Source: an uncultured Clostridia bacterium
GTDB taxonomy: Bacteria > Bacillota > Clostridia > Christensenellales > UBA1242
Direction of reading: 5' to 3'
Assembly (NCBI GenBank): GCA_947591785.1
Contig: CANQDK010000007.1
Location: forward strand, 4,986 to 68,985
Length of the DNA stretch: 64,000 nucleotides
Within the stretch, counting starts at the first letter, position 1; every line of letters begins with the position of its first letter. The translations under genes and the position numbers were made by a program. The notes under the pieces are model-generated. The model had not been told where the DNA came from, did not search any database, and saw only the letters and a program-made list of their open reading frames with translations. Shown piece after piece: positions 1-64,000 of the stretch.

Positions 1-189
1 TGAAACAACTTGTCCAAGTGCATGAACACCCCTGTCGGTTCGGCCGCTTCCTTCAACTGTAACAGTTTCACCTGTCACTTCCGTTATTGTTTTTTCAAGC
101 TCGTCTTGGACTGTTCTTTTACCATTTTGTTTTTGCCAACCATAAAAGTTTGCTCCATTGTATTCAACTGTTATCTTAAAATTTCTCAT
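1..189 (-). CDS. truA: tRNA pseudouridine(38-40) synthase TruA, first 63 codons (gene runs off the window edge)
   Basis: Reverse translation from ATG at 187-189 gives MRNFKITVEYNGANFYGWQKQNGKRTVQDELEKTITEVTGETVTVEGSGRTDRGVHALGQVVS. This has the TruA hallmarks Y.G..(F/Y)YGWQ.Q and the catalytic GRTD.GVHA motif. It is absent from the ORF track because it is open at the edge. Confidence 0.8.
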   Translation of the reverse strand, partial: MRNFKITVEYNGANFYGWQKQNGKRTVQDELEKTITEVTGETVTVEGSGRTDRGVHALGQVVS

Positions 190-324
190 GTTTTTTGTTT
201 CTCAACCTTCTATTTTGTTTTTCAAAGTTTTTAAAATTTTTCAATATGTTTATATTTCATATTATTTAATAAATATATTTTACAAATTTTGATATAAATA
301 ATCAATTAAAAATTTAAAATAAAT

Positions 325-353
325 TTGACTTAAATCTTTAAAAAGTTTAAACT
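325..353 (+). promoter_or_regulatory. putative sigma-70-type promoter for the PFOR gene (TTGACT-17 nt-TAAACT)
   Basis: TTGACT at 325-330, a 17-nt spacer, then TAAACT at 348-353. RBS AAGAGGTG lies at 366-373, ahead of the ATG at 377. Confidence 0.35.
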
Positions 354-376
354 TTATTAAATAAAAGAGGTGTCCT

Positions 377-3300
377 ATGAAAAAAGTTGTTGATGGAAAC
401 ACTGCAGTTGCTATGATTGCTTACAAACTTTCTGAAGTTATTCCAATTTATCCAATCACTCCATCTTCTCCGATGGCAGAATATTGTGACGGAAATGTTG
501 CAAGCGGAAAGAAAAATCTGTTTGGAGAAATTCCAACCTTAATTGAAATGCAATCAGAAGGTGGAGCTTCAGGAACTTTACATGGAAGTCTGTCGGCTGG
601 AGCACTTTCAACAACCTTCACATCAAGCCAAGGGCTTTTGCTCATGATTCCAAATCTTTACAAACTTGCAGGAGAACATCTTCCTGCTGTTTTGCATGTT
701 GCAGCTCGAAGTATTGCAACTCATGCTCTTTCAATTTTTGGTGACCACAGTGATGTTATGGCAACAAGGCAAACTGGTGCAATTCTTCTTTCTTCTGCAT
801 CAGTTCAACAAGCACACGATTTTGCTCTTATAGCACATATTCTTGCACTCAAAACATCTCTGCCTGTTATACATTTTTTTGATGGATTCAGGACTTCTCA
901 TGAAGTTCAAAAAATTGAAATTATCCCTGACGAAATCATCTTAAAAATGCTTCCAAAATCGGAAATTGAAAATTTCAAGAATTCTCGTATGACTTCATCT
1001 TCTCCTTATCAAAAAGGGACTGCACAAAATCCTGATGTCTTTTTCCAAAATCGTGAAGCAAGCGAAAGTTCGTATAAAAATGTTTACAACACTTTGGCAG
1101 AAATATTGAAGGAATTTGAGAAGTTTACTGGACGAAAATATGCTCCTTTTGAATTAATTGGAAACAAAAAAGCTAAAAAAGTTGTTGTATGTATGGGTTC
1201 GGCATGCGAAACTTTGGAAGAAGTTATCTCTTTTGACAAAAAATATCAGGATATCGCTATTGTTGATGTACATCTTTATAGGCCTTTTGATTATGATAAA
1301 CTTGTAGAAACTCTTCCAAATGTCGAGAAAATTATTGTATTGGACAGAACAAAAGAATGTGGTGCAAGAGAGCCACTTTTCCTTGATGTTAAAAATGCTT
1401 TCTCTCAAAATGTGGAAATTGTTGGCGGACGATATGGCCTTGGCGGAAAGGAATTCACTCCTGCAATGGCGGTTGCATGCTTTGAAAATTTCAACACTAT
1501 GAAAGACAACTTCACTGTGGGCATCAATGATGACATTTCAAATTCTTCTTTGCCAGTGAAAGAATACAATTTGCCTGCACACAATTTCCAAATGAAATTC
1601 TGGGGACTTGGCTCGGACGGAACAGTTTCAGCAAGCAAAAGCACCATCAAGATTTTGGGCGAAGAACTTGGCCAATATGTGCAAGGATATTTTGAATATG
1701 ACAGCAAAAAGAGTGGAAGTTTGACTCGTTCACATATTCGTGTCAGTGAAAAACCAATCAAAAGCACTTATCTTGTCAGCGAAGCGGACATAATCACAAT
1801 CAACAACTTTTCTTTCGTGCATAGATATAATTGTCTTGAAGGATTGAAAAAAAATGGAAAAGTGCTTATCAACACCATATTTGCTCCTGACGAAATTGAC
1901 AAAATTTTGCCTGACATTTATAAGAAAACTTTACAAGAGAAAAATGCAACTTTGTTCGTTATAAACGCTCAAAAAATTGCCGAAGAAGTTGGACTTGGCG
2001 GTAAAATTAATATGATTATGCAAACTGCCTTGTTTAAAGTTTCAAAAATAATTGATTTTAAAATTGCAAAAGAACAAATTGAAAAATATATTCAGAACAC
2101 CTTTAAGAAAAAAGGTAAATCTGTGATTGACAAAAACTTAAAAGCATCAAGAATGGCTGAAACTGGTGCAAAAAAAGTTGATATTTCAAAGTTTACACTG
2201 AAAGGCGATAGTTTGTCTTATAAAAACATTCCAAATGAATTTTACCAAAAAATTATGGCACCAATTGAAAAACTTGAAGGAGATAAAATCCCTGTTTCCG
2301 CTTTTGATAAGGCAGGAAAAGTCCCTCAAGGCACAGCCGATTTTGAAAAACGTGGCTTTGCTTCAAGACTTCCAAAGTGGTTGCCTGTCAACTGTATTCA
2401 ATGTGGACAATGTGCAATTGCTTGCCCTCACAACGCAATCAGGCCTGTTTTGGTTAAAGGTGAAACACCCGAAGAGTTGGAATTTGCTTCTGCATTTGGG
2501 ATGAACGGCTATTACTACCGCTTGCAAATCAGTCCTGAAGATTGCACAGGTTGCGGAGTTTGTGCAAACAACTGTCCTGCAAAAAACAAAGCACTTGTTA
2601 TGTGTCCAGCAGAAGAATTGCTTGAAAAAGAGAAGAAAAATTATGCTCTTGTGAAAACCTTGAAAGCAGAAAAAGAGACTCCTTTCCCAACAGATTTTCC
2701 AAAAGGATTGCAATTTAAAGATTGTTATTTTGGTTTTTCTGGTGCATGTGCTGGTTGTGGAGAAACACCATATATCAAACTTGCAACAAATTTGTTTGGT
2801 AGCAGAATGTTGATTGCAAACGCAACTGGTTGTTCAAGCATCTATGGTGGCTCTTATCCAAGTTGCCCTTACTTCAAAGATGATAACGGCCGTGGACCAG
2901 CGTGGGCAAATTCGCTTTTTGAAGATAATGCGGAATTTGGACTTGGACTCAAACTTGGAAGCAAATATTCTGGCGAAAATCAATCTGTGTGGATAATCGG
3001 CGGAGATGGTTGGGCTTACGACATCGGCTATGGTGGACTTGACCACATCTTGAATGGACATGAGAATGTAAATATTCTTGTTCTTGACACAGAAGTTTAT
3101 TCCAACACAGGTGGACAAGCGTCAAAATCAACTCCACGTGGAGCAATGGTAAAATTTGCAAATGCAGGGAAGCAGACAAAGAAAAAAGATTTAGTCGCTC
3201 TTGCAATTTCATCAAGAAACTGCTATGTCGCACAAGTTTCTCTTGGTGCAGATATGGGACAGTGTATTAAGGCTTTCAAAGAAGCAGAAGCCTTTGATGG

Positions 3301-3607
3301 CCCAAGTTTAATTGTTGCCTATGCCCCTTGTGTCAATCATGGATTTGACATGTCAAAGACGACAACTCACATGCGTGATGCAGTTTTGTGCGGATATTGG
3401 AGTTTGCTGAGATACAATCCAAAAACAAACACCTTTAATGAAGACAGCAGAAGCGATTTTGATAGATTTGAAACATTCCTTGAAGGAGAAAGCAGATTTA
3501 GTGCAATCAAGGAACTTAAAGGGGAAGAAGGTGAAAAACTTCTTACACAAAACAAAAAAGATGCAATGGAGAGAATGCAAACACTAAGGCGTCTTGCAGG
3601 AATTTAA
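377..3607 (+). CDS. nifJ: pyruvate:ferredoxin (flavodoxin) oxidoreductase, single-polypeptide PFOR
   Basis: 1076 aa. N-terminal PorA-like domain (IPIYPITPSSPMAE). PorC-like FWGLGSDGTVSASKSTIKILG. Two 4Fe-4S motifs, CIQCGQCAIACPHNAI and CTGCGVCANNCPAK. TPP motif GGDGWAYDIGYGGLDH...LDTEVYSNTGGQASK. Confidence 0.95.
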   Translation: MKKVVDGNTAVAMIAYKLSEVIPIYPITPSSPMAEYCDGNVASGKKNLFGEIPTLIEMQSEGGASGTLHGSLSAGALSTTFTSSQGLLLMIPNLYKLAGEHLPAVLHVAARSIATHALSIFGDHSDVMATRQTGAILLSSASVQQAHDFALIAHILALKTSLPVIHFFDGFRTSHEVQKIEIIPDEIILKMLPKSEIENFKNSRMTSSSPYQKGTAQNPDVFFQNREASESSYKNVYNTLAEILKEFEKFTGRKYAPFELIGNKKAKKVVVCMGSACETLEEVISFDKKYQDIAIVDVHLYRPFDYDKLVETLPNVEKIIVLDRTKECGAREPLFLDVKNAFSQNVEIVGGRYGLGGKEFTPAMAVACFENFNTMKDNFTVGINDDISNSSLPVKEYNLPAHNFQMKFWGLGSDGTVSASKSTIKILGEELGQYVQGYFEYDSKKSGSLTRSHIRVSEKPIKSTYLVSEADIITINNFSFVHRYNCLEGLKKNGKVLINTIFAPDEIDKILPDIYKKTLQEKNATLFVINAQKIAEEVGLGGKINMIMQTALFKVSKIIDFKIAKEQIEKYIQNTFKKKGKSVIDKNLKASRMAETGAKKVDISKFTLKGDSLSYKNIPNEFYQKIMAPIEKLEGDKIPVSAFDKAGKVPQGTADFEKRGFASRLPKWLPVNCIQCGQCAIACPHNAIRPVLVKGETPEELEFASAFGMNGYYYRLQISPEDCTGCGVCANNCPAKNKALVMCPAEELLEKEKKNYALVKTLKAEKETPFPTDFPKGLQFKDCYFGFSGACAGCGETPYIKLATNLFGSRMLIANATGCSSIYGGSYPSCPYFKDDNGRGPAWANSLFEDNAEFGLGLKLGSKYSGENQSVWIIGGDGWAYDIGYGGLDHILNGHENVNILVLDTEVYSNTGGQASKSTPRGAMVKFANAGKQTKKKDLVALAISSRNCYVAQVSLGADMGQCIKAFKEAEAFDGPSLIVAYAPCVNHGFDMSKTTTHMRDAVLCGYWSLLRYNPKTNTFNEDSRSDFDRFETFLEGESRFSAIKELKGEEGEKLLTQNKKDAMERMQTLRRLAGI

Positions 3608-3864
3608 AAATAATAACATGAAAAAATAACAAAAAAAATCAATTATAAAAACTCAAATCTAAAATTTAAATTTTAACATATTTTTGCAATTAGTTTGTAA
3701 AAATTTGTAGAAAACACAGTTTTTATTGTTTTAAAGCATTTTTTGTTCACAAAAATTAATATTTTTATTTGACAAAAATGTCAAAAACATATTAAAATTT
3801 ACTATAAAAATAAAAATTCTTTACAATAGTTTTAAATTTTATTATCAATTAAAAAGGAAAAAGA

Positions 3865-4596
3865 ATGGAAGATATTTTTAAATCTTGGTTAGTTGAAACC
3901 CCAATAGCACACAGAGGCTATCATGACAAAACAGCCCCAGAGAACTCTCTTGGAGCATTTGCTAAAGCAATTGAAAAAGGTTATGCAATTGAACTTGATG
4001 TTCACCTACTTGCAGACGACACAGTTGTCGTTTTTCATGACGAATCTTTGGCAAGAATGACATCAAATGATGGATACCTAAAATATCTTAACAAAGAAGA
4101 CATAAAATCACTGCGACTTGCTGGCACAAAGGAAACAATTCCAACCTTAGCAGAAGTTCTTGCACTTGTTGATGGAAAAGTTCCACTTCTTATTGAGGTT
4201 AAAAATAAATATAAAGTTGGAAAACTTGAGCAGGCTGTGATAAATCTTTTGAAACATTATAAAGGAGAATTTGCAATTCAGTCCTTCAACCCATACTCTC
4301 TTGCTTATTTCAAAAAACATGCACCAAATTTCCTTCGCGGGCAACTTTCGGGCTATTTCAAAGGTGAAAAACTTGCTTGGCTCAAAAAATTTATGCTGAA
4401 AAGTATGCGTCTAAACAAAAAAGTCAGCGAGCCACACTTCATTTCTTATGAAGCAAGCACCCTGCCAAATCGATATACAAAGAAATATAAAAATCTTCCA
4501 CTTCTCGCTTGGGCTGTTAAAAGCAAAGAAGAATATATGAATATTATTAAATATTGTGATAATGTGATTTTTGAAAATTTTGAACCAGAAATATAA
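3865..4596 (+). CDS. glycerophosphodiester phosphodiesterase (GDPD family)
   Basis: 243 aa with the N-terminal GDPD signature AHRGY..(x)..PENSLGAF..A...G..IELDVHL..D...VVFHDE. RBS AAAAGGAAAA lies upstream. Confidence 0.85.
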   Translation: MEDIFKSWLVETPIAHRGYHDKTAPENSLGAFAKAIEKGYAIELDVHLLADDTVVVFHDESLARMTSNDGYLKYLNKEDIKSLRLAGTKETIPTLAEVLALVDGKVPLLIEVKNKYKVGKLEQAVINLLKHYKGEFAIQSFNPYSLAYFKKHAPNFLRGQLSGYFKGEKLAWLKKFMLKSMRLNKKVSEPHFISYEASTLPNRYTKKYKNLPLLAWAVKSKEEYMNIIKYCDNVIFENFEPEI

Positions 4597-4830
4597 AAAA
4601 AATCAATTTTTGTAACAATAAAATTAGAAAATAGCAAATTTAATAAAATTATAATTTTATAAAAAATAAAATTAAAAAAATACAAATTAATTAAATCAAA
4701 ATTTAATTAAAATAAAATAGGCTAGAATAAAAGAAATTAAAATAATCACAAAAAAAATAATTAATTTGCAAAATAAAAATTTAAACAAAAATTAATAAAA
4801 ATAATAAAAAAATTTAAATATATTAAAAAA

Positions 4831-4849
4831 AACAGCATTTTTTGCTGTT
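4831..4849. terminator. bidirectional rho-independent terminator between convergent genes
   Basis: Hairpin AACAGCA-TTTTT-TGCTGTT, flanked by an A-run upstream and a T-run downstream. Confidence 0.6.
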
Positions 4850-4858
4850 TTTTGTTTT

Positions 4859-5314
4859 TTATTTTATTTCTCCATAAATCTTTTTAACTTTATTTGTCAA
4901 CTCTTTTCCGTTTTTGACAAAGTCTATGACAAGTTGCGTTGCAACTTCTGGTGGCATAAGTTGAAGGTTTGGAATTTTTGAAATTTCAATCTCAACTGGC
5001 TTATAGACGCCTTTGTTTTGATTTGGCTGAAACTCTTCTCCCTTACCACTTCCAAATTCACCACTTTCCCAAACGCAAACATAAAAATTTTCAATGCTTT
5101 TGTTGGACTCATAGACATACACCTTTTTTATTGGTTTAACCACAATTCCGAATTCTTCAAAAACTTCTCTCTTCACACACTCTTCTTCAGTTTCTCCCTC
5201 TTCTTGCTTACCACCAGGAAAAGTATAATATTTTCTATCAAAATTTTCTCTATACATTGAAATGATTTTGTCATCAACAAAAATTATTGCTCTTGAACTT
5301 ATTCTTTTTTCCAC
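4859..5314 (-). CDS. NUDIX hydrolase
   Basis: 151 aa with an intact Nudix box, GGKQEEGETEEECVKREVFEEFGI (G-x5-E-x7-REUxEExGU). Confidence 0.85.
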   Translation of the reverse strand: MEKRISSRAIIFVDDKIISMYRENFDRKYYTFPGGKQEEGETEEECVKREVFEEFGIVVKPIKKVYVYESNKSIENFYVCVWESGEFGSGKGEEFQPNQNKGVYKPVEIEISKIPNLQLMPPEVATQLVIDFVKNGKELTNKVKKIYGEIK

Positions 5315-5394
5315 TTCAAAAACCTCTCAAAAATTCTTAATTTTATTTTACAACAAAATTTTAATTTTTTCAAAGTGTTTTTTGCATTTAAGTT

Positions 5395-7140
5395 TCATTC
5401 AACAGTCACTGATTTCGCCAAATTTCTAGGTTTATCTGGATTAAAGCCGAGTTTTTGACAAACCGAAAATGCCAAAAGTTGAAGAGGAACAATTGAAACA
5501 ATTGGCATTAAAAATTCTTCAAAACATGGAAGAGAAATTTTTTGAGCAACATTGATATTATGTTCAATATTGGAAATCAAAACAATTTTCCCACCTCGTG
5601 CTTGAACTTCTAAAATATTGCTTTCAATTTTCTTTTTGGTTTTTTCCTGTGTTGAAATTGCAATCACCAAACTATTTTCATCAATAAGTGCAAGTGTTCC
5701 ATGCTTCAGTTCCCCAGCAGGAATTCCAAGGCAGTTTAAATATGCAATTTCTTTTAATTTTAAAGCCCCTTCCAAACTTGTTATACAATCCTGCCCTCGC
5801 CCCATAAAGAACACCTTATCACTTTGTAAAACAAGCTCACAAAATTTTTCAACATCAAATTCACAATCAAAATTTAATGAAAAATTTTTCAAAATGCTGT
5901 TAATATTCAGTCCAGCTAGTTTAAGAGCAAAAATTAAAAGCGAAAATATTTGTGCTGTATATGCTTTTGTGGAAGCAACAGCAATTTCTTTCCCTGCAAA
6001 AGTTGGTAAAACAAAATCCGCAAGAGAATTCAATGTGCAATAAGGAACATTTGTCACGCACATAATGCTAAGTCCTGCATCTTTGACAAGTTTTGCAGAT
6101 GCAATTGTGTCTGCTGTTTCCCCACTTTGACTTACAAAAACATATAGACAATTTTTTGATAGGACATTTTCAGCATATCTAAATTCGCTTGCAACACTTG
6201 CTTCACAGGGCTTGTTACAAAACTTTTGAAGAAACCGACATGCCATAAGACAACTATGATATGCAGTTCCGCAAGCAATAAAATGGAATGATTTAAATTT
6301 TTTAAAATTTTTAATATCAAAATTATTTTGTGAAACACATAAATTCAAATATGTTTTTCTTATTGCAAGAGGCTGTTCCTTTATTTCCTTTAACATAAAC
6401 GAATCACTTGAAGAATAATCATAAGAAAACCCATCATTTTCAATAGGAATGCACTTTTTTTCAATTTTTTTACCATTTTTATCAAAAAAAATCACATTTT
6501 TTAATGAAATTTCTGCAAATTCACCATCATTTAAACAAAAGGCATTTTTAAATTTGTTTGAAAAAACAGAAATGTCACTTCCTGCCATAACTTCATTTTC
6601 ATTTACTGCAACCCATAAAGGAGAACCCTTTTTTGCCAAATAAATTTTTTTGGATTTATTTTCGAGCAAAGCCAAAGAATATGCTCCCACCACCTTTTGA
6701 CAGGCCTTACGCAATTTCTCAAATGTCGAACCATTTTCTTTTGCAATAAGTGAAACAAAAACTTCTGTGTCAGTCTGAGATAAAAATGGAACATCAATAG
6801 AATTTTTAAGTTCTTCAAAGTTTTCAACAATTCCATTATGCACAATAGCATAATTTCCATCAAAACTTAGTTGCGGATGAGCATTCTCTTCACAAACTTT
6901 CCCATGTGTTGCCCAGCGTGTATGTCCAATAACAATCTCCGATGAAAAATTCTCTTTCACTTTTTCTTCAAGAGAATTTATTCCACCAACGCACTTTACA
7001 ATTTCCAAATTATCATTTTTCTTTGAATTAATAAACGCCAAACCACAACTATCATAACCGCGATATTCAAGTTCTTTCAAACCACGAATTACATTCATTA
7101 TTTGATTGCCATTTCCAAATCCTGCACAAATTCCACACAT
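5395..7140 (-). CDS. glmS: glutamine--fructose-6-phosphate aminotransferase (isomerizing)
   Basis: 581 aa. N-terminal nucleophile MCGI, glutaminase HTRWATHG, two SIS domains (SQSGETADT), and the canonical C-terminus PRNLAKSVTVE. RBS AGGAGAA upstream. Confidence 0.95.
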   Translation of the reverse strand: MCGICAGFGNGNQIMNVIRGLKELEYRGYDSCGLAFINSKKNDNLEIVKCVGGINSLEEKVKENFSSEIVIGHTRWATHGKVCEENAHPQLSFDGNYAIVHNGIVENFEELKNSIDVPFLSQTDTEVFVSLIAKENGSTFEKLRKACQKVVGAYSLALLENKSKKIYLAKKGSPLWVAVNENEVMAGSDISVFSNKFKNAFCLNDGEFAEISLKNVIFFDKNGKKIEKKCIPIENDGFSYDYSSSDSFMLKEIKEQPLAIRKTYLNLCVSQNNFDIKNFKKFKSFHFIACGTAYHSCLMACRFLQKFCNKPCEASVASEFRYAENVLSKNCLYVFVSQSGETADTIASAKLVKDAGLSIMCVTNVPYCTLNSLADFVLPTFAGKEIAVASTKAYTAQIFSLLIFALKLAGLNINSILKNFSLNFDCEFDVEKFCELVLQSDKVFFMGRGQDCITSLEGALKLKEIAYLNCLGIPAGELKHGTLALIDENSLVIAISTQEKTKKKIESNILEVQARGGKIVLISNIEHNINVAQKISLPCFEEFLMPIVSIVPLQLLAFSVCQKLGFNPDKPRNLAKSVTVE

Positions 7141-7222
7141 ATATTCTCCTACCTAAGTTATGAAAATATATGAAATAAAATATTTTTTCGTGAAAATTTT
7201 TTGAGTAATTTTGTCTTTTTTA

Positions 7223-7756
7223 TTATTGTTTATAAGTTAGGAATGTCAGATATGTATCACCATATCTTTTTTTATCAACAACATCAAAAGGAGAATCATC
7301 AAATTTTTCTTCACCAAGATGTTCGCAAACAATAATTCCATCTTGAGATAGAATGTTTTTTTCATATATTTTCTGCAAAACAGAAGAATACAGCCCACTT
7401 CTGTATGGCGGATCAATTAAAATTAAATCATACTGTTCAGCACATTTATTAAGAAAAACAAGAGCATCGCATTTCACAACCTTCTGCTCTATTCCCATAT
7501 TTTTTAAATTTGCTTTTGTAAGAGAAACACTACGAAAATCTTTGTCAACCAAAGTTACACTTTCTGCACCGCGACTCAATGCTTCAATACCCAATGCACC
7601 AGTTCCACAAAATAAATCCAAAACTCTTTTTCCTGGTAAAAAAAATTGTAGCTTGACAAAAAGAGCCTGCCTGACTTTATCAGTTGTCGGCCTAATATGA
7701 GCATATTTATTTTCAATAAATTTGTGTCCCTTAAATTTTCCAGAATCAACTCTCAT
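7223..7756 (-). CDS. rsmD: 16S rRNA (guanine966-N2)-methyltransferase RsmD
   Basis: Motifs VLDLFCGTGALGIEALSRGA and IDPPY. The start is set at MRVDSGKFKG (family-typical MRIISG..KG). The ORF track extends 9 codons further, to 7783, without an RBS. Confidence 0.85.
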   Translation of the reverse strand: MRVDSGKFKGHKFIENKYAHIRPTTDKVRQALFVKLQFFLPGKRVLDLFCGTGALGIEALSRGAESVTLVDKDFRSVSLTKANLKNMGIEQKVVKCDALVFLNKCAEQYDLILIDPPYRSGLYSSVLQKIYEKNILSQDGIIVCEHLGEEKFDDSPFDVVDKKRYGDTYLTFLTYKQ

Positions 7757-7929
7757 TTTTTTATTATAACATAGATAAAACAAAATTGTAAAATATAAAT
7801 ATATTTCATTACTTATTTTGTTTAAATTATATTATTTAAGTAAGTTATATTATTTAAATAAAAATTTAAAATTTTATTTAATTTTTTCTTTTTTTGTATT
7901 ATATATGTCAATTTTTTTTATTTATTAAG

Positions 7930-8032
7930 ATTTATAATTAAATTTTTGCATTCTAAATTTATAATTTAAATTTCCATTCTAATTCTAAGTTTATAAATTT
8001 AAATTTTATCTTGAATTTGTAATTCAAATTAG
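7930..8032. repeat. four degenerate AT-rich direct repeats (core TTTATAAtTTAAATTT), intergenic
   Basis: Copies start near 7930, 7955, 7988 and 8012, spaced 24-33 nt. Each contains a short A/T palindrome. Confidence 0.3.
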
Positions 8033-8036
8033 TGTT

Positions 8037-9035
8037 TTAAACAATAATAGTTTCTCCTCTAAAGCAAGAAAAAGATGTAAGGACTTCATAGGAAATTGTT
8101 TTTAATTTTTTTGCAAAATATTCGGCATCATTCATAACTTCAACTTTATCTCCAACACCAACACTTCCATCTATTTTGACAAAAAAAGCGTCCATGCATA
8201 TATTTCCAACACTTTGATAAGTTTTACCATTTATAGTAACTCTAAAATTTCCGCTCAAATTTCTTCTTAATCCATCTCCATATCCCACTGGAACGACTGC
8301 AAAAAAAGAATCCTTTCCAACAATATATTCATTGCCGTATCCAATATGTTCCCCTCTTTTTGCATAAAAAATTTTACTCACAAAAGAAACAATCTTCATC
8401 ACAGGTTTTAGGTTTTTATTGTTATATCCGTAAAGACAAATGCCAAGTCGAAGCATATCAAATTCAAAGCCATAATCAAAGATTCCGCTACCTCCAAAGC
8501 AAACCATTGTGTCTTGTGAAACTTCTCTCCGAAATTTTTCAAAAAGTTGATAACTTTCATTTGTTGATTTGGAATCCTCTGTTCTTGGAAAATGTGTATA
8601 AATTGATTTAAGCTTAATATTTTCAGTTTGCAAAAAATTGTCAATACCTCTTAATGCAAAAAGACTTTTAACACCAAAACGATTCATTCCACAATTTATT
8701 TTAAGATGTAACGAATTTTTTAATCCACATTTTACAGCATTTCTTAAATCGCTTTCATCATCAATCATAATTTCCAATTTGTTTTTTCGACAACATTCAT
8801 AATTTGTCACTTTCGAACATATTAAAATTGGTTTTTTTGTCAGCTTTCTTACTGCCAATCCCTCTTCAACATTGACAACTCCAAAATAATCAACTTTATT
8901 TTCAATCAAATTAACAATTTGTTCAACTCCATGTCCATAGGCATTCGATTTAACCATTGCACATATTTTTTTTGTTTGAAAATAGGAAAGATTCTCTAAT
9001 AAATTTTTAGATGAAATCATTTTGAAATTTTTCAT
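8037..9035 (-). CDS. alr: alanine racemase
   Basis: PLP-lysine motif AMVKSNAYGHG. C-terminal PVGYGDGLRR...G.ICMDAFFV. The start is set at MKNFKMISS (9035). The 98 upstream codons in the ORF track have no homology signal and overlap a better gene on the other strand. Confidence 0.85.
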   Translation of the reverse strand: MKNFKMISSKNLLENLSYFQTKKICAMVKSNAYGHGVEQIVNLIENKVDYFGVVNVEEGLAVRKLTKKPILICSKVTNYECCRKNKLEIMIDDESDLRNAVKCGLKNSLHLKINCGMNRFGVKSLFALRGIDNFLQTENIKLKSIYTHFPRTEDSKSTNESYQLFEKFRREVSQDTMVCFGGSGIFDYGFEFDMLRLGICLYGYNNKNLKPVMKIVSFVSKIFYAKRGEHIGYGNEYIVGKDSFFAVVPVGYGDGLRRNLSGNFRVTINGKTYQSVGNICMDAFFVKIDGSVGVGDKVEVMNDAEYFAKKLKTISYEVLTSFSCFRGETIIV

Positions 9036-9182
9036 AATAACATATACTTTTGAAAAAACATTTTTGCTACTATAAACCTTAAAAATATTTGTCGAAAAAT
9101 AGTATAAAAGACGAAATGGTGACACCACTTTCATGTAATTTATTAAAAATTCTTGTAAAATTTTGCATAAAGGAGGTGTATA

Positions 9183-9362
9183 ATGACAAATTTGCCTAGA
9201 TTTACATTGAGAATTCCAAAGTCTGTACTCGACAAAATTCAATACACTGCCACATATAATGGTAGAAGTAAAAATCGAGAAATAGAAACTGCCATAAAAC
9301 GCTATATTAGGGATTTTGAAAATCTTCATGGCGAAATAATTGTTGACGAACCAGAAGATTAA
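9183..9362 (+). CDS. ribbon-helix-helix (Arc/CopG-like) DNA-binding protein, 59 aa
   Basis: Strong RBS AAAGGAGGTG 6 nt before the ATG. Translation: MTNLPRFTLRIPKSVLDKIQYTATYNGRSKNREIETAIKRYIRDFENLHGEIIVDEPED. The beta-strand FTLRIP followed by two helices with GRS.N.EIE is typical of Arc-family RHH proteins. It falls below the 60-aa cutoff of the ORF track. Confidence 0.65.
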   Translation: MTNLPRFTLRIPKSVLDKIQYTATYNGRSKNREIETAIKRYIRDFENLHGEIIVDEPED

Positions 9363-9379
9363 AAAATCTCAAAAATTAA

Positions 9380-9408
9380 TTGACAAAGCTTAAAATGTGT
9401 TGTATAAT
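9380..9408 (+). promoter_or_regulatory. consensus sigma-70 promoter for tRNA-Lys (TTGACA-17 nt-TATAAT)
   Basis: TTGACA at 9380-9385 and TATAAT at 9403-9408. The tRNA 5' end is at 9442. Confidence 0.5.
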
Positions 9409-9441
9409 ACACATAGTTTTTTATTACAAAAAAATTTATTT

Positions 9442-9517
9442 GGGTTGCTAGCTCAGTTGGTAGAGCATTCGACTCTTAATCGAAGGGTCCGGGGTTCGAG
9501 CCCCCGGCAACCCACCA
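9442..9517 (+). tRNA. tRNA-Lys (anticodon CTT), CCA encoded
   Basis: GGGTTGCTAGCTCAGTTGGTAGAGCATTCGACTCTTAATCGAAGGGTCCGGGGTTCGAGCCCCCGGCAACCCACCA. The cloverleaf folds by eye: 7-bp acceptor stem, anticodon loop CT-CTT-AA, T-loop GGTTCGAGCC. Confidence 0.9.
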
Positions 9518-9575
9518 TTTAAATTAAATCTTTAAATTATTTTCCTAAAAATAGAGTAAAGAGTCAACTGTCGCC

Positions 9576-10160
9576 GTGATTGATGACAATAATGATGTTA
9601 TTGGCTATTTCCAAACCTTTGCCATGAAAAAAGATTTTGAAGAGAGATACACAAAAGGCGAAGCTTCTTTCCATGAACTTGATGGAAGCAAATTGTTGGA
9701 TTATGGTCACAAATCAATCAATTTATATTTGTGGACAATTGCTATCAGAAAAGATTATCGCACTAAACCAATTCCTGACCCACAAAACCCAAATGAAACA
9801 ACTCGTGTTGTTCGCTTATTACATGAAGGACTTATAGATGCTTTAGTAGATTTAAAAAGACAAGGTTGTACAGTTGAATATGTATATGGAGAAGGGGTTT
9901 CAGATAAAGGAGTTGGCGTGGTTCAAAGATTCTGTGGTAAAGATTCTTTAATTCATGCTGATAAAGAAAATGCTTTTTATATGTATGGTAGTGAATTTAA
10001 TCCTGAATGTGAAGCTTTTAAACATTGTAAAAATGTCGATAAAATAATAAATGCCTATGGCAAAGAAAAACCTAGAGTTGTTTCATCTGAAAATTGTGAG
10101 GAGTTATATGATTCCTCAAATTTGAAAAATTTGCAAAAAACTAGTTTAACTAGGAGGTAA
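9576..10160 (+). CDS. hypothetical protein; 5'-truncated paralogue of the next gene (possible pseudogene), GNAT-like fold suspected
   Basis: GTG start with no convincing RBS, and the frame is open only 8 codons upstream. Residues DVIGYFQTF...SFHEL...INLYLWTIAIRK align with KVVAYSFYLF...SYFTL...INLFCLSDACL of 10163-10810. The first ~70 residues of the paralogue are missing. Confidence 0.4.
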   Translation: MIDDNNDVIGYFQTFAMKKDFEERYTKGEASFHELDGSKLLDYGHKSINLYLWTIAIRKDYRTKPIPDPQNPNETTRVVRLLHEGLIDALVDLKRQGCTVEYVYGEGVSDKGVGVVQRFCGKDSLIHADKENAFYMYGSEFNPECEAFKHCKNVDKIINAYGKEKPRVVSSENCEELYDSSNLKNLQKTSLTRR

Positions 10161-10162
10161 TT

Positions 10163-10810
10163 ATGGAAGACAAAACAATTCCAGAAAGAAAAGGGTTTCA
10201 TGGATTCGTTTGTTATTCAGGTAAAGATATTACCCCTAATATGCTTAAACAATGTTTTGAAATTGACAAAGATTTTTTTCAAGAGAAATATTTTTACAAT
10301 CAAGCAAAAGTGGAGCAGTGGTTAAAAAAATATAATGATATGTGTTCTGTATTGTATGACACAAAAACCCAAAAGGTTGTTGCATATTCTTTTTATTTGT
10401 TTATCTCTGACCAAACACTTGAATTATTCAAAACTAATAAGGTTTCATATTTTACTCTTGGCGAAGCAATGCTGGTAAAACCAAAAGAAAACGATAGAAT
10501 TAATTTATTTTGTTTGTCAGATGCATGCCTACCAAATTGGGGTTTAGCAGAAATGCATAGAGTGATGAATGAACATAATGTATATAACCTATATGAATTG
10601 GCTAAGAACAGAAAAGTTAAAGTTAAAAATGTTTGTATTGATGCAGTATGTGATTATGATAACATTTTGAAAAATCAATTCCATATTGATAATTTTGTTG
10701 AAACACAACATGGCTCTAGGTTTTATTGGGGGAAATTTGACCCAGAAAAGATTTGGACTTATTGTATGTATTCACCTTCCCTGATAACTGAGTATAAAAA
10801 ACTTTATTAA
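10163..10810 (+). CDS. hypothetical protein, acetyltransferase(GNAT)-like fold suspected
   Basis: 215 aa with a strong RBS (AGGAGGTAATT-ATG). The beta-alpha pattern resembles GNAT, but the Q/RxxGxG/A acetyl-CoA loop is not recognisable. Confidence 0.6.
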   Translation: MEDKTIPERKGFHGFVCYSGKDITPNMLKQCFEIDKDFFQEKYFYNQAKVEQWLKKYNDMCSVLYDTKTQKVVAYSFYLFISDQTLELFKTNKVSYFTLGEAMLVKPKENDRINLFCLSDACLPNWGLAEMHRVMNEHNVYNLYELAKNRKVKVKNVCIDAVCDYDNILKNQFHIDNFVETQHGSRFYWGKFDPEKIWTYCMYSPSLITEYKKLY

Positions 10811-10897
10811 AATAAAAAATTAATTAAATTTTATTTACAATTTATTTAAACATCTAAAACGACTCAAATAAAACTTAAATAATATTATTAAATAAAA

Positions 10898-10920
10898 AAG
10901 GCTTGCAATTTGCAAACCTT
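10898..10920. terminator. rho-independent terminator between convergent genes
   Basis: AAGGCTTGCAA-T-TTGCAAACCTT (one mismatch), with A-run and T-run flanks. Confidence 0.5.
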
Positions 10921-10939
10921 TTTATTGTTTTTTTATGCT

Positions 10940-11587
10940 TTATTTAAATTCATACAGTTTTGAAGGTTTTCTTCCAGTCTTTTCTTCATATAAGCCAGTA
11001 TCTTTAATGATTTCTCTTTGCAAGAGATATTTTCTAAAATTTCTTCTGTCAATCTGTTTGCCTAATATACTCTCATAAGCCTTATGTAAACTTGGCAGAG
11101 TAAAATTTTTTGGAAATAAATTTTTTAAAATATCGCTATCAAATATTTTTTGTCTTAAAACTTCAATAGATTTAGCTAAAATTTCGTCGTGGTCATAGCC
11201 AAGTGGAGGAACACGGTCAATAGAAAACCAGTCAGCATCTTCGGTCTTTTCTGTTTCTTTGAGATATTTCACTCGATTTATGTCAATAACCCCAATATAA
11301 GAAATTGCAATCATTCGACAAACAGGACTTCTGTCTGGACGAGAAAAGACTCCACATTGTTCAAATACCACATTTTTTATTCGGGTTTTCTCATACAATT
11401 CTCGTTTCATAGCCGTGTCAACATCTTCGTTGTTATAACAAGCACCTCCTATCAAAATCCATTTCTTCTTGAATGGAGGATTTTTCCTTTTTATCAAAAA
11501 TACTTTAAATATACCATCTTCCACTGTGAAAAGTGATAAAACAACATGAATTCCCTGATTTTTGTAAAGCGGATTATTTATTTGCAT
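10940..11587 (-). CDS. NrtR-like regulator (degenerate Nudix domain + C-terminal winged-helix)
   Basis: Nudix-like GGACYNNEDVDTAMKRELYEKTRI, with EE->EK and G->R substitutions in the box. The C-terminus D.RNFRKYLL...GRKPSKLYEF is typical of the NrtR wHTH. The start is set at MQINNP, preceded by GGAGGG. The ORF track starts 6 codons earlier. Confidence 0.7.
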   Translation of the reverse strand: MQINNPLYKNQGIHVVLSLFTVEDGIFKVFLIKRKNPPFKKKWILIGGACYNNEDVDTAMKRELYEKTRIKNVVFEQCGVFSRPDRSPVCRMIAISYIGVIDINRVKYLKETEKTEDADWFSIDRVPPLGYDHDEILAKSIEVLRQKIFDSDILKNLFPKNFTLPSLHKAYESILGKQIDRRNFRKYLLQREIIKDTGLYEEKTGRKPSKLYEFK

Positions 11588-11653
11588 AAATCCCTCCAAA
11601 TTCATTTTAGCACAAACCCAGCAGTTATCAAAACAAATTAACTATTTATTAAT

Positions 11654-12481
11654 CTATTTATTTCTTTCTATACCTTTATTTTTGCTATTCCCTTTATTAC
11701 TTTTCTTAATGTTTTCTTTATTATTTTTTCCTACTGTAAATTTCTTTTTCTCAATTTCCTTTTTTTGTTTCAAAATGCTCTCAGCTTTGTCTAAACCAAA
11801 TTTACTTGCAATCTTAACTAAGCAATTTTTAACAAACTTTTCATCATTCATAAACTCACTTTGAATCAAAAGGAAAGCATCAGCGTTTTTATCTACAGAA
11901 TTAATCCAATATTTTTTTCCAAATTCTGTTTTTAAAAATTCAACTTCTTTTAAATTTTTGCAATTACAAAAAACTTCATTGTTAAGTTTGGAAGGGTCAT
12001 AAACACTAAATTTATCGCCCTTAATTACAATTTTCTCCAAAGAATCGCAACCTATAAAACTGTCAGCGTAAAGCATATCAAATGATTCAGGTAAAACTAA
12101 AAAACGTAAACTTTTGCAACCATTGAAACCAGCATTATGCCCTAATGACTTAACACCTTCACTGAGATGAACTGACTCTAAAGCTGGACAATTGCTAATA
12201 TCTAGGTCATGTATTGTCCTTGGAATAGAAAGTGTTGTCAAATTTTTAAAATCACATATTCGAACACCTTTATGAATCCCATTTGGAAATTCAATTTCCC
12301 TAACCAAATCTTTAATTTTATCGAAAGCATTATCATTTATACAATCACTTTTAGTTAAGAACTCTGTATCAAAGATAAGTTTTCCATTTTTGTCAAGGTC
12401 TTCTGGCAAAAAATCGCCAATTTGTTCCTGAGTAGTACCCCCATCGAGCGAACTGAAATAAGATTTTGTTACAATTTTCAT
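11654..12481 (-). CDS. BspA-type leucine-rich-repeat protein with lysine-rich C-terminal tail, no signal peptide
   Basis: LRR_5-like units (LSIPRTIHDLDISNCPALESVHLSEGVKSLGHNAGFNGCKSLRFLVLPESF...FIGCDSLEKIVI...FCNCKNLKEVEF). The tail is KQKKEIEKKKF..KNNKENIKKSNKGNSKNKG. The start is chosen at the ATG preceded by GGAGGAA. The maximal ORF extends to 12508. Confidence 0.65.
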   Translation of the reverse strand: MKIVTKSYFSSLDGGTTQEQIGDFLPEDLDKNGKLIFDTEFLTKSDCINDNAFDKIKDLVREIEFPNGIHKGVRICDFKNLTTLSIPRTIHDLDISNCPALESVHLSEGVKSLGHNAGFNGCKSLRFLVLPESFDMLYADSFIGCDSLEKIVIKGDKFSVYDPSKLNNEVFCNCKNLKEVEFLKTEFGKKYWINSVDKNADAFLLIQSEFMNDEKFVKNCLVKIASKFGLDKAESILKQKKEIEKKKFTVGKNNKENIKKSNKGNSKNKGIERNK

Positions 12482-12670
12482 AAATTCCTCCATTTTTATA
12501 AGACTCATGTCCGGACTATGCGTCTTATATACGCAATTATAAGCGTATTTTTTACGCTTGTCAAGTATTTTTCAAAAAAAACTAAAAAAATCAAAAAACA
12601 AAAATTATGTAATTTACATTGCTATCATTTTTCTGCCAAAAATCTCTTCACAAAAATTTTTGCAAAAAAA

Positions 12671-12700
12671 GAACACAACATTAAGTTTTATGCTGTGTTC
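12671..12700 (-). terminator. terminator downstream of tRNA-Val
   Basis: 7-bp stem GAACACA/TGTGTTC with a 16-nt loop, followed on the minus strand by a T-run (plus-strand A-run at 12664-12670). Confidence 0.45.
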
Positions 12701-12711
12701 TCAAAATTTAT

Positions 12712-12787
12712 TGGTGGGAGTTATAGGGCTCGAACCTATGACCCTCTGCTTGTAAGGCAGGTACTCTACCAACTGAGCTAAACTCCC
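12712..12787 (-). tRNA. tRNA-Val (anticodon TAC), CCA encoded
   Basis: The reverse complement GGGAGTTTAGCTCAGTTGGTAGAGTACCTGCCTTACAAGCAGAGGGTCATAGGTTCGAGCCCTATAACTCCCACCA is nearly identical in its core to Bacillus tRNA-Val(UAC). Confidence 0.9.
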
Positions 12788-12800
12788 AATGCTCTCTAAG

Positions 12801-12828
12801 TTTATCACACTTAGAGAGTCCTTGTCAA
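12801..12828 (-). promoter_or_regulatory. putative promoter of tRNA-Val (TTGACA-16 nt-TGtGATAAA), overlapped by a 9-bp inverted repeat
   Basis: On the minus strand, TTGACA is at 12823-12828 and an extended -10 TGTGATAAA ends at 12801. The tRNA 5' end is at 12787. Confidence 0.4.
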
Positions 12829-12875
12829 CTGTTTTTTTAATAATTTTTAAGAAATTTTATATTTTTTTAAAAAAA

Positions 12876-12898
12876 GTGAAGTCTAATCAAGACTTCAC
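12876..12898 (-). terminator. rho-independent terminator after the 545-aa surface-protein gene
   Basis: Perfect 9-bp stem GTGAAGTCT-AATCA-AGACTTCAC with A/T runs on both sides. Confidence 0.6.
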
Positions 12899-12919
12899 CT
12901 TTTTTTTAATTAATCCTTA

Positions 12920-14557
12920 TTAGTCAACAGCAACGAATGTAAGAACCATTGAAGAAATTGTAAGAGTTTCTGTTTCATTGATTTCTACTGTCTTTATCAA
13001 TTCAGCAACGAAGTCAACCAATTTCTTATTCAACAAATCAGAATTAATATCAATTGTTTTTGTTGAACCATTAACAACAACTTTAATGGATTTCAATTCA
13101 ACATTATGCTGTGTTCTTGACCCCTCTTCTACACCTTTGAATGATGAAGAGTCTTCATATTGTAAAAGTTGTGCAAGAGTAAGTTCTTCTGTATTATAAG
13201 ATTCGCTAAGGCTCCAATTGAATTTGCTATTTCCTTTATAGATTTCAAGGTCAAAGTATGCTGCATCTGGGTCTGGATCTGTTGTAGCTCTTGCGGTTAC
13301 AGTTCCTTCAACAGTAAGTTTTGTGAAGTTTTTCTCTTCTTTAATTTTAAGAGCAACACTCTTTGTTTCTCTTGGGCTTTCAGCTGCAACTGTTGTAATT
13401 AAAGCACCAAGAGTTTGAGCTGCATCATCATTTTTGTTGTATTTATAATCTGTTCCATTATAATTGAAAATGCTATAAATGTGCCAGAACGTATAACCGT
13501 TTGTGTTTGTATATTTGTCTGAATCAACCCATTCTGCAAACACTTGTGTGTAATCGCTTTCAACTGTGAAATTAACTTCTTTATTGCCAGAGAATGTCAT
13601 CCATTCTGGAATTTCAAGAGTTGCTGTATATTCAATTGCTTCTTTATTAAGATATACATTTAATTCTGCTTCATCTGTGTTAACCTTATTTTCAGCAATC
13701 TTGTTCCCTTCTGCATCTTCCCAGAAATAAGTGTAACCATTATCAAGCTCGATATCATCAGTGATAATAGCATTAATAGCTTCAACTGACATAAGGGTAT
13801 GGTCTTTACCTTTTAGGATTTCTTCAGTGTAAACTTTTTTATCTTTGTTGACGAAGTAGTTTAAGTTAACTTTTGAAGCTTCTTGCCAAGGGTCGCTTAA
13901 AGCAACATCTCCGCCTTCTTGATTGAAAGTTGCACGAATAAATCTGTCTTCTGTTGATTCAAATTTCCAACCATTTGGATTAAAACGATACAACTGTCCA
14001 GAATATGTGCTTGAAAGGTCTTTCAAAACTGAGCCATAAATAACATCGTTAACAGTTTCAGTTTTTGGAGAACCACTTTGAGATTCTGGATTTTCATAAT
14101 ATGTGTATGTGATATTGAATTTATAAACTGAGTAAACTGCCAAATATGAGCCTTCTTCAGACATATTCACACTTAAAGTGTTCTCTTTGACAAGTTCTGC
14201 ATTCCCTTGTGTTGATGCAGTTTGATATTCAGCAAGAGTTCCTTTAAACCAGCCTTCAAATTTATAAGCATTTTCATTGTATTCCGCACTGATGCTGATT
14301 GTTTTTGAATGTCCCGCATTTATATCTTTTGATATATGATTTTTTCCTGCATAAGAAAATCCTGCAAAAAATTCTTCACCATTTTCATCTGGCAAATCTT
14401 GGTCGTTATGAGCATACATATTGTCGATAACATAAGTTGTGACTTTAATCTTATTGTCAATTGAATAATATGCTGCAAGAGTTATTCCAACCACCATAAG
14501 TGGAATAACAACGACAAGTGCACAAATAACTAAGATTTTTGAAAGTGTTCTTGACAT
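12920..14557 (-). CDS. N-terminally membrane-anchored surface protein with Flg_new-like (Listeria-Bacteroides repeat) elements
   Basis: 545 aa. RBS AGGAGG. TM segment ILVICALVVVIPLMVVGITLAAYY. Repeat-core-like motifs AYKFEGWFKG, NPNGWKFE, GYTYFWED and GYTFWHIY. Confidence 0.75.
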   Translation of the reverse strand: MSRTLSKILVICALVVVIPLMVVGITLAAYYSIDNKIKVTTYVIDNMYAHNDQDLPDENGEEFFAGFSYAGKNHISKDINAGHSKTISISAEYNENAYKFEGWFKGTLAEYQTASTQGNAELVKENTLSVNMSEEGSYLAVYSVYKFNITYTYYENPESQSGSPKTETVNDVIYGSVLKDLSSTYSGQLYRFNPNGWKFESTEDRFIRATFNQEGGDVALSDPWQEASKVNLNYFVNKDKKVYTEEILKGKDHTLMSVEAINAIITDDIELDNGYTYFWEDAEGNKIAENKVNTDEAELNVYLNKEAIEYTATLEIPEWMTFSGNKEVNFTVESDYTQVFAEWVDSDKYTNTNGYTFWHIYSIFNYNGTDYKYNKNDDAAQTLGALITTVAAESPRETKSVALKIKEEKNFTKLTVEGTVTARATTDPDPDAAYFDLEIYKGNSKFNWSLSESYNTEELTLAQLLQYEDSSSFKGVEEGSRTQHNVELKSIKVVVNGSTKTIDINSDLLNKKLVDFVAELIKTVEINETETLTISSMVLTFVAVD

Positions 14558-14720
14558 AAATTACCTCCTAAGATGCCTTTATTATATCACATCAGATTTT
14601 GGATTTCAAGACCTATTTCAAAAAATTTTTAAAAATTTTACTTTTTTTACTATTTTCCTCTGAAAAGTGAGATTCTTAGCACAAAAATGTCAATTTTACT
14701 CAAAAATTTTGCAATTTTTC

Positions 14721-15470
14721 CTAAATATCCATAATCATTTTGTCTGCAATAAGGGCAATAAGCTCACCATTTGTTGGTTTTTCATTTCTATTATATATCT
14801 TTAAACCAAAAATATTGTTAATATTTTCAATCTTTCCTCTATTCCAAGCAACCTCGATTGCATGACGCATACCCCTTTCAACTTTTGACGAACTTGTTTC
14901 AAAACGTTCAGCAATGGTTGGATATAATTTTTTCGTTATTGAACCAATAATTTCAGGTTTCTCAACAGCCAATTTTACGGCTTCCCTAAGGAATTGATAC
15001 CCTTTTATATGTGCTGGAATACCTATACTAATAAATATATTTGAAATTTTTTCATCAAGTTGTCTGTTTTCATTTTGGTGACGACCATCAGACAATATCT
15101 CATTGATTCTGTTTTCCAAATTTTCCGCAGAAACAGGTTTTGCCATGAAATAACTTGCTCCAGACTGTAATGCCTTTGTGACAAATCCAGTATGAGAAAG
15201 ATTTGAAACAAAAAACACTTTTGGCATTTGTGAGCCAAGTTCTTTAATTTTGTCAAGCACAGCGAATCCATCTAAATTTGCAAGCATAATCTCCATAACA
15301 AGCACATCAGGTTTCTTTTCAAGCACATCTTCAACAACCTTCTGTCCATCGAAACTTGCACCTAAGTAATTAAAATTTTCACTTTTTTCAAAATATTCAA
15401 TCAAATTATTCTCTTCTGTTGCATCTGCTATATAAATCTTTGGCAGATTTTGGTTTTTTGTATTTTCCAT
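14721..15470 (-). CDS. spo0A: Spo0A-family response regulator (atypical receiver domain)
   Basis: The C-terminal domain IGIPAHIKGYQFLREAV...GSITKKLYPTIAERFETSSSKVERGMRHAIEVAWNRG matches the Spo0A DNA-binding domain signature almost residue for residue. CheY-like receiver at the N-terminus. The start is set at MENTKNQ (RBS AAGGAGAAA). The ORF track starts 16 codons earlier. Confidence 0.9.
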   Translation of the reverse strand: MENTKNQNLPKIYIADATEENNLIEYFEKSENFNYLGASFDGQKVVEDVLEKKPDVLVMEIMLANLDGFAVLDKIKELGSQMPKVFFVSNLSHTGFVTKALQSGASYFMAKPVSAENLENRINEILSDGRHQNENRQLDEKISNIFISIGIPAHIKGYQFLREAVKLAVEKPEIIGSITKKLYPTIAERFETSSSKVERGMRHAIEVAWNRGKIENINNIFGLKIYNRNEKPTNGELIALIADKMIMDI

Positions 15471-15577
15471 TTTATTTCTCCTTTTATGTTGCTTTGCAAA
15501 ACAAAAAAATCTTACCATAAAGCCAACAAAACAATATAAAAGAAATATCTCCTATTCTGTCAATTTTAGTGAGAAAG

Positions 15578-15584
15578 TGTCGAA
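15578..15584 (+). promoter_or_regulatory. consensus Spo0A-binding 0A box TGTCGAA upstream of spo0A
   Basis: Exact 7-mer TGTCGAA about 108 nt upstream of the spo0A start. It lies ~15 nt upstream of a TTGACA -35-like hexamer (minus strand, 15558-15563). Confidence 0.3.
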
Positions 15585-15654
15585 TATACTCAAAAGGTTA
15601 AATTTGTCAGTGAATTTCAAAGAAAATTGTGTGACAGGGAGATAAAAATAAAAA

Positions 15655-15676
15655 AATAACACAAATTTGTGTTATT
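15655..15676 (-). terminator. terminator of the lipoprotein gene (overlaps its stop codon)
   Basis: AATAACACA-AATT-TGTGTTATT perfect 9-bp stem, followed on the minus strand by a T-run. Confidence 0.55.
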
Positions 15677-17174
15677 TTGAATGTCTTTTAGCAGATTTTG
15701 TCAAACCTAAAAGTTGATAGTTTTTGCTTGGCTCACTAACTTTTTTTATGCTTGCACGATAAAGATATTTTGTTGAATCAGGTTCTTCCGTTTCTTCATT
15801 TTCATCATTTTCTTCTTCATCACCCTCTTCTTTTGGCAATTCTTCAAGTTCACCATAGAAATATATGAATTCTCCATCAAACGCAAAAGAATTGTTTGAA
15901 GCTATTGCAGTCATTGAAACAATTGTTTCGCAATCAACCTCATTTCCAATTTTGCTGACATTAAAGAAATCATAAGGAAGACTTACTCTGTAAATTGAAG
16001 TGCTTGTGGAAATATATAATGTTCTTTCTTTTCCGTCAACAAAGAGTAGTGAGAAGTCTGTTTCTTCGCTTCCAGATGGAAAAACAAATTTTATTGTTCC
16101 ACTTTTTCCGTCAGCGGAAACATAATAAATTGTATTGTCAATCATAAACAAGTAGCCATAGAATTTACTTTCGCTTTCTATTCTATAAAATGTTGTGGCT
16201 TCTTGTGTTGTTTTTACAGAAAAATAACGACTTGCTGCATGTTCCGAGCCAAAGGATTCAGAATTTTCTTTCACTGAATATCTGCATAGCCATTGTTGTT
16301 CTTGAAATTTCTCTGAATAAAAAACATAATCTTTATCCCTTCCAAGAAGTGCAACTGAACTTTGTTGGTTATAAACAACCTCTGACTCACCACCTGAAAG
16401 TTTTACTCTCTTCACAATTGTCCCAGACAAACCTGATTCATTTGGGTCTGGTCTGTTGATTGCATAATAGATGTATCCATCAAAATTAAGGTCTTTTTCA
16501 CTGTGAATGTTTTTTTGATATGTTTTCTGTAAAGCAACACTTGTGACATCATTTTCTTTTTCAATCTCTTCAATTTTATTGTTTGAAAGATTGATTTTAA
16601 CAAGATTAGTTCCAGAATATATAACGAGATAGTAAACATTTTCACATTTAAGAACTTCACACTGAGAAACAGTTGCTGTTGATGTGTAAAGTTTCTGTTT
16701 TCCATCACCATTAAGCCCACTTTTATAGAAAGTTGTGTAATCATAATGATGTTCGGTTGTTTTCTTCCCATTTGAATCTGTTGTTGTTATCATCTGTGTG
16801 TTTGGTGTTGCATAATATATGCTCTGCCCCAAAACAAACATAAAATTGTTTTCATATCCAACAACACCACCAGAAACCTTTTCAACATCTGGAGAAAAAT
16901 TTCTGTCAAGATCTTTGCTGAAATTTTTTGTGTTAACACGTGCAAGATACGAGCTGCTTGAAGCGGAAGAATATTCGCTTTCACTTGTAACACTTTCAGC
17001 ATAAGCATTGCCAAAATAAAGATGGTCACCAACCATAACAGCACTGGTTCCATTCATAATAATTTCTTTTTCTAAATTTTTAATGTTTCCCACTGTTGCA
17101 CAACCAGTCAACACTCCTGCCATAACAAAGGCGAACAAAAAGGAAAAACATAAAATTTTTGTCCATTTCTTCAT
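15672..17174 (-). CDS. lipoprotein with repeated beta-propeller-like YY motifs (DUF5050-like)
   Basis: Signal peptide plus lipobox: MKKWTKILCFSFLFAFVMAGVLTG-C. Recurrent motifs DHLYFGN, SIYYATP, NVYYLVIY, GYIYYAINR, DYVFYSE, NTIYYVSADG, LYISTSTSIYRV and EFIYFYG. Acidic C-terminal stretch. ATG at 17174 is preceded by GGAG. Confidence 0.8.
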   Translation of the reverse strand: MKKWTKILCFSFLFAFVMAGVLTGCATVGNIKNLEKEIIMNGTSAVMVGDHLYFGNAYAESVTSESEYSSASSSSYLARVNTKNFSKDLDRNFSPDVEKVSGGVVGYENNFMFVLGQSIYYATPNTQMITTTDSNGKKTTEHHYDYTTFYKSGLNGDGKQKLYTSTATVSQCEVLKCENVYYLVIYSGTNLVKINLSNNKIEEIEKENDVTSVALQKTYQKNIHSEKDLNFDGYIYYAINRPDPNESGLSGTIVKRVKLSGGESEVVYNQQSSVALLGRDKDYVFYSEKFQEQQWLCRYSVKENSESFGSEHAASRYFSVKTTQEATTFYRIESESKFYGYLFMIDNTIYYVSADGKSGTIKFVFPSGSEETDFSLLFVDGKERTLYISTSTSIYRVSLPYDFFNVSKIGNEVDCETIVSMTAIASNNSFAFDGEFIYFYGELEELPKEEGDEEENDENEETEEPDSTKYLYRASIKKVSEPSKNYQLLGLTKSAKRHSK

Positions 17175-17630
17175 AGTAAACACTCCAAAGTAGTTTAATT
17201 ATACAACATTATTGCCTAATTAGTCAATAATTTTTCGTCAAGTCAGTTAATTTTATATTTTTTTAATCTGCAAAATCAAAAAAAACAATAATTTTAATAA
17301 ATAAAACAAAGGGTAAATCAATAGAAATCAATGTATAAAATAGGAATAAAATAAAGATGTTGCAGAGTTATTTATTCAATTTGGTGTAAATGTAAACGCA
17401 ATAAAGTAAATAAGATTAAAACGAATACAGCGAATAATTTGTAACTATACACCTATGTTTCTAACTTTTTCACTTATTTTTCATTTTCTTTGTGGAATTT
17501 TTCGCCTGAAACTTCTTTTGTCACTTCATCAAGAAACCTGACATATATATCTCCAACCTTTATATTTTTGTTACTTATATATTGAATATAATTTAAACAT
17601 TATAGATTAAACATTACAATAGATTAAACC

Positions 17631-18326
17631 TTACAAAATTTCAACAAGCTTGTTTCCAACAATATCACATGAAGTCAAAAAATATTTAATGCCGTTTTTT
17701 TCATAAATCAAATTTTGCTTACAGTAAGAATGAATATGTCCATAAACCACATAACAAACACCATATTTTTCAAGTAGTCTTGTCACTTCATTGTCCTCTT
17801 CACGAAATGTATATGGTGGATAATGCAACATACAAACTATTTTTTCATTTGAGGTTTGCAACTTTTTTGCTGCTTGCAATGTCATTTCCAGACGAATCAG
17901 CTCTCTTTTATAAATTTTTTCATTTTCAGCAGTCATTGGTTTTGTCTTATCAGGTAAAATCCAAAGCCTTGTTCCACAAATTATCACATCATCAAATTTT
18001 ATCGCATCATTTTGAATAGCAAAGAAATCTTCTGGCAAAATTGAGCGAACAGCACTAATACTATTCCACCAATAATCATGATTACCACGAATAATGACTT
18101 TTTTTCCAGGCAAACTTTTAAGCATGTTGAAATCTGCGACAGAATCTTCCAATTTCATCGCCCAAGAAAAATCTCCTGCCATAAGCACAATGTCGTCGCT
18201 TCCAACCTTTTCACACCAGTCGGCAAAAATCTTGTCAACATATCCTTCCCAAGTTGGCCCAAAAATATCCATAGGTTTCGGATTGTTGACGGAAAGGTGT
18301 AAATCACTAATTGCAAAAATTTTCAC
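17631..18326 (-). CDS. metallophosphoesterase (calcineurin-like phosphoesterase family)
   Basis: 231 aa. Motifs ISDLHL, GDFSW, GNHDYWW and GHIH. The GTG start overlaps the upstream stop (GTGA). Confidence 0.85.
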   Translation of the reverse strand: MKIFAISDLHLSVNNPKPMDIFGPTWEGYVDKIFADWCEKVGSDDIVLMAGDFSWAMKLEDSVADFNMLKSLPGKKVIIRGNHDYWWNSISAVRSILPEDFFAIQNDAIKFDDVIICGTRLWILPDKTKPMTAENEKIYKRELIRLEMTLQAAKKLQTSNEKIVCMLHYPPYTFREEDNEVTRLLEKYGVCYVVYGHIHSYCKQNLIYEKNGIKYFLTSCDIVGNKLVEIL

Positions 18327-18745
18327 AGGCTTTTTAACACCTCTTGAACAAGACGCATATCAACTTGCCCATTAAAATTGTTTTTAAAGTGCTTCATAAC
18401 AAATGGAACACTCTTATCATCAAGGCCAAGAATAATCTTTTTAATCTCATCAGCACTAAACATTTTTGGAAGATAGCTTTTTGCAATATCAATTTGTTTG
18501 TCAATATTTGCAACTTCCTCAACATTACCAACTTTTGAATAATTTTCTTTTTCATCGGAAAGTTCTTTGATTGTTTTTTGGATAATGTTGGAAAGTTCTG
18601 CATCAGCAAGAGGCTTTTCACGGTCACCTTTAGCAATCTTCTCCAAAAGAATTTTGTTCATAAGCACACTAAAAAAAGCACGTGCCACTGTATCTTTATT
18701 TTTCATAGCCTCAATATTGGCTTTCTTTATTTGTTCTTCAATCAT
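18323..18745 (-). CDS. GatB/YqeY domain-containing protein
   Basis: YqeY-like N-terminus IKKANIEAMKNKD..AR..FSVLMNKI. The start is set at the ATG preceded by AAGGAG. TGA stop. Confidence 0.8.
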   Translation of the reverse strand: MIEEQIKKANIEAMKNKDTVARAFFSVLMNKILLEKIAKGDREKPLADAELSNIIQKTIKELSDEKENYSKVGNVEEVANIDKQIDIAKSYLPKMFSADEIKKIILGLDDKSVPFVMKHFKNNFNGQVDMRLVQEVLKSL

Positions 18746-18827
18746 AAAAGTTCTCCTTTTTAACACTTTCAAGTATAATATTTTTTTTTAATAAAATCAA
18801 ATGTTTGAAAGTTTTTTCAGTATTTTG

Positions 18828-18856
18828 TTGACTTACAAAAATATTTGTGCTATAAT
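18828..18856 (+). promoter_or_regulatory. consensus sigma-70 promoter for tRNA-Met (TTGACT-17 nt-TATAAT)
   Basis: TTGACT at 18828-18833 and TATAAT at 18851-18856. The tRNA 5' end lies 11 nt downstream of the -10. Confidence 0.55.
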
Positions 18857-18867
18857 TCTTTCGCTAT

Positions 18868-18944
18868 GGTGATGTAGCTCAGCTGGCTAGAGCGTATGGT
18901 TCATACCCATAAGGTCGGTGGTTCGAGCCCACCTATCACCACCA
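18868..18944 (+). tRNA. tRNA-Met, elongator type (anticodon CAT), CCA encoded
   Basis: GGTGATGTAGCTCAGCTGGCTAGAGCGTATGGTTCATACCCATAAGGTCGGTGGTTCGAGCCCACCTATCACCACCA. It closely resembles Bacillus elongator tRNA-Met. It lacks the three G-C pairs in the anticodon stem and the 1-72 mismatch of initiator tRNA. A lysidine-modified tRNA-Ile2 cannot be excluded from sequence alone. Confidence 0.85.
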
Positions 18945-19009
18945 TAATAACATTAATGCTCAGCGAGAACTATCTCCTTATCTGAAGCAAGTAGAATATA
19001 AGTCTTTAA

Positions 19010-19040
19010 GGTTCAAGCCCACCTATCACCACTATAATAA
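19010..19040 (+). repeat. orphan duplicate of the tRNA-Met 3' end (T-arm/acceptor fragment)
   Basis: GGTTCAAGCCCACCTATCACCACTATAATAA matches GGTTCGAGCCCACCTATCACCACCATAATAA at 18920-18950 with 2 mismatches, exactly 90 nt downstream. There is no matching 5' half, so it is not a tRNA. Confidence 0.7.
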
Positions 19041-19130
19041 ACTTTAACACAACTTACAAAGTTTAAACAATATGTTAAATTTTTTATAATGGTAAATAGA
19101 TTTTATAAAAATTTTAGGAGTTTTATAAAC

Positions 19131-19370
19131 ATGAGTGAAAAAAGAAAGGGATTTGTAAGTGGATTTCAAGGCATATTTAAAGGAATAAAAGAAATTGGAA
19201 AAACCATGATTGGTGAACCTGCAAAACTTTCCACAGAAGTTTTTAAAACAAACAGTTTTATACGTGCATTTTTGGAAGAATCAAAATTCAGTCCAAAACC
19301 AAACTATGAAAAACGCACCGCAGAGGCAGTGGAAGGAATCAATAATTATTTAAAAGAAAGAGAAAAATAA
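19131..19370 (+). CDS. hypothetical small protein (79 aa)
   Basis: ATG preceded by TAGGAG. MSEKRKGFVSGFQGIFKGIKEIGKTMIGEP... has no recognisable family. It is followed by a clean terminator. Confidence 0.5.
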   Translation: MSEKRKGFVSGFQGIFKGIKEIGKTMIGEPAKLSTEVFKTNSFIRAFLEESKFSPKPNYEKRTAEAVEGINNYLKEREK

Positions 19371-19414
19371 TTTTAATTAAAAGAATAAAAAAAACAATTT
19401 TGTTCTATCAAAAA

Positions 19415-19435
19415 AACCGAACATTTAGTTCGGTT
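19415..19435. terminator. bidirectional rho-independent terminator
   Basis: AACCGAAC-ATTTA-GTTCGGTT with an A-run before and a T-run after. It sits between convergent genes. Confidence 0.65.
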
Positions 19436-19441
19436 TTTTTA

Positions 19442-22132
19442 TCATGGAATCTTTCGATCAATGCTGTCGGTTTTTTTGCGAATTTCCTCAGCTTCTTTTC
19501 TGATTTGTTCTTGTTTCGCCAAGGCGTCAGCACGATCTCTTTCCGCCTTAGCCAGTTTTGTTTTCACTTGATCCAAGTCGGCACTCATTTTTGCTGTATC
19601 AGCTTTAATAGCAGTCGTGTCGTTATTAATGGCTTCCACAGCATGTCTTGCACGGGTAACTGCACCAGTTGTTGCACTTTGCCTGTTCTTGACATCAGTC
19701 AAATCATTATGCATATCTGTTCGAGTCTTATCAAACTCACTACTCATGTTCGTATTCAAATCAGTAATTCCGCTATAAATTTCACCTCTTACCTCTCTTG
19801 TTGCCTCAGTTCCTTCGTCAACAGCATCTCTAACATTTGACATTCCAGAATTAACCCTTGAAAACCCTCTATTCATATCATTATGTATTCCGCCCACAGT
19901 GTCTTGCATTTGTGCAAATGCTCCACCACTTCGCTTGCCATTTCTTCCTTTTGCACCTTGCAAATAATCTCTAAGACTTTCTGTGGCTTCAGCATTCCTT
20001 CTTTGCCAATCTGTTTTCTTCCAGAAAGTATTTTCTTTGAACCCAGAAAGGAACTTATCTCCACCCAAGACTTTGTTTGCAGTATCAAATACTGCGTTAA
20101 ATGTTTGTCCTACACCCTTAGACACTCCTGATGCAAATTTCATTGTTCCATTTTTAAATTTTGTATATTTAGAATTATCATAAGCAGTTTGTGCTGTCTT
20201 TAAGCCCACTTTAGCTGTATTTTCATTTGTTTTTGCAGTTTTCAAAGCAGTTTTTGCAGCACTAACTTTGCTTCTTGCAGCAGCAATCTCTGCTGGTGTT
20301 TGAGCCAAAGCAAGCTCTTCTTGAGCCTCTGCCAAATTACTCTCTGCTTTTGCAGTTGCTTCTTGTGCACTATCAAATGTTGCTTGTGCATTATCTAAAT
20401 TAATTCCTGCTTTACCGCGAATTTTTGACTTAGCAAAACGTGTTAAACGATTGTTTGTAAGTTTGCCCCCAGTAGCCTTATTGATGCCCTTAGCAACAAG
20501 TTTAGTTGCACCCAATCCCATTTTTCCTGCAATTTTTGCGGCACCCAAAGTCATTGTAGTTGCCTTACCGACAGTTGAACCAACTTCTTCTGAAATTTTT
20601 CCACCTGTTTCATTTGCATCTGCAGCACCTATAAGTCCACTTAGGGTTGCAATTAATGCTTTGATTGTAATAAGCCCAACAATAATGATAAGCGTCTGCA
20701 CAAACGCATCTGCAATTGGAATTCTAAAGAAATCAATCTGGTTTATATATGGCAAAACAAGAAAAACGATATTCATTCCAACAACCGCTCCATACGCCAT
20801 CAAAACTTGTTTCAAAAAGTTTTCTGTCCAGCCCTTGGACCACTTTCCACTGGCATCAATAGGACCAAGCCCAAAGATAGGTGGAGCAATCAAAAACAAG
20901 CCAATACACATAAAGAGCCTTGTCATCAATCCCATTATAATGTTCAAGAAAATTGTCAAGCAAATAATTATAGAGCCAAATCCAACAATAAAGTTGAAAT
21001 TCCAAAGGTCATAATAATACCAAACTGCACCAACATTAAATTTTGAAAATGAACCAGCAAAAGATGTCAAAAAGTTTGTGAAATAACTCTCTGAAACCCA
21101 AGGCAAAAGTCCTCCAACAACATTTCCAGCATTTGCAACAGCATTTGAGCCACTGTAATTTAATAAAACCAATCCCTTTGGATGCAAATTACATGCAAAA
21201 GCAGTGTCAATCAAATTTGCAAGTTCTTCATCTGTTTCTGCATTTTGAAATAGTTTAAACCCCTGCCAACCATTATTATTTATTATTCCAAAAGTATCAT
21301 ACTCACTCCCAGTGAAATTTACTTTGTTTGATTTCCATTTATATGTTCTTGCACGATTTGCATTATAAGCTGCCACTTTAAACATAGAGCCTGAAAAAGT
21401 TTGATTTGTTGAGGCTACAAGAGCACTTTCCTTTTTAAGCGAATCATTATTAGGCCAATCATTTTGATTTTGAACACCATACGAAATTTGACACGAAAAG
21501 CCAAATATATCATAATAAATATAGGTTCGTTCACCTTTGACATTTGAGGTTTCTGCTTGACCACGTGACGTCATGGTTGGCTCTTGTAAATAAGTATCCA
21601 AAGCATCCTGTCCAAAATCTTGGATTAACACTGAATTATTTACAGAAGTTATGGAATCAAGTGCTTGCAAAACTGCTTGTGAAAGATAAAGTCCTAAAAC
21701 AACAATAACTGGCACAGATACAATTCTAACAACAGCCTTTCCTGCAGCATAAACATATTGCATTGGACCTTTTGCAGATTTATCATCATAAGAATAGTGA
21801 CTTTTGATAAGAGCAACAAATGTTGCAATGCATGTGACAATGATTCCAAAAAGAATAAATGCCCAGAAAACAGTTGAAAGAGCAGAATATGGGGTGTCTG
21901 TTCCGAATGCCCCTGCAGTGAAATCAATTCCTAAAATTCCAGCAATGAAATTTGTTACCAAATCCCCTGCAACAGCTTTTCCATTTAAATAATAAACATC
22001 AAGTCCTGCCAACTTTCTAAACAAGAATTGAAGCACATCAATAAGACATGAAAGAGAGGCATAGAACAAATATACAAGTTTTGGAATTAAATCAAATAAG
22101 GCTTTAAAGAAATCACCTATCCAATCAAACAT
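19442..22132 (-). CDS. large polytopic membrane protein with long Ala/Lys/Thr-rich coiled-coil C-terminal half; function unknown
   Basis: 896 aa. RBS AAGGAGAG. The N-terminal ~520 aa have multiple hydrophobic helices (e.g. LSTVFWAFILFGIIVTCIATFVALI, IVGFGSIIICLTIFLNIIMGLM, VQTLIIIVGLITIKALIATL) and a ~220-aa loop. The C-terminal ~370 aa are heptad-like (NLAEAQEELALAQTPAEIAAARSKVSAAKTALKTAKT...). TGA-TAA tandem stop. Confidence 0.85.
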   Translation of the reverse strand: MFDWIGDFFKALFDLIPKLVYLFYASLSCLIDVLQFLFRKLAGLDVYYLNGKAVAGDLVTNFIAGILGIDFTAGAFGTDTPYSALSTVFWAFILFGIIVTCIATFVALIKSHYSYDDKSAKGPMQYVYAAGKAVVRIVSVPVIVVLGLYLSQAVLQALDSITSVNNSVLIQDFGQDALDTYLQEPTMTSRGQAETSNVKGERTYIYYDIFGFSCQISYGVQNQNDWPNNDSLKKESALVASTNQTFSGSMFKVAAYNANRARTYKWKSNKVNFTGSEYDTFGIINNNGWQGFKLFQNAETDEELANLIDTAFACNLHPKGLVLLNYSGSNAVANAGNVVGGLLPWVSESYFTNFLTSFAGSFSKFNVGAVWYYYDLWNFNFIVGFGSIIICLTIFLNIIMGLMTRLFMCIGLFLIAPPIFGLGPIDASGKWSKGWTENFLKQVLMAYGAVVGMNIVFLVLPYINQIDFFRIPIADAFVQTLIIIVGLITIKALIATLSGLIGAADANETGGKISEEVGSTVGKATTMTLGAAKIAGKMGLGATKLVAKGINKATGGKLTNNRLTRFAKSKIRGKAGINLDNAQATFDSAQEATAKAESNLAEAQEELALAQTPAEIAAARSKVSAAKTALKTAKTNENTAKVGLKTAQTAYDNSKYTKFKNGTMKFASGVSKGVGQTFNAVFDTANKVLGGDKFLSGFKENTFWKKTDWQRRNAEATESLRDYLQGAKGRNGKRSGGAFAQMQDTVGGIHNDMNRGFSRVNSGMSNVRDAVDEGTEATREVRGEIYSGITDLNTNMSSEFDKTRTDMHNDLTDVKNRQSATTGAVTRARHAVEAINNDTTAIKADTAKMSADLDQVKTKLAKAERDRADALAKQEQIRKEAEEIRKKTDSIDRKIP

Positions 22133-22367
22133 TTGTTCTCTCCTTTTATAAAAGACTAAAAATTAAAAATTATATTATATATCTTTTTCATTTTAACAAA
22201 TTAAAATACATTTTGCAACAAATTTCGCGTCAAATTCAACGAATTTTATAAATTAAAACCATATTATTTGTTTTATAATCCCTATTCCAATTTTCAACTA
22301 ATTTGAATCGCAAATTTTCAATTGCTTGTGCTTGATTTTAGTTTCAAAATTGGTTTATAATAAAGTT

Positions 22368-24185
22368 ATGAATGAAAAAATTAGGCAAAAATTGAAAAAA
22401 CTCACCACTCGCCCTGGGGTTTACATCATGCGTGACAAAAATGGTGAAATAATTTATATAGGCAAAGCTAAGAATCTTAAAAACAGAGTGAGCCAATATT
22501 TTCGTGCAACCCCAAAGCCTTCAAAGGTTCAGGCAATGGTTGAACATATTGACGATTTTGACTACTTTATTGCAGTAAGCGAACTTGATGCTCTTGGACT
22601 TGAAAGCAACTTGATTCACAAACATCAACCTTTTTACAATATTTTGCTTAAAGATGGAAAACAATTCCCCTACATCAAAATCAACATGAAAGAAGATTTT
22701 CCTAGGTTGGAAATAGTGCGTAAAGTTTCAAAAAAAGAAGGAGAAAAATATTTTGGCCCATACTTTGCAGGCCTAGATGCACGCGAGATATTAAAAACTA
22801 TCAATTCCGCTTTTAAATTGAGAACTTGCTCTCAAAAGATTAATGGTAAAGCAAAAAGAGAATGCTTAAACTATTCTCTTGGACTCTGTCTTGCCCCTTG
22901 CACAGGAAAAGTAAGTAAGCAAGATTATGCTGAAGAACTTAAAAAAGTCATAAGATTCCTAAATGGCAACGATGACGAAATTGAAAAAATTTTACAAGAA
23001 AAAATGCAAACTGCGGTCGAACTTGAAAATTTTGAAAAGGCAATTGAACTGCGTGAAGCCTTAAAAATGGTCGCAAAATTGAAAGTCAGAATTGTTGCGA
23101 ATCTGCCAAAAGATGTCAACAAAGATGTTTTTGCTTTTCACACTGATGGCTTATCAGGTGTAGTCACGAATATGGTTGTTCGCGGAGGAAAAATTCTCGG
23201 AGTTGCAAACTATGTCCAAAATGACGCCGAATTAGAAGAAAGTGAAACCTTGTTTAATTTTATTTGTCAGTATTATGCCAACTGTATTGTTCCAAACGAA
23301 ATTATTGTTTCTCACGAAATTGACGGTGAGCTACTTAAAGATTTTCTTGGGAAAAATGTTAAAATAATCTCAAATCCTCATGGTGTCAATTTAACTTTAC
23401 TCAAAATGGCTGAGGAAAATGCAGAAGAATATTTGCATAAACATCTCGAAAAAGAGAAGTTGGAATATAATCAAGGAATCGGAGCAATAAAGCAATTGCA
23501 AGAAAAAGTTGGGCTGAAAAAAATTCCTCACAGAATGGAATGTTATGATATTTCTCATATAAGCGGAACAAATAAAGTTGCTTCCATGGTTGTGTTTATT
23601 GACGGACAACCTGCAAAAAATCAATATAGAAAATTTAAAATAAAAACTGTGGAAGGAAACAACGATTTTGCAAGTTTGAAAGAAACACTAACCCGCCGCC
23701 TAACGCGTCTTAAAGAGCAAAATGGCGAAAGTTTCAAGGAAACACCAGATTTGCTTGTTATTGATGGTGGAAAAGGACAACTGTCGTCTTGTTATGAAAT
23801 TTTGCAAGAATTTGGAATGGAAAACAAAATAGAAATGATTTCTCTTGCAAAAAGAATTGAAGAAGTCTTTATAACAAAAAATAACGTCCCAGTAATCTTA
23901 AAAATCGGCAGTGCAGAACTTCGAGTTCTTCAACGTTTGCGTGATGAAGCTCACCGTTTTGCTATCACTTTTCATAGACAATTGCGTGCAAAAACTCAAA
24001 CACATTCTCAACTTGAAGAAATTGACGGACTTGGAAAAGTTAAGATTGATGCCCTCCTTCAAGCTTTTGGAACAACAGAGGAAATCAAAAAAGCAAGTGT
24101 GGAAGAACTGATGCTTGTAAAAGGTATTCATGAATCACTTGCATATAAAATCAAAGAGTTTTTAAACAATTTAGACAACAAATAA
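22368..24185 (+). CDS. uvrC: excinuclease ABC subunit C
   Basis: GIY-YIG domain (GVYIMRDKNGEIIYIGKAKNLKNRVSQYF), UVR domain, RNase H-like endonuclease and a C-terminal (HhH)2. The start is set at MNEKIRQKL. The ORF track begins 14 codons earlier at a non-ATG codon. Confidence 0.95.
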   Translation: MNEKIRQKLKKLTTRPGVYIMRDKNGEIIYIGKAKNLKNRVSQYFRATPKPSKVQAMVEHIDDFDYFIAVSELDALGLESNLIHKHQPFYNILLKDGKQFPYIKINMKEDFPRLEIVRKVSKKEGEKYFGPYFAGLDAREILKTINSAFKLRTCSQKINGKAKRECLNYSLGLCLAPCTGKVSKQDYAEELKKVIRFLNGNDDEIEKILQEKMQTAVELENFEKAIELREALKMVAKLKVRIVANLPKDVNKDVFAFHTDGLSGVVTNMVVRGGKILGVANYVQNDAELEESETLFNFICQYYANCIVPNEIIVSHEIDGELLKDFLGKNVKIISNPHGVNLTLLKMAEENAEEYLHKHLEKEKLEYNQGIGAIKQLQEKVGLKKIPHRMECYDISHISGTNKVASMVVFIDGQPAKNQYRKFKIKTVEGNNDFASLKETLTRRLTRLKEQNGESFKETPDLLVIDGGKGQLSSCYEILQEFGMENKIEMISLAKRIEEVFITKNNVPVILKIGSAELRVLQRLRDEAHRFAITFHRQLRAKTQTHSQLEEIDGLGKVKIDALLQAFGTTEEIKKASVEELMLVKGIHESLAYKIKEFLNNLDNK

Positions 24186-24232
24186 TGTAAAAAACAAATA
24201 AGTTTTGCACAATCATAGATAAAAAAACAAAA

Positions 24233-24253
24233 ACACCACATTGTTTATGGTGT
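24233..24253 (+). terminator. putative uvrC terminator overlapping the 3' end of the convergent GT2 gene
   Basis: ACACCA-(9 nt)-TGGTGT followed by TTTTTT. Confidence 0.4.
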
Positions 24254-25675
24254 TTTTTCTTGAATTGAATTATTTTCCATGTCTTCTTCAATTTCAACTT
24301 CAGAAGAGATTGGCTTCATAATTGTTCTTTCATTTTTTAAAATTGATGTTTTAGGTTCTTCATTCTCACGAGCAGAACGACTTTCTTCAAGACGCAATTC
24401 AACAGTTTCATTATCCATCATTGTAACTGAATGAACAATGGGTTTCCATTCAACTTCTTTTTTAAACATTGATTCAACGAAAATTGGAATATACATTGCC
24501 ATATAAATTGGAAACATCACACAACAAACAATAGAATTCCATGCAGTGATATTTGTATGTTTTCTTTCTGCAAAAAGCATGAGTCCAGCATAGAAAACAA
24601 AGAACAAGTAAATCACAGAAACTGCAATTGCAAATGCAGAGAACACTTTGGCACAATACGGTTCTTCGTTTACAGCACCAACAATTCCAAGAACAAGATT
24701 GAAAAGTGAATAGATTATTGTGCTTGCAAGAATGCAAATGACAGGAAGGATGTTTACAGTGTATTCGTATTTTGTCAATTTGTTTTCTTTATCAAACAAA
24801 AATCCTTTAAAGAGTCTTTTACGATATTTGCTCTGAACTGTTGTAAACCCCTTAACCCATCTTATACGCTGATTCCACGAAGCTTTAATTTTGGAAGGTT
24901 GTTCATCATAAAATTCTGCATATTCATTATAAGTGGATTTAATGTTTGTCACAATTGCATGCATTGAAAGTTCAACGTCCTCAACAAGTTCAAAGAATTT
25001 CCAGCCACCAAGTTTTTCAAGGATTTCACTTGCAATATAAAACCCAGTTCCGCTTAGAATAACTTTTTGATTGAATTTTGAACGACATTTGTTTTGAAAT
25101 GTGTTGAACATTGAGAATGTTAAGGCACTTCCACTTGCAATCCAACCATCGTTCCAATTTTTGCTGTTTCGGTAACCAAGTGCAATTTGGAAACCTGCAT
25201 CATAGGAACGATTCATTTCACTTATGAAAGTTTTTGACAAAACATTGTCAGCATCGCAAATGAAGAAGGCTTCATACTTTTTCCCTGAAGCAAAGATATG
25301 TTGAATAACTTCATCTAGAGCATGTCCTTTTCCTTTCAGTTCCAAATGTTGACGAACAAACACATGTGTGTTGGCATATTTCTTTGCAATTTCACAAGTT
25401 GGGTCAGACGAACTTTCCACAATAATATATGTTTCCAAAAGATTCTGGTCATAGTCCTGCTCTTTTATTGAGATAAGAAGTTGTTCAATAACTCTGCTTT
25501 CGTTTCGAGCAGGAATCAAAATTGCATATTTATGATTCTTTTTTGCAGGTGGACATCTTTTTGATGGGAACAGCCCAATAATATGATATATAATTTTTTG
25601 CATGAGCAAAACCACACTAACAGCCATGCAAATATAGAAAATAACATTCCCTGTATGAAAAATTTGATAATACAT
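24245..25675 (-). CDS. membrane-embedded family-2 glycosyltransferase, processive synthase type (QxxRW)
   Basis: Motifs ILIPARNES, ICDADN and the processive-synthase motif QRIRW. N-terminal and C-terminal TM helices. Acidic C-terminal tail. The start is uncertain: ATG at 25675, or TTG at 25714 as in the ORF track. Confidence 0.85.
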   Translation of the reverse strand: MYYQIFHTGNVIFYICMAVSVVLLMQKIIYHIIGLFPSKRCPPAKKNHKYAILIPARNESRVIEQLLISIKEQDYDQNLLETYIIVESSSDPTCEIAKKYANTHVFVRQHLELKGKGHALDEVIQHIFASGKKYEAFFICDADNVLSKTFISEMNRSYDAGFQIALGYRNSKNWNDGWIASGSALTFSMFNTFQNKCRSKFNQKVILSGTGFYIASEILEKLGGWKFFELVEDVELSMHAIVTNIKSTYNEYAEFYDEQPSKIKASWNQRIRWVKGFTTVQSKYRKRLFKGFLFDKENKLTKYEYTVNILPVICILASTIIYSLFNLVLGIVGAVNEEPYCAKVFSAFAIAVSVIYLFFVFYAGLMLFAERKHTNITAWNSIVCCVMFPIYMAMYIPIFVESMFKKEVEWKPIVHSVTMMDNETVELRLEESRSARENEEPKTSILKNERTIMKPISSEVEIEEDMENNSIQEKTP

Positions 25676-26012
25676 AATGTTTATTTTTAGTCCTTTTTTG
25701 AATTTTAAAAACAATTTTATATATATAATCTTTCATAGATTAACATATTTTATTCAAATTTTCAAGCGATTTTATTAAAAATACTTAAAAAATCTTAAAT
25801 AATAATTCTTAAATCAGAAATTAAATCAAAATTTAAAAATCGCAAAAATTCTTTATTTTTACATTTTTTCACAAAAAATAATAATTTTATTTTATATTTT
25901 TTATAATTTTTAATTAAATTTACAATTTATAATTAAAAATTTTTAATTTTATTTGACTAACAAAATTGTTTTTTGTTATGATAGTTTTATCATAAATAAA
26001 AGGAGAATTTTT

Positions 26013-26495
26013 ATGAAAAGACCTCTCACTCTCACCGCAGGGATTTTGGGAACTGTTGCAAATGTTGGGCTTGTGATTCTGTATGCACTTGCTGCTTATG
26101 TCTTGATTTTTGGAGGAGTAATCGCAGGTGGACAAGCTCCAGAAGCTGGTGCAGCAATTGGATTAGTAACAATCATTGTAGCTATTGCTGCAATCTTCAG
26201 TATTGTTGCACTTATTTTAAATGCTTGCACAATCAATTGCTTCTCTGCATCTGCTGAAAAATTTTCAAAAAAGAAAGCCCTTATAATCACAGCAATTGTA
26301 TTTAATGCTTTGACTGCAATTTGTGGTTTTATTTATACAACCATTTGGACAATAATTTTGGCTTTGGTTGTTGTTGCAACAATTGTTTTGCAAATTGTTG
26401 ACCTTTGCCTTGAAAATAAAAGAATTCGTGAACAAAATAAACCTGCAGCAGAAGCAACTCCTGTTGAAAACACAGAAAATCCAGAACAAAAATAA
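26013..26495 (+). CDS. hypothetical small integral membrane protein (about 4 TM helices)
   Basis: RBS AAAAGGAGAA before the ATG at 26013. MKRPLTLTAGILGTVANVGLVILYALAAYVLIFGG... with a polar C-terminal tail. Confidence 0.7.
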   Translation: MKRPLTLTAGILGTVANVGLVILYALAAYVLIFGGVIAGGQAPEAGAAIGLVTIIVAIAAIFSIVALILNACTINCFSASAEKFSKKKALIITAIVFNALTAICGFIYTTIWTIILALVVVATIVLQIVDLCLENKRIREQNKPAAEATPVENTENPEQK

Positions 26496-26546
26496 ATTTT
26501 AAAATTTATAATTCTCAAATAAGCGGTGAAAAAAATGAGAAAAAAA

Positions 26547-26566
26547 TTAGAGCAAAATTGCTCTAA
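26547..26566. terminator. bidirectional rho-independent terminator
   Basis: TTAGAGCA-AAAT-TGCTCTAA with A/T-run flanks, between convergent genes. Confidence 0.6.
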
Positions 26567-26575
26567 TTTTTATTT

Positions 26576-28006
26576 TTACTCAATTTCTTCAGGCTTTTTG
26601 ACTTTTACTCTAACATAGATAACAAAAATTAAAAGTTCAATTATAAGTAATATAGGCAAAAGCAACGCAGGAATTAGAGTTTCTGGCTCCAACGATTCTC
26701 CTTTTGTGCTTGACAATAATGAAGCATCTTCATAGAATGTTGTTTCTTCTGTCAATTCACCATTTTTCATCTTTTCTGCCAAGGTTTCTATGTCAATCAC
26801 TTCACTATTTTCATTAAACCATTCTCCCTTTGAAAAAATGAACGATTTTTTATCCCATGTTCCATTTTCTAGAAGAGTCCAATCAATATCTCTCTGGAAA
26901 AGTTTATATTCTGAATATCTATTCCCACTCAAAAGTTCAAAATTTAATCTTATGATATATGTAATCTTATCTTTCTGCTCTTCTAATGAACCGTTTTGAA
27001 ATCCTTCTTGCGTCGTTGAAGAAATATATTTTTCGGCTATCATTTTGCTTGGAGCGATAATGCATTCAAGTCTTTGGCAATCTTTAAACACATCATCTCC
27101 AAGTTCAACATCATTGTTTGGCATTGCCACACTAATCAATTCTTGACAACCACTGAATGCTTGATGTCCAATATTTTCAACATTATCTGGAATTTTTATT
27201 GTTTGAATGGAACTTCCAGCAAAAGCACTTGTTTTAATTTTTATTAAAGAATCTGGAAGAAGAAGTGTTGTCAGTCCTTTCACTCCTGAGAAAGCCTGTT
27301 TTCCAATGGATTCAACATAATTTGGAACAATAGTGTTTTGGCAACCAACAACAATTTCTTTTGATTTTACATTTATAACTGCATTAATTTCTTCGCCATT
27401 GTCATTACTTGTGAAATTTTGATTTTCAAGGGCAACCCTAACAGTTTTCAATTTAGGACAAAACCCAAAGCACCCACCATCAATTTCAGATACTCTTGCA
27501 GGTATGTAGAGATTTTCTAAATTTTTCAAATTAAAGAATGTTTGCGAAACAAGTGTTAAGTTTTCTTCACCATCTTCCCATCTAATATCAATAAGGTTTT
27601 CATCATGAGAAAAAGCAAAAGTTCCAATTTTTGTAATATTGCTTGGAATATAAACTGACGCAATGGCTTTTTCACTGTCAAATGCAAAATTAGAAACTTC
27701 TTTCACACTCTCAATGTTTGGTAAAGACATTTTTATGTCCACCCTATCCCCAATAATATTCTTTGCAAGACGCGAAAAACCTGTAACAACTGATGGTTCA
27801 TTCTCTTTGTATGTGAAATGTTCAGGAAGATATATGTCAAAATTGTTTTCCAACAATGTTGGTTGAGTTTCAACTTGACTCTCTTCACATTGCCCATTAT
27901 CAACTTTAAAGTTTATGTTTGAAGAAGCAAATGCCTCTAAAAATCCTCCAACACAAACAAATAATAAAGCGACACAAATTGTAAAAATTATTCTTTTGAT
28001 TTTCAT
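26576..28006 (-). CDS. cell-surface BspA-type leucine-rich-repeat protein with C-terminal transmembrane anchor
   Basis: Signal peptide MKIKRIIFTICVALLFVCVGGFLEAFA. LRR_5-like units (IGTFAFSHDENLIDI, IGKQAFSGVKGLTTLLLPDSLIKIKTSAFAGSSIQTIKIPDNVENIGHQAFSGCQELISVAMP). C-terminal TM LIPALLLPILLIIELLIFVIYV followed by RVKVKK. Confidence 0.8.
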   Translation of the reverse strand: MKIKRIIFTICVALLFVCVGGFLEAFASSNINFKVDNGQCEESQVETQPTLLENNFDIYLPEHFTYKENEPSVVTGFSRLAKNIIGDRVDIKMSLPNIESVKEVSNFAFDSEKAIASVYIPSNITKIGTFAFSHDENLIDIRWEDGEENLTLVSQTFFNLKNLENLYIPARVSEIDGGCFGFCPKLKTVRVALENQNFTSNDNGEEINAVINVKSKEIVVGCQNTIVPNYVESIGKQAFSGVKGLTTLLLPDSLIKIKTSAFAGSSIQTIKIPDNVENIGHQAFSGCQELISVAMPNNDVELGDDVFKDCQRLECIIAPSKMIAEKYISSTTQEGFQNGSLEEQKDKITYIIRLNFELLSGNRYSEYKLFQRDIDWTLLENGTWDKKSFIFSKGEWFNENSEVIDIETLAEKMKNGELTEETTFYEDASLLSSTKGESLEPETLIPALLLPILLIIELLIFVIYVRVKVKKPEEIE

Positions 28007-28158
28007 AAAACCCTCAAAAAAATCTTAGTTTTATTTTAACACATTTTTATATAAGTGTCAATAAAAGAAAAGAAATAAAATATAATTCGCTAAAAATTTT
28101 ATATCAATAATTATGCTCTCAATTTGTTATCCAACTGAGAGCAAAATTGTTTAAAACT

Positions 28159-28235
28159 TGGTGCACTCGTGGGGATTCGAACCCAAGACCTTTCGTTCCG
28201 TAGACGAACGCTCTATCCAGCTGAGCTACGAGTGC
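28159..28235 (-). tRNA. tRNA-Arg (anticodon ACG), CCA encoded
   Basis: Reverse complement: GCACTCGTAGCTCAGCTGGATAGAGCGTTCGTCTACGGAACGAAAGGTCTTGGGTTCGAATCCCCACGAGTGCACCA. Anticodon loop CT-ACG-GA. Confidence 0.9.
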
Positions 28236-28264
28236 ATATATTTTCAATTTTTATTTGCTTTGAT

Positions 28265-28293
28265 ATTATAGCAAAGTTTATTGAAAATGTCCA
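28265..28293 (-). promoter_or_regulatory. putative promoter of tRNA-Arg (TGGACA-17 nt-TATAAT)
   Basis: On the minus strand, TGGACA is at 28288-28293 and TATAAT at 28265-28270. Confidence 0.45.
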
Positions 28294-28352
28294 CACTTTT
28301 TTGAAAAAATCACAATATTTTATAAAAAAAAGAAAGTCTATTTGCTTTCTTT

Positions 28353-29306
28353 TTATTTCTTTTTTCTCTTTTTTATTGTCATTGTAAAGAAATTTGTCTT
28401 TTTATTTGAATAGAAAATTATCATTAAAACTGCAAAAAGAACAATAGACAATGTCAGTGCAAAAGTCATCCACCAAGCAGGAATTCTAGCCCCAAAAATT
28501 TGAAGCTCAATCGCGTAGTTTGTTTTAAGGGTTTGCACAATTTCTGGTGACAAAACTTGCAACATTTTTTGCATCGGGCCTCGCAAGAAAAAGTTTCTAT
28601 AAAGCCCTGCCGAATATGTCCCTGGAACAAAGCAAGTGAGATATTGAATTGGAACAGGAAGCATGCTAACTGGCAAATATGCTCCAATCAAGAAACCAAT
28701 CACTGTGGTAAAAATGCTTCCAAAAGCAGATTGAGCCGCACTGGTTTTAACGAAACTTAGCATCAAAACCACTGCAAACGCTGCTGAAAGTGTTGATAAA
28801 ACAGTTATGCCTAGGATTGCAATGAAATCAATAAAAGTCATAAACAGTCCGTCCGTGCAAACAAGATAAATCATTGAAATTGCAAGTATTATCAAAGCTA
28901 TACAAAGGGTTATTACAAACGTAGAAATGACATAACTAGCATACAAAACCCATCTTTTGATTGGTGCTGCCAAAACATCATTAACATTTCCCTGCTCTCT
29001 ATCACGAACCATTATAGCACACGCATTAAATGCGACAGTGATACAAGATACGCTTAAAACACCACAAATCATCCAATTGTTTATCATTATATTTGCAAGT
29101 GAAACAATGACTGCTTTGTCAACTGAAGCGTCTGTTATTGCGTTGACGATAGAATCAACCTGCATTTTACCCAAAAATAAAATATACAACAAAAGCACAA
29201 TAATTGGTGCTAGCAATGAAAAGAACACTGCCATTTTGTCACGCATATAAATTTTGATGTTACGCTTTACTAAAGAGCAGAGCGGAAGAAATATCGAATT
29301 TTTCAT
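28353..29306 (-). CDS. ABC-2 type transporter permease
   Basis: 317 aa with about 6 TM helices. It lies immediately downstream of the ATPase gene, with typical ABC-2 exporter organisation. Confidence 0.8.
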   Translation of the reverse strand: MKNSIFLPLCSLVKRNIKIYMRDKMAVFFSLLAPIIVLLLYILFLGKMQVDSIVNAITDASVDKAVIVSLANIMINNWMICGVLSVSCITVAFNACAIMVRDREQGNVNDVLAAPIKRWVLYASYVISTFVITLCIALIILAISMIYLVCTDGLFMTFIDFIAILGITVLSTLSAAFAVVLMLSFVKTSAAQSAFGSIFTTVIGFLIGAYLPVSMLPVPIQYLTCFVPGTYSAGLYRNFFLRGPMQKMLQVLSPEIVQTLKTNYAIELQIFGARIPAWWMTFALTLSIVLFAVLMIIFYSNKKTNFFTMTIKKRKKK

Positions 29307-29332
29307 AGTTATCCCTAAAATTTGCTTTTCCC

Positions 29333-30262
29333 TTAATTTTGTAATTTCTTTCCTGTTATATTCAAGAACACATCGTCCATATCGCCTTTGAGAACTTCAA
29401 AATCGGTGATATATTTGGAATATTTGTTTATAAATTCCCTTGCATCAATGCTATCTGTAACTTTGATTGAATAACAATCACCTTCATATCTAATTTCTCT
29501 GTCGCAAGCACTTTCAAATTCTTTATTTCGTGGCATATATGCCTTGATGTAATCACTTGAATATGCAACTTTCAAATTGTGTGGAGTGTCTGTTGCAACA
29601 ATTTTTCCAGCATCTATCATCACAACTTTGTCTGCTTTGCTTGCCTCTTCCATGTAATGTGTTGTCAAGAATACAGTCATTTTTTGTGATACACGAAGTT
29701 TTTCTATCAAATTCCAAATCTTCACACGCGTTTGCGGGTCAAGCCCAGTTGTGGGTTCGTCAAGAATTAATATTTTTGGCATATTAATCAATCCTCTGGC
29801 AATATCAACTCTCCTTTTTTGCCCACCACTCAATGTCTTGACAGGTTTTTTCAGCAAACTGTTTAAGTCTAATAAATCACATAAGAATTTAAGTCTTTTT
29901 TTCCAAACATCACCTTTAAGCCCATAAAATCCTGCCCTTATGTTTAAGTTGTCTTTCACTGTCAAAATCTTGTCTAAAGTTGAGTTTTGAAAAACCACTC
30001 CAATAAGCCCTTTGATTTTTTCAGGATTTTCATCAAGGTCCAAACCATTTACAAAAATTTTCCCACTATCCTTTTTAAGAATAGAACAAAGAATGTTGAT
30101 TGTTGTAGATTTTCCAGCACCATTAACCCCTAAAAAAGCAAAAAGGCTGCCCCTTTGCACATCAAAAGAAATGCCATCAACAGCTTTAACATTCCCATAA
30201 TTCTTTTTTAAATCTTTTACTTCAATAATTTTTTCATTTATTTCTTCAATTTTTTCTTCCAT
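29333..30262 (-). CDS. ABC transporter ATP-binding protein
   Basis: Walker A GVNGAGKST, signature LSGGQKRR, Walker B ILILDEPTTGLD, and an H-loop TTHYM. Confidence 0.92.
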   Translation of the reverse strand: MEEKIEEINEKIIEVKDLKKNYGNVKAVDGISFDVQRGSLFAFLGVNGAGKSTTINILCSILKKDSGKIFVNGLDLDENPEKIKGLIGVVFQNSTLDKILTVKDNLNIRAGFYGLKGDVWKKRLKFLCDLLDLNSLLKKPVKTLSGGQKRRVDIARGLINMPKILILDEPTTGLDPQTRVKIWNLIEKLRVSQKMTVFLTTHYMEEASKADKVVMIDAGKIVATDTPHNLKVAYSSDYIKAYMPRNKEFESACDREIRYEGDCYSIKVTDSIDAREFINKYSKYITDFEVLKGDMDDVFLNITGKKLQN

Positions 30263-30425
30263 AGACTTCCCGTTTTATTTATCACTTTTGTCAAGGACAA
30301 AATTTATGGCTCAATTTTCTTTATTATAATATTTTTTTCAGAATTCTCAAAACGATTTATTAAGATTTGGCCAAATAATTGAAAAATGTATTTGATTAGT
30401 TTTCTTTGATTCTCAAGATTGCCTA

Positions 30426-30815
30426 CTAATCATTTGCTGTTATAACAACATCAACACCAGTATTTAGGACATTTTTTAGAACGACATCTCCAAATTTAAC
30501 CTTCCCTAAACGCAACTTTTCAATTTCCTTAACACATTCAAACATTAAACTTTTTGGAATTGGAGCAGTTGTTTTACATGATTTTACTCCGTCAATGGTT
30601 TTAACAGATGTCGTTACGGTTCTTTTTGGACACGAAATTTCTTCCTTCGCAAAAACCACTCCGCGATTGCAACCATTCCCTTTAACAAGAACTTCGCCAT
30701 CAACAACTTTCACAGAAAGATTACAACCCATAGGGCACATAATGCAAATCATTTCCCTATCTAGATTTTTTGAATCTTTGACTTCTTTTGTGGAATTTTT
30801 ATTATTTTCTTTCAT
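30426..30815 (-). CDS. DUF1667 domain protein (third subunit of the FAD-dependent glycerol-3-phosphate dehydrogenase-like set)
   Basis: Cys motif CIMCPMGCNL.V......V.GNGCNRG is typical of DUF1667. The start is set at MKENNK, preceded by GAGGTG. Confidence 0.8.
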   Translation of the reverse strand: MKENNKNSTKEVKDSKNLDREMICIMCPMGCNLSVKVVDGEVLVKGNGCNRGVVFAKEEISCPKRTVTTSVKTIDGVKSCKTTAPIPKSLMFECVKEIEKLRLGKVKFGDVVLKNVLNTGVDVVITAND

Positions 30816-30835
30816 TTTTTCACCTCTTAACAGAT

Positions 30836-32074
30836 TCATTCAATCTGAAGCTCAATTTCACCCTTAGCACCATTTTTTTCAAAACTAAATTTCATCATTT
30901 CACCAGGTATTCCAGCCAAAACATATTTCTTTCCAAGAATATTTGCACCGCATTTTGCAACAATAGTTTTTTTGACAACTTTTTCCTTTAAACGAAATTT
31001 AACTTCAACTTGTCCTGCCCCTTCGTATATTATTGATGGCAAAACATAAGAAAAACCGCTTCCAGCCTTAATATAAATCTTTTCCGCTGTGCTTGGAAGT
31101 TTTTTGTGAGCAAAATCGCTTGCATATTTCCCAGCTTGTTCCGCCTCCAACGCGACATTGTCAACAAGGTCATGTATATGCAAAATGTTCCCACAAGAAA
31201 AAAGCCAAGGTTTTTGTGTTTGGTAAAATTCATTCACCACAGCACCGTTTGTAACACGAGATTTCTCAACTTCTGGAGACAGTTCCATTTCTGGAATCAA
31301 ACCAACTGACAAAACAACTGTATCACATTTTAAAAATTTTCTTGTGCTTTCAATCGGTTGGAATTTTTCATCAACTTTACCATAGTAAACTCCTTCCACA
31401 TGCTCTTTTCCAACAACTTCAAAAATTGTGGTGTTGAGATATAAAGGAATATCGAAGTCCTCTAAACATTGCATAATATTTCTGCGAAGTCCCCCACTTG
31501 TGCTGTTAATTTCTAAAACTGCATGAACTTTTGCACCTTCCAAAGTCAATCTGCGTGCCATAATCAGCCCAATATCCCCACTTCCTAAAATGACAACATC
31601 TTTTCCAACCATCTTTCCATCAATATTAACCATTTTTTGCACTGTTCCAGCAGTGAGAACTCCCATCGGTCTTGTTCCGCAAAGGTTAATATTTCCTGCG
31701 GTTCTTTCTCGACAGCCCATACACATCACAACCGATTTTGCTTGAATTTGTTCAAAACCATTTGCTCCTAAAACTTCAACAATTCCAGTAGAATTTTTCC
31801 CTTCATCAATCTTTGTCACAAGAGTGTTGAGTCTTATTTCAATATTTTTTTCTGCTTCCACCATTTTTCTAAAACGATGTGCAAATTCAGGGCCAGTCAA
31901 CTCTTCCTTAAAGTAGTGCAATCCAAAGCCATTATGAATACATTGATTAAGAATCCCACCTAAAACAGCATCTCTTTCAACCAAAATCACATGACTTCCA
32001 TTTCTTGATGCAGAAATAGCACAACTCATTCCAGCTGGTCCACCACCAAGCACAAGAACATCTGTTTTTGTCAT
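30836..32074 (-). CDS. NAD(P)/FAD-dependent pyridine-nucleotide-disulfide-family oxidoreductase
   Basis: Two Rossmann motifs, VLVLGGGPAGMSCA and VVILGSGDIGLIMA. It sits in the conserved position between the GlpA-like and DUF1667 genes. Confidence 0.85.
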   Translation of the reverse strand: MTKTDVLVLGGGPAGMSCAISASRNGSHVILVERDAVLGGILNQCIHNGFGLHYFKEELTGPEFAHRFRKMVEAEKNIEIRLNTLVTKIDEGKNSTGIVEVLGANGFEQIQAKSVVMCMGCRERTAGNINLCGTRPMGVLTAGTVQKMVNIDGKMVGKDVVILGSGDIGLIMARRLTLEGAKVHAVLEINSTSGGLRRNIMQCLEDFDIPLYLNTTIFEVVGKEHVEGVYYGKVDEKFQPIESTRKFLKCDTVVLSVGLIPEMELSPEVEKSRVTNGAVVNEFYQTQKPWLFSCGNILHIHDLVDNVALEAEQAGKYASDFAHKKLPSTAEKIYIKAGSGFSYVLPSIIYEGAGQVEVKFRLKEKVVKKTIVAKCGANILGKKYVLAGIPGEMMKFSFEKNGAKGEIELQIE

Positions 32075-32087
32075 ATTTTTTCTCCTT

Positions 32088-33560
32088 TCATTTTTTAGTG
32101 AATTTACCTTTTATGACTTTTTTGGTTGTTGTAGGGAAGTCTGAAGTTGAAAAATTCCTTATATTTCCTTTTGCAACTTCGCTTCCACGATTTTCCTTTA
32201 AGACATCTTCATATTTTATGCCACGTTCTTCACAAATCGTTTTAATAACTTTGGTAAAACAAAACCCACCTTGACACCTGCCCATGCCAGCATTAGTTCT
32301 TCGTTTCACCCCATCTGTGGAACGGATTTTTAATGGGCGGTTTAGAGACTGAATGATGTCGCCTTTTGTAATTTTTTCGCACTTACAAACAATCTGCCCA
32401 TATCTAGGGTCTTTTTTTAGTGCATCTTCTTGCTCCTGTTTTGTCATGTTTTTAAACAAAGTGAATTTTGGCAACGATTTAAGATTTTCTTTTTCTTTAT
32501 CCTTAAACTCAAGCAGTTTGACAACCATTTCCGCTATGGCTGGGGCTGATGTTAGCCCTGGAGAACAAATCCCAGCCAAATTTATCACTCCGTCAATCTT
32601 CTTTGACTTTTCAATTACAAAATCATTTCCGCAAATCGAACGAATCCCCGAAAATTCACGAATCGCTTTTCTAAAATTTAAATCTTTAACTGATTGAGCG
32701 GATTTTTGTTTGATTGTTTCAAGCCCTTCGCGAGTGACAACAGTCCTTGTGTCATCATTCACACTCGTTGGTCCAACAAGAGCATTTCCATCAACGGTTG
32801 GTGTGGCCAAAACACCTTTCCCCATTTCAGTTGGAAGTGGAAAGATTGTGAGAGGAATTTCTTTTGAACTATCTTCATCTAAAACAAAATATTCTCCACG
32901 TCTAAAAATCAATTTGTGTTTTTCAGAACCTATAATTTTTGCAACATCGTTATATCCATCTCCAGCACTATTTACAATCTTTTTTGCATGAAAAACATTT
33001 CTCTTTGTCTTTATCTCAAAGCAGTTTTCCAATTTTTTCACAGACACCAAATCTTCTTCAAGGCTCACATCTCCACCATTAATGATTGCCTCATCAACAA
33101 GCGATATTGTGAGATAATAAGGATTGACTATTGCAGAGGTTGGAGCAAATAAACCTATTGAAATGTTGTCTGCAATGTTTGGAACTTTTTCAAGAATCTT
33201 ATCCCTATTCCATATTTCTACAGGAACACCATTTTGTTCAGCTCTATTCTTTAAAGCCAAAATCTTTTCTTCATTATCACCAACAACAATTGCACCACAA
33301 TTACAAAATGGAACATTAAGCCTTTGGCAAAGTGATGGATAGAGTGCATTTCCACGAACATTTAACTTTGCTTTTAGAGTGTTTGGCATTGGATCATATC
33401 CTGAATGAACAATTCCACTGTTTGCCTTACTTGCACCAGTTGCAACATCACTTGCCTTATCAAGAAGAAGACATTTCTTTCCTATACGGACAAGTTTATT
33501 AAAAATTGATGCTCCAACAACCCCAGCACCAACAACACAACAGTCATAAATTTTATTCAA
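32088..33560 (-). CDS. FAD-dependent glycerol-3-phosphate dehydrogenase/oxidase-like protein with BFD-like [2Fe-2S] domain
   Basis: N-terminal DAO-type motif YDCCVVGAGVVGASI...ASKANSGIVHSG. C-terminal VCKCEKITKGDI...GMGRCQGGFC. Confidence 0.85.
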   Translation of the reverse strand: MNKIYDCCVVGAGVVGASIFNKLVRIGKKCLLLDKASDVATGASKANSGIVHSGYDPMPNTLKAKLNVRGNALYPSLCQRLNVPFCNCGAIVVGDNEEKILALKNRAEQNGVPVEIWNRDKILEKVPNIADNISIGLFAPTSAIVNPYYLTISLVDEAIINGGDVSLEEDLVSVKKLENCFEIKTKRNVFHAKKIVNSAGDGYNDVAKIIGSEKHKLIFRRGEYFVLDEDSSKEIPLTIFPLPTEMGKGVLATPTVDGNALVGPTSVNDDTRTVVTREGLETIKQKSAQSVKDLNFRKAIREFSGIRSICGNDFVIEKSKKIDGVINLAGICSPGLTSAPAIAEMVVKLLEFKDKEKENLKSLPKFTLFKNMTKQEQEDALKKDPRYGQIVCKCEKITKGDIIQSLNRPLKIRSTDGVKRRTNAGMGRCQGGFCFTKVIKTICEERGIKYEDVLKENRGSEVAKGNIRNFSTSDFPTTTKKVIKGKFTKK

Positions 33561-33720
33561 CTCTTCCTCCTTATGTCATTTGAGCAAAAACATTGTTATT
33601 TACTTTATATAAATTTTAGCCATAAAACAAAATAAATGTCAAATAAATTAGGAATTTTTGAAATTTGTTTTATTAAACAAAAAAATTGTGTTAAAATTAT
33701 ATAAAAATGAAAGGTGGATT

Positions 33721-35175
33721 ATGAGAAAATTTGTTCTTGGCCTTGATGAAGGCACAACAAGTTTACGTGCAGTTTTATATAATGTTGAAAAGCATCAAAT
33801 TGCTGATTCAAGTTCACTCCCTTTGAAAACATTCTATCCAAATGATGCTTGGGTGGAACAAGATGCTGAAGAGATTTTAAATAAAATTGTGAAAGTTTCA
33901 AAAACAGTTTTGAAAAACTCCTCTGTCGAAAAAAACGAACTTCTTGCTGTTGCTTTGACAAATCAACGAGAAGCCGTTGTTGCTTGGGATAAACTCACTG
34001 GAAAACCAGTATGTCGAATGATTGGATGGCAATGTCGTCGCACTAGTGCAATGATAAAAAAACTAACCATACAGGAAAGAGATGAAATCAAACAAAAAAC
34101 AGGCTTAATTGCAAATCCATATTTTAGTGCAACAAAAATGAAATGGATTCTTGAAAACTGCAAAGAAGCACGTGTATTAGCAAAGAAAAAACAACTTTGC
34201 TTTGGAACTATTGACAGTTTCTTGGCATTTCGCTTGACTGGAAATTTTGTAACAGACACCACAAACGCAAGCAGAACAATGCTTATGAATCTTCACACTT
34301 TGGATTGGGACGATGATTTATTAAAAAAATTTAAAATTGACAAAGAAATGCTTCCAAAGATTTTGCCTTGTGATGCTCATTTCGGAAATATTAAAAGATT
34401 CTTAAATGCTCCCCTTCTTGCTATTATAGGCGATCAACAGTCCAGCATGGTTGGACAAGGAGTCATTTCCGCAGGAGAAAGCAAAGTCACATTTGGAACA
34501 GGGGGATTTGTTTTAACAAATCTTGGAGAAAATTCATCAAACAAAGATTTCCCAAACCTTCTCACAACGGTTGCTCGGACAATACATGGAAAAACCGACT
34601 ATGCAATTGAAGGAAGCATCTATTCAGCATGTAGTGCGGTTAATTTTTTGAAGTCTCTAGGTTTGTTTGTAAATGTTCAAGACACAGAAAAAATGGCTCA
34701 AAGTTTATCATCAAACGAAGGAGTTTACTTCGTTCCTGCCTTCACAGGACTTGGAGCACCTTACTGGAAAGATGATTCTCGTGGAGCGATTCTGGGAATG
34801 ACTTATGACACAACAAAAAATCATATTGTCAGGGCTTGTCTTGAAAGTATGGCATACAACACAAAGGCAGTTTTTGATGAAATTAAGCAAAATGGACAGA
34901 AACTTGGATTAATAAGTGTTGATGGCGGTGGAAGTAAGAACAATTTTGTTTTACAATTTTTGGCAGATATGTTAAATCACAAAATTGTCAAAAGTAAAGA
35001 AAGCGAATCAACCGTTATGGGTGCAATTTACATCGCCTTATTAAATCTTGGAATTCTTTGTCGAGCAGATATAAAAGAATTGACATCATCAAACAAAATT
35101 TATGAACCTAAAATGACAGAAAGCGAACGAAAACATCTATATGACGGTTGGATTAAAGCAATTAAAAAAGTTTAA
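33721..35175 (+). CDS. glpK: glycerol kinase
   Basis: FGGY kinase motifs LGLDEGTTSLRAVLY, NQREAVVAWD, FGTGGF and DGGGSKN. ATG at 33721 is preceded by AAAGGTGG. The ORF-track extension to 33658 is not credible. Confidence 0.95.
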   Translation: MRKFVLGLDEGTTSLRAVLYNVEKHQIADSSSLPLKTFYPNDAWVEQDAEEILNKIVKVSKTVLKNSSVEKNELLAVALTNQREAVVAWDKLTGKPVCRMIGWQCRRTSAMIKKLTIQERDEIKQKTGLIANPYFSATKMKWILENCKEARVLAKKKQLCFGTIDSFLAFRLTGNFVTDTTNASRTMLMNLHTLDWDDDLLKKFKIDKEMLPKILPCDAHFGNIKRFLNAPLLAIIGDQQSSMVGQGVISAGESKVTFGTGGFVLTNLGENSSNKDFPNLLTTVARTIHGKTDYAIEGSIYSACSAVNFLKSLGLFVNVQDTEKMAQSLSSNEGVYFVPAFTGLGAPYWKDDSRGAILGMTYDTTKNHIVRACLESMAYNTKAVFDEIKQNGQKLGLISVDGGGSKNNFVLQFLADMLNHKIVKSKESESTVMGAIYIALLNLGILCRADIKELTSSNKIYEPKMTESERKHLYDGWIKAIKKV

Positions 35176-35188
35176 AAAGGAGAAAAAC

Positions 35189-36541
35189 ATGGAAAAAGAA
35201 CAAAAAAAAGAGGAATTATCAAAAAAAACTGCAAAGCAAACAAATAATGCAACGTCAAAAAAATCGACAGTAAATGCAAAAAATTCAAAAAATGCTAAGG
35301 CATCAACAACAAAAAAAACTGAATCTCACGAAAATAAATCAACAAACAAGAAAGCAAATGCAAAAAAAACCGAAATAGAATCAAACAAAAAATCCAAAAA
35401 AATTGAAGAAAAATCAGACAAAAACAGCAAAATAATTGAAAAAAACACAAAAAATGGCAAAACCAAGAATAATCAACCTGAAAAAGAAGTATCTCTTGAA
35501 GCAAATCCTAAATCAAATGTTGTTAAATCTGCCACTCCAAACAAAAGTTCAAAAAATAAAAAATCAGAAAAAAATGAAAAAATAAAAACACCAAAAAAGA
35601 AAAATGAAGAGAAGAAAACGGCAACAAAAACCGAACTTACAAATGAAGACATTGACCATTCAGGAACATTTGTTTGGGTTGAAGGATTTCACAACTTACC
35701 AATTTACACAATGATTTACGATAAAGTCATTTCACCAAAAGCGGTTGTTTTAATTATTCATGGAATGCAAGAACATTGTCAGCGTTATGATTCTTTTGCA
35801 AAGTTTTTAAATACTAATGGCTACATTGTTGTGACAAGCGACCTTAGAGGACATGGCAGGACTATGAAAGATAAAAGTGAATATGGGCATGGTGAGAAAG
35901 ATATTTTTTCCGAATGTGTTAAAGACCAACTTTGCATACTTCAACAAATTCGCGGAACTTGGAATTTGCCAATATATTTGTTTGGACATTCTTTTGGTTC
36001 TTTTGTTTCGCAAAGTCTTATACAACAAACAAATGAAATTGAAAAAGTCGTTTTGTGCGGTTCAACAAATGGTGGTTGTGCCATTTTCAAAATGGGAAGT
36101 GCTTTGCTCAGTTTAATGAAACCTTTCCAAAAAAATGATAAACGTGGCGGTTTGGCAGAAAAGTTATGCGTTAAAAATTTTGGAAAAAAATTTGAACGAG
36201 GGAATTGGCTATCTCGTGATGAAGCTGTTTTTGACAAATATCAAGCCGATGAATTTTGTGGAGGTAGTTTTCCATTCAGTTTTTACTATTCCATGATAAA
36301 AAATATGACTAAAGTCAATCGCGGGATAAACAAAATCGGTGCAAAGAAGCTTCTCTTAATTGCTGGGACGAACGACCCTGTCAGTCAAAACTCAAAACAA
36401 GTTAAAAAACTGCATAAATTACTTTTAAAATCAAATGTTGATGCAAAAATAAAACTATATGAAAATGCTCGTCATGAACTTATTAACGAAATTAATCGTG
36501 AAGAAGTTTATAAAGATGTCTTAAATTTCTTTGACAACTAA
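35189..36541 (+). CDS. alpha/beta hydrolase (monoacylglycerol lipase / lysophospholipase-like) with ~165-aa lysine-rich N-terminal extension
   Basis: HGMQEHCQRYDSFAKFLNTNGYIVVTSDLRGHGRT, nucleophile elbow GHSFGS, and C-terminal ...ARHELINE. The start is at MEKEQKK, preceded by AAGGAGAAA, 14 nt after the glpK stop. Confidence 0.85.
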   Translation: MEKEQKKEELSKKTAKQTNNATSKKSTVNAKNSKNAKASTTKKTESHENKSTNKKANAKKTEIESNKKSKKIEEKSDKNSKIIEKNTKNGKTKNNQPEKEVSLEANPKSNVVKSATPNKSSKNKKSEKNEKIKTPKKKNEEKKTATKTELTNEDIDHSGTFVWVEGFHNLPIYTMIYDKVISPKAVVLIIHGMQEHCQRYDSFAKFLNTNGYIVVTSDLRGHGRTMKDKSEYGHGEKDIFSECVKDQLCILQQIRGTWNLPIYLFGHSFGSFVSQSLIQQTNEIEKVVLCGSTNGGCAIFKMGSALLSLMKPFQKNDKRGGLAEKLCVKNFGKKFERGNWLSRDEAVFDKYQADEFCGGSFPFSFYYSMIKNMTKVNRGINKIGAKKLLLIAGTNDPVSQNSKQVKKLHKLLLKSNVDAKIKLYENARHELINEINREEVYKDVLNFFDN

Positions 36542-36604
36542 AAACTAAAATTACTTGCAATCATATTAAAAGATAAAAAAATTTATTTAAAAAAGGAGAA
36601 AAAT

Positions 36605-37318
36605 ATGACAGGAACACTAATTTTTGGAATTTTTAGTCTTATTTTTTGCATTTTGTTTTGTATTTTTAGAGCAAATAAGGCAAATGTTTATTCACTTATT
36701 TTAAAAATTGTTGCTTCATTATGCTTTATTTTATGTGGAATTTTTGCAGTGAGAGGAGCATCTCCTAGTGGCAATCTGCTTAGCATTGACCTTCTCATAA
36801 TCTGTGGTTTGGTGTGTGGACTTGTCGGTGATATAGTGCTTGATTTAAAAGTTATGTATCCACAACAAAACAATCAGTATTTCATTTCTGGCACTTCAGC
36901 TTTCTCACTTGGACATGTTTTTTACTTCCTTGCAACAGTTTTTTATAACAGTGAAATTTCACCAAAAATTCTCCCTTGGAATATCTTAGCATCCATTGGA
37001 ATTGCACTCATTTTGACAACTGTAATAATGCTAAGTTCAAAAAAGATGAATATGCAGTTTGGAAAAATGTTCTATGTTGTTGCGTTTTACAGTTTGATTT
37101 TGACATTCATGCTTTCATATTCAATTGCAGTTGCAATATTCAGTCCAATTTTCTGGATTTTTGCAGGTGGTATGATTGCTTTCATTTTGTCAGATCTTGT
37201 GTTGTCAATGCAATATTTCGGCAACAGACATGAAAAAGTTTGGATTTATGTAAATCATATTTTATATTATCTCGCACAAATTGCAATTGCATTTTCAATT
37301 TTATATCTTGTGATTTAA
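36605..37318 (+). CDS. YhhN-family membrane protein (lysoplasmalogenase family)
   Basis: 237 aa with about 8 TM helices. YhhN-like motifs GLVGDIVLD, FSLGHVFYF and FILSDLVLS. RBS AAAGGAGAAA. Confidence 0.75.
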   Translation: MTGTLIFGIFSLIFCILFCIFRANKANVYSLILKIVASLCFILCGIFAVRGASPSGNLLSIDLLIICGLVCGLVGDIVLDLKVMYPQQNNQYFISGTSAFSLGHVFYFLATVFYNSEISPKILPWNILASIGIALILTTVIMLSSKKMNMQFGKMFYVVAFYSLILTFMLSYSIAVAIFSPIFWIFAGGMIAFILSDLVLSMQYFGNRHEKVWIYVNHILYYLAQIAIAFSILYLVI

Positions 37319-37449
37319 CTAAAAAATCAAAAAAAAATAAATTATTTAAAATTAATAAAATTTCTTAAATTAATAAATTTTTAAATTAAATTAATAGAAT
37401 TTTTAACCAAATTAAGTAAATTTAATTAAAAATAAATTTAAAAAAAAAA

Positions 37450-37468
37450 AACACCAAAATTTGGTGTT
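37450..37468. terminator. bidirectional rho-independent terminator
   Basis: AACACCA-(loop)-TGGTGTT, preceded by A12 and followed by a T-run, between convergent yhhN-like and tmk genes. Confidence 0.6.
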
Positions 37469-37561
37469 TTTTGTTATTTTTCCTTTTTTTTGATAATTTA
37501 ATTTGATAGTTTAATTATAAATTTTTTTATATATTTTTATATTTTATTTTTTTACATTAAT

Positions 37562-38194
37562 TTATTTTTTTATTCTTTTTTGATATATTTCTTTTATGTT
37601 ATTAAAAACCTCATCTGGACTTTGTGATGCATCAATAACAACAATTCTGTTAGGAAATTTTTTAGCAATTTCAAGATAGCCATCGTGAACTTTCTCGTGA
37701 AAAGATAATGATTTCCTCTCAATTCTGTCAAAATTTTTTAAGTTTTCATCTTTCTGTTTTCTTTGCATTCCAACTTCTGTTTTTAAATCTAAAAGAAATG
37801 TTAAATCAGGCTCAACTCCATCAGTCACAAATTTTGTCGTTTGAATAATTTTGTTTATATCCACTCCCCCTGCATATCCTTGATAGGCAATGGAACTATC
37901 AAAATATCTATCCATAACAACAACCTTTCCTTCTTCCAATGCAGGTTTCACAACCTCGTTTATCAATTTGCTTCGACTAACACAGAAAAGAAAAAATTCC
38001 GTTAATGGTGAAATGTCCCCTTTATAGTTAAGCAATATATTCCTGATTTCTTCCCCAAGTTCTGTTCCACCAGGCTCTCTTGTCAACAAAAAGTCAACAC
38101 CTTGTTCTTTCAAATATTGCGTAAATTTTTTTATTTGTGTGCTTTTTCCACACCCTTCTCCACCTTCAAATGAAATAAGAAAACCTTTCTTCAT
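37562..38194 (-). CDS. tmk: dTMP (thymidylate) kinase
   Basis: P-loop FISFEGGEGCGKSTQ, TREPGGT, and the DRY motif (MDRYFDSSIAYQG). The start is at MKKGF, preceded by GGAGG. Confidence 0.93.
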   Translation of the reverse strand: MKKGFLISFEGGEGCGKSTQIKKFTQYLKEQGVDFLLTREPGGTELGEEIRNILLNYKGDISPLTEFFLFCVSRSKLINEVVKPALEEGKVVVMDRYFDSSIAYQGYAGGVDINKIIQTTKFVTDGVEPDLTFLLDLKTEVGMQRKQKDENLKNFDRIERKSLSFHEKVHDGYLEIAKKFPNRIVVIDASQSPDEVFNNIKEIYQKRIKK

Positions 38195-38376
38195 TTTCAC
38201 CTCCAATTTGATTATATCTCAATTACATTTAAAAACCAAATTTTTTAAGTGTTTTTCTATTTTCTTTATTACATAAATTTTTAATAAATTTTTTTAACAT
38301 TTTTGTTTTTTAATTTTTAAATTTTTTATATATAAATAAATTTTATTTTTAAGTTTTTTTAGAATTTTTAAAATAA

Positions 38377-38397
38377 AAAAGCGTTTTTCACGCTTTT
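38377..38397 (-). terminator. rho-independent terminator after the oxidoreductase gene
   Basis: AAAAGCG-TTTTTCA-CGCTTTT. The minus-strand reading is followed by a T-run. Confidence 0.55.
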
Positions 38398-38401
38398 TCA
38401 C

Positions 38402-39568
38402 TTATTTTTTTGATTTCTTTTCTTTATTTGTTTTCTTTGATTTTTCAGTTTCATGCTCACAGCAGCATTCATCATCACAGCAACAATCATCTTCAAAAAG
38501 ATATTTTTCCAAGCTCTCTTGTTTATAAAAATTCTCTGGCATGAATTCTGTTGTAAAATATCCCGCTGGAGCAACCAAAAGTTCTGGCAAACGATTAACG
38601 ATTGTTGCACAAGTCAATTCAACAGTTGCAGGCCTTTCAATCACAACTCTTGTGTTTGGCTCTCCTTCAATTGTCCAATCATTGCAATCAAACTCTGTGC
38701 TGTCGTAAACCTTTCCAATACATTCTGTTTCAAGCACGATTCCTTCTTTTGTTGTGGTTGTCACAACCGCACTCATTCCAGTGCATGCTCCCTTTGGTAT
38801 TGTCATTTCAAGTGTTTTGCTTTTTAGGTTTTTCTTTGCAATTTGTGGAACACATTTTTGTGTTTGGCTTTTTACTGTCAATCCAAGTTTACTACAGAGC
38901 CAGCCGTTCACATTCCACATATAACTTGGAGCATATTTCCCTGCCATTATTATCTTTTTTCTCTCTGCATCACTTATGCGGTCAATTGAAGCAACTTCTT
39001 TATCAAATTCTTCAGTTGAAAGCCCTGCACCATGTGCTTTTGCAAGTGCGATGCCGTAGTCTTCAACATTATAAGATGACTTTCCTCTTATCTTTGTGAT
39101 TTTATGAGTTGCACCTGCAAGCACACTGATAAGATTTCCCCAAAAAACATCTTGATAGCCACTGCCACAAATTGTGCAGTTGTTTGCCTGTGCAAGTTCA
39201 TCAATCTTCTTAAAAAGTTTTGGATTGCTGTTTTGTGGGAAGAATGCTTCTTCACAAGTGGTAATTGCATTGACTCCACATTTAGCACAAATAAGCAAAG
39301 CATCAGCAACATCATTAAGCAAACTCATTGTTGTAACAATTACTGCATCAACATCATTAGTGTTTAAGAAATTTTCAAAATTTTTTGCATCTTGAATTTT
39401 CACACGATAATTCTTTCCATCATCAATGATAGTCCCAATATCTTTTCCAAATTTTGATTCATCAATATCAAAAGCCCCAACAATTTTTGCACCTTTTTCA
39501 AAGCAATATCTCATTGTGTATTTTGACATTTTTCCACAACCATATTGCACAACTTTTATTTTTTCCAT
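38402..39568 (-). CDS. NAD(P)-binding oxidoreductase (DapB-like / amine-dehydrogenase-like family) with Cys-rich acidic C-terminal tail
   Basis: N-terminal Rossmann KVVQYGCGKMSKY...IVGAFD. Length and layout resemble the 2,4-diaminopentanoate dehydrogenase / DapB-like family. The tail is FEDDCCCDDECCCEHETEKSKKTNKEKKSKK. RBS AAAGGAGAAG. Confidence 0.65.
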   Translation of the reverse strand: MEKIKVVQYGCGKMSKYTMRYCFEKGAKIVGAFDIDESKFGKDIGTIIDDGKNYRVKIQDAKNFENFLNTNDVDAVIVTTMSLLNDVADALLICAKCGVNAITTCEEAFFPQNSNPKLFKKIDELAQANNCTICGSGYQDVFWGNLISVLAGATHKITKIRGKSSYNVEDYGIALAKAHGAGLSTEEFDKEVASIDRISDAERKKIIMAGKYAPSYMWNVNGWLCSKLGLTVKSQTQKCVPQIAKKNLKSKTLEMTIPKGACTGMSAVVTTTTKEGIVLETECIGKVYDSTEFDCNDWTIEGEPNTRVVIERPATVELTCATIVNRLPELLVAPAGYFTTEFMPENFYKQESLEKYLFEDDCCCDDECCCEHETEKSKKTNKEKKSKK

Positions 39569-39819
39569 ATCTTCTCCTTTTTTTAGAATGTTAATTTCAT
39601 TTTATAATATTTTCTTCAAAATTTCAAATTATTTACTAAAATTTCATATTTTTATTTTAAATTTTTTATTTTTGTCTTTTTTTTGTTTTATTTTATTTTT
39701 TTTCTTATTTTTATTAATTAGTTTCATTTTGAACAATTTAATTTTTCGTAAATAAATTTAATTTTTTATTAACAATTCATTTATTTTTTATTCTTCCACA
39801 TTTTTTATATTCAAAAAAA

Positions 39820-39835
39820 AGAGCAAAACTGCTCT
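39820..39835 (-). terminator. rho-independent terminator of the giant gene
   Basis: AGAGCA-AAAC-TGCTCT flanked by A8 and T8, 17 nt after the stop codon. Confidence 0.65.
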
Positions 39836-39852
39836 TTTTTTTGATTTGGAAA

Positions 39853-42800
39853 CTATTGTTTGCTCATATATTTTCGTTTTTTATCTCGTTTTCGTCTTAT
39901 TATTAAAGCAAGGGCTACAATAAGGACAAGAACTAAGATTATTATTATAAGAATCCACAACCAGCCCAAATCAACTTCTGCATCAGCCCAAATTGCATAG
40001 AGTTCAAGTCTTTCAAAGTCAACAACAATTGTTGCACCGTCAAAATACAACAGATTGCCATCTTTATCTCCCCAACCAACAAAAATTTTGTTTCCATTTC
40101 TAAATGTATTGGATTGAAGAGTCATTGTTGAACCATACGTTAATGGTTTTTGTTCAAAGAATTCTATGCTTCCATTGTTTGGCCTAAATACTATTGATGA
40201 TGTTTTTCTCAATGCGTTTGCATAAAGTTTAAAGTCTTCAATTGATTCAACACTAAAGCGGAAGTTTCTTTCGATTGTTGAACCAGAGATATCAAAGCCG
40301 TTCAATTTCCAACCATTAAATTCATAACCGCTTTCCAAATCAACTGTAAGATTTAGAATTGCAGAATATTTAATACGATATCTTGTGACGCTGACACCTT
40401 GATAGTCTTCAAGACTAAGAACTCCATATTCTTCTGCTTCTTCAACAATTACATCTGAAATACCAACTGTTTTTCCAACAGAGAATGTAACATAAACAAG
40501 GAAATATCTGATTGTTATTTCAGTTGTTCCATCTCCAGAAACAATATATTCTGTGTCAGTTGTTTCATAATCGTATCCCTTAAATTGCTTTGTTAAGTCA
40601 TGTAGATTTATGGTGTAACCTTCACCCCAACCAACAGATGAATTTGTGATTACATCTTTTTCTTTGACTTTCTCAATTGTTTCTGTCACTTCAAGTTTAA
40701 ATTCTTGGCCAAGAATTTCAACATAGTGGTTCAAGATAAACGAACTCTTTCCTTCAATCGCTTTTGCTTGAATTTCAAAAGAAAGTTCACTGGTAAGTTC
40801 AAAATTCATAACACTTTCATTAATTCTGAAAATATATGATTGACGTTCTTCATCCCAACCAGGAAGAGTCTTTTCTTCACCATTTACTGTCACAACACAA
40901 GAAACAAAATCGTATCCTTTCTTCACAACAACTTTAACTTCAATCTCGTCTCCAAAGTAAATCTCATTTTGATTTGAAGCATTTACATAAATTTGTTCAC
41001 CATTAATGTCAACATATTCAATTTGCTCAGGGTTGTATGTGACTGTGATTCTAACTTGTTTTGGTGTAAAGAAGAACTTAATTACAGATTTTCCGCTTCC
41101 ATCAATGTATGCTGTCCCTTCCATTAAAACGCCTTCAACTTCAAATGAATAATTATTATCATATTCATAACCATTAAATTTGTCTTTGTAAAGCGTATCA
41201 AAATCTTTGACATACTTGGAAATATTCTCTGCAAATTCAGAAAGTTGCTCCTCTGTGAAAGTATCTTTTGTTGTTCCAACTTGATTTGATTGACAGATTT
41301 TTGTTTCAAGTCCATCTCTTGAGAGTGTGTAGTATTCCAATGTGTATGGAGTGTCATCTCGTGGTGCAATTGTGATTACAATTGAAACAGACTGTGTTAC
41401 TGCTTTACTCATTGTGTAAGAAATTGTGACAATTCTTTCTATCTCATTGTTTTGAGCTTCATTTTTATCTTCAACTTCTTCACCTTCAACAGCCAATTCG
41501 TAATCTTCAAATTTGAATCCTTGTTTATAGGATACTTTCAAAGTTAATGTCTGTCCAAACGCAAGTGTGACTGGAGAATCCAACTCTATTTCTTCTTCAT
41601 CACTTTCACGTTTCACCATTGCATTATCAAAACCGTTTCTTTCATCATTAAATGTGACAACAACATTATATACAATACGGTTGTAATAGAAATAAACTTG
41701 TTTATCAACATCAACTTCAAGATAGTCGCCCGCTATTATAGAAGATTTTAATGCATAGAAACCTTCTCCCGCAAGAGTTGTATCATTCTCTTTGAAACCA
41801 ACATATTCATCACTAAGTTCGTCATCAACATAACCTGTCTTGATTTCAACAAGAGAAATATCTTCTTCATAGTCTTCTTCATTATCTGAGAGATTGAGTG
41901 GTTGTTTCATGATATGAACAGTATAGTTAATCATATCAGCTTGTGGGTCAAGAGTTATTGTCACGTTTTCTGCTGGCATGTTAAATTTGATTGTAACAAC
42001 CAAACTTCCTTCTTCTTGTTCCCATGAGAATTCCATATCCCTTGATTCGTCACCTTTGTCAATTTGAACAGTGATATTCTCTTTTGCCAAAGTGTAACCT
42101 TTTTTGAGTGTGAAGGACAAAGAAACTTCTTCTTCATAAAGTGCTGTTCCGTAAAGCACAATTCCTAGATAGTCTTCAAATGCTTTTGGACATTTTTCAT
42201 TTTCTTCATTAAAGTTGATTGTATAATCAAAGGAATCTCTCCTGTATCTAACTCTTACAACTGTCTTTCCGTCACCCCTGATTAATATATCCTTTCCGTT
42301 GACAACATCACCCTCAAACATTTCCGCACTATCTTTAATGAAACCAGTCAAATCAAGAGCTGTTTCTTGTTCTATAATGGCACTTACAATATTCCAAGTG
42401 ATTAGTGATGCGGTTTCTCCTTTTGTTCTTTCATTTGAGATTGTGTATTCCGCACTTTCGCCAACTTCATAACTGTATGTTCCATCAAGTTTTTGTTTGT
42501 AAATCTCAATCGTGTATGGAGTGTCTGGATTTGGCTCTGCTTTAACTCTCAGATAAATATCTCCAGCAATATATTTCCTGATTCCATCTTCAACCAATGA
42601 GCCTTGCATTTTCAGGGTTTGCCCTTCAAGTTCAACTGTTGCATTTTCAACAACAGTTCCCTTAACTGTTATTGCCTCAAATTCCAATTTTGGACTGTTA
42701 TATCCAAGTGCAGGTTTAAAGACAAGTTTTACCGTGGCTTCATAATTTACACTGAATTTGACAATACGATTTCCTGTGTCAACTTCTCTGCCTGAATAGT

Positions 42801-45800
42801 AAGCAGGGTTAACATTTGAATCCATTTGAATTGTTGTTTCATCAATGCTTTCGTCATATTCAACACTCAAAGTATATGAAAGTCTTAAGAAATAAACTTT
42901 AACAACAAGTGTGTTCTTTAATGATTCATCATCTGTCACTTCCAAATCTGGATTTGACCTTGTCTTATTCAAATCATAATCAAATCCAACATATTGATAT
43001 TCTTCATTATCACGAACATAAGTTCTATAAACTGAGTCTGCACTAATGCTTGTGTTTATATCAACTTGAATCGTGAATTCATCAACCAACAAACTTCCTT
43101 CATAGCCACCATCAATATTTGCACGAATAATTTGAACTCTAACATCAACTTTGCCATTTTCCCAAATTGCATAAAGTTCAATATCCTTCTCTCCTGTGAA
43201 ATAGGTTGAAGATATAACAACATCATCAGATGTTTCACATCTTTCGATTTCAATCCACTCGTCACCATCTTTATATTGCCAACCTTTGAAATCGTGCCCA
43301 TACCACTTCCAATTTGGATTTTCTTTTACAATATTATCAAATGACCCAAGTTTAATACCGCCTTCTTGACCATATACCACTTGTCCAATATCTTTGCTTG
43401 CTGATTTATCTTCATTCTTATAAAGCATGATGTTATATTTGTTTGGATTCCAAACAACAAGCACAGTCACTTCGTCATCGCCATTTGCTCCTGTCACAAG
43501 ATTGTATGCATAATAGATTTCGTCAACAAGATATAATCCTTTCTCATTGATTTGGTCAAGATTTTCTCTCTCTTTAACTTCATTTTCTATGCCAGAAATT
43601 GCAAGCCCACCAAATGTGTGTCCTATTTTGCTGAACTTGTTGAGACTTTCTTTTGTAAAGAGTTCTTTCTTTTCACCATAAAAGGCTTCAATTGATGAAA
43701 TTTCTCCAAGAGTCCCATCTTCTGTTACACCACCATTAACATCAAAGTTGATAGTATAGTTGTTTGGTGACCATTTTCCCCACAATTCAATTGATGAAGT
43801 ATATACACTTGTTTCTTCATCAAATTTAAAGAATTGTGTTGCTTCATAATCAATTTCTGTATGAGTTTTGTCTGTAAGCCACCCATCAATCTTCCAACCT
43901 GTAACTGCAAATTCTTTTGGAACTGCAAGTGCAAAGTCTTTTGTCCATTTCTCTGTTTGATAAGAAAGTTTTTCCTCTTCTTCACCATCAAAATTGCTGT
44001 GATAAGTAATTGTAATTTCTTTTAGAGATGTTGCAATTTCAACATTAAGGTCACACGCTTTTTCAAGTGTAAATGTAAACGAATTTTCTTCAAGACTCTC
44101 AAAAGTCTTTGTTTCCATTTCGCCATTAATTGCAGAAATTCTTGCATAATCAAATTCAAAACCTTCTTTGATTGTAACAACAACAGTCAAACTTGATGTG
44201 TATTCCACTTCTGCAACCGTTCCACCTTCAACTTCGTCATTGTATGTGAACGAGCCTTCTTCTTTTGAAGATTGAGTGTATGTCATTGTCACTGAATCAA
44301 AACCATTATAGTTTTGGGTTTCTGTCACACCTTCACCTGTCAAGAAGAATTCAATATTAAATCGTTCAAGAGTATAGTCAACGATTGTTTTGCTTGAACC
44401 ATCTGGTTTGATTTGAGTGTCACAACCCTCTCTTATTGCCTTGAATTTATATCCTGCATATTCAATATTTTCAATTCTAAGGAAGCCCTCTTGAACTATT
44501 TCATCAGTAATGCTTGACAAAGTTTCCCTTGTCATGCTGTCAACAGTTCCAAGAATAACATCTTCCCCATTAATGTCAATTGCATGATATTCAACAGTAA
44601 ACTTTGTTGCTGTTCCACGAGTTGTCCAAACTGCAGTGGCTGTCAAAACTCCACCATTCACAAAGAATTCATCTGGAAGCAAATCAAACATATTTTCATT
44701 TGTCAAAGTTTCTCCGTTTGCAAAATGGTATGCGTTTTCTCCAATTTGAATATTCCAATAGTCGAAATTGAATCCCATCAAAGCAAATTGATTTGCAATC
44801 AAAGCTTGGTCAACACCTTTGTATATCACTTCTTGTTCATACTGTTTTTCGCCATTTTCAGTCTGTGCACCTTCTTCTTCAGCAATAAACAAAATCTTAA
44901 ATTTAGATGCATCAGCACAGACATAAACTTCACAACCATCTGCTGAAAGTGGCATAACAAATGTGTTTCCTTCACTTTCAACATTTGAGATTGTTGGAGT
45001 TTCATAACCAAATTTTGAAGTCATTGTAAGAGAAACAGTCACACCATGTTTAACTTGTGCAGTTAATGTTGTGGTGTTTTCAGTTTCATCAACTTTTCCT
45101 TGCCCATCTGTTACAACAATTCCATAACCTTCATCTATTTGCACTTTTTCAACAGAGTTGTTATCAACAACGACTGTAAGGTCATAAGAAAGACGCTTGA
45201 AGAAAAGTTTTAATGTAAGGTCATCACTAGATGCATCTTTAACTTCAATTCTTGTTATATTTCTTTGTCCATCTGGTGTTTGGTCATCTTCTCCAAACAC
45301 TTCAAAACCTTCAACTGCTTGCATAGGAATGATAATTGTTGAATCTTCAACATCACCTATTCCAATGATATCACCAGTTAATGCAGGGCCTGTGAGAGAT
45401 TTCAACAAACTTTCATCTTGTTCATAATCACCATTTGTTGTATTCTCAAACCAGAATTCAATTGTATAATTTCCGCTATTTCTTTCCCAAACTGCATAGA
45501 GTGTCAAATCATCAGTGTAGTTATAACTCTCAAATGACAAATCGTCTTTTTCATTGTCGAATTTATATGTCACTTCACCAGCATTTGAAGCACCTTGAGA
45601 AGTTGCCCAACCAACAAAGTGATAACCGACATAGTTCCAACCACCTTCAACAACATTTGAGATGTTCAAAATTGTATATTCTGTCAAATAGACAACATTT
45701 TTAACAACTGGCTCAGTTTCGTCACCAGCATTCTTATTGTAAGTTATGTGGAATGTTTTAGGAGAAATTGTCAAGCTGATTTCAATGTCATAAGCAGGCA

Positions 45801-48800
45801 TTGAAACAATTTCATAAGCATATCCGCCCAAATCCTTAAATTCACAAATAAGTGTTTCTTCAAGATAGAATCCTTGCTTTCCTTCAACAGTTTTCCAAAC
45901 AAGGTCACCACCAGCACCAACAGAACCCTGTGTTTTGATTGCCTTTGCTGAGATGTTTGTGATTTCATATCCAGCAGATGTCAATGACACAACAACCTTA
46001 ACTCTGCCATTATACATAACATTATAAGGATTGCTTCCGTCAACAATATCGTTCACCTCGTCAAGAGATTGAACTTCATAAGAATTAAATCCACTGAGAG
46101 AATCTTCATCTGCTTCAACAGAAACTGCATAGTGAACACGTTGATAGTGAACATAGACAACAGTTATTGCATCTTCATCTTGCTCCCCATCATTATCTTT
46201 GTCAACAAATCTGTTGTAAACAGGGCCATCTCCATCTTTTCCAACAGTTGCGATTGCGGTGAAGCCTTCATAAGTTTTAAGTTTGTCATGTGAATTTAAA
46301 TATTCAATATTAAGGTTGACATCTGTCATTCCGACAGAGAATTCTTCGTCTTCCTCTTCAATTGTGAATTCTCCATTTAAGGCTTGTCTTTGATGAACAA
46401 CCTTATATTTTGTTGTTGCACTTGGTTCTGTGTTGACAGTGACTGTTGTCAATCCTTTAATTGTGAAGTAGAAATATGTTCCATGTTCATCAGAGCCTTC
46501 TGTGAAGGAAACAACTTCATCATCAGCATCTTTATGCAATTTCGCTGTGAACGAAACAAATGCATAGCCTCCATACAGGAAGTCACTTGTGTCATCATAG
46601 ACAGAATAGAATTTCAAAACATCGTTATACTTAACATCAAATTCGCTACCGAAACCGCTCTTTTCAATGTCATTAACGAAAATCTTAAGTTTATTTACAT
46701 TTGCACCATTTGAAGGGTTTGCTTCCAAAATAACACTGACATCTTTTGGTTGCCAGATTGCGTAAAGTGTAACTTTTTCACTATATCCTTGTGCCTTGTC
46801 AAGAACATAAATGTTTGTCCATTGAGCAACAAGGTTTTCTTTATCGTTTGTCCAACCAAGAATCTTATCATAGCCTTCTTGTGTGAATTTCGTAGCAACT
46901 TCTTCAATGTCAACTTCTTGCATATAGCATTTTTCAATCATTTCAAAAGTTCTTGAACCACTTTCATCTTGTCCGCCATTTGCGTCAAAGGTGATTGAAT
47001 AAAGTTTTCCTTGATGATTTGCAGTGATTGTCAAATGTGTTGCAGTCATGCTGTCAAGCGTGCCTGTGTAGCCAACCTTTTCTTCATAAACTGCTTCAAT
47101 AGATTTTCCATCATCACGAGAGAAGTTTGTGATTTCATAGCCATTATCACTTGATGTTCCAATAAGTTTCAATTGTGCTTCATATCGAACATAAGTTGCT
47201 CCACCAAGTTTGCGAACATAGAAATCAGCCTCTTTATTGATTCCTAATGCTTCAACAGTGACAGAAATTTCGTCAATTGTTCCACCTAGTGTGAGTTCAA
47301 TATATTCTCTTTCATATCTTATTTCAACAGTCAAAACTTTGTCTGCACTTGGAGCAACGAAGATGGACAATTCACTTGTATAAGCAAATCCATCAATTGC
47401 TGGCAATTCTTCTAATGGGATTTTGCTCAACACTGTTGCAAGGTCAAGCATTGTATCAGTTTCTGCTGACAATCCTGTGTATTTGCTTTCAACATCCTCT
47501 GTTAAGTATTTGTGTGCTTCATCTTCTGAGAAATCTTTATCATCAAGATTTTCAAACTTGAACACAACATCAAATGTTGAATCTGCTTTCTCCCAAATTG
47601 CATAAAGAGTTAAATCTTCTTCAACATCAACAATAAACGCATCTGTGGAAATTGTTTCGCCATTTGATGTCAAAGCCCAACCTAAAAATTTATAACCCTT
47701 ACGTGTTCCGTTAGGGAATTTTGTCAATGGAGTTTCTGCTCCTTCCAATTTTGTGTAAGCATTGTCAAGAGCATCTCCAAAGCGGACAAAAATGTCTTCT
47801 TCCGCATTTTCAATTGTCACATCACCAGTTGTTCCATCAGCTTTATTTTCTACAAAATTCAATTTGATTTCTTTTGCATCATAAACAACTTTATATTTAA
47901 GTCCATCAAATGAAGCAAAATCATCTTCTTCTCCAACAAATTCCATTGTTCCAGAAATTGTTTCTTGTTCTGGATTAACAAGGCTATATCCTCGAACAAC
48001 TGGCGAAGAAACGCTGAATGTTTCTCCATAGTTAACATTTACTTCATGTTTTTCTGCCAAAACTTTCTTTTCTGTTCTGTTTCCTGGAGTTCCAATATAT
48101 GCAAAATATTCAATAGTAAGTTTATATGGTGTTCCTTCCCAAATTGCTTTCAAAGTGATGTCACCATAAGTCCCTTGATTTACTAAAATCTTTGCACTCA
48201 AACGAATTGTTGAATCTGGGAATTGTGTTTTCCAATTTCCATCAGCAGAAACAACTTCAAATCCTGTTAAGGAGTAGCCATTTCTTGTGATAAAATCTCC
48301 ATCTAAGAGTGTTAAGTCAGCATCAGAAATTTTGAATGATTTTCTGTTTTGTTCGTCAAGTCCGTGTTCTCCTGCAAGTTTTCCGCCATTAAGTTCATAA
48401 GTCACATAATAAGTTTCTGCTTTCCAAATTGCATAAAGTGTGACTCTATTATCTTCTTCTGTGCCTGTTGCAAGATTGATTGGCTCAATATCAAAAGTTC
48501 CATCTTCTTGCAATGCAAAGAATTTGTAATCTGCATCTTCTGGGCTTTCACTTATGCTCTTTGTTGCCCAACCAAGGAAGACGTAACCTGTCAATCTGAC
48601 ATCACCTTTTGTCAAAGTTGTCACTTTCTGATCATAATAAGCTGTAATATCTTCTGGCATAACAATTTTTGATGTGTCACCATAAAGTTTGTCACCATCA
48701 TTATCAACAGTGTTTGCATTGAATGTGATTATGTAAGAATTTTCATTCCATACTGCATAAAGTGTGACTGTTTGAGTGTCTGCATCACCGTTAACCATAA

Positions 48801-51800
48801 AGTTCAAATGATTATGAACGTCATCTGCAAAGTATTGTGCTTGCCCATCTTTCTTTGTTGCCCAACCAGCAAATGTATAGCCTGTAAGTTCAAAGCCAAT
48901 TGTATTTGCATTCTTTATTGTGATGTTTTCTTCGTATGTCTTATTTTCTTCTTTGAAAACATTTTCATTGTCTTCGTCTTCTGTTGACTTATTTTTTGAA
49001 GAATAGTTCCTGTTATAAACAAGAGTGAATGTGTTTTCTGCCCAAACAAGACTAAGTTCAACCGTTCTGTTTTCAACTTTTGTCAAATTCTTAACTTCTT
49101 CTGGAAGTCTTGTCACAATGTTTGAATCTGACTGATAAGTCCAATAATCAGCATGGTATCCAGTGCGTGCAAAATAGTCATCACCATTAATGATTTGTGC
49201 GGTAAAATCTTCATCGTATCTGACAGTCAATGTTGGTGCAACCTTATCTGATTTTGCACTTCCACCTTCGCCAGCACTAAATGTGACATAATAGGTGTTT
49301 GCACACCAAACAGCATAAAGGTTATCTCCTCCAATTTTTTCAAGTGTGTAAGGAGAAGCATTTGCATATTCAGGAACAAAACTGTCCTCTTCTTCTCTTG
49401 TCAAATCATCATGAGCTTCTTTTGTCCAGCCAACAAAATGATATCCTTCACGCGTGAATGTGTTGTCATTCAATGTTGTTGCTGTCATATATAAAACATT
49501 CTGTGTTGCAGTTTTTTCTTCAGATTCCCCTGAAATATTGCTATGGAATGTCAAAACATATTCCTTTCCAGATGCTTTTGCAAAAACACTGATGGATTTT
49601 GCTTCATTTTCTTCATTAACAGTTGCGATTTCTGTGGTGTAATTTCCAGTATCAACTGCTCCGCCACTCATTTTTGGTTCTTTTGCATCATCAATAAACC
49701 AACCGTCAAATTGATAGCCACCATCTTGTCCTTCAACTTCCGCATCAGATTTTAATTTGTAAGACAAAGTTGCTGTTGTTCCATATTTTAAAGTGAATTT
49801 GCCATTTTGTGTGAATGATTCAACTGTCTTTTCATAACCGTTGATTGTAACATCAATTTTTTCAATAAGGTTTGGTGTGAAAGAAACGTTAACATCAATT
49901 TCTTTAAGTGTGTAATATATGCTCAAAATTGTTTTTTCAGGATTTGCAACAATCTTTTCATTTGTATTTGCAACAATTTCATCTCCAACCAATTTTCTAT
50001 CTGCTTTGAAATCAAATCTTGTATAGCCTTTGATAGTCAAATTCTTGTCAACTGGCACTTCTGCAATACCTGTGCCTGTAAGAGCTTGTGCTGTTGCATC
50101 TTTAATTGTTTCGCCATTCAAGTCTTGCATTTCATTTGCAGATTTAAAACGCATTCCTTGATACTCAACAATATCTTCGCCATCATTTTCAAGTGTTTCA
50201 ACATAGTATTTGATTATATAATCCTGCAAAGTTGGACTTATTGATGCAAAAACAAGCAAATTGCTGTTTGGCATTGTGAATGTTCCTGTCAAATCTTCAA
50301 CACTTGTTGAAACAACAACTGGTGGTTCTGTTTCAAAATGATTGAGTTTATATCCGTCGGCAATAGAGATTGTCACAACAACTTTTGTGCCATAACGAAC
50401 TTTATAAACTGTTTCAGTTGAATTGTCAACATCTGTATCTTCTGCATAAGAATCACCAAGTTTTTCAACCTTTTCAACATAACTATCATCAGCCAAAGGC
50501 TTTAAAGTTACGTTTGGTGATTGACGAAGAGTCAATTCATACTGGATTCTGTTATATTTAATCACAATCTTGTTGCTACTTGGTTCAGCGACAATAGTGA
50601 TTGACAAGTTCTCACCATTTTCAATCAATTCATCATTGAAACTGTAAGCATAGAATCCTGTCAACAAATGACTTGCCTGATTGACAACTTCTTCAATATC
50701 TGCATAAGTCAAAGCTGTTGCCATTGTTTTTGTGCCACTGTATGGAACAATTTTAACTTCCTCTGGATTTGAAACATAATCTTTTCCATCTGTTGTTTCA
50801 TACAAGAATTCAACTGTATAGCCAATTTTATTTGGTGTTGATTTTGCAACTAAATGAGTGTCATCAGCAAAATTGAATGTCAAATCTTCAAGCTTAACAT
50901 CATCTTTATAAAATCCTTCAAAAGAATATCCTGGAACTGGCACTCCTTCAAGAGTGATTTCTTGATAATACTTGATTTTCATTCCGTCAGAGCCAAGAGT
51001 TTGTTTTTCAGAACCTTTTTGTGTGACTTCTATTTTTGACACACCTTCTTTAAGTTCAACCGTCAATGTAAATGACTTTCTTGTGTAATATCTTGCAAGA
51101 ACAAGTTGAGTGATGTTACCCTCACCTTTTTGTGTGACATCCCCTTCAAGTTTTCCGTTGTTTTGTTCTGTAACTTCACTGCTGAATTTAAAGCCAAAAT
51201 ATTCATATTCTGCAATTGTCACAGTTGTGTCAATAAATCCAATAAGTTCTCCTGTGTGAGTGTCAAGTTCTCCTGCATCTGTTGTTTCAATGTCAAGATG
51301 ATATGTTCCGTCAAGTCCTTCCAAATAGTATTCCACTCTATATTCAGTTGGAGCACCAGCCCACATTGCATAGATTTTTCCTTCTGCATCAGTTTCACTT
51401 TCAAGATTAAACACATAGAAGTCGTATTTTTGCATTTCTGATTCACTTGTCACACTTCCGTGTTTAACTTTATAAATTCCACCAGCCGCATTTATGCTCA
51501 AAAGGTATACTTGAACATCTTCTTGACTGACAACGCCATCAGCATCCATTTTGTCTTGCAAAGCGTTTGTTATATCTTTTGAATCGTCTGTATATTTTGA
51601 TTTGCCTTCTTCGTTAAGTTTAACTGGTGAAACCGTGCTCCACCCAGCAAAGTTATAACCAGCACAAGTTGGTTCTTGTGGAATCTTGAGAGCGACATCA
51701 TAAGTTGCACTCAATTTTCTTTCGCCGCTATACTCTGCTTCACTTCTCCAAAGTTCAAGGTTGACATAATATGAATTTGCAGTCCATTTTGCATAGACTT

Positions 51801-54800
51801 CAACATCATTAAGTGTTCCACTAACAATTTCAGTTATCTGGCTGTATTCTTGGAAATCTTCTGTTGTAAACCACCCTTCGAAACTGTAACCCTTTCTTTG
51901 AACATTTTCTTCTGTTGGAAGAGTTATTGGAAGTTCATTTGAATGGAATGAATGTTTGATTTCTTCTTCGTTTTTCCATTCACCATTATTAAGATTATAT
52001 GTGATAAAATATTCAATTTCTGTGTTTTCTTCCCATGTTGCATAAAGTGTTATTGTTGGATATACCTGTCCATCAACTTCGCCATTTGCAAGGAACAATC
52101 CATTTCCAAGTCCAAAATTGTTTTCTTCATTTAAAACAATCTCTTTTCCGTCTTTTGTGTATGCCCAACCAGCAAATTTATATTGTCTTGATTCAAATCT
52201 TGGACTCAAATCAATTCTTTCAGAATATCTATAAACTTTTTCTGTTTCAATATCTTCAATTGGAGTGATTGGATAATCGTATTCCACGCCTTCTTTCTTG
52301 TCTATATATTTGATTCTATATGAATTTTCAACTCTTCTTGCATAAAGTGTTGTCGCATTTTCAAGCCCATTTTCACCAGTTGCAATTTCTTGTCCAAATT
52401 CATATTTTGTTCCACCATTGCTTGCTGTTGTGCACCAGTAACTGAGTGTCCAACCTTCAACAGCAAGTTCTGGCAAATCTTCTTCAGATAAAATCACTGC
52501 ACCAGAATCAAATATCACAGAAACTGGCTTTGTTGTTCCGTTACCCTTTCCATCTTTGTTTTGATTGTATGTTATATCAAAAGTTTTTGCTTCCCAACGA
52601 ACATACAAAGTCATGAAATAGCCATCTTTTACGGCATCATATTCAACTCTTGCTGGGGTTGTTGGAGTGATTCTGCTTTCTTCTGCAGTCACTTCACGAT
52701 TAATCCACCAACCACCGTTGTTATAACCATGACGAGTTGTTGCTCTTGTGATGTCGGACAATCTTGCAGATGCCAATGTATCTTTGTCAGAAACAGCACT
52801 ATCAAATGTTTCATCATAGCGGACATAGAATTTATATGTCTTGTTGCCAAATTCATCGCTCTCTGCTTTTGCACCGTTTTCACCTGCAATTGAAGTCATT
52901 GAAAGTCTTGCTTCCGTTGAACCTTGAAGTCTGCCATTTTCATCGTGATCATTTAGGTTGATTGTCACTTCAATAAACACGCTTTCCCATCTAGCATACA
53001 AAGTCACATTTGAACCTGTTGCCAAATTGTAAAGTTTTGTTTTTGATGAAGTGTAAATGTTTTCATCAACATAGATACTGCCATTTGTTATGCCATCTCT
53101 ATTTGCATCACCGCTAGCATTTCTTGCCCAGCCTGTGAACACATAACCATTGCGTTGAATCTGTGAGGTGAATTCTATGTTTTCATCATCAAATTCAAGA
53201 ACATAGTCATACGCGTATGTTGTTCCAGAATTTAAAGTCATTCCGCTTGTTTCGGTGACACTCTTAATCTCGCCACCATTTCCTACCAATGACAAAAGAT
53301 ATGTTTCAGCTTCCCAAATTGCAAACAAACTTGTTCTTGAAGTTTTTATCCAATATCCAAATTCGTTTGTATAAAGTGAAATATCTTTCAAGAAATTGCC
53401 TTCATTGTCAGTCAACAAACTTGTCTTGTCTGTTGATGTTCCCCAACCCAAGAATTTATAACCATCACGTGATGCAACAGGTTTAAGGACAATCTCGTCA
53501 TCAACATGAAATTCATTTTCATAAATATTTGTAGAACCAAACTGAACGTAAGCAATATTATCTGCAAGAGTTAATTCTTCATCAGCACTATAAATTTTTG
53601 CTTCTGTTGAGCCAAATCCATCATTAACATCGTTGAGATTATATTGTAAAGCATATCTTACTTCACTCCAATTTGATATATATGTTCTGTTGCCAACACT
53701 ATTTGTTGGAATTGTTGCAGCGGAAGAACCCTTAACAACAAGTGAAGATTGAATTGACACATCTGGAGCTTCTTCAAAAAGAAGATAAGCAACACAGGTT
53801 TGTGACGCACTAAATTTTCCGTCTGCGACTGTCAAAAATTCAATAAATTCTCCACGCAAATTGAATGTTGCAACTTTGCAATCAACTTTTGTGTTGAGAG
53901 AGTATTCCACACCACTTCTAAGTGTGAAAGCATGAGTATAGATTGAATTTTTACCTACTTCACTAGCGACAAAATCTCCACTGCTTGATATTGTGCCAAT
54001 AAACCACTTATCAAATGTGAATGTTTCTGTCCATTCTTCAAAATTGAATCCAACACGAGTCATATCTTCTGCAGTTGGAAGATAAACTTCATCTGTGTAG
54101 TTGTATGTTTGTTTTCTGTTTCCATTATTCCAAACCACATCATTTGGAACGGTGTAATTTATGTTGTATTCTTCAAGTGTAAAGACTGGCCTTAAAGTTA
54201 TATCTCCATATTGTCCAGCCAATATTGATGAACTGAATTTTTCTCCAGCATTCCAACTTCCGTTTGAAGAAACAACTTCCCATTCTGTGACAACATATCC
54301 TATTGCACGAAGATTTGTTTCTGTTGGAAGAACAATTGGAGTGTAGATTGTGTATGGGATATTTTCATAAACATATCCATTTGCCCATTTGCCTACAATA
54401 TTATCCGAACTTGTTGATGAATAAGTGAGATAATATTCTTTTGGCGTGTAGTAAATTTCAATAACAAGACTTCCATCTCCTTCAACTTTGAAAAAGACTT
54501 CTTCTGGACTTATTTCATCTGTTGCAAGATTATGGAAACCTTTTGCAGGATTTCTCTTTTGTTCTGTGTCCAAACCTGTGTAGTAAACAGAACCATAATA
54601 TTCAAATCCCTTAAGTCCTTCAAATTCTTGACTGTCAATAAATCTTAAAATTTTTGCAAGCGAGAGATTTGAGTCTGTGATTCCATCTTCGCATGTTCTA
54701 GCATTTTCGTATGCTGCCCAACCACCATTTTGATTTTGTCTGACAAATCTTACAACATATTGAATATCTTCTTTTGGTGTTGCATGTGCAGAAACATAGT

Positions 54801-57800
54801 AAGCAGAAGCTGAAAGAAAATCAAAAGTATGTGTTGCAGTTTCACCAGCAACTGTTCCAACAACTGTTTCAGGATTTGAAGTTGTTCCTGCAGTCCATTG
54901 TGAAATGCTGTAACCTTCTTTCGCAATAGATGTTATTTCAACACTGCTTCCATAAATAACCGTTATCGAACCACTCTTTGTCTGTTTATCAACAACAATG
55001 TCATCATTAACTTTGATTGACACATTCAAAACACCAACGCCAACTTCATAAGAAAGGCTGAAACCAACTGCTGTCCAATGAGCATACAAAGTGCCAGTAA
55101 GTGCTTGCGAGTAAATCCATTTCCCATCACCACTCAACCAGCCAGCAACTTCAGTGTCAACAATAGTTCCGTCTGCATTGAAAACCTTATTTCCTGAAGT
55201 TCTATCCGTATAGAATCCTTCAAGTTCAAATCCAGTTCTTGCTGCAACAGGAGTCCCATCACGATGTTCGTCAATAATCATAGGATTTTGAGTGTTGTAT
55301 TTTATTGTCTTAGTGTAAGTCCCACTTGGAGCAGGAATAACAGTTGATGTTGGATTGTCAAGTTCAAAAGTGATAACTGTGTCAATTTCACTCCATTCAG
55401 CTTGCAAAACAACATTTCCCCAAAGAACTCCATCTATATTTTCCAAATTTCCAGCAATAGAATTTATTCTGGCATTTTCCCAAGTTTGTCCAATTGAAGA
55501 ATCAGTTCCGTCAGCAATAACAAGCCAACGCACAGAATAACCATCTTTTCTTATTATAAAGTTGTTTCCAACAAAAGTGTCCTTTTGATATTTGGTTATG
55601 TAAAGTTTAACTTCTGGACTTTTAATTGTGTAACTCATCGTCTGATCAAGAGTCGATGTTGAACCATCAGCAAATTCAAACGTTCCACCATTTGCTTTAA
55701 ATGTGATTGTGTAAGAATTTAAACTCCAATCCGCAAATAGTTCAAGTGCTGAGCCAACATCACTTCTATCACTCTTCCAAACACCATTTTCTGTAAATCC
55801 ATCAACATTACTGAAAGACCAAACATTGTTTCCTTCAATATTTTCAACTTTAAGCAAAAGTTGAGTCTTTTCACCGAGTGAAACAGTGTAGCCTTTCAAA
55901 GTGTATCCATTCTTTTGAACAGGAATAACTGCTGCTGTGTCACCCTCTGAGTCAGCAAAGAGTTTACTATTGTCATATTCAACATAAATCAGCAAATCAC
56001 TTGTTGCACCTGCACTGTTTTTAAGAAGAACAGAATATCTCTCTGCTTTCCAATTTACATAAATGTTGGCATCTTTAACAGTGAATGTTAAAACTCCTTC
56101 ATCTTTCAAGATGTTTCCACTTTCGTCTGTCAAGGCAATTCCTGAACCAGCTTCGCCCGAGCGGTATCCTTGGAAAATGTAGCCTTCACGAGTATAACTT
56201 GACAAAGTTTTGAGTGCATTTCCAACAACTTGATTGCTTGCATCAATACTTGAATAGAATCCAATTCCATATTTTAAATATAGATATTCATCTTCTTCAT
56301 TATTGCATTTCTTAACAGTCAATTTGATTGTTTTTGGAGTGAATATTGGATAAAGAGTTTCTTCTCCTGCCAAAATCCAAGCACCTACTGAATCCGTATG
56401 TCCTTCAATATTTGGAACAAGTGCACCAGTCGAATCAATAAGAGCTGTTTTTCCACCAAGTTCAAGTCCCCAACCGCTGAAATTAAATCCGTCTTTCTGG
56501 ACTGTTGGCATCTTTCCAAGAAGTGTTGAACTGTTGAAAGTTGCAGTCATTGTTTCTGTCATTGGAGAGATTTCGTTGTTAAAATGAATTGTAAATTGGC
56601 GTGCTTCCCAAGATGCTGTGATAGTTGTGTCTCCTGCTGAGTATGTCCATTTTCCAATAATAGCACCATTCTCGTCAATAACTTTTGTTCCGCCAATATA
56701 CCAACCTTTGAACAAATATCCTTCAGGATTTGTCCTTGCTTTTAGAGCAGAAATTTTTTGCCCATCAAGTTGGTTTTCTTTATAACCTACCTTAATTTCA
56801 TTTCCATCATACTTCACATAAACAGTCACTGGTGTTTCATTTGATTGTGCAACGCCATCAAACAAAGCTTCCTGTGAATTTGTGTTTTTTGCACCATTAC
56901 TGTTCAAATCAAGTGTCAAGGCAATTAAGTTTGCTTCCCATTGTGCAACAAGAGTAACATTTCCATACATTCCCTTAAACGAGAAGTTTTCTGTTGGGTA
57001 GATTGTTCCGCTTTTCCAAGTTCCAGAAGTTGTTTTTGGCATCCAACCACCAAATTTATATCCACGCATAGTTGCTGTTGGCAATGGATTTCCATCACTT
57101 CCTTCACCTGTTGCTGTTCCATCAGTCCAAGTTGTTCCACCAACTGTATAACTCTTCACTGCGTTATCACTCAATGTTGCGTCATCAATTCCTTCATAGG
57201 TGACTGTGTATAAAATTTCTTTCCAAACTGCATAAAGTGTTTGGACAGTTTCGTTATCATTATCTTCAAAAGAGGTTGGGTTAAATAAGTCTGTTGGCTT
57301 CACAAGAGTGAAAGAATTTACGTCCTTATATTTCAAAGTTCCGCCACCAAAAGTGTGAGTCCAACCAACAAATTCATAGCCATTCTTTACAACCTGCCCC
57401 TGAACAGCATTTCCTTCTGCATCAAGTCCAGGCAAATTTCCATAAGCTTCTGCGTATGTCAATTTTTTCGTTGCAGATGTTGATGTTGAATCAATATCCC
57501 AGCCAGTTGCAATTCCTGTGTCATTAATTGTTGCACCATCACCACCTGTTGTCAAAGTGACATTATAACTTCCTGGTTCCCATTGAGCATAAACATTTAT
57601 TCTTGTGTTGTTATCTCTAATCCACTTTCCATTAGCAACATAACCATCGTTATTGTTGAGCATTGCATTTCCTGTGATAAGAATTTTTGCAGTATTTTCC
57701 TTACCAATTGCCCAACCATTGAAGTTTGTGTAGCCAATCGGTTTTGTTGGAGTGATTTGTGCTGATGTCACAATACCAGAACCAACACCATTATCTCCAA

Positions 57801-60800
57801 CTGATTGATAAATTTTTGAATCATCAAAAACAACATAGACTGGATTTGTTGTATTTAAAGAAGAACCATTATAGTTGTTTAGATTAAGGTAAATCGCAAA
57901 ATTATGTGGTATCCATTTAGCATAAAGAACGCAAACCAAAACTCCAGATTTATCTTCACCAGCATAAATCCAATTTCCATTGGCATCTGTTCTTTCAGAC
58001 ACATTCTTTTGCAGACGTCCTGTTGCATCGAAAACAACAGCACCGTTGCGATTATCTTGTCCACTGATTGTCCAACCAGCAAAATCATAGCCATCTCTTG
58101 TTGCGATTGGTAAAGCAGTTGTTTCTCCTTCTTCATCTTGATAGATGTGTGTTGTGTCATAAAGAGCCCAAACTGCACCGTCAATATATCCGCTTCCTGT
58201 CGCAGTTGTTGAGCCATAAGGTTTTTCGCTTGCAGAATCATTCAAATCAAGCACGATTTTGATTCTTCTAGCACCCCAAACTGCATACAACATTGTTCCA
58301 TATTTATCGCCAGATGACGAATCAACAACTGTGTCAACAGAGAAGCCATTTGCAGTGTTGTAAACCAATTTTTGATTTAAGCTGAAAGTTACTGATTGTG
58401 AGAATTGACTTGTGCTCCAACCAAGAAGCGTGTAGCCAGGACGAGTGAACACCAGTCCTTTCAATGTGCAAGATTCATTGTAAGTTGCTTCATCAATATC
58501 GTCTTCCCCTGAAACAAGAGTCGAATTGTCCCCACCAACATATTTAATATAGTAAACATTTGATTTCCAAACAGCATAGAGTGTTGTTCCTGTGATTGTT
58601 CCAGTTGTATCAGCTGAGAAACCATTTGTTGTGTTGTATGTGAGATTCACTCCAAGACCAAACTGAGCTTCAGCAGTTTTTGAAGGAGTTGTTTTTGTCA
58701 AGCTCCACCCAATGATAGAGTATCCTTCTTTAGAGAAAGCTTTACCATTGTTTGTATTAAATGATTTGTCATAATCCACCTTGTCTGTTGCAGTTCCAGA
58801 CCCAGTGTTTGCATCATAAGTTATTGTATAATTTCTTGGTGTCCATTGAGCATAAATCTTAATGTTTGAAGTTGTGTCTACTTTTGTTTCCTTTGTGACA
58901 GAAGTGCCATCTGTTGCAGAAGTAAACCAACCCTTAAATGAATACCCTTCTTTTTCAAGTGTTGGCAAATCTCCATAAGTTGCATCATAAGTCACATTTT
59001 TTGTTGCACCTGTTTGAGTTGTTGCCCAGCCACTTGGCAAAGTTCCTTTAACTTTTCCGCCACCAAAATCCGCTTCCAATTTAATATCGGTTCTTGCAGA
59101 CCAAACAGCATAAAGGTTTATTGTTCCGCCATCAAGAGGCTCAACGTCAAAAGTTGAACCATTGACTGACGCACCGCCAGAAAACTTAGCAGATGTTGCA
59201 GTTCTGGATTCTGCCCAACCAGCAAAATTATATCCTTCTTTTGCCCAATCAGTTGGAAGAGTAAGAAGAGCCTTGTTGGTTTCATAGACAAATCCAGTTT
59301 GAGAAGTTGTCAATTCACCAGAGTAGCTTGCTTGTGTGTCATTGATGTAATAATTTATTGTATAAGAATTTGGAACCCAAACAACATAGATATTTTTCTT
59401 TTCATTGTTTACAGGTTTGTTTGTAAATTCAGCACCAGTGATTTCTTGCTTATCATTAAGCAATTTCCCACCAGTTGCAGTTTCAGCCCAACCGCCAAAA
59501 TGGTAGCCCTTTCGTGTCCAAGCACGATCATTAAATGCTGACAATGCTTTTGCTGTGTCATAAACGAAGCCTGTTTGTTCATAAGTTTCCGTTGTTGAAT
59601 AATTTTTGTTAAAGACGATGCTATATGAGTTTGCTTCCCAAATTGCATACAGTGTTTTGTCAGATGTCCAACTGTAAGCTATATTTTGTTGCCCGAGAGT
59701 GTAAGTCACAGCACTATTAGTTTCGCCCCAACCAATCAAATGGTAACCCGTTTTGGAGAAAGCAGAGCCGTTGTTTGCAGTAAATGTTTTACCAAAAACA
59801 ACTTTTTCGGATGCAGTTCCATTTCCACCATTTTTGTCGTATGTAAGAGTGTAAGTGACAGGAGTCCACTGAGCATAAATGGTATGTGCGTTTGCATTAG
59901 TCACCTTAGTAGATGACGTAACATTAACATTTGGAGCACCTGTTCCTTGCTTAGCAGTTCCCCAACCTGCGAAAGTATGGCCAGGTTTATTTGTTGTTGC
60001 AGATGTTGGCAAATTTGAGTAATTGCTGTTATAGTTCACCGTAATAGAATCAACAGAGCCAGCACCTCCGTCCCAATCCAAAGTGACAGTCACGCTTTTA
60101 GCAGTCCAGTTTGCAATAAGTGTAACAGACGCATCAGCAGTGAGCGTCAAATCACTGAAATAGGAATTTTTTGTAACCGTACCATTCCAAGAACTTACAT
60201 TTGAAGTGGAAGTTCCACTTTTTGCGGAAGAAGTGTTAAGTCCATTAGAAGAATTAGATGACCAACCTGCAAAATTGTAACCTGTCAAAGTTGGAGAAGT
60301 AATATTGAACGCAGTTCCAACTTTTGCAGAAACATCGCTAGGCATATTAGACAAACTAGATGTAGTCATTCCTGAAGGGAGATTTGAATTAAACTTAACA
60401 GTGTAAGCCACACCATTCCAATGAGCATATAGAGTTTGATTTGAATCTGTTTGGAAAGTGCTTGACGAAGTCACCTTTGTGCCACCCGTAGCAGATGTAT
60501 ACCAACCAGCAAAAGTGTAGCCACTTCTTGTAGGAGAGGTGTTAAGGGTAGAGCCATAAGTAGAATTATATGCAAGAGTATAAGATGAAGGCATACCTTT
60601 CACAGAAGTGTCTGTGCAGTTTTGATTAAAGGAGATAGTCCACTTGTGAGCGGTCCAAGTTGCCCACAAAGTTGGTTTCAAATCCGAAACAGTGCTTGAA
60701 CTTGTAATAACACTTCCAGAAGTAGAGTTTAATCTCCAATTTGCAAAGTCATATCCAACTTTAGTAGGATGAGTGTTCAATTTGGTTCCATAAGTCGAAC

Positions 60801-63800
60801 CATAAGTTGCAGTATAGGAACTTGGTCCACCATTTCCACCATTCATATTAAAGGAGACTGTAACTGACTGTCCTACCCATTTGGCAGTTATGGTTGTGTC
60901 TGCTGTAATTGTAATGGAATCAGTTTTACCATAAGTTTTTGTTCCAATAATCCAACCATCAAGAATATAGCCTGTTCTTTGAGGTAAATAACCTGATAAT
61001 GAAAATGTTCCTCCATATTTCACTTTCGCAGTTTTGGAATTACTATCATTTCCCTGACCCCAATTTCCACCATTAGGATTAATGGTAACTGTATAAGTCT
61101 TTATTGTAAACTGTGCATAATATCTTGTCGAAGACGTTGATGTCCATGTTGAAAGCAAACTACCTGAGCTATTAATTTTTTGTGTTCCACCTGAATCTGC
61201 TGTATACCAACCATTAAATGTATATCCTGTTTTACTTGCTGTCGGCTTTACTGTTGTCGTCGATGACGTTGATGAATATAATGAAGAACTGTTATATTGT
61301 GCATAAACGGTTGAATAATTTGCTGAATCTCCAGTATTTTTATCAAGAGTTATTGCATACCTATTAACTGAATATTGAGCATAATATGTTGGTGTGGATG
61401 TTGAAGACCAAGAACTTACCAAGGAACCAGAATTATCAATCATTTGTGTTCCACCTGAAGATGCTGTGTACCAACCATTAAATGTATAGCCTGTTTTGCT
61501 TGCTGTCGGCTTTACCGTTGTCGATGAAGTTTCTGACGAATATAATGTTTTACTGCCATACAGTGCCCAAACAGCCGAATAACTAGAACTTCCACCATTT
61601 GTTGTGCTAAGCGTTATTTTATATCTTCTCGCGGTATATTGTGCATAATATGTCACATTGGATGCTGCGGCAAATGCCGAAATTAATTTTCCTGAACTAT
61701 TAATCATCTGCGTTCCGCCTGAAGATGACGTATACCAACCAGAAAATGTATATCCTGTCCTGCTTGCTGTCGGTGTTACCGATGTTGATAGATCCTCTTT
61801 GGTATATAAGGTTGTACTTCCAGACTGCGTCCAAACCGAAGAGTAACTACAACTTCCACCATTTGTGGTGCTAAGCGTTATTTTATATTTGTTTGCTGTG
61901 TATTGTGCATAAAGTGTTCTATCTCCTGCTACTGTATAAGAAGTTACCATGCTCCCTGAAGAATTAATCAATTGTGAACCACCCGACTTTGCAGTATACC
62001 AACCATTAAATGTATAACCACTCTTGCTTGCTATAGGTGTAGCTGTTTCACTTCCAGATAAAGCTTTATATAAAGTTTTACTATCATATAATGCATAGAC
62101 AGTAGTACCTCCACTTCCACCGTTAGCATCAAGCGTTAGTTTATATCTTTTTGCACTAAATCTTGCATAGGCAGTAGTCCAAGATTTATAGAAATTTGAA
62201 TAAACAACCCTACCAGAAGAATTAATCAGTTGAGAGCCTCCACCAGAAGACGAATACCAGCCCAAAAAGTCATATCCCGTTTTAGACGAAGTAGGAGAAG
62301 TTGTTGAAGTGCTGGTATAAGACGATGATGTATATAAATCTGAAATACCATACACCATATATACCGTTGTATACGAGGGCTTAGTCCCTCCATTAGAAGA
62401 ATAGTTAAGCGTTACCGAATGCCGTTTGGGGTGAGTATCGGCAGTATAGTGAACTCCACTGAAATCATAGGTCCAATTACTCGAAAAAGTTCCCGCAGTA
62501 CGAGTAAATTTAGATGGAGCACTAGTTGCAAAAGTCGACCAAGTCCCCTCAAATTCTTGTTCAGAATCAATGCCGCTTGGAGTTGATGGTGTGACAGTTG
62601 ACCCACTTGAATTAAACAACTTATTAGAACCATAATGTGCATAATAAGTGTTATAACTTGCTGAAGTACTGCTTCCATTATGAAGATAAACGGCATAGGA
62701 TTTTTGTGTCCATACAGGATAAAGCTTTACATCGGAACCAAAACATGTAAAACCACTTACTGTTATTGTAGAACCACTAGTTGTTGACCAACCACTGAAA
62801 GTATATCCTGTTTTTGATGGAGTCCTTCCTGAAGGGATTGTAAAATATTCTCCACAAAAACCATAATCCGTATAAGACAGCCCATCGTAAGTTATGTTAG
62901 ACCTTCTTGCATAATTCGCATAAAGGGTGATTTGACAAGCATTATTTGCACCACTTTTTGCTGTTGCTTCCGATGTTGTTACGTTTCCACTCCCATAAGC
63001 GTATATTGTCGATGATGTCCAAGTATTCGTTCCAGCTGTTTTCCCAAATCCTCTAAATTGATAATAAATGTTAGGAGCAGTTCCAAGAGAGATTGGAGAT
63101 GTTGTATAAGCACTTAATTTAAAATATCGCTTATATGAAAACATATGAGAATAAGCATAATGAAAATAAGAGAAATATTGATTGTAATTTCCACCGGATG
63201 AACTTCCGTATTTTGATTCATAGGTTCCCGCTGTAAGTTTTCCTAAAGTACCATCATCGACATACCATGTAAGCATTAATTGTTGTAGACTTGTTGCCGT
63301 ATTACTAACATTTAAGCCACTTGTATATACTGGGTTAACAGAGGAACCATTCCCGTATTTCACATAAAGATAAATCGTAAAATTATGGTCTGTCGTTGCA
63401 TAAGTTTCTTCATCTCCGTCTGAACCATCTCCTTTTTCTTCACCTGTTTCACCATTTTCTCCATCAGGGTCTGTTTGCGTTTCTGCATTTTCTTCTCCAT
63501 TTTCACCATTTGAAGGCTCATTTTCTTGAAGGTTTCCATCAGGATTTTCTGTTTCTTTATTCGTTCCATTTCCATCGTTTGTTCCATCAACCGTGCCAGA
63601 TTCTTCTTGCTCTTCATCTTGATTATCAATTGAGTCTTGTGCATTTTGAGTTTCAGAAAATTCTTCCGAATCTTCACTTGCGTCAGGGTTGGATGATAGA
63701 GGGTCGGAATAGTATATAGTTCCGTCTCCGTCATCAACATTTTCATTGTCAACATTGCCTTCCTCTGCAGTAGAAATGCTTTGCTCATTCAAAGTTATTC

Positions 63801-63921
63801 TGTTGTTTTGAAGTAGAACAAGTCCTGATGTCAAAGTCATTGAAAAAATCAAAAATAAGAAAGATAGCACAACCCTGCCAAATCTTCCTGCCTTTTCAAA
63901 ATCTCTTATTTCTTTTTGCAT
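39853..63921 (-). CDS. giant (8,022 aa) repeat-built cell-surface protein: N-terminal signal/anchor, acidic spacer, ~50 Listeria-Bacteroides (Flg_new) repeats, MucBP-like and Ig-like modules, C-terminal TM anchor
   Basis: Single ORF of 24,069 nt. GGAG lies 8 nt before the ATG. N-terminal hydrophobic VVLSFLFLIFSMTLTSGLVLL. Repeat units such as YKITLSTTNGGS...TGYTFSGWYT...YYAQYT match the Flg_new/TIGR02543 pattern (GYxFxGW...LYAxW). C-terminal WLWILIIIILVLVLIVALALII followed by RRKRDKKRK. No competing ORF >142 codons in any other frame. Confidence 0.9.
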   Translation of the reverse strand: MQKEIRDFEKAGRFGRVVLSFLFLIFSMTLTSGLVLLQNNRITLNEQSISTAEEGNVDNENVDDGDGTIYYSDPLSSNPDASEDSEEFSETQNAQDSIDNQDEEQEESGTVDGTNDGNGTNKETENPDGNLQENEPSNGENGEENAETQTDPDGENGETGEEKGDGSDGDEETYATTDHNFTIYLYVKYGNGSSVNPVYTSGLNVSNTATSLQQLMLTWYVDDGTLGKLTAGTYESKYGSSSGGNYNQYFSYFHYAYSHMFSYKRYFKLSAYTTSPISLGTAPNIYYQFRGFGKTAGTNTWTSSTIYAYGSGNVTTSEATAKSGANNACQITLYANYARRSNITYDGLSYTDYGFCGEYFTIPSGRTPSKTGYTFSGWSTTSGSTITVSGFTCFGSDVKLYPVWTQKSYAVYLHNGSSTSASYNTYYAHYGSNKLFNSSGSTVTPSTPSGIDSEQEFEGTWSTFATSAPSKFTRTAGTFSSNWTYDFSGVHYTADTHPKRHSVTLNYSSNGGTKPSYTTVYMVYGISDLYTSSSYTSTSTTSPTSSKTGYDFLGWYSSSGGGSQLINSSGRVVYSNFYKSWTTAYARFSAKRYKLTLDANGGSGGTTVYALYDSKTLYKALSGSETATPIASKSGYTFNGWYTAKSGGSQLINSSGSMVTSYTVAGDRTLYAQYTANKYKITLSTTNGGSCSYSSVWTQSGSTTLYTKEDLSTSVTPTASRTGYTFSGWYTSSSGGTQMINSSGKLISAFAAASNVTYYAQYTARRYKITLSTTNGGSSSYSAVWALYGSKTLYSSETSSTTVKPTASKTGYTFNGWYTASSGGTQMIDNSGSLVSSWSSTSTPTYYAQYSVNRYAITLDKNTGDSANYSTVYAQYNSSSLYSSTSSTTTVKPTASKTGYTFNGWYTADSGGTQKINSSGSLLSTWTSTSSTRYYAQFTIKTYTVTINPNGGNWGQGNDSNSKTAKVKYGGTFSLSGYLPQRTGYILDGWIIGTKTYGKTDSITITADTTITAKWVGQSVTVSFNMNGGNGGPSSYTATYGSTYGTKLNTHPTKVGYDFANWRLNSTSGSVITSSSTVSDLKPTLWATWTAHKWTISFNQNCTDTSVKGMPSSYTLAYNSTYGSTLNTSPTRSGYTFAGWYTSATGGTKVTSSSTFQTDSNQTLYAHWNGVAYTVKFNSNLPSGMTTSSLSNMPSDVSAKVGTAFNITSPTLTGYNFAGWSSNSSNGLNTSSAKSGTSTSNVSSWNGTVTKNSYFSDLTLTADASVTLIANWTAKSVTVTLDWDGGAGSVDSITVNYNSNYSNLPTSATTNKPGHTFAGWGTAKQGTGAPNVNVTSSTKVTNANAHTIYAQWTPVTYTLTYDKNGGNGTASEKVVFGKTFTANNGSAFSKTGYHLIGWGETNSAVTYTLGQQNIAYSWTSDKTLYAIWEANSYSIVFNKNYSTTETYEQTGFVYDTAKALSAFNDRAWTRKGYHFGGWAETATGGKLLNDKQEITGAEFTNKPVNNEKKNIYVVWVPNSYTINYYINDTQASYSGELTTSQTGFVYETNKALLTLPTDWAKEGYNFAGWAESRTATSAKFSGGASVNGSTFDVEPLDGGTINLYAVWSARTDIKLEADFGGGKVKGTLPSGWATTQTGATKNVTYDATYGDLPTLEKEGYSFKGWFTSATDGTSVTKETKVDTTSNIKIYAQWTPRNYTITYDANTGSGTATDKVDYDKSFNTNNGKAFSKEGYSIIGWSLTKTTPSKTAEAQFGLGVNLTYNTTNGFSADTTGTITGTTLYAVWKSNVYYIKYVGGDNSTLVSGEDDIDEATYNESCTLKGLVFTRPGYTLLGWSTSQFSQSVTFSLNQKLVYNTANGFSVDTVVDSSSGDKYGTMLYAVWGARRIKIVLDLNDSASEKPYGSTTATGSGYIDGAVWALYDTTHIYQDEEGETTALPIATRDGYDFAGWTISGQDNRNGAVVFDATGRLQKNVSERTDANGNWIYAGEDKSGVLVCVLYAKWIPHNFAIYLNLNNYNGSSLNTTNPVYVVFDDSKIYQSVGDNGVGSGIVTSAQITPTKPIGYTNFNGWAIGKENTAKILITGNAMLNNNDGYVANGKWIRDNNTRINVYAQWEPGSYNVTLTTGGDGATINDTGIATGWDIDSTSTSATKKLTYAEAYGNLPGLDAEGNAVQGQVVKNGYEFVGWTHTFGGGTLKYKDVNSFTLVKPTDLFNPTSFEDNDNETVQTLYAVWKEILYTVTYEGIDDATLSDNAVKSYTVGGTTWTDGTATGEGSDGNPLPTATMRGYKFGGWMPKTTSGTWKSGTIYPTENFSFKGMYGNVTLVAQWEANLIALTLDLNSNGAKNTNSQEALFDGVAQSNETPVTVYVKYDGNEIKVGYKENQLDGQKISALKARTNPEGYLFKGWYIGGTKVIDENGAIIGKWTYSAGDTTITASWEARQFTIHFNNEISPMTETMTATFNSSTLLGKMPTVQKDGFNFSGWGLELGGKTALIDSTGALVPNIEGHTDSVGAWILAGEETLYPIFTPKTIKLTVKKCNNEEDEYLYLKYGIGFYSSIDASNQVVGNALKTLSSYTREGYIFQGYRSGEAGSGIALTDESGNILKDEGVLTFTVKDANIYVNWKAERYSVLLKNSAGATSDLLIYVEYDNSKLFADSEGDTAAVIPVQKNGYTLKGYTVSLGEKTQLLLKVENIEGNNVWSFSNVDGFTENGVWKSDRSDVGSALELFADWSLNSYTITFKANGGTFEFADGSTSTLDQTMSYTIKSPEVKLYITKYQKDTFVGNNFIIRKDGYSVRWLVIADGTDSSIGQTWENARINSIAGNLENIDGVLWGNVVLQAEWSEIDTVITFELDNPTSTVIPAPSGTYTKTIKYNTQNPMIIDEHRDGTPVAARTGFELEGFYTDRTSGNKVFNADGTIVDTEVAGWLSGDGKWIYSQALTGTLYAHWTAVGFSLSYEVGVGVLNVSIKVNDDIVVDKQTKSGSITVIYGSSVEITSIAKEGYSISQWTAGTTSNPETVVGTVAGETATHTFDFLSASAYYVSAHATPKEDIQYVVRFVRQNQNGGWAAYENARTCEDGITDSNLSLAKILRFIDSQEFEGLKGFEYYGSVYYTGLDTEQKRNPAKGFHNLATDEISPEEVFFKVEGDGSLVIEIYYTPKEYYLTYSSTSSDNIVGKWANGYVYENIPYTIYTPIVLPTETNLRAIGYVVTEWEVVSSNGSWNAGEKFSSSILAGQYGDITLRPVFTLEEYNINYTVPNDVVWNNGNRKQTYNYTDEVYLPTAEDMTRVGFNFEEWTETFTFDKWFIGTISSSGDFVASEVGKNSIYTHAFTLRSGVEYSLNTKVDCKVATFNLRGEFIEFLTVADGKFSASQTCVAYLLFEEAPDVSIQSSLVVKGSSAATIPTNSVGNRTYISNWSEVRYALQYNLNDVNDGFGSTEAKIYSADEELTLADNIAYVQFGSTNIYENEFHVDDEIVLKPVASRDGYKFLGWGTSTDKTSLLTDNEGNFLKDISLYTNEFGYWIKTSRTSLFAIWEAETYLLSLVGNGGEIKSVTETSGMTLNSGTTYAYDYVLEFDDENIEFTSQIQRNGYVFTGWARNASGDANRDGITNGSIYVDENIYTSSKTKLYNLATGSNVTLYARWESVFIEVTINLNDHDENGRLQGSTEARLSMTSIAGENGAKAESDEFGNKTYKFYVRYDETFDSAVSDKDTLASARLSDITRATTRHGYNNGGWWINREVTAEESRITPTTPARVEYDAVKDGYFMTLYVRWEAKTFDITYNQNKDGKGNGTTKPVSVIFDSGAVILSEEDLPELAVEGWTLSYWCTTASNGGTKYEFGQEIATGENGLENATTLYARRVENSYRIKYIDKKEGVEYDYPITPIEDIETEKVYRYSERIDLSPRFESRQYKFAGWAYTKDGKEIVLNEENNFGLGNGLFLANGEVDGQVYPTITLYATWEENTEIEYFITYNLNNGEWKNEEEIKHSFHSNELPITLPTEENVQRKGYSFEGWFTTEDFQEYSQITEIVSGTLNDVEVYAKWTANSYYVNLELWRSEAEYSGERKLSATYDVALKIPQEPTCAGYNFAGWSTVSPVKLNEEGKSKYTDDSKDITNALQDKMDADGVVSQEDVQVYLLSINAAGGIYKVKHGSVTSESEMQKYDFYVFNLESETDAEGKIYAMWAGAPTEYRVEYYLEGLDGTYHLDIETTDAGELDTHTGELIGFIDTTVTIAEYEYFGFKFSSEVTEQNNGKLEGDVTQKGEGNITQLVLARYYTRKSFTLTVELKEGVSKIEVTQKGSEKQTLGSDGMKIKYYQEITLEGVPVPGYSFEGFYKDDVKLEDLTFNFADDTHLVAKSTPNKIGYTVEFLYETTDGKDYVSNPEEVKIVPYSGTKTMATALTYADIEEVVNQASHLLTGFYAYSFNDELIENGENLSITIVAEPSSNKIVIKYNRIQYELTLRQSPNVTLKPLADDSYVEKVEKLGDSYAEDTDVDNSTETVYKVRYGTKVVVTISIADGYKLNHFETEPPVVVSTSVEDLTGTFTMPNSNLLVFASISPTLQDYIIKYYVETLENDGEDIVEYQGMRFKSANEMQDLNGETIKDATAQALTGTGIAEVPVDKNLTIKGYTRFDFKADRKLVGDEIVANTNEKIVANPEKTILSIYYTLKEIDVNVSFTPNLIEKIDVTINGYEKTVESFTQNGKFTLKYGTTATLSYKLKSDAEVEGQDGGYQFDGWFIDDAKEPKMSGGAVDTGNYTTEIATVNEENEAKSISVFAKASGKEYVLTFHSNISGESEEKTATQNVLYMTATTLNDNTFTREGYHFVGWTKEAHDDLTREEEDSFVPEYANASPYTLEKIGGDNLYAVWCANTYYVTFSAGEGGSAKSDKVAPTLTVRYDEDFTAQIINGDDYFARTGYHADYWTYQSDSNIVTRLPEEVKNLTKVENRTVELSLVWAENTFTLVYNRNYSSKNKSTEDEDNENVFKEENKTYEENITIKNANTIGFELTGYTFAGWATKKDGQAQYFADDVHNHLNFMVNGDADTQTVTLYAVWNENSYIITFNANTVDNDGDKLYGDTSKIVMPEDITAYYDQKVTTLTKGDVRLTGYVFLGWATKSISESPEDADYKFFALQEDGTFDIEPINLATGTEEDNRVTLYAIWKAETYYVTYELNGGKLAGEHGLDEQNRKSFKISDADLTLLDGDFITRNGYSLTGFEVVSADGNWKTQFPDSTIRLSAKILVNQGTYGDITLKAIWEGTPYKLTIEYFAYIGTPGNRTEKKVLAEKHEVNVNYGETFSVSSPVVRGYSLVNPEQETISGTMEFVGEEDDFASFDGLKYKVVYDAKEIKLNFVENKADGTTGDVTIENAEEDIFVRFGDALDNAYTKLEGAETPLTKFPNGTRKGYKFLGWALTSNGETISTDAFIVDVEEDLTLYAIWEKADSTFDVVFKFENLDDKDFSEDEAHKYLTEDVESKYTGLSAETDTMLDLATVLSKIPLEELPAIDGFAYTSELSIFVAPSADKVLTVEIRYEREYIELTLGGTIDEISVTVEALGINKEADFYVRKLGGATYVRYEAQLKLIGTSSDNGYEITNFSRDDGKSIEAVYEEKVGYTGTLDSMTATHLTITANHQGKLYSITFDANGGQDESGSRTFEMIEKCYMQEVDIEEVATKFTQEGYDKILGWTNDKENLVAQWTNIYVLDKAQGYSEKVTLYAIWQPKDVSVILEANPSNGANVNKLKIFVNDIEKSGFGSEFDVKYNDVLKFYSVYDDTSDFLYGGYAFVSFTAKLHKDADDEVVSFTEGSDEHGTYFYFTIKGLTTVTVNTEPSATTKYKVVHQRQALNGEFTIEEEDEEFSVGMTDVNLNIEYLNSHDKLKTYEGFTAIATVGKDGDGPVYNRFVDKDNDGEQDEDAITVVYVHYQRVHYAVSVEADEDSLSGFNSYEVQSLDEVNDIVDGSNPYNVMYNGRVKVVVSLTSAGYEITNISAKAIKTQGSVGAGGDLVWKTVEGKQGFYLEETLICEFKDLGGYAYEIVSMPAYDIEISLTISPKTFHITYNKNAGDETEPVVKNVVYLTEYTILNISNVVEGGWNYVGYHFVGWATSQGASNAGEVTYKFDNEKDDLSFESYNYTDDLTLYAVWERNSGNYTIEFWFENTTNGDYEQDESLLKSLTGPALTGDIIGIGDVEDSTIIIPMQAVEGFEVFGEDDQTPDGQRNITRIEVKDASSDDLTLKLFFKRLSYDLTVVVDNNSVEKVQIDEGYGIVVTDGQGKVDETENTTTLTAQVKHGVTVSLTMTSKFGYETPTISNVESEGNTFVMPLSADGCEVYVCADASKFKILFIAEEEGAQTENGEKQYEQEVIYKGVDQALIANQFALMGFNFDYWNIQIGENAYHFANGETLTNENMFDLLPDEFFVNGGVLTATAVWTTRGTATKFTVEYHAIDINGEDVILGTVDSMTRETLSSITDEIVQEGFLRIENIEYAGYKFKAIREGCDTQIKPDGSSKTIVDYTLERFNIEFFLTGEGVTETQNYNGFDSVTMTYTQSSKEEGSFTYNDEVEGGTVAEVEYTSSLTVVVTIKEGFEFDYARISAINGEMETKTFESLEENSFTFTLEKACDLNVEIATSLKEITITYHSNFDGEEEEKLSYQTEKWTKDFALAVPKEFAVTGWKIDGWLTDKTHTEIDYEATQFFKFDEETSVYTSSIELWGKWSPNNYTINFDVNGGVTEDGTLGEISSIEAFYGEKKELFTKESLNKFSKIGHTFGGLAISGIENEVKERENLDQINEKGLYLVDEIYYAYNLVTGANGDDEVTVLVVWNPNKYNIMLYKNEDKSASKDIGQVVYGQEGGIKLGSFDNIVKENPNWKWYGHDFKGWQYKDGDEWIEIERCETSDDVVISSTYFTGEKDIELYAIWENGKVDVRVQIIRANIDGGYEGSLLVDEFTIQVDINTSISADSVYRTYVRDNEEYQYVGFDYDLNKTRSNPDLEVTDDESLKNTLVVKVYFLRLSYTLSVEYDESIDETTIQMDSNVNPAYYSGREVDTGNRIVKFSVNYEATVKLVFKPALGYNSPKLEFEAITVKGTVVENATVELEGQTLKMQGSLVEDGIRKYIAGDIYLRVKAEPNPDTPYTIEIYKQKLDGTYSYEVGESAEYTISNERTKGETASLITWNIVSAIIEQETALDLTGFIKDSAEMFEGDVVNGKDILIRGDGKTVVRVRYRRDSFDYTINFNEENEKCPKAFEDYLGIVLYGTALYEEEVSLSFTLKKGYTLAKENITVQIDKGDESRDMEFSWEQEEGSLVVTIKFNMPAENVTITLDPQADMINYTVHIMKQPLNLSDNEEDYEEDISLVEIKTGYVDDELSDEYVGFKENDTTLAGEGFYALKSSIIAGDYLEVDVDKQVYFYYNRIVYNVVVTFNDERNGFDNAMVKRESDEEEIELDSPVTLAFGQTLTLKVSYKQGFKFEDYELAVEGEEVEDKNEAQNNEIERIVTISYTMSKAVTQSVSIVITIAPRDDTPYTLEYYTLSRDGLETKICQSNQVGTTKDTFTEEQLSEFAENISKYVKDFDTLYKDKFNGYEYDNNYSFEVEGVLMEGTAYIDGSGKSVIKFFFTPKQVRITVTYNPEQIEYVDINGEQIYVNASNQNEIYFGDEIEVKVVVKKGYDFVSCVVTVNGEEKTLPGWDEERQSYIFRINESVMNFELTSELSFEIQAKAIEGKSSFILNHYVEILGQEFKLEVTETIEKVKEKDVITNSSVGWGEGYTINLHDLTKQFKGYDYETTDTEYIVSGDGTTEITIRYFLVYVTFSVGKTVGISDVIVEEAEEYGVLSLEDYQGVSVTRYRIKYSAILNLTVDLESGYEFNGWKLNGFDISGSTIERNFRFSVESIEDFKLYANALRKTSSIVFRPNNGSIEFFEQKPLTYGSTMTLQSNTFRNGNKIFVGWGDKDGNLLYFDGATIVVDFERLELYAIWADAEVDLGWLWILIIIILVLVLIVALALIIRRKRDKKRKYMSKQ
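61100..62340 (-). repeat. intragenic tandem repeat array, period 258-264 nt (86-88 aa), at least 4-5 copies
   Basis: The anchor CCAACC(A/C)... (reverse complement of the GW core) recurs at 61207, 61471, 61735 and 61999 (exactly 264 nt apart) and near 62257 (258 nt). There are patches of >90% nucleotide identity, e.g. ACTTCCACCATTTGT(T/G)GTGCTAAGCGTTATTTTATAT in two copies. Confidence 0.75.
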
Positions 63922-64000
63922 AACCTCATCTCCATTTTGATAATCTCTATTTACAAGAAATTTCCAATTTTAAGTCACACAACTTTTCAGCGTAAATTTA

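Follow-up and report, generated by a model that had tools for sequence, protein, structure and literature searches.

The minus strand of the analysed window, the whole 64,000-nucleotide stretch of DNA, contains a complete giant gene (39853..63921) that probably encodes a giant fibrillar surface protein. The gene has a length of 24,069 nt, starts with ATG, and consists of 8,022 codons followed by a single terminal stop, TAG. The bacterium is an uncultured gut member of the Clostridia with a low GC content of 33.5%. As judged from its sequence, the 8,022-aa product is most likely a fibrillar adhesin or spacer that is exported by the Sec pathway, anchored in the membrane by its C-terminus, and ~0.3 µm long. 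All features described below are located on the minus strand, and their positions are given in window coordinates.

The giant open reading frame is uninterrupted and flanked by expression signals. The Shine-Dalgarno sequence GGAG (63930..63933), read from the sequence, is followed by an 8-nt gap and the ATG at 63921. An intrinsic terminator, formed by a 15-bp hairpin and a U-tract (39811..39844), begins 11 nt past the stop. The hairpin has a folding energy of -18.1 kcal/mol (z = -6.1), which was equalled by 0 of 200 shuffled sequences. A consensus terminator scan passed over this hairpin, which was recovered by RNA folding; the simple scanner probably missed it because the A-run pairs with the U-run. 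The longest ORF in the other frames across the gene has 142 aa, and the main frame exceeds this background maximum more than 50 times. The sequence and the RNA fold bear out the first-pass annotation, which had described a single uninterrupted minus-strand ORF with a GGAG, an ATG, and a terminator. Its claim that the frame is maintained agrees with the 8,022 codons of the gene as opposed to at most 142 in other frames, and a pseudogene was considered and rejected.

The protein is composed of approximately 77 modules, which were delimited by tiling with self-built profile HMMs. Of these, ~49 are units of the Flg_new type, and types B and C contribute 14 modules each. These numbers match the earlier by-eye counts of about 50 Flg_new cores and about 14 MucBP-like plus Ig-like modules. 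The N-terminal hydrophobic segment (aa 17–37; 63811..63873), identified by a Kyte-Doolittle scan, may serve as a signal peptide for Sec export or, if uncleaved, as a signal anchor, and is preceded by a basic region containing K3, R6, K10, R13, and R16. It is followed by an acidic low-complexity spacer (aa 38–175; 63397..63810) with 44 Asp and Glu residues versus three Lys and Arg residues, and by a distal region rich in Tyr, Ser, Thr, and Gly (aa 176–324; 62950..63396), neither of which matches a Pfam family. The latter region may be a degenerate B-repeat-like unit: the self-built HMM produced one non-significant match there (aa 233–323, i-E = 1.0), and the first unit of the iterated HMM (aa 298–417) reaches just its last ~27 residues. 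An unbroken array of ~27–29 Flg_new units, delimited by Pfam, TIGR02543, and self-HMM tiling, occupies aa 325–2956 (55054..62949). The composition of aa 501–1500 is 30–35% Ser and Thr, and only 3–5% Asp and Glu.

The array is followed by the first C module and then the first B module (aa 2957–3163; 54433..55053), recognised by the self-built HMMs with E = 2.4e-26 and 1.8e-24, respectively. A second Flg_new-type block of ~9 units (aa 3164–4190; 51352..54432) was delimited by self-HMM tiling, and one of its units bears an insertion of ~110 aa (aa ~3300–3410) without a family match. The remaining part of the chain is an acidic mosaic (aa 4191–7986; 39964..51351) of 13 B modules, 13 C modules, and ~13 Flg_new units, as determined from tiling, alignments, AF2 models, and Foldseek. 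Within the mosaic, 12 of the B modules are directly followed by a C module, which creates two-module units of ~200 aa. The net charge is -35 to -56 per 500 aa over aa 4000–8000. The protein ends with a transmembrane helix (aa 7987–8008, WLWILIIIILVLVLIVALALII; 39898..39963), found by the hydrophobicity scan and kept in orthologues, and a basic tail predicted to be cytoplasmic (aa 8009–8022, RRKRDKKRKYMSKQ; 39856..39897). The segments aa 17–37 and aa 7987–8008 are the only two hydrophobic segments in the whole protein. The N-terminal signal or anchor, the acidic spacer, and the C-terminal helix with its basic tail had all been noticed in the first reading of the sequence, and each was found again. 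No Pfam family was matched by aa 1–341, the insertion at aa 3300–3440, or other odd segments, even at E-values of up to 1–10.

The assignment of the ~49 units to the Flg_new, Listeria-Bacteroides, or InlB B-repeat family is solid at the level of sequence profiles. The Pfam family PF09479 (cut-off 27 bits) matches the N-terminal half of the protein with 447.1 bits (E = 3.4e-137) and the C-terminal half with 124.9 bits (E = 1.4e-36), and TIGR02543 (cut-off 20.95 bits) reaches 189.7 and 76.3 bits. These scores above the cut-offs confirm the identity proposed for the repeats in the first-pass annotation. Individually significant Pfam stretches number 17 + 5, whereas the self-built HMM resolves ~49 units. 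A profile of 20 units matches the InlB B-repeat in the PDB (2Y5P, E = 5.9e-8) and five further InlB chains (E ~1e-6), and the unit profile also matches an exo-alpha-sialidase chain (E = 1.8e-4). Flg_new repeats are among the commonest surface-protein repeats of gut bacteria and archaea, and we know of no ligand or role of Flg_new arrays. The InlB B-repeat has been portrayed as a beta-grasp domain that works as a periscope or spacer and also takes part in receptor binding, and Flg_new has been counted among the stalk domains of fibrillar adhesins. In host-associated gut methanogens, Flg_new counts tend to be higher, although not significantly. Flg_new and Flg_new_2 have also been found in gut carbohydrate-active proteins, for example in pectin esterase proteins with a divergent InlB B-repeat.

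The 14 type-B modules had been called MucBP-like in the first reading, a description that their predicted fold may bear out, although their scores stay below the threshold of the family. MucBP (PF06458, gathering cut-off 23 bits) matches one of the 14 modules (aa 5267–5356), with a sub-threshold score of 19.7 bits (E = 1.5e-3), and the scan of the whole protein contained no MucBP match at E <= 0.01. AF2 predicts a beta-beta-alpha-beta-beta topology for the B module, with secondary structure like that of a beta-grasp (pLDDT 76, pTM 0.68). Its Foldseek matches, all weaker than E = 1e-3, are mostly beta-grasp adhesin or toxin domains, including a domain of a Pediococcus adhesion exoprotein (2kyw, prob 0.75), the streptokinase alpha domain (TMq 0.52–0.54), SraP, and Mub (3i57, E = 0.37). 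Among PDB structures, the model of the B-C unit is best matched by 3i57, a type-2 repeat of Mub (Foldseek E = 1.7e-3), and neither the B nor the B-C model has a Foldseek match at E <= 1e-3. The models of both the B and C folds are of moderate confidence, being based on shallow alignments of 12–14 paralogues only. Comparisons using hhalign of B with Flg_new and of B with C found no relationship, and PDB sequence-profile searches with the B-C, B, and C profiles returned nothing meaningful. Any likeness of the B modules to MucBP would lie at the level of the modelled fold.

The type-C modules, originally labelled Ig-like, are more reminiscent of divergent B-repeats. Three of the 14 modules match Flg_new_2 (PF18998) at E <= 0.1, the best with 21.1 bits (E = 3e-4), which is below the gathering cut-off of 23.6 bits. 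The alignment of the C profile to the Flg_new unit profile by hhalign has E = 9e-4 and a probability of 23%, and covers the GY-F-GW core. No Big or Ig family of Pfam was matched by the whole protein or by the C modules. In the two-module model, the C part contains beta structure only (pLDDT 85–90), and its Foldseek matches include weak partial ones to antibody V domains (TM 0.2–0.3) alongside InlB392. The count of 14 agrees with the first reading. The sub-threshold Flg_new_2 matches and the alignment to Flg_new point towards B-repeats more than towards the Ig-like label. A distant relationship of the C modules to InlB B-repeats is plausible on the basis of these profiles.

Several other types of surface protein were considered. 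The C-terminus has the hydrophobic stretch and the basic tail, but a regular-expression search of the last 3,500 aa detected no LPXTG-like motif, and a sortase-anchored LPXTG protein was rejected because the motif is absent. An S-layer or wall-binding protein was rejected because there are no matches to SLH, GW, LysM, or CWB, and an enzyme-bearing "fibrillar enzyme" because there is no catalytic domain. Pfam scans of the protein detected no adhesive tip, lectin or CBM, or wall-binding domain.

The architecture of the protein is kept in related species, while its sequence diverges rapidly. Approximately 16 related species representatives contain an ORF at the same position and in the same orientation, adjoining the same neighbour gene; these ORFs are longer than 1,300 aa and usually run off the 10-kb flank. 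The order of modules is preserved in 11 syntenic orthologues, each compared over its last ~3,200 aa: eight species representatives and the library relatives P0002, P0003, and P0006. The P0002 sequence is a fragment with a truncated N-terminus and a length of 6,326 aa. The orthologues carry the same C-terminal transmembrane helix and basic tail, and a tail ending in ...M(S/A)KQ was found in about half of those read. The giant protein is 24–30% identical to its orthologues, as opposed to 46–84% for the products of seven flanking genes, a pattern that would be expected if the protein is exposed at the cell surface. The neighbour protein is 82–86% identical in the nearest species representatives, the NCBI labels of which are inconsistent (uncultured Clostridia, Christensenella, Catabacter, and Lachnospiraceae). 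The neighbours scanned include housekeeping genes, a glycerol-use cluster, an ABC transporter, a family-2 glycosyltransferase, and a BspA-type LRR protein. The B and C types were found in ~20 of 1.84 billion representative clusters by single-sequence phmmer. A search with aa 176–600 returned generic short Flg_new proteins only, and no orthologous N-termini.

We infer the export, topology, extension, and adhesion of the giant protein from these features. The basic N-terminus and the hydrophobic segment would direct the chain into the Sec pathway. The C-terminal helix would function as a stop-transfer anchor, with the Lys/Arg tail kept in the cytoplasm according to the positive-inside rule. This combination would leave ~7,950 residues on the exterior, arranged one after another in ~77 small modules of the all-beta or beta-grasp type. 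If the N-terminal segment were not cleaved, the chain would form a loop tethered at both ends and not a free fibre. The membrane-proximal half, composed of acidic B-C pairs and B-repeats, may be a stalk that crosses the wall and keeps the chain extended. The distal half would be the unbroken, Ser/Thr-rich, and nearly uncharged B-repeat array, capped by the acidic disordered segment. At ~3.5–4.5 nm per module, which is a rough estimate, the extended fibre would measure ~0.25–0.35 µm. Binding, if any, would most likely be multivalent, of low affinity, and mediated by the repeats themselves. Mub repeats of Lactobacillus reuteri have been reported to bind mucus, and the giant protein would likely target glycans of the host mucus, particles of food, or other cells.

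The overall design resembles that of several known surface proteins. Ebh and Embp of staphylococci are on the scale of 10,000 aa and have an export signal, a repeat rod, and, instead of a sortase anchor, a C-terminal transmembrane helix with a charged tail on the cytoplasmic side. The giant protein shares with them the size scale, the predicted N-terminal signal, the repeat rod, and the C-terminal transmembrane helix with its charged tail. However, the rod of Ebh is formed by alpha-helical FIVAR/GA repeats, whereas that of the giant protein would be built of beta-grasp and all-beta modules, and the searches made found no sequence relationship to Ebh or Embp. Mub of L. reuteri, likewise a very large surface protein from a gut Firmicute, also contains many copies of a two-domain super-repeat of ~200 aa. 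Further likeness to MucBP and Mub proteins may be provided by the predicted beta-grasp topology of the B module and by 3i57 being the best, albeit weak, PDB match of the B-C model (E = 1.7e-3). In contrast to MucBP adhesins, the B modules remain below the family HMM threshold (best 19.7 versus 23 bits). Mub is LPXTG-anchored, whereas the giant protein has a C-terminal transmembrane anchor without LPXTG. InlB contains a single B-repeat between its LRR/IR region and GW domains and signals through Met; the giant protein has no LRR, IR, or GW. It resembles the fibrillar adhesins of Monzon et al., which consist of a stalk, an adhesive domain, and an anchor, in its Flg_new stalk, ~77 tandem modules, cell anchor, and rapid evolution. 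It differs from them in having no detectable adhesive domain and in being anchored by a transmembrane helix and not by LPXTG or a wall-binding domain.

Giant proteins with Flg_new repeats have precedents. P0005 from the representative library is a full-length protein of 5,703 aa with the same overall design, that is, 47 Flg_new units, an N-terminal signal, and a C-terminal transmembrane helix. In comparison with such uncharacterised giant arrays, the giant protein has two additional kinds of module, with 14 + 14 copies. Gut Clostridia proteins of 10,000–30,000 aa with the Flg_new repeat are mentioned in a 2023 preprint (bioRxiv 10.1101/2023.11.21.568195). The earlier statement that no characterised protein builds a fibre on such a scale from Flg_new repeats holds insofar as none of these proteins is known to have been characterised experimentally, and is weakened by their existence. 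The giant gene is striking, but not unprecedented among those of giant adhesin-like proteins of gut Clostridia. It does not define a new category, given these Flg_new precedents and the design precedent of Ebh. The locus provides a complete, assembly-verified example of extreme size, its 5' part being supported by gene length only, in which the role of Flg_new arrays could be tested. It also offers a conserved chromosomal position with colinear, highly diverged orthologues, and exposes two module types outside the coverage of Pfam. A broader reading, which we regard as rather unlikely, is that B and C are two undescribed beta-grasp-related families in a Mub-like two-domain super-repeat restricted to a single clade of uncultured, low-GC gut Clostridia, and that the fibre is the main attachment organelle. 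In that case, an acidic stalk and a Ser/Thr-rich, possibly glycosylated distal array would form a ~0.3-µm fibre for attachment to the mucus of the host or to partner cells, and the locus would be the first system for defining the ligand of Flg_new arrays.

Alternatively, the protein could be a non-adhesive spacer or coat, a "periscope" or steric barrier that forms an acidic brush around the cell without a specific ligand, which we regard as rather unlikely. Such a brush could determine how closely neighbours approach, protect the wall against phage, antibodies, or enzymes, or retain a hydration layer. This role agrees with the strong negative charge over aa 4000–8000, with no tip or ligand-binding domain having been found, and with the description of beta-grasp B-repeats as periscope or spacer domains. 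Moreover, fast divergence together with a kept architecture fits selection on length or shape more than selection on a binding site. The defining trait of periscope proteins, however, is a length that varies by way of nearly identical tandem repeats in the DNA, and no such repeats, which would allow changes in repeat number, were found in the gene, where the DNA repeats are only 71–79% identical. The uncharged, Ser/Thr-rich composition of the distal half differs from that of the stalk, which suggests a functionally distinct outer part. In addition, binding roles have been documented for B-repeats, and are also attributed to Mub-type repeats.

It is improbable that the protein is a scaffold for the capture of polysaccharides or particles, in which the repeats would be weak carbohydrate-binding modules serving enzymes encoded elsewhere. 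The scaffold would tether dietary fibre or the glycans of mucin to the cell, with a purpose analogous to that of cellulosomal scaffoldins or of glycoside hydrolases bearing B-repeats. The gut habitat of the organism, the occurrence of Flg_new and Flg_new_2 in gut carbohydrate-active proteins, and the match of the Flg_new unit profile to the exo-alpha-sialidase chain are consistent with this function, as is one match to the N-terminal query, in which the dockerin PF00404 is paired with Flg_new. However, Pfam detected no cohesin, dockerin, CBM, or glycoside hydrolase domain in the protein itself, the scan of the neighbours recognised no genes for carbohydrate-active enzymes, and the B-repeat itself is not known to bind carbohydrates. 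The fibrillar adhesin remains the preferred reading.

It is very hard to believe that the gene is an artefact, either a repeat region that is chimeric or wrongly assembled, or a pseudogene in decay that is open by chance, even though the source is short-read metagenome assemblies, both Logan contigs end within the gene, and the 5' ~7.7 kb is matched to another assembly by gene length alone: the frame is open for 8,022 codons versus a maximum of 142 elsewhere, the gene has no near-identical DNA repeats able to collapse, three further, independent assemblies are identical over 9.7 kb, and many species have colinear orthologues at the matching chromosomal position. The best internal DNA tandem repeat has a period of 264 nt and 3–4 copies that are 71–79% identical, and the others are short motif-level matches. 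Because the DNA repeats are at most ~79% identical, their collapse is unlikely, and a repeat-collapse artefact was rejected on the basis of this divergence and the agreement of the assemblies. The Logan contigs ERR10663693 and ERR10663691 are 100% identical to the window, and the ENA contig ERZ27249451 (NODE_104) is 99.99% identical, with its own gene call also giving 8,022 aa. The sequence-level comparison covers the 3' 9.7 kb of the gene, where there are no indels in any of the three assemblies, and for the 5' ~7.7 kb the support comes from the ENA assembly, in which the gene has the same length. The four assemblies do not differ in length where they are comparable, and the only two SNPs relative to the window are both located outside the gene.

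The giant gene is a single open reading frame of 8,022 codons on the minus strand (39853–63921), with an ATG start and one terminal stop. A GGAG motif is located 8 nt upstream of the ATG, and the TAG stop is followed by a 15-bp hairpin and a U-tract (−18.1 kcal/mol, z = −6.1, RNA folding), in agreement with the first-pass annotation of an uninterrupted frame flanked by these signals. The gene has a G+C content of 36.1%, and the window one of 33.5%. A recount of the other frames across the same 24 kb gave a longest ORF of 142 codons, the maximum originally claimed, and therefore the giant open frame cannot be explained by chance.

The locus was traced in other assemblies by lookup of the adjacent 388-aa gene. 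The window is matched at 100% identity by two Logan contigs (ERR10663693 and ERR10663691) and at 99.99% by the ENA contig ERZ27249451, NODE_104 (63,819 bp). The final 9.7 kb of the giant gene contains no indels in these three contigs relative to the window, and both SNPs fall in a neighbouring hydrolase gene. The giant gene is called at 8,022 aa in the ENA assembly as well. The mis-assembly or repeat collapse that the first-pass annotation wished to see excluded is thus contradicted in the 3′ 9.7 kb by three matching contigs and, since the Logan contigs end within the gene, in the 5′ ~7.7 kb by the equal length of the ENA gene only. The sole tandem DNA array detected in the gene has a 264-nt period and three to four copies of 71–79% identity, and the remaining DNA repeats are motif-level matches of 30–55 nt. 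A short-read assembler is unlikely to have collapsed or expanded repeats that are so divergent, and the divergence also distinguishes the gene from those of periscope proteins, which have near-identical DNA repeats. As far as can be checked, the giant gene is not an assembly artefact, and this explanation is essentially excluded.

The giant protein contains only two hydrophobic segments in a hydropathy scan: residues 17–37, preceded by a basic N-region, and residues 7987–8008, followed by RRKRDKKRKYMSKQ. Residues 38–175 form an acidic low-complexity spacer with 44 Asp and Glu and three Lys and Arg. Hydropathy and composition thus agree with the terminal features read from the sequence at first pass. 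Profile HMMs made from the protein's own repeats enabled its tiling into ~49 Flg_new-type F units, 14 B modules, and 14 C modules, close to the by-eye counts of ~50 repeats and ~14 modules. A continuous F array spans residues 325–2956, then there is one C-B pair and a second block of F units. From residue 4191 the modules form a mosaic in which B is directly followed by C 12 times, with F units interspersed, and the last F unit leads into the transmembrane helix and tail. One Flg_new unit contains an insertion of ~110 aa (residues ~3300–3410, window ~53690–54020) between GFNFEEW and YISNW. The insertion has two cysteines and could be a small binding domain. No Pfam family match was found for the insertion, the N-terminal 341 residues, or other unusual stretches.

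Flg_new (PF09479) matches residues 1–4100 with 447 bits (E = 3.4e-137) and residues 3901–8022 with 125 bits, and TIGR02543 scores far above its cut-off. The giant protein belongs to the Flg_new family, as originally assigned, and has its defining features. No other Pfam family, MucBP and Flg_new_2 included, reaches threshold anywhere in the protein. A profile of 20 F units matches the InlB B-repeat structure 2Y5P (E = 5.9e-8) and other InlB chains (~1e-6), which identifies the F units as true B-repeat homologues.

The B modules had been called MucBP-like. Only one of the 14 matches MucBP, and its 19.7 bits fall short of the cut-off of 23; the B profile has no match among PDB sequences and no profile-profile relationship to the F or C profiles. 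One B module, modelled with AlphaFold2 on an alignment of the 14 paralogues, shows a beta-beta-alpha-beta-beta topology (pLDDT 76, pTM 0.68). A Foldseek search with this model returned nothing at E ≤ 1e-3; the weak matches are mostly beta-grasp domains, among them domain 2kyw of a Pediococcus adhesion exoprotein (prob 0.75), those of streptokinase and staphylokinase (with TMq reaching 0.54), staphylococcal SSL C-domains, ubiquitin variants, protein L, SraP, and Mub. The best PDB match of a B-C two-module model (pLDDT 74, pTM 0.70) is the type-2 repeat of L. reuteri Mub (3i57, E = 1.7e-3), followed by InlB392. Therefore, "MucBP-like" is defensible as a fold class but not as family membership. 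The 14 C modules are present as counted. Three match Flg_new_2, the "divergent InlB B-repeat", below threshold (best 21.1 bits against 23.6), and the alignment of their profile with that of the F units covers the GY-F-GW core (E = 9e-4). Judged from these profiles, the C modules may be closer to divergent B-repeats than to the Ig domains first suggested.

The composition of the giant protein changes strongly along its length. Residues 501–1500, in the distal part, contain 30–35% Ser and Thr and only 3–5% Asp and Glu, whereas residues 4000–7500 contain 17–20% Asp and Glu, and every 500 residues there carry a net charge of −37 to −56. The two halves of the protein thus differ physically, and may be a polyanionic stalk and an outer part that is O-glycosylated. 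The giant protein is most likely exported by the Sec pathway. Its C-terminal helix would hold it in the cytoplasmic membrane, the basic tail would remain intracellular, and ~7,950 residues would be exposed as a chain of ~77 small domains, in which the acidic proximal stalk would bear the Ser/Thr-rich distal B-repeat array. Typical domain sizes suggest, as a rough estimate, an extended fiber of ~0.25–0.35 µm. If the N-terminal segment were not cleaved, the protein would instead form a loop tethered at both ends.

We infer that the protein forms an extended, C-terminally anchored fiber that probably serves in adhesion. The giant protein fits the definition of fibrillar adhesins, of which Flg_new is already treated as a stalk domain, except that no adhesive domain was detected; its design is similar to those of Mub and Ebh. 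It differs from LPXTG proteins in having no LPXTG-like motif near its C-terminus. The InlB B-repeat, a beta-grasp domain, has been described as a spacer or periscope that additionally binds a receptor; the former property is in line with the giant protein being a non-adhesive spacer or coat, and the latter with adhesion. Alternatively, the protein could be a scaffold for polysaccharide capture. No enzyme, lectin or carbohydrate-binding module, wall-binding domain, or recognisable tip domain was detected in the protein, so any binding would be multivalent, through the repeats. A non-significant tendency of the Flg_new repeat to higher frequency in host-associated gut methanogens has been reported. 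Gut Clostridia proteins of 10,000–30,000 aa with this repeat have already been noted (bioRxiv 10.1101/2023.11.21.568195). The giant protein is thus a well-verified, unusually large addition to a known class, with a lineage-specific pair of uncatalogued modules, B and C.

The sole Pfam match of the 388-aa gene immediately downstream of the giant gene (38402–39568, minus strand) is a weak one, to DAP_DH_C. In a scan of GTDB species representatives, the best matches of the 388-aa product (82–86% identity) came from gut MAGs, of which some are from Hadza people, from rabbit ("Lapin") samples, or from the mouse-gut MGBC catalogue. These MAGs bear the labels uncultured Clostridia, Christensenella, Catabacter or Eubacteriales, and the identity to Clostridium sp. 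CAG:440 is 67%. An ORF longer than 1,300 aa in the matching position and orientation is present in ~16 of the closest loci (L004–L020 and L064; neighbour at least 74% identical), and absent from the more distant relatives scanned. The neighbour identity is 76–86% in most of these loci and 74% in L019. Most of the syntenic ORFs extend beyond the 10-kb flank and can be read over at least 3,200 aa. They are colinear with residues ~4400–7985 of the giant protein, and the module order is essentially kept in the eight orthologues tested (for example, ...FFFFF-BC-F-C-BC-F-BC-F-BC-FFF-BC-B-BC-BC-BC-F). The identity of the orthologues is only 24–30%, and that of seven flanking genes of the same loci 46–84%. 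The syntenic ORF is split, shorter or interrupted in L004, L006, L014, L017, and L019, which could reflect either gaps in the assemblies or genuine decay or variation of the gene; in L006, two ORFs of 1,603 and 1,683 aa flank a run of N.

An exhaustive HMMER search with the C-terminal 1,099 aa against 1.84 billion cluster representatives (E ≤ 1e-3) yielded 589 matches. Only ~20 span the B-C region, with at most 33% identity; the longest, at 6,326 aa, is a fragment that lacks its N-terminus. This indicates that the B-C super-repeat is clade-specific and fast-evolving, and that giant size is conserved. The relative P0005 from the same search is complete at 5,703 aa and has 47 F units between a signal sequence and a transmembrane helix at the C-terminus; the giant "all-Flg_new" design thus occurs elsewhere. 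Most orthologues from the syntenic loci and the protein library (P0001–P0011) have the same C-terminal elements: a lead-in rich in Trp (for example, WW(I/L)W), a transmembrane helix of 20–24 aa, and a Lys/Arg-rich tail. About half terminate in M(S/A)KQ despite ~25–30% overall identity, and this conserved tetrapeptide could serve as a signal for sorting or retention. The ORF of L014 ends in a different tail.

The remainder of the window is ordinary chromosome, with genes for pyruvate:ferredoxin oxidoreductase, GlmS, alanine racemase, UvrC, thymidylate kinase, an ABC-2 transporter, and four tRNAs. A glycerol utilisation cluster (30426–35175) comprises an FGGY glycerol kinase on the plus strand and, on the minus strand, a DAO/BFD-type FAD oxidoreductase, a Pyr_redox_2 protein, and a DUF1667 protein; together they resemble the components of an anaerobic glycerol-3-phosphate dehydrogenase. 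A second surface protein is probably encoded at 26576–28006 (minus strand), by a gene whose 476-aa product has BspA-type leucine-rich repeats (LRR_5, E = 4.7e-38). Two minus-strand ORFs of 503 aa (15672–17183) and 896 aa (19442–22132) belong to no Pfam family; the former is a probable lipoprotein that has an LTGC lipobox and is acidic in its C-terminal region, and the latter has multiple transmembrane helices and a long coiled-coil-like C-terminal tail. A 545-aa ORF (12920–14557, minus strand) has an N-terminal transmembrane helix, no Pfam match, and B-repeat-like motifs (AYKFEGWF ... LAVYSVYKFNITY), and may encode another divergent Flg_new_2-like surface protein.
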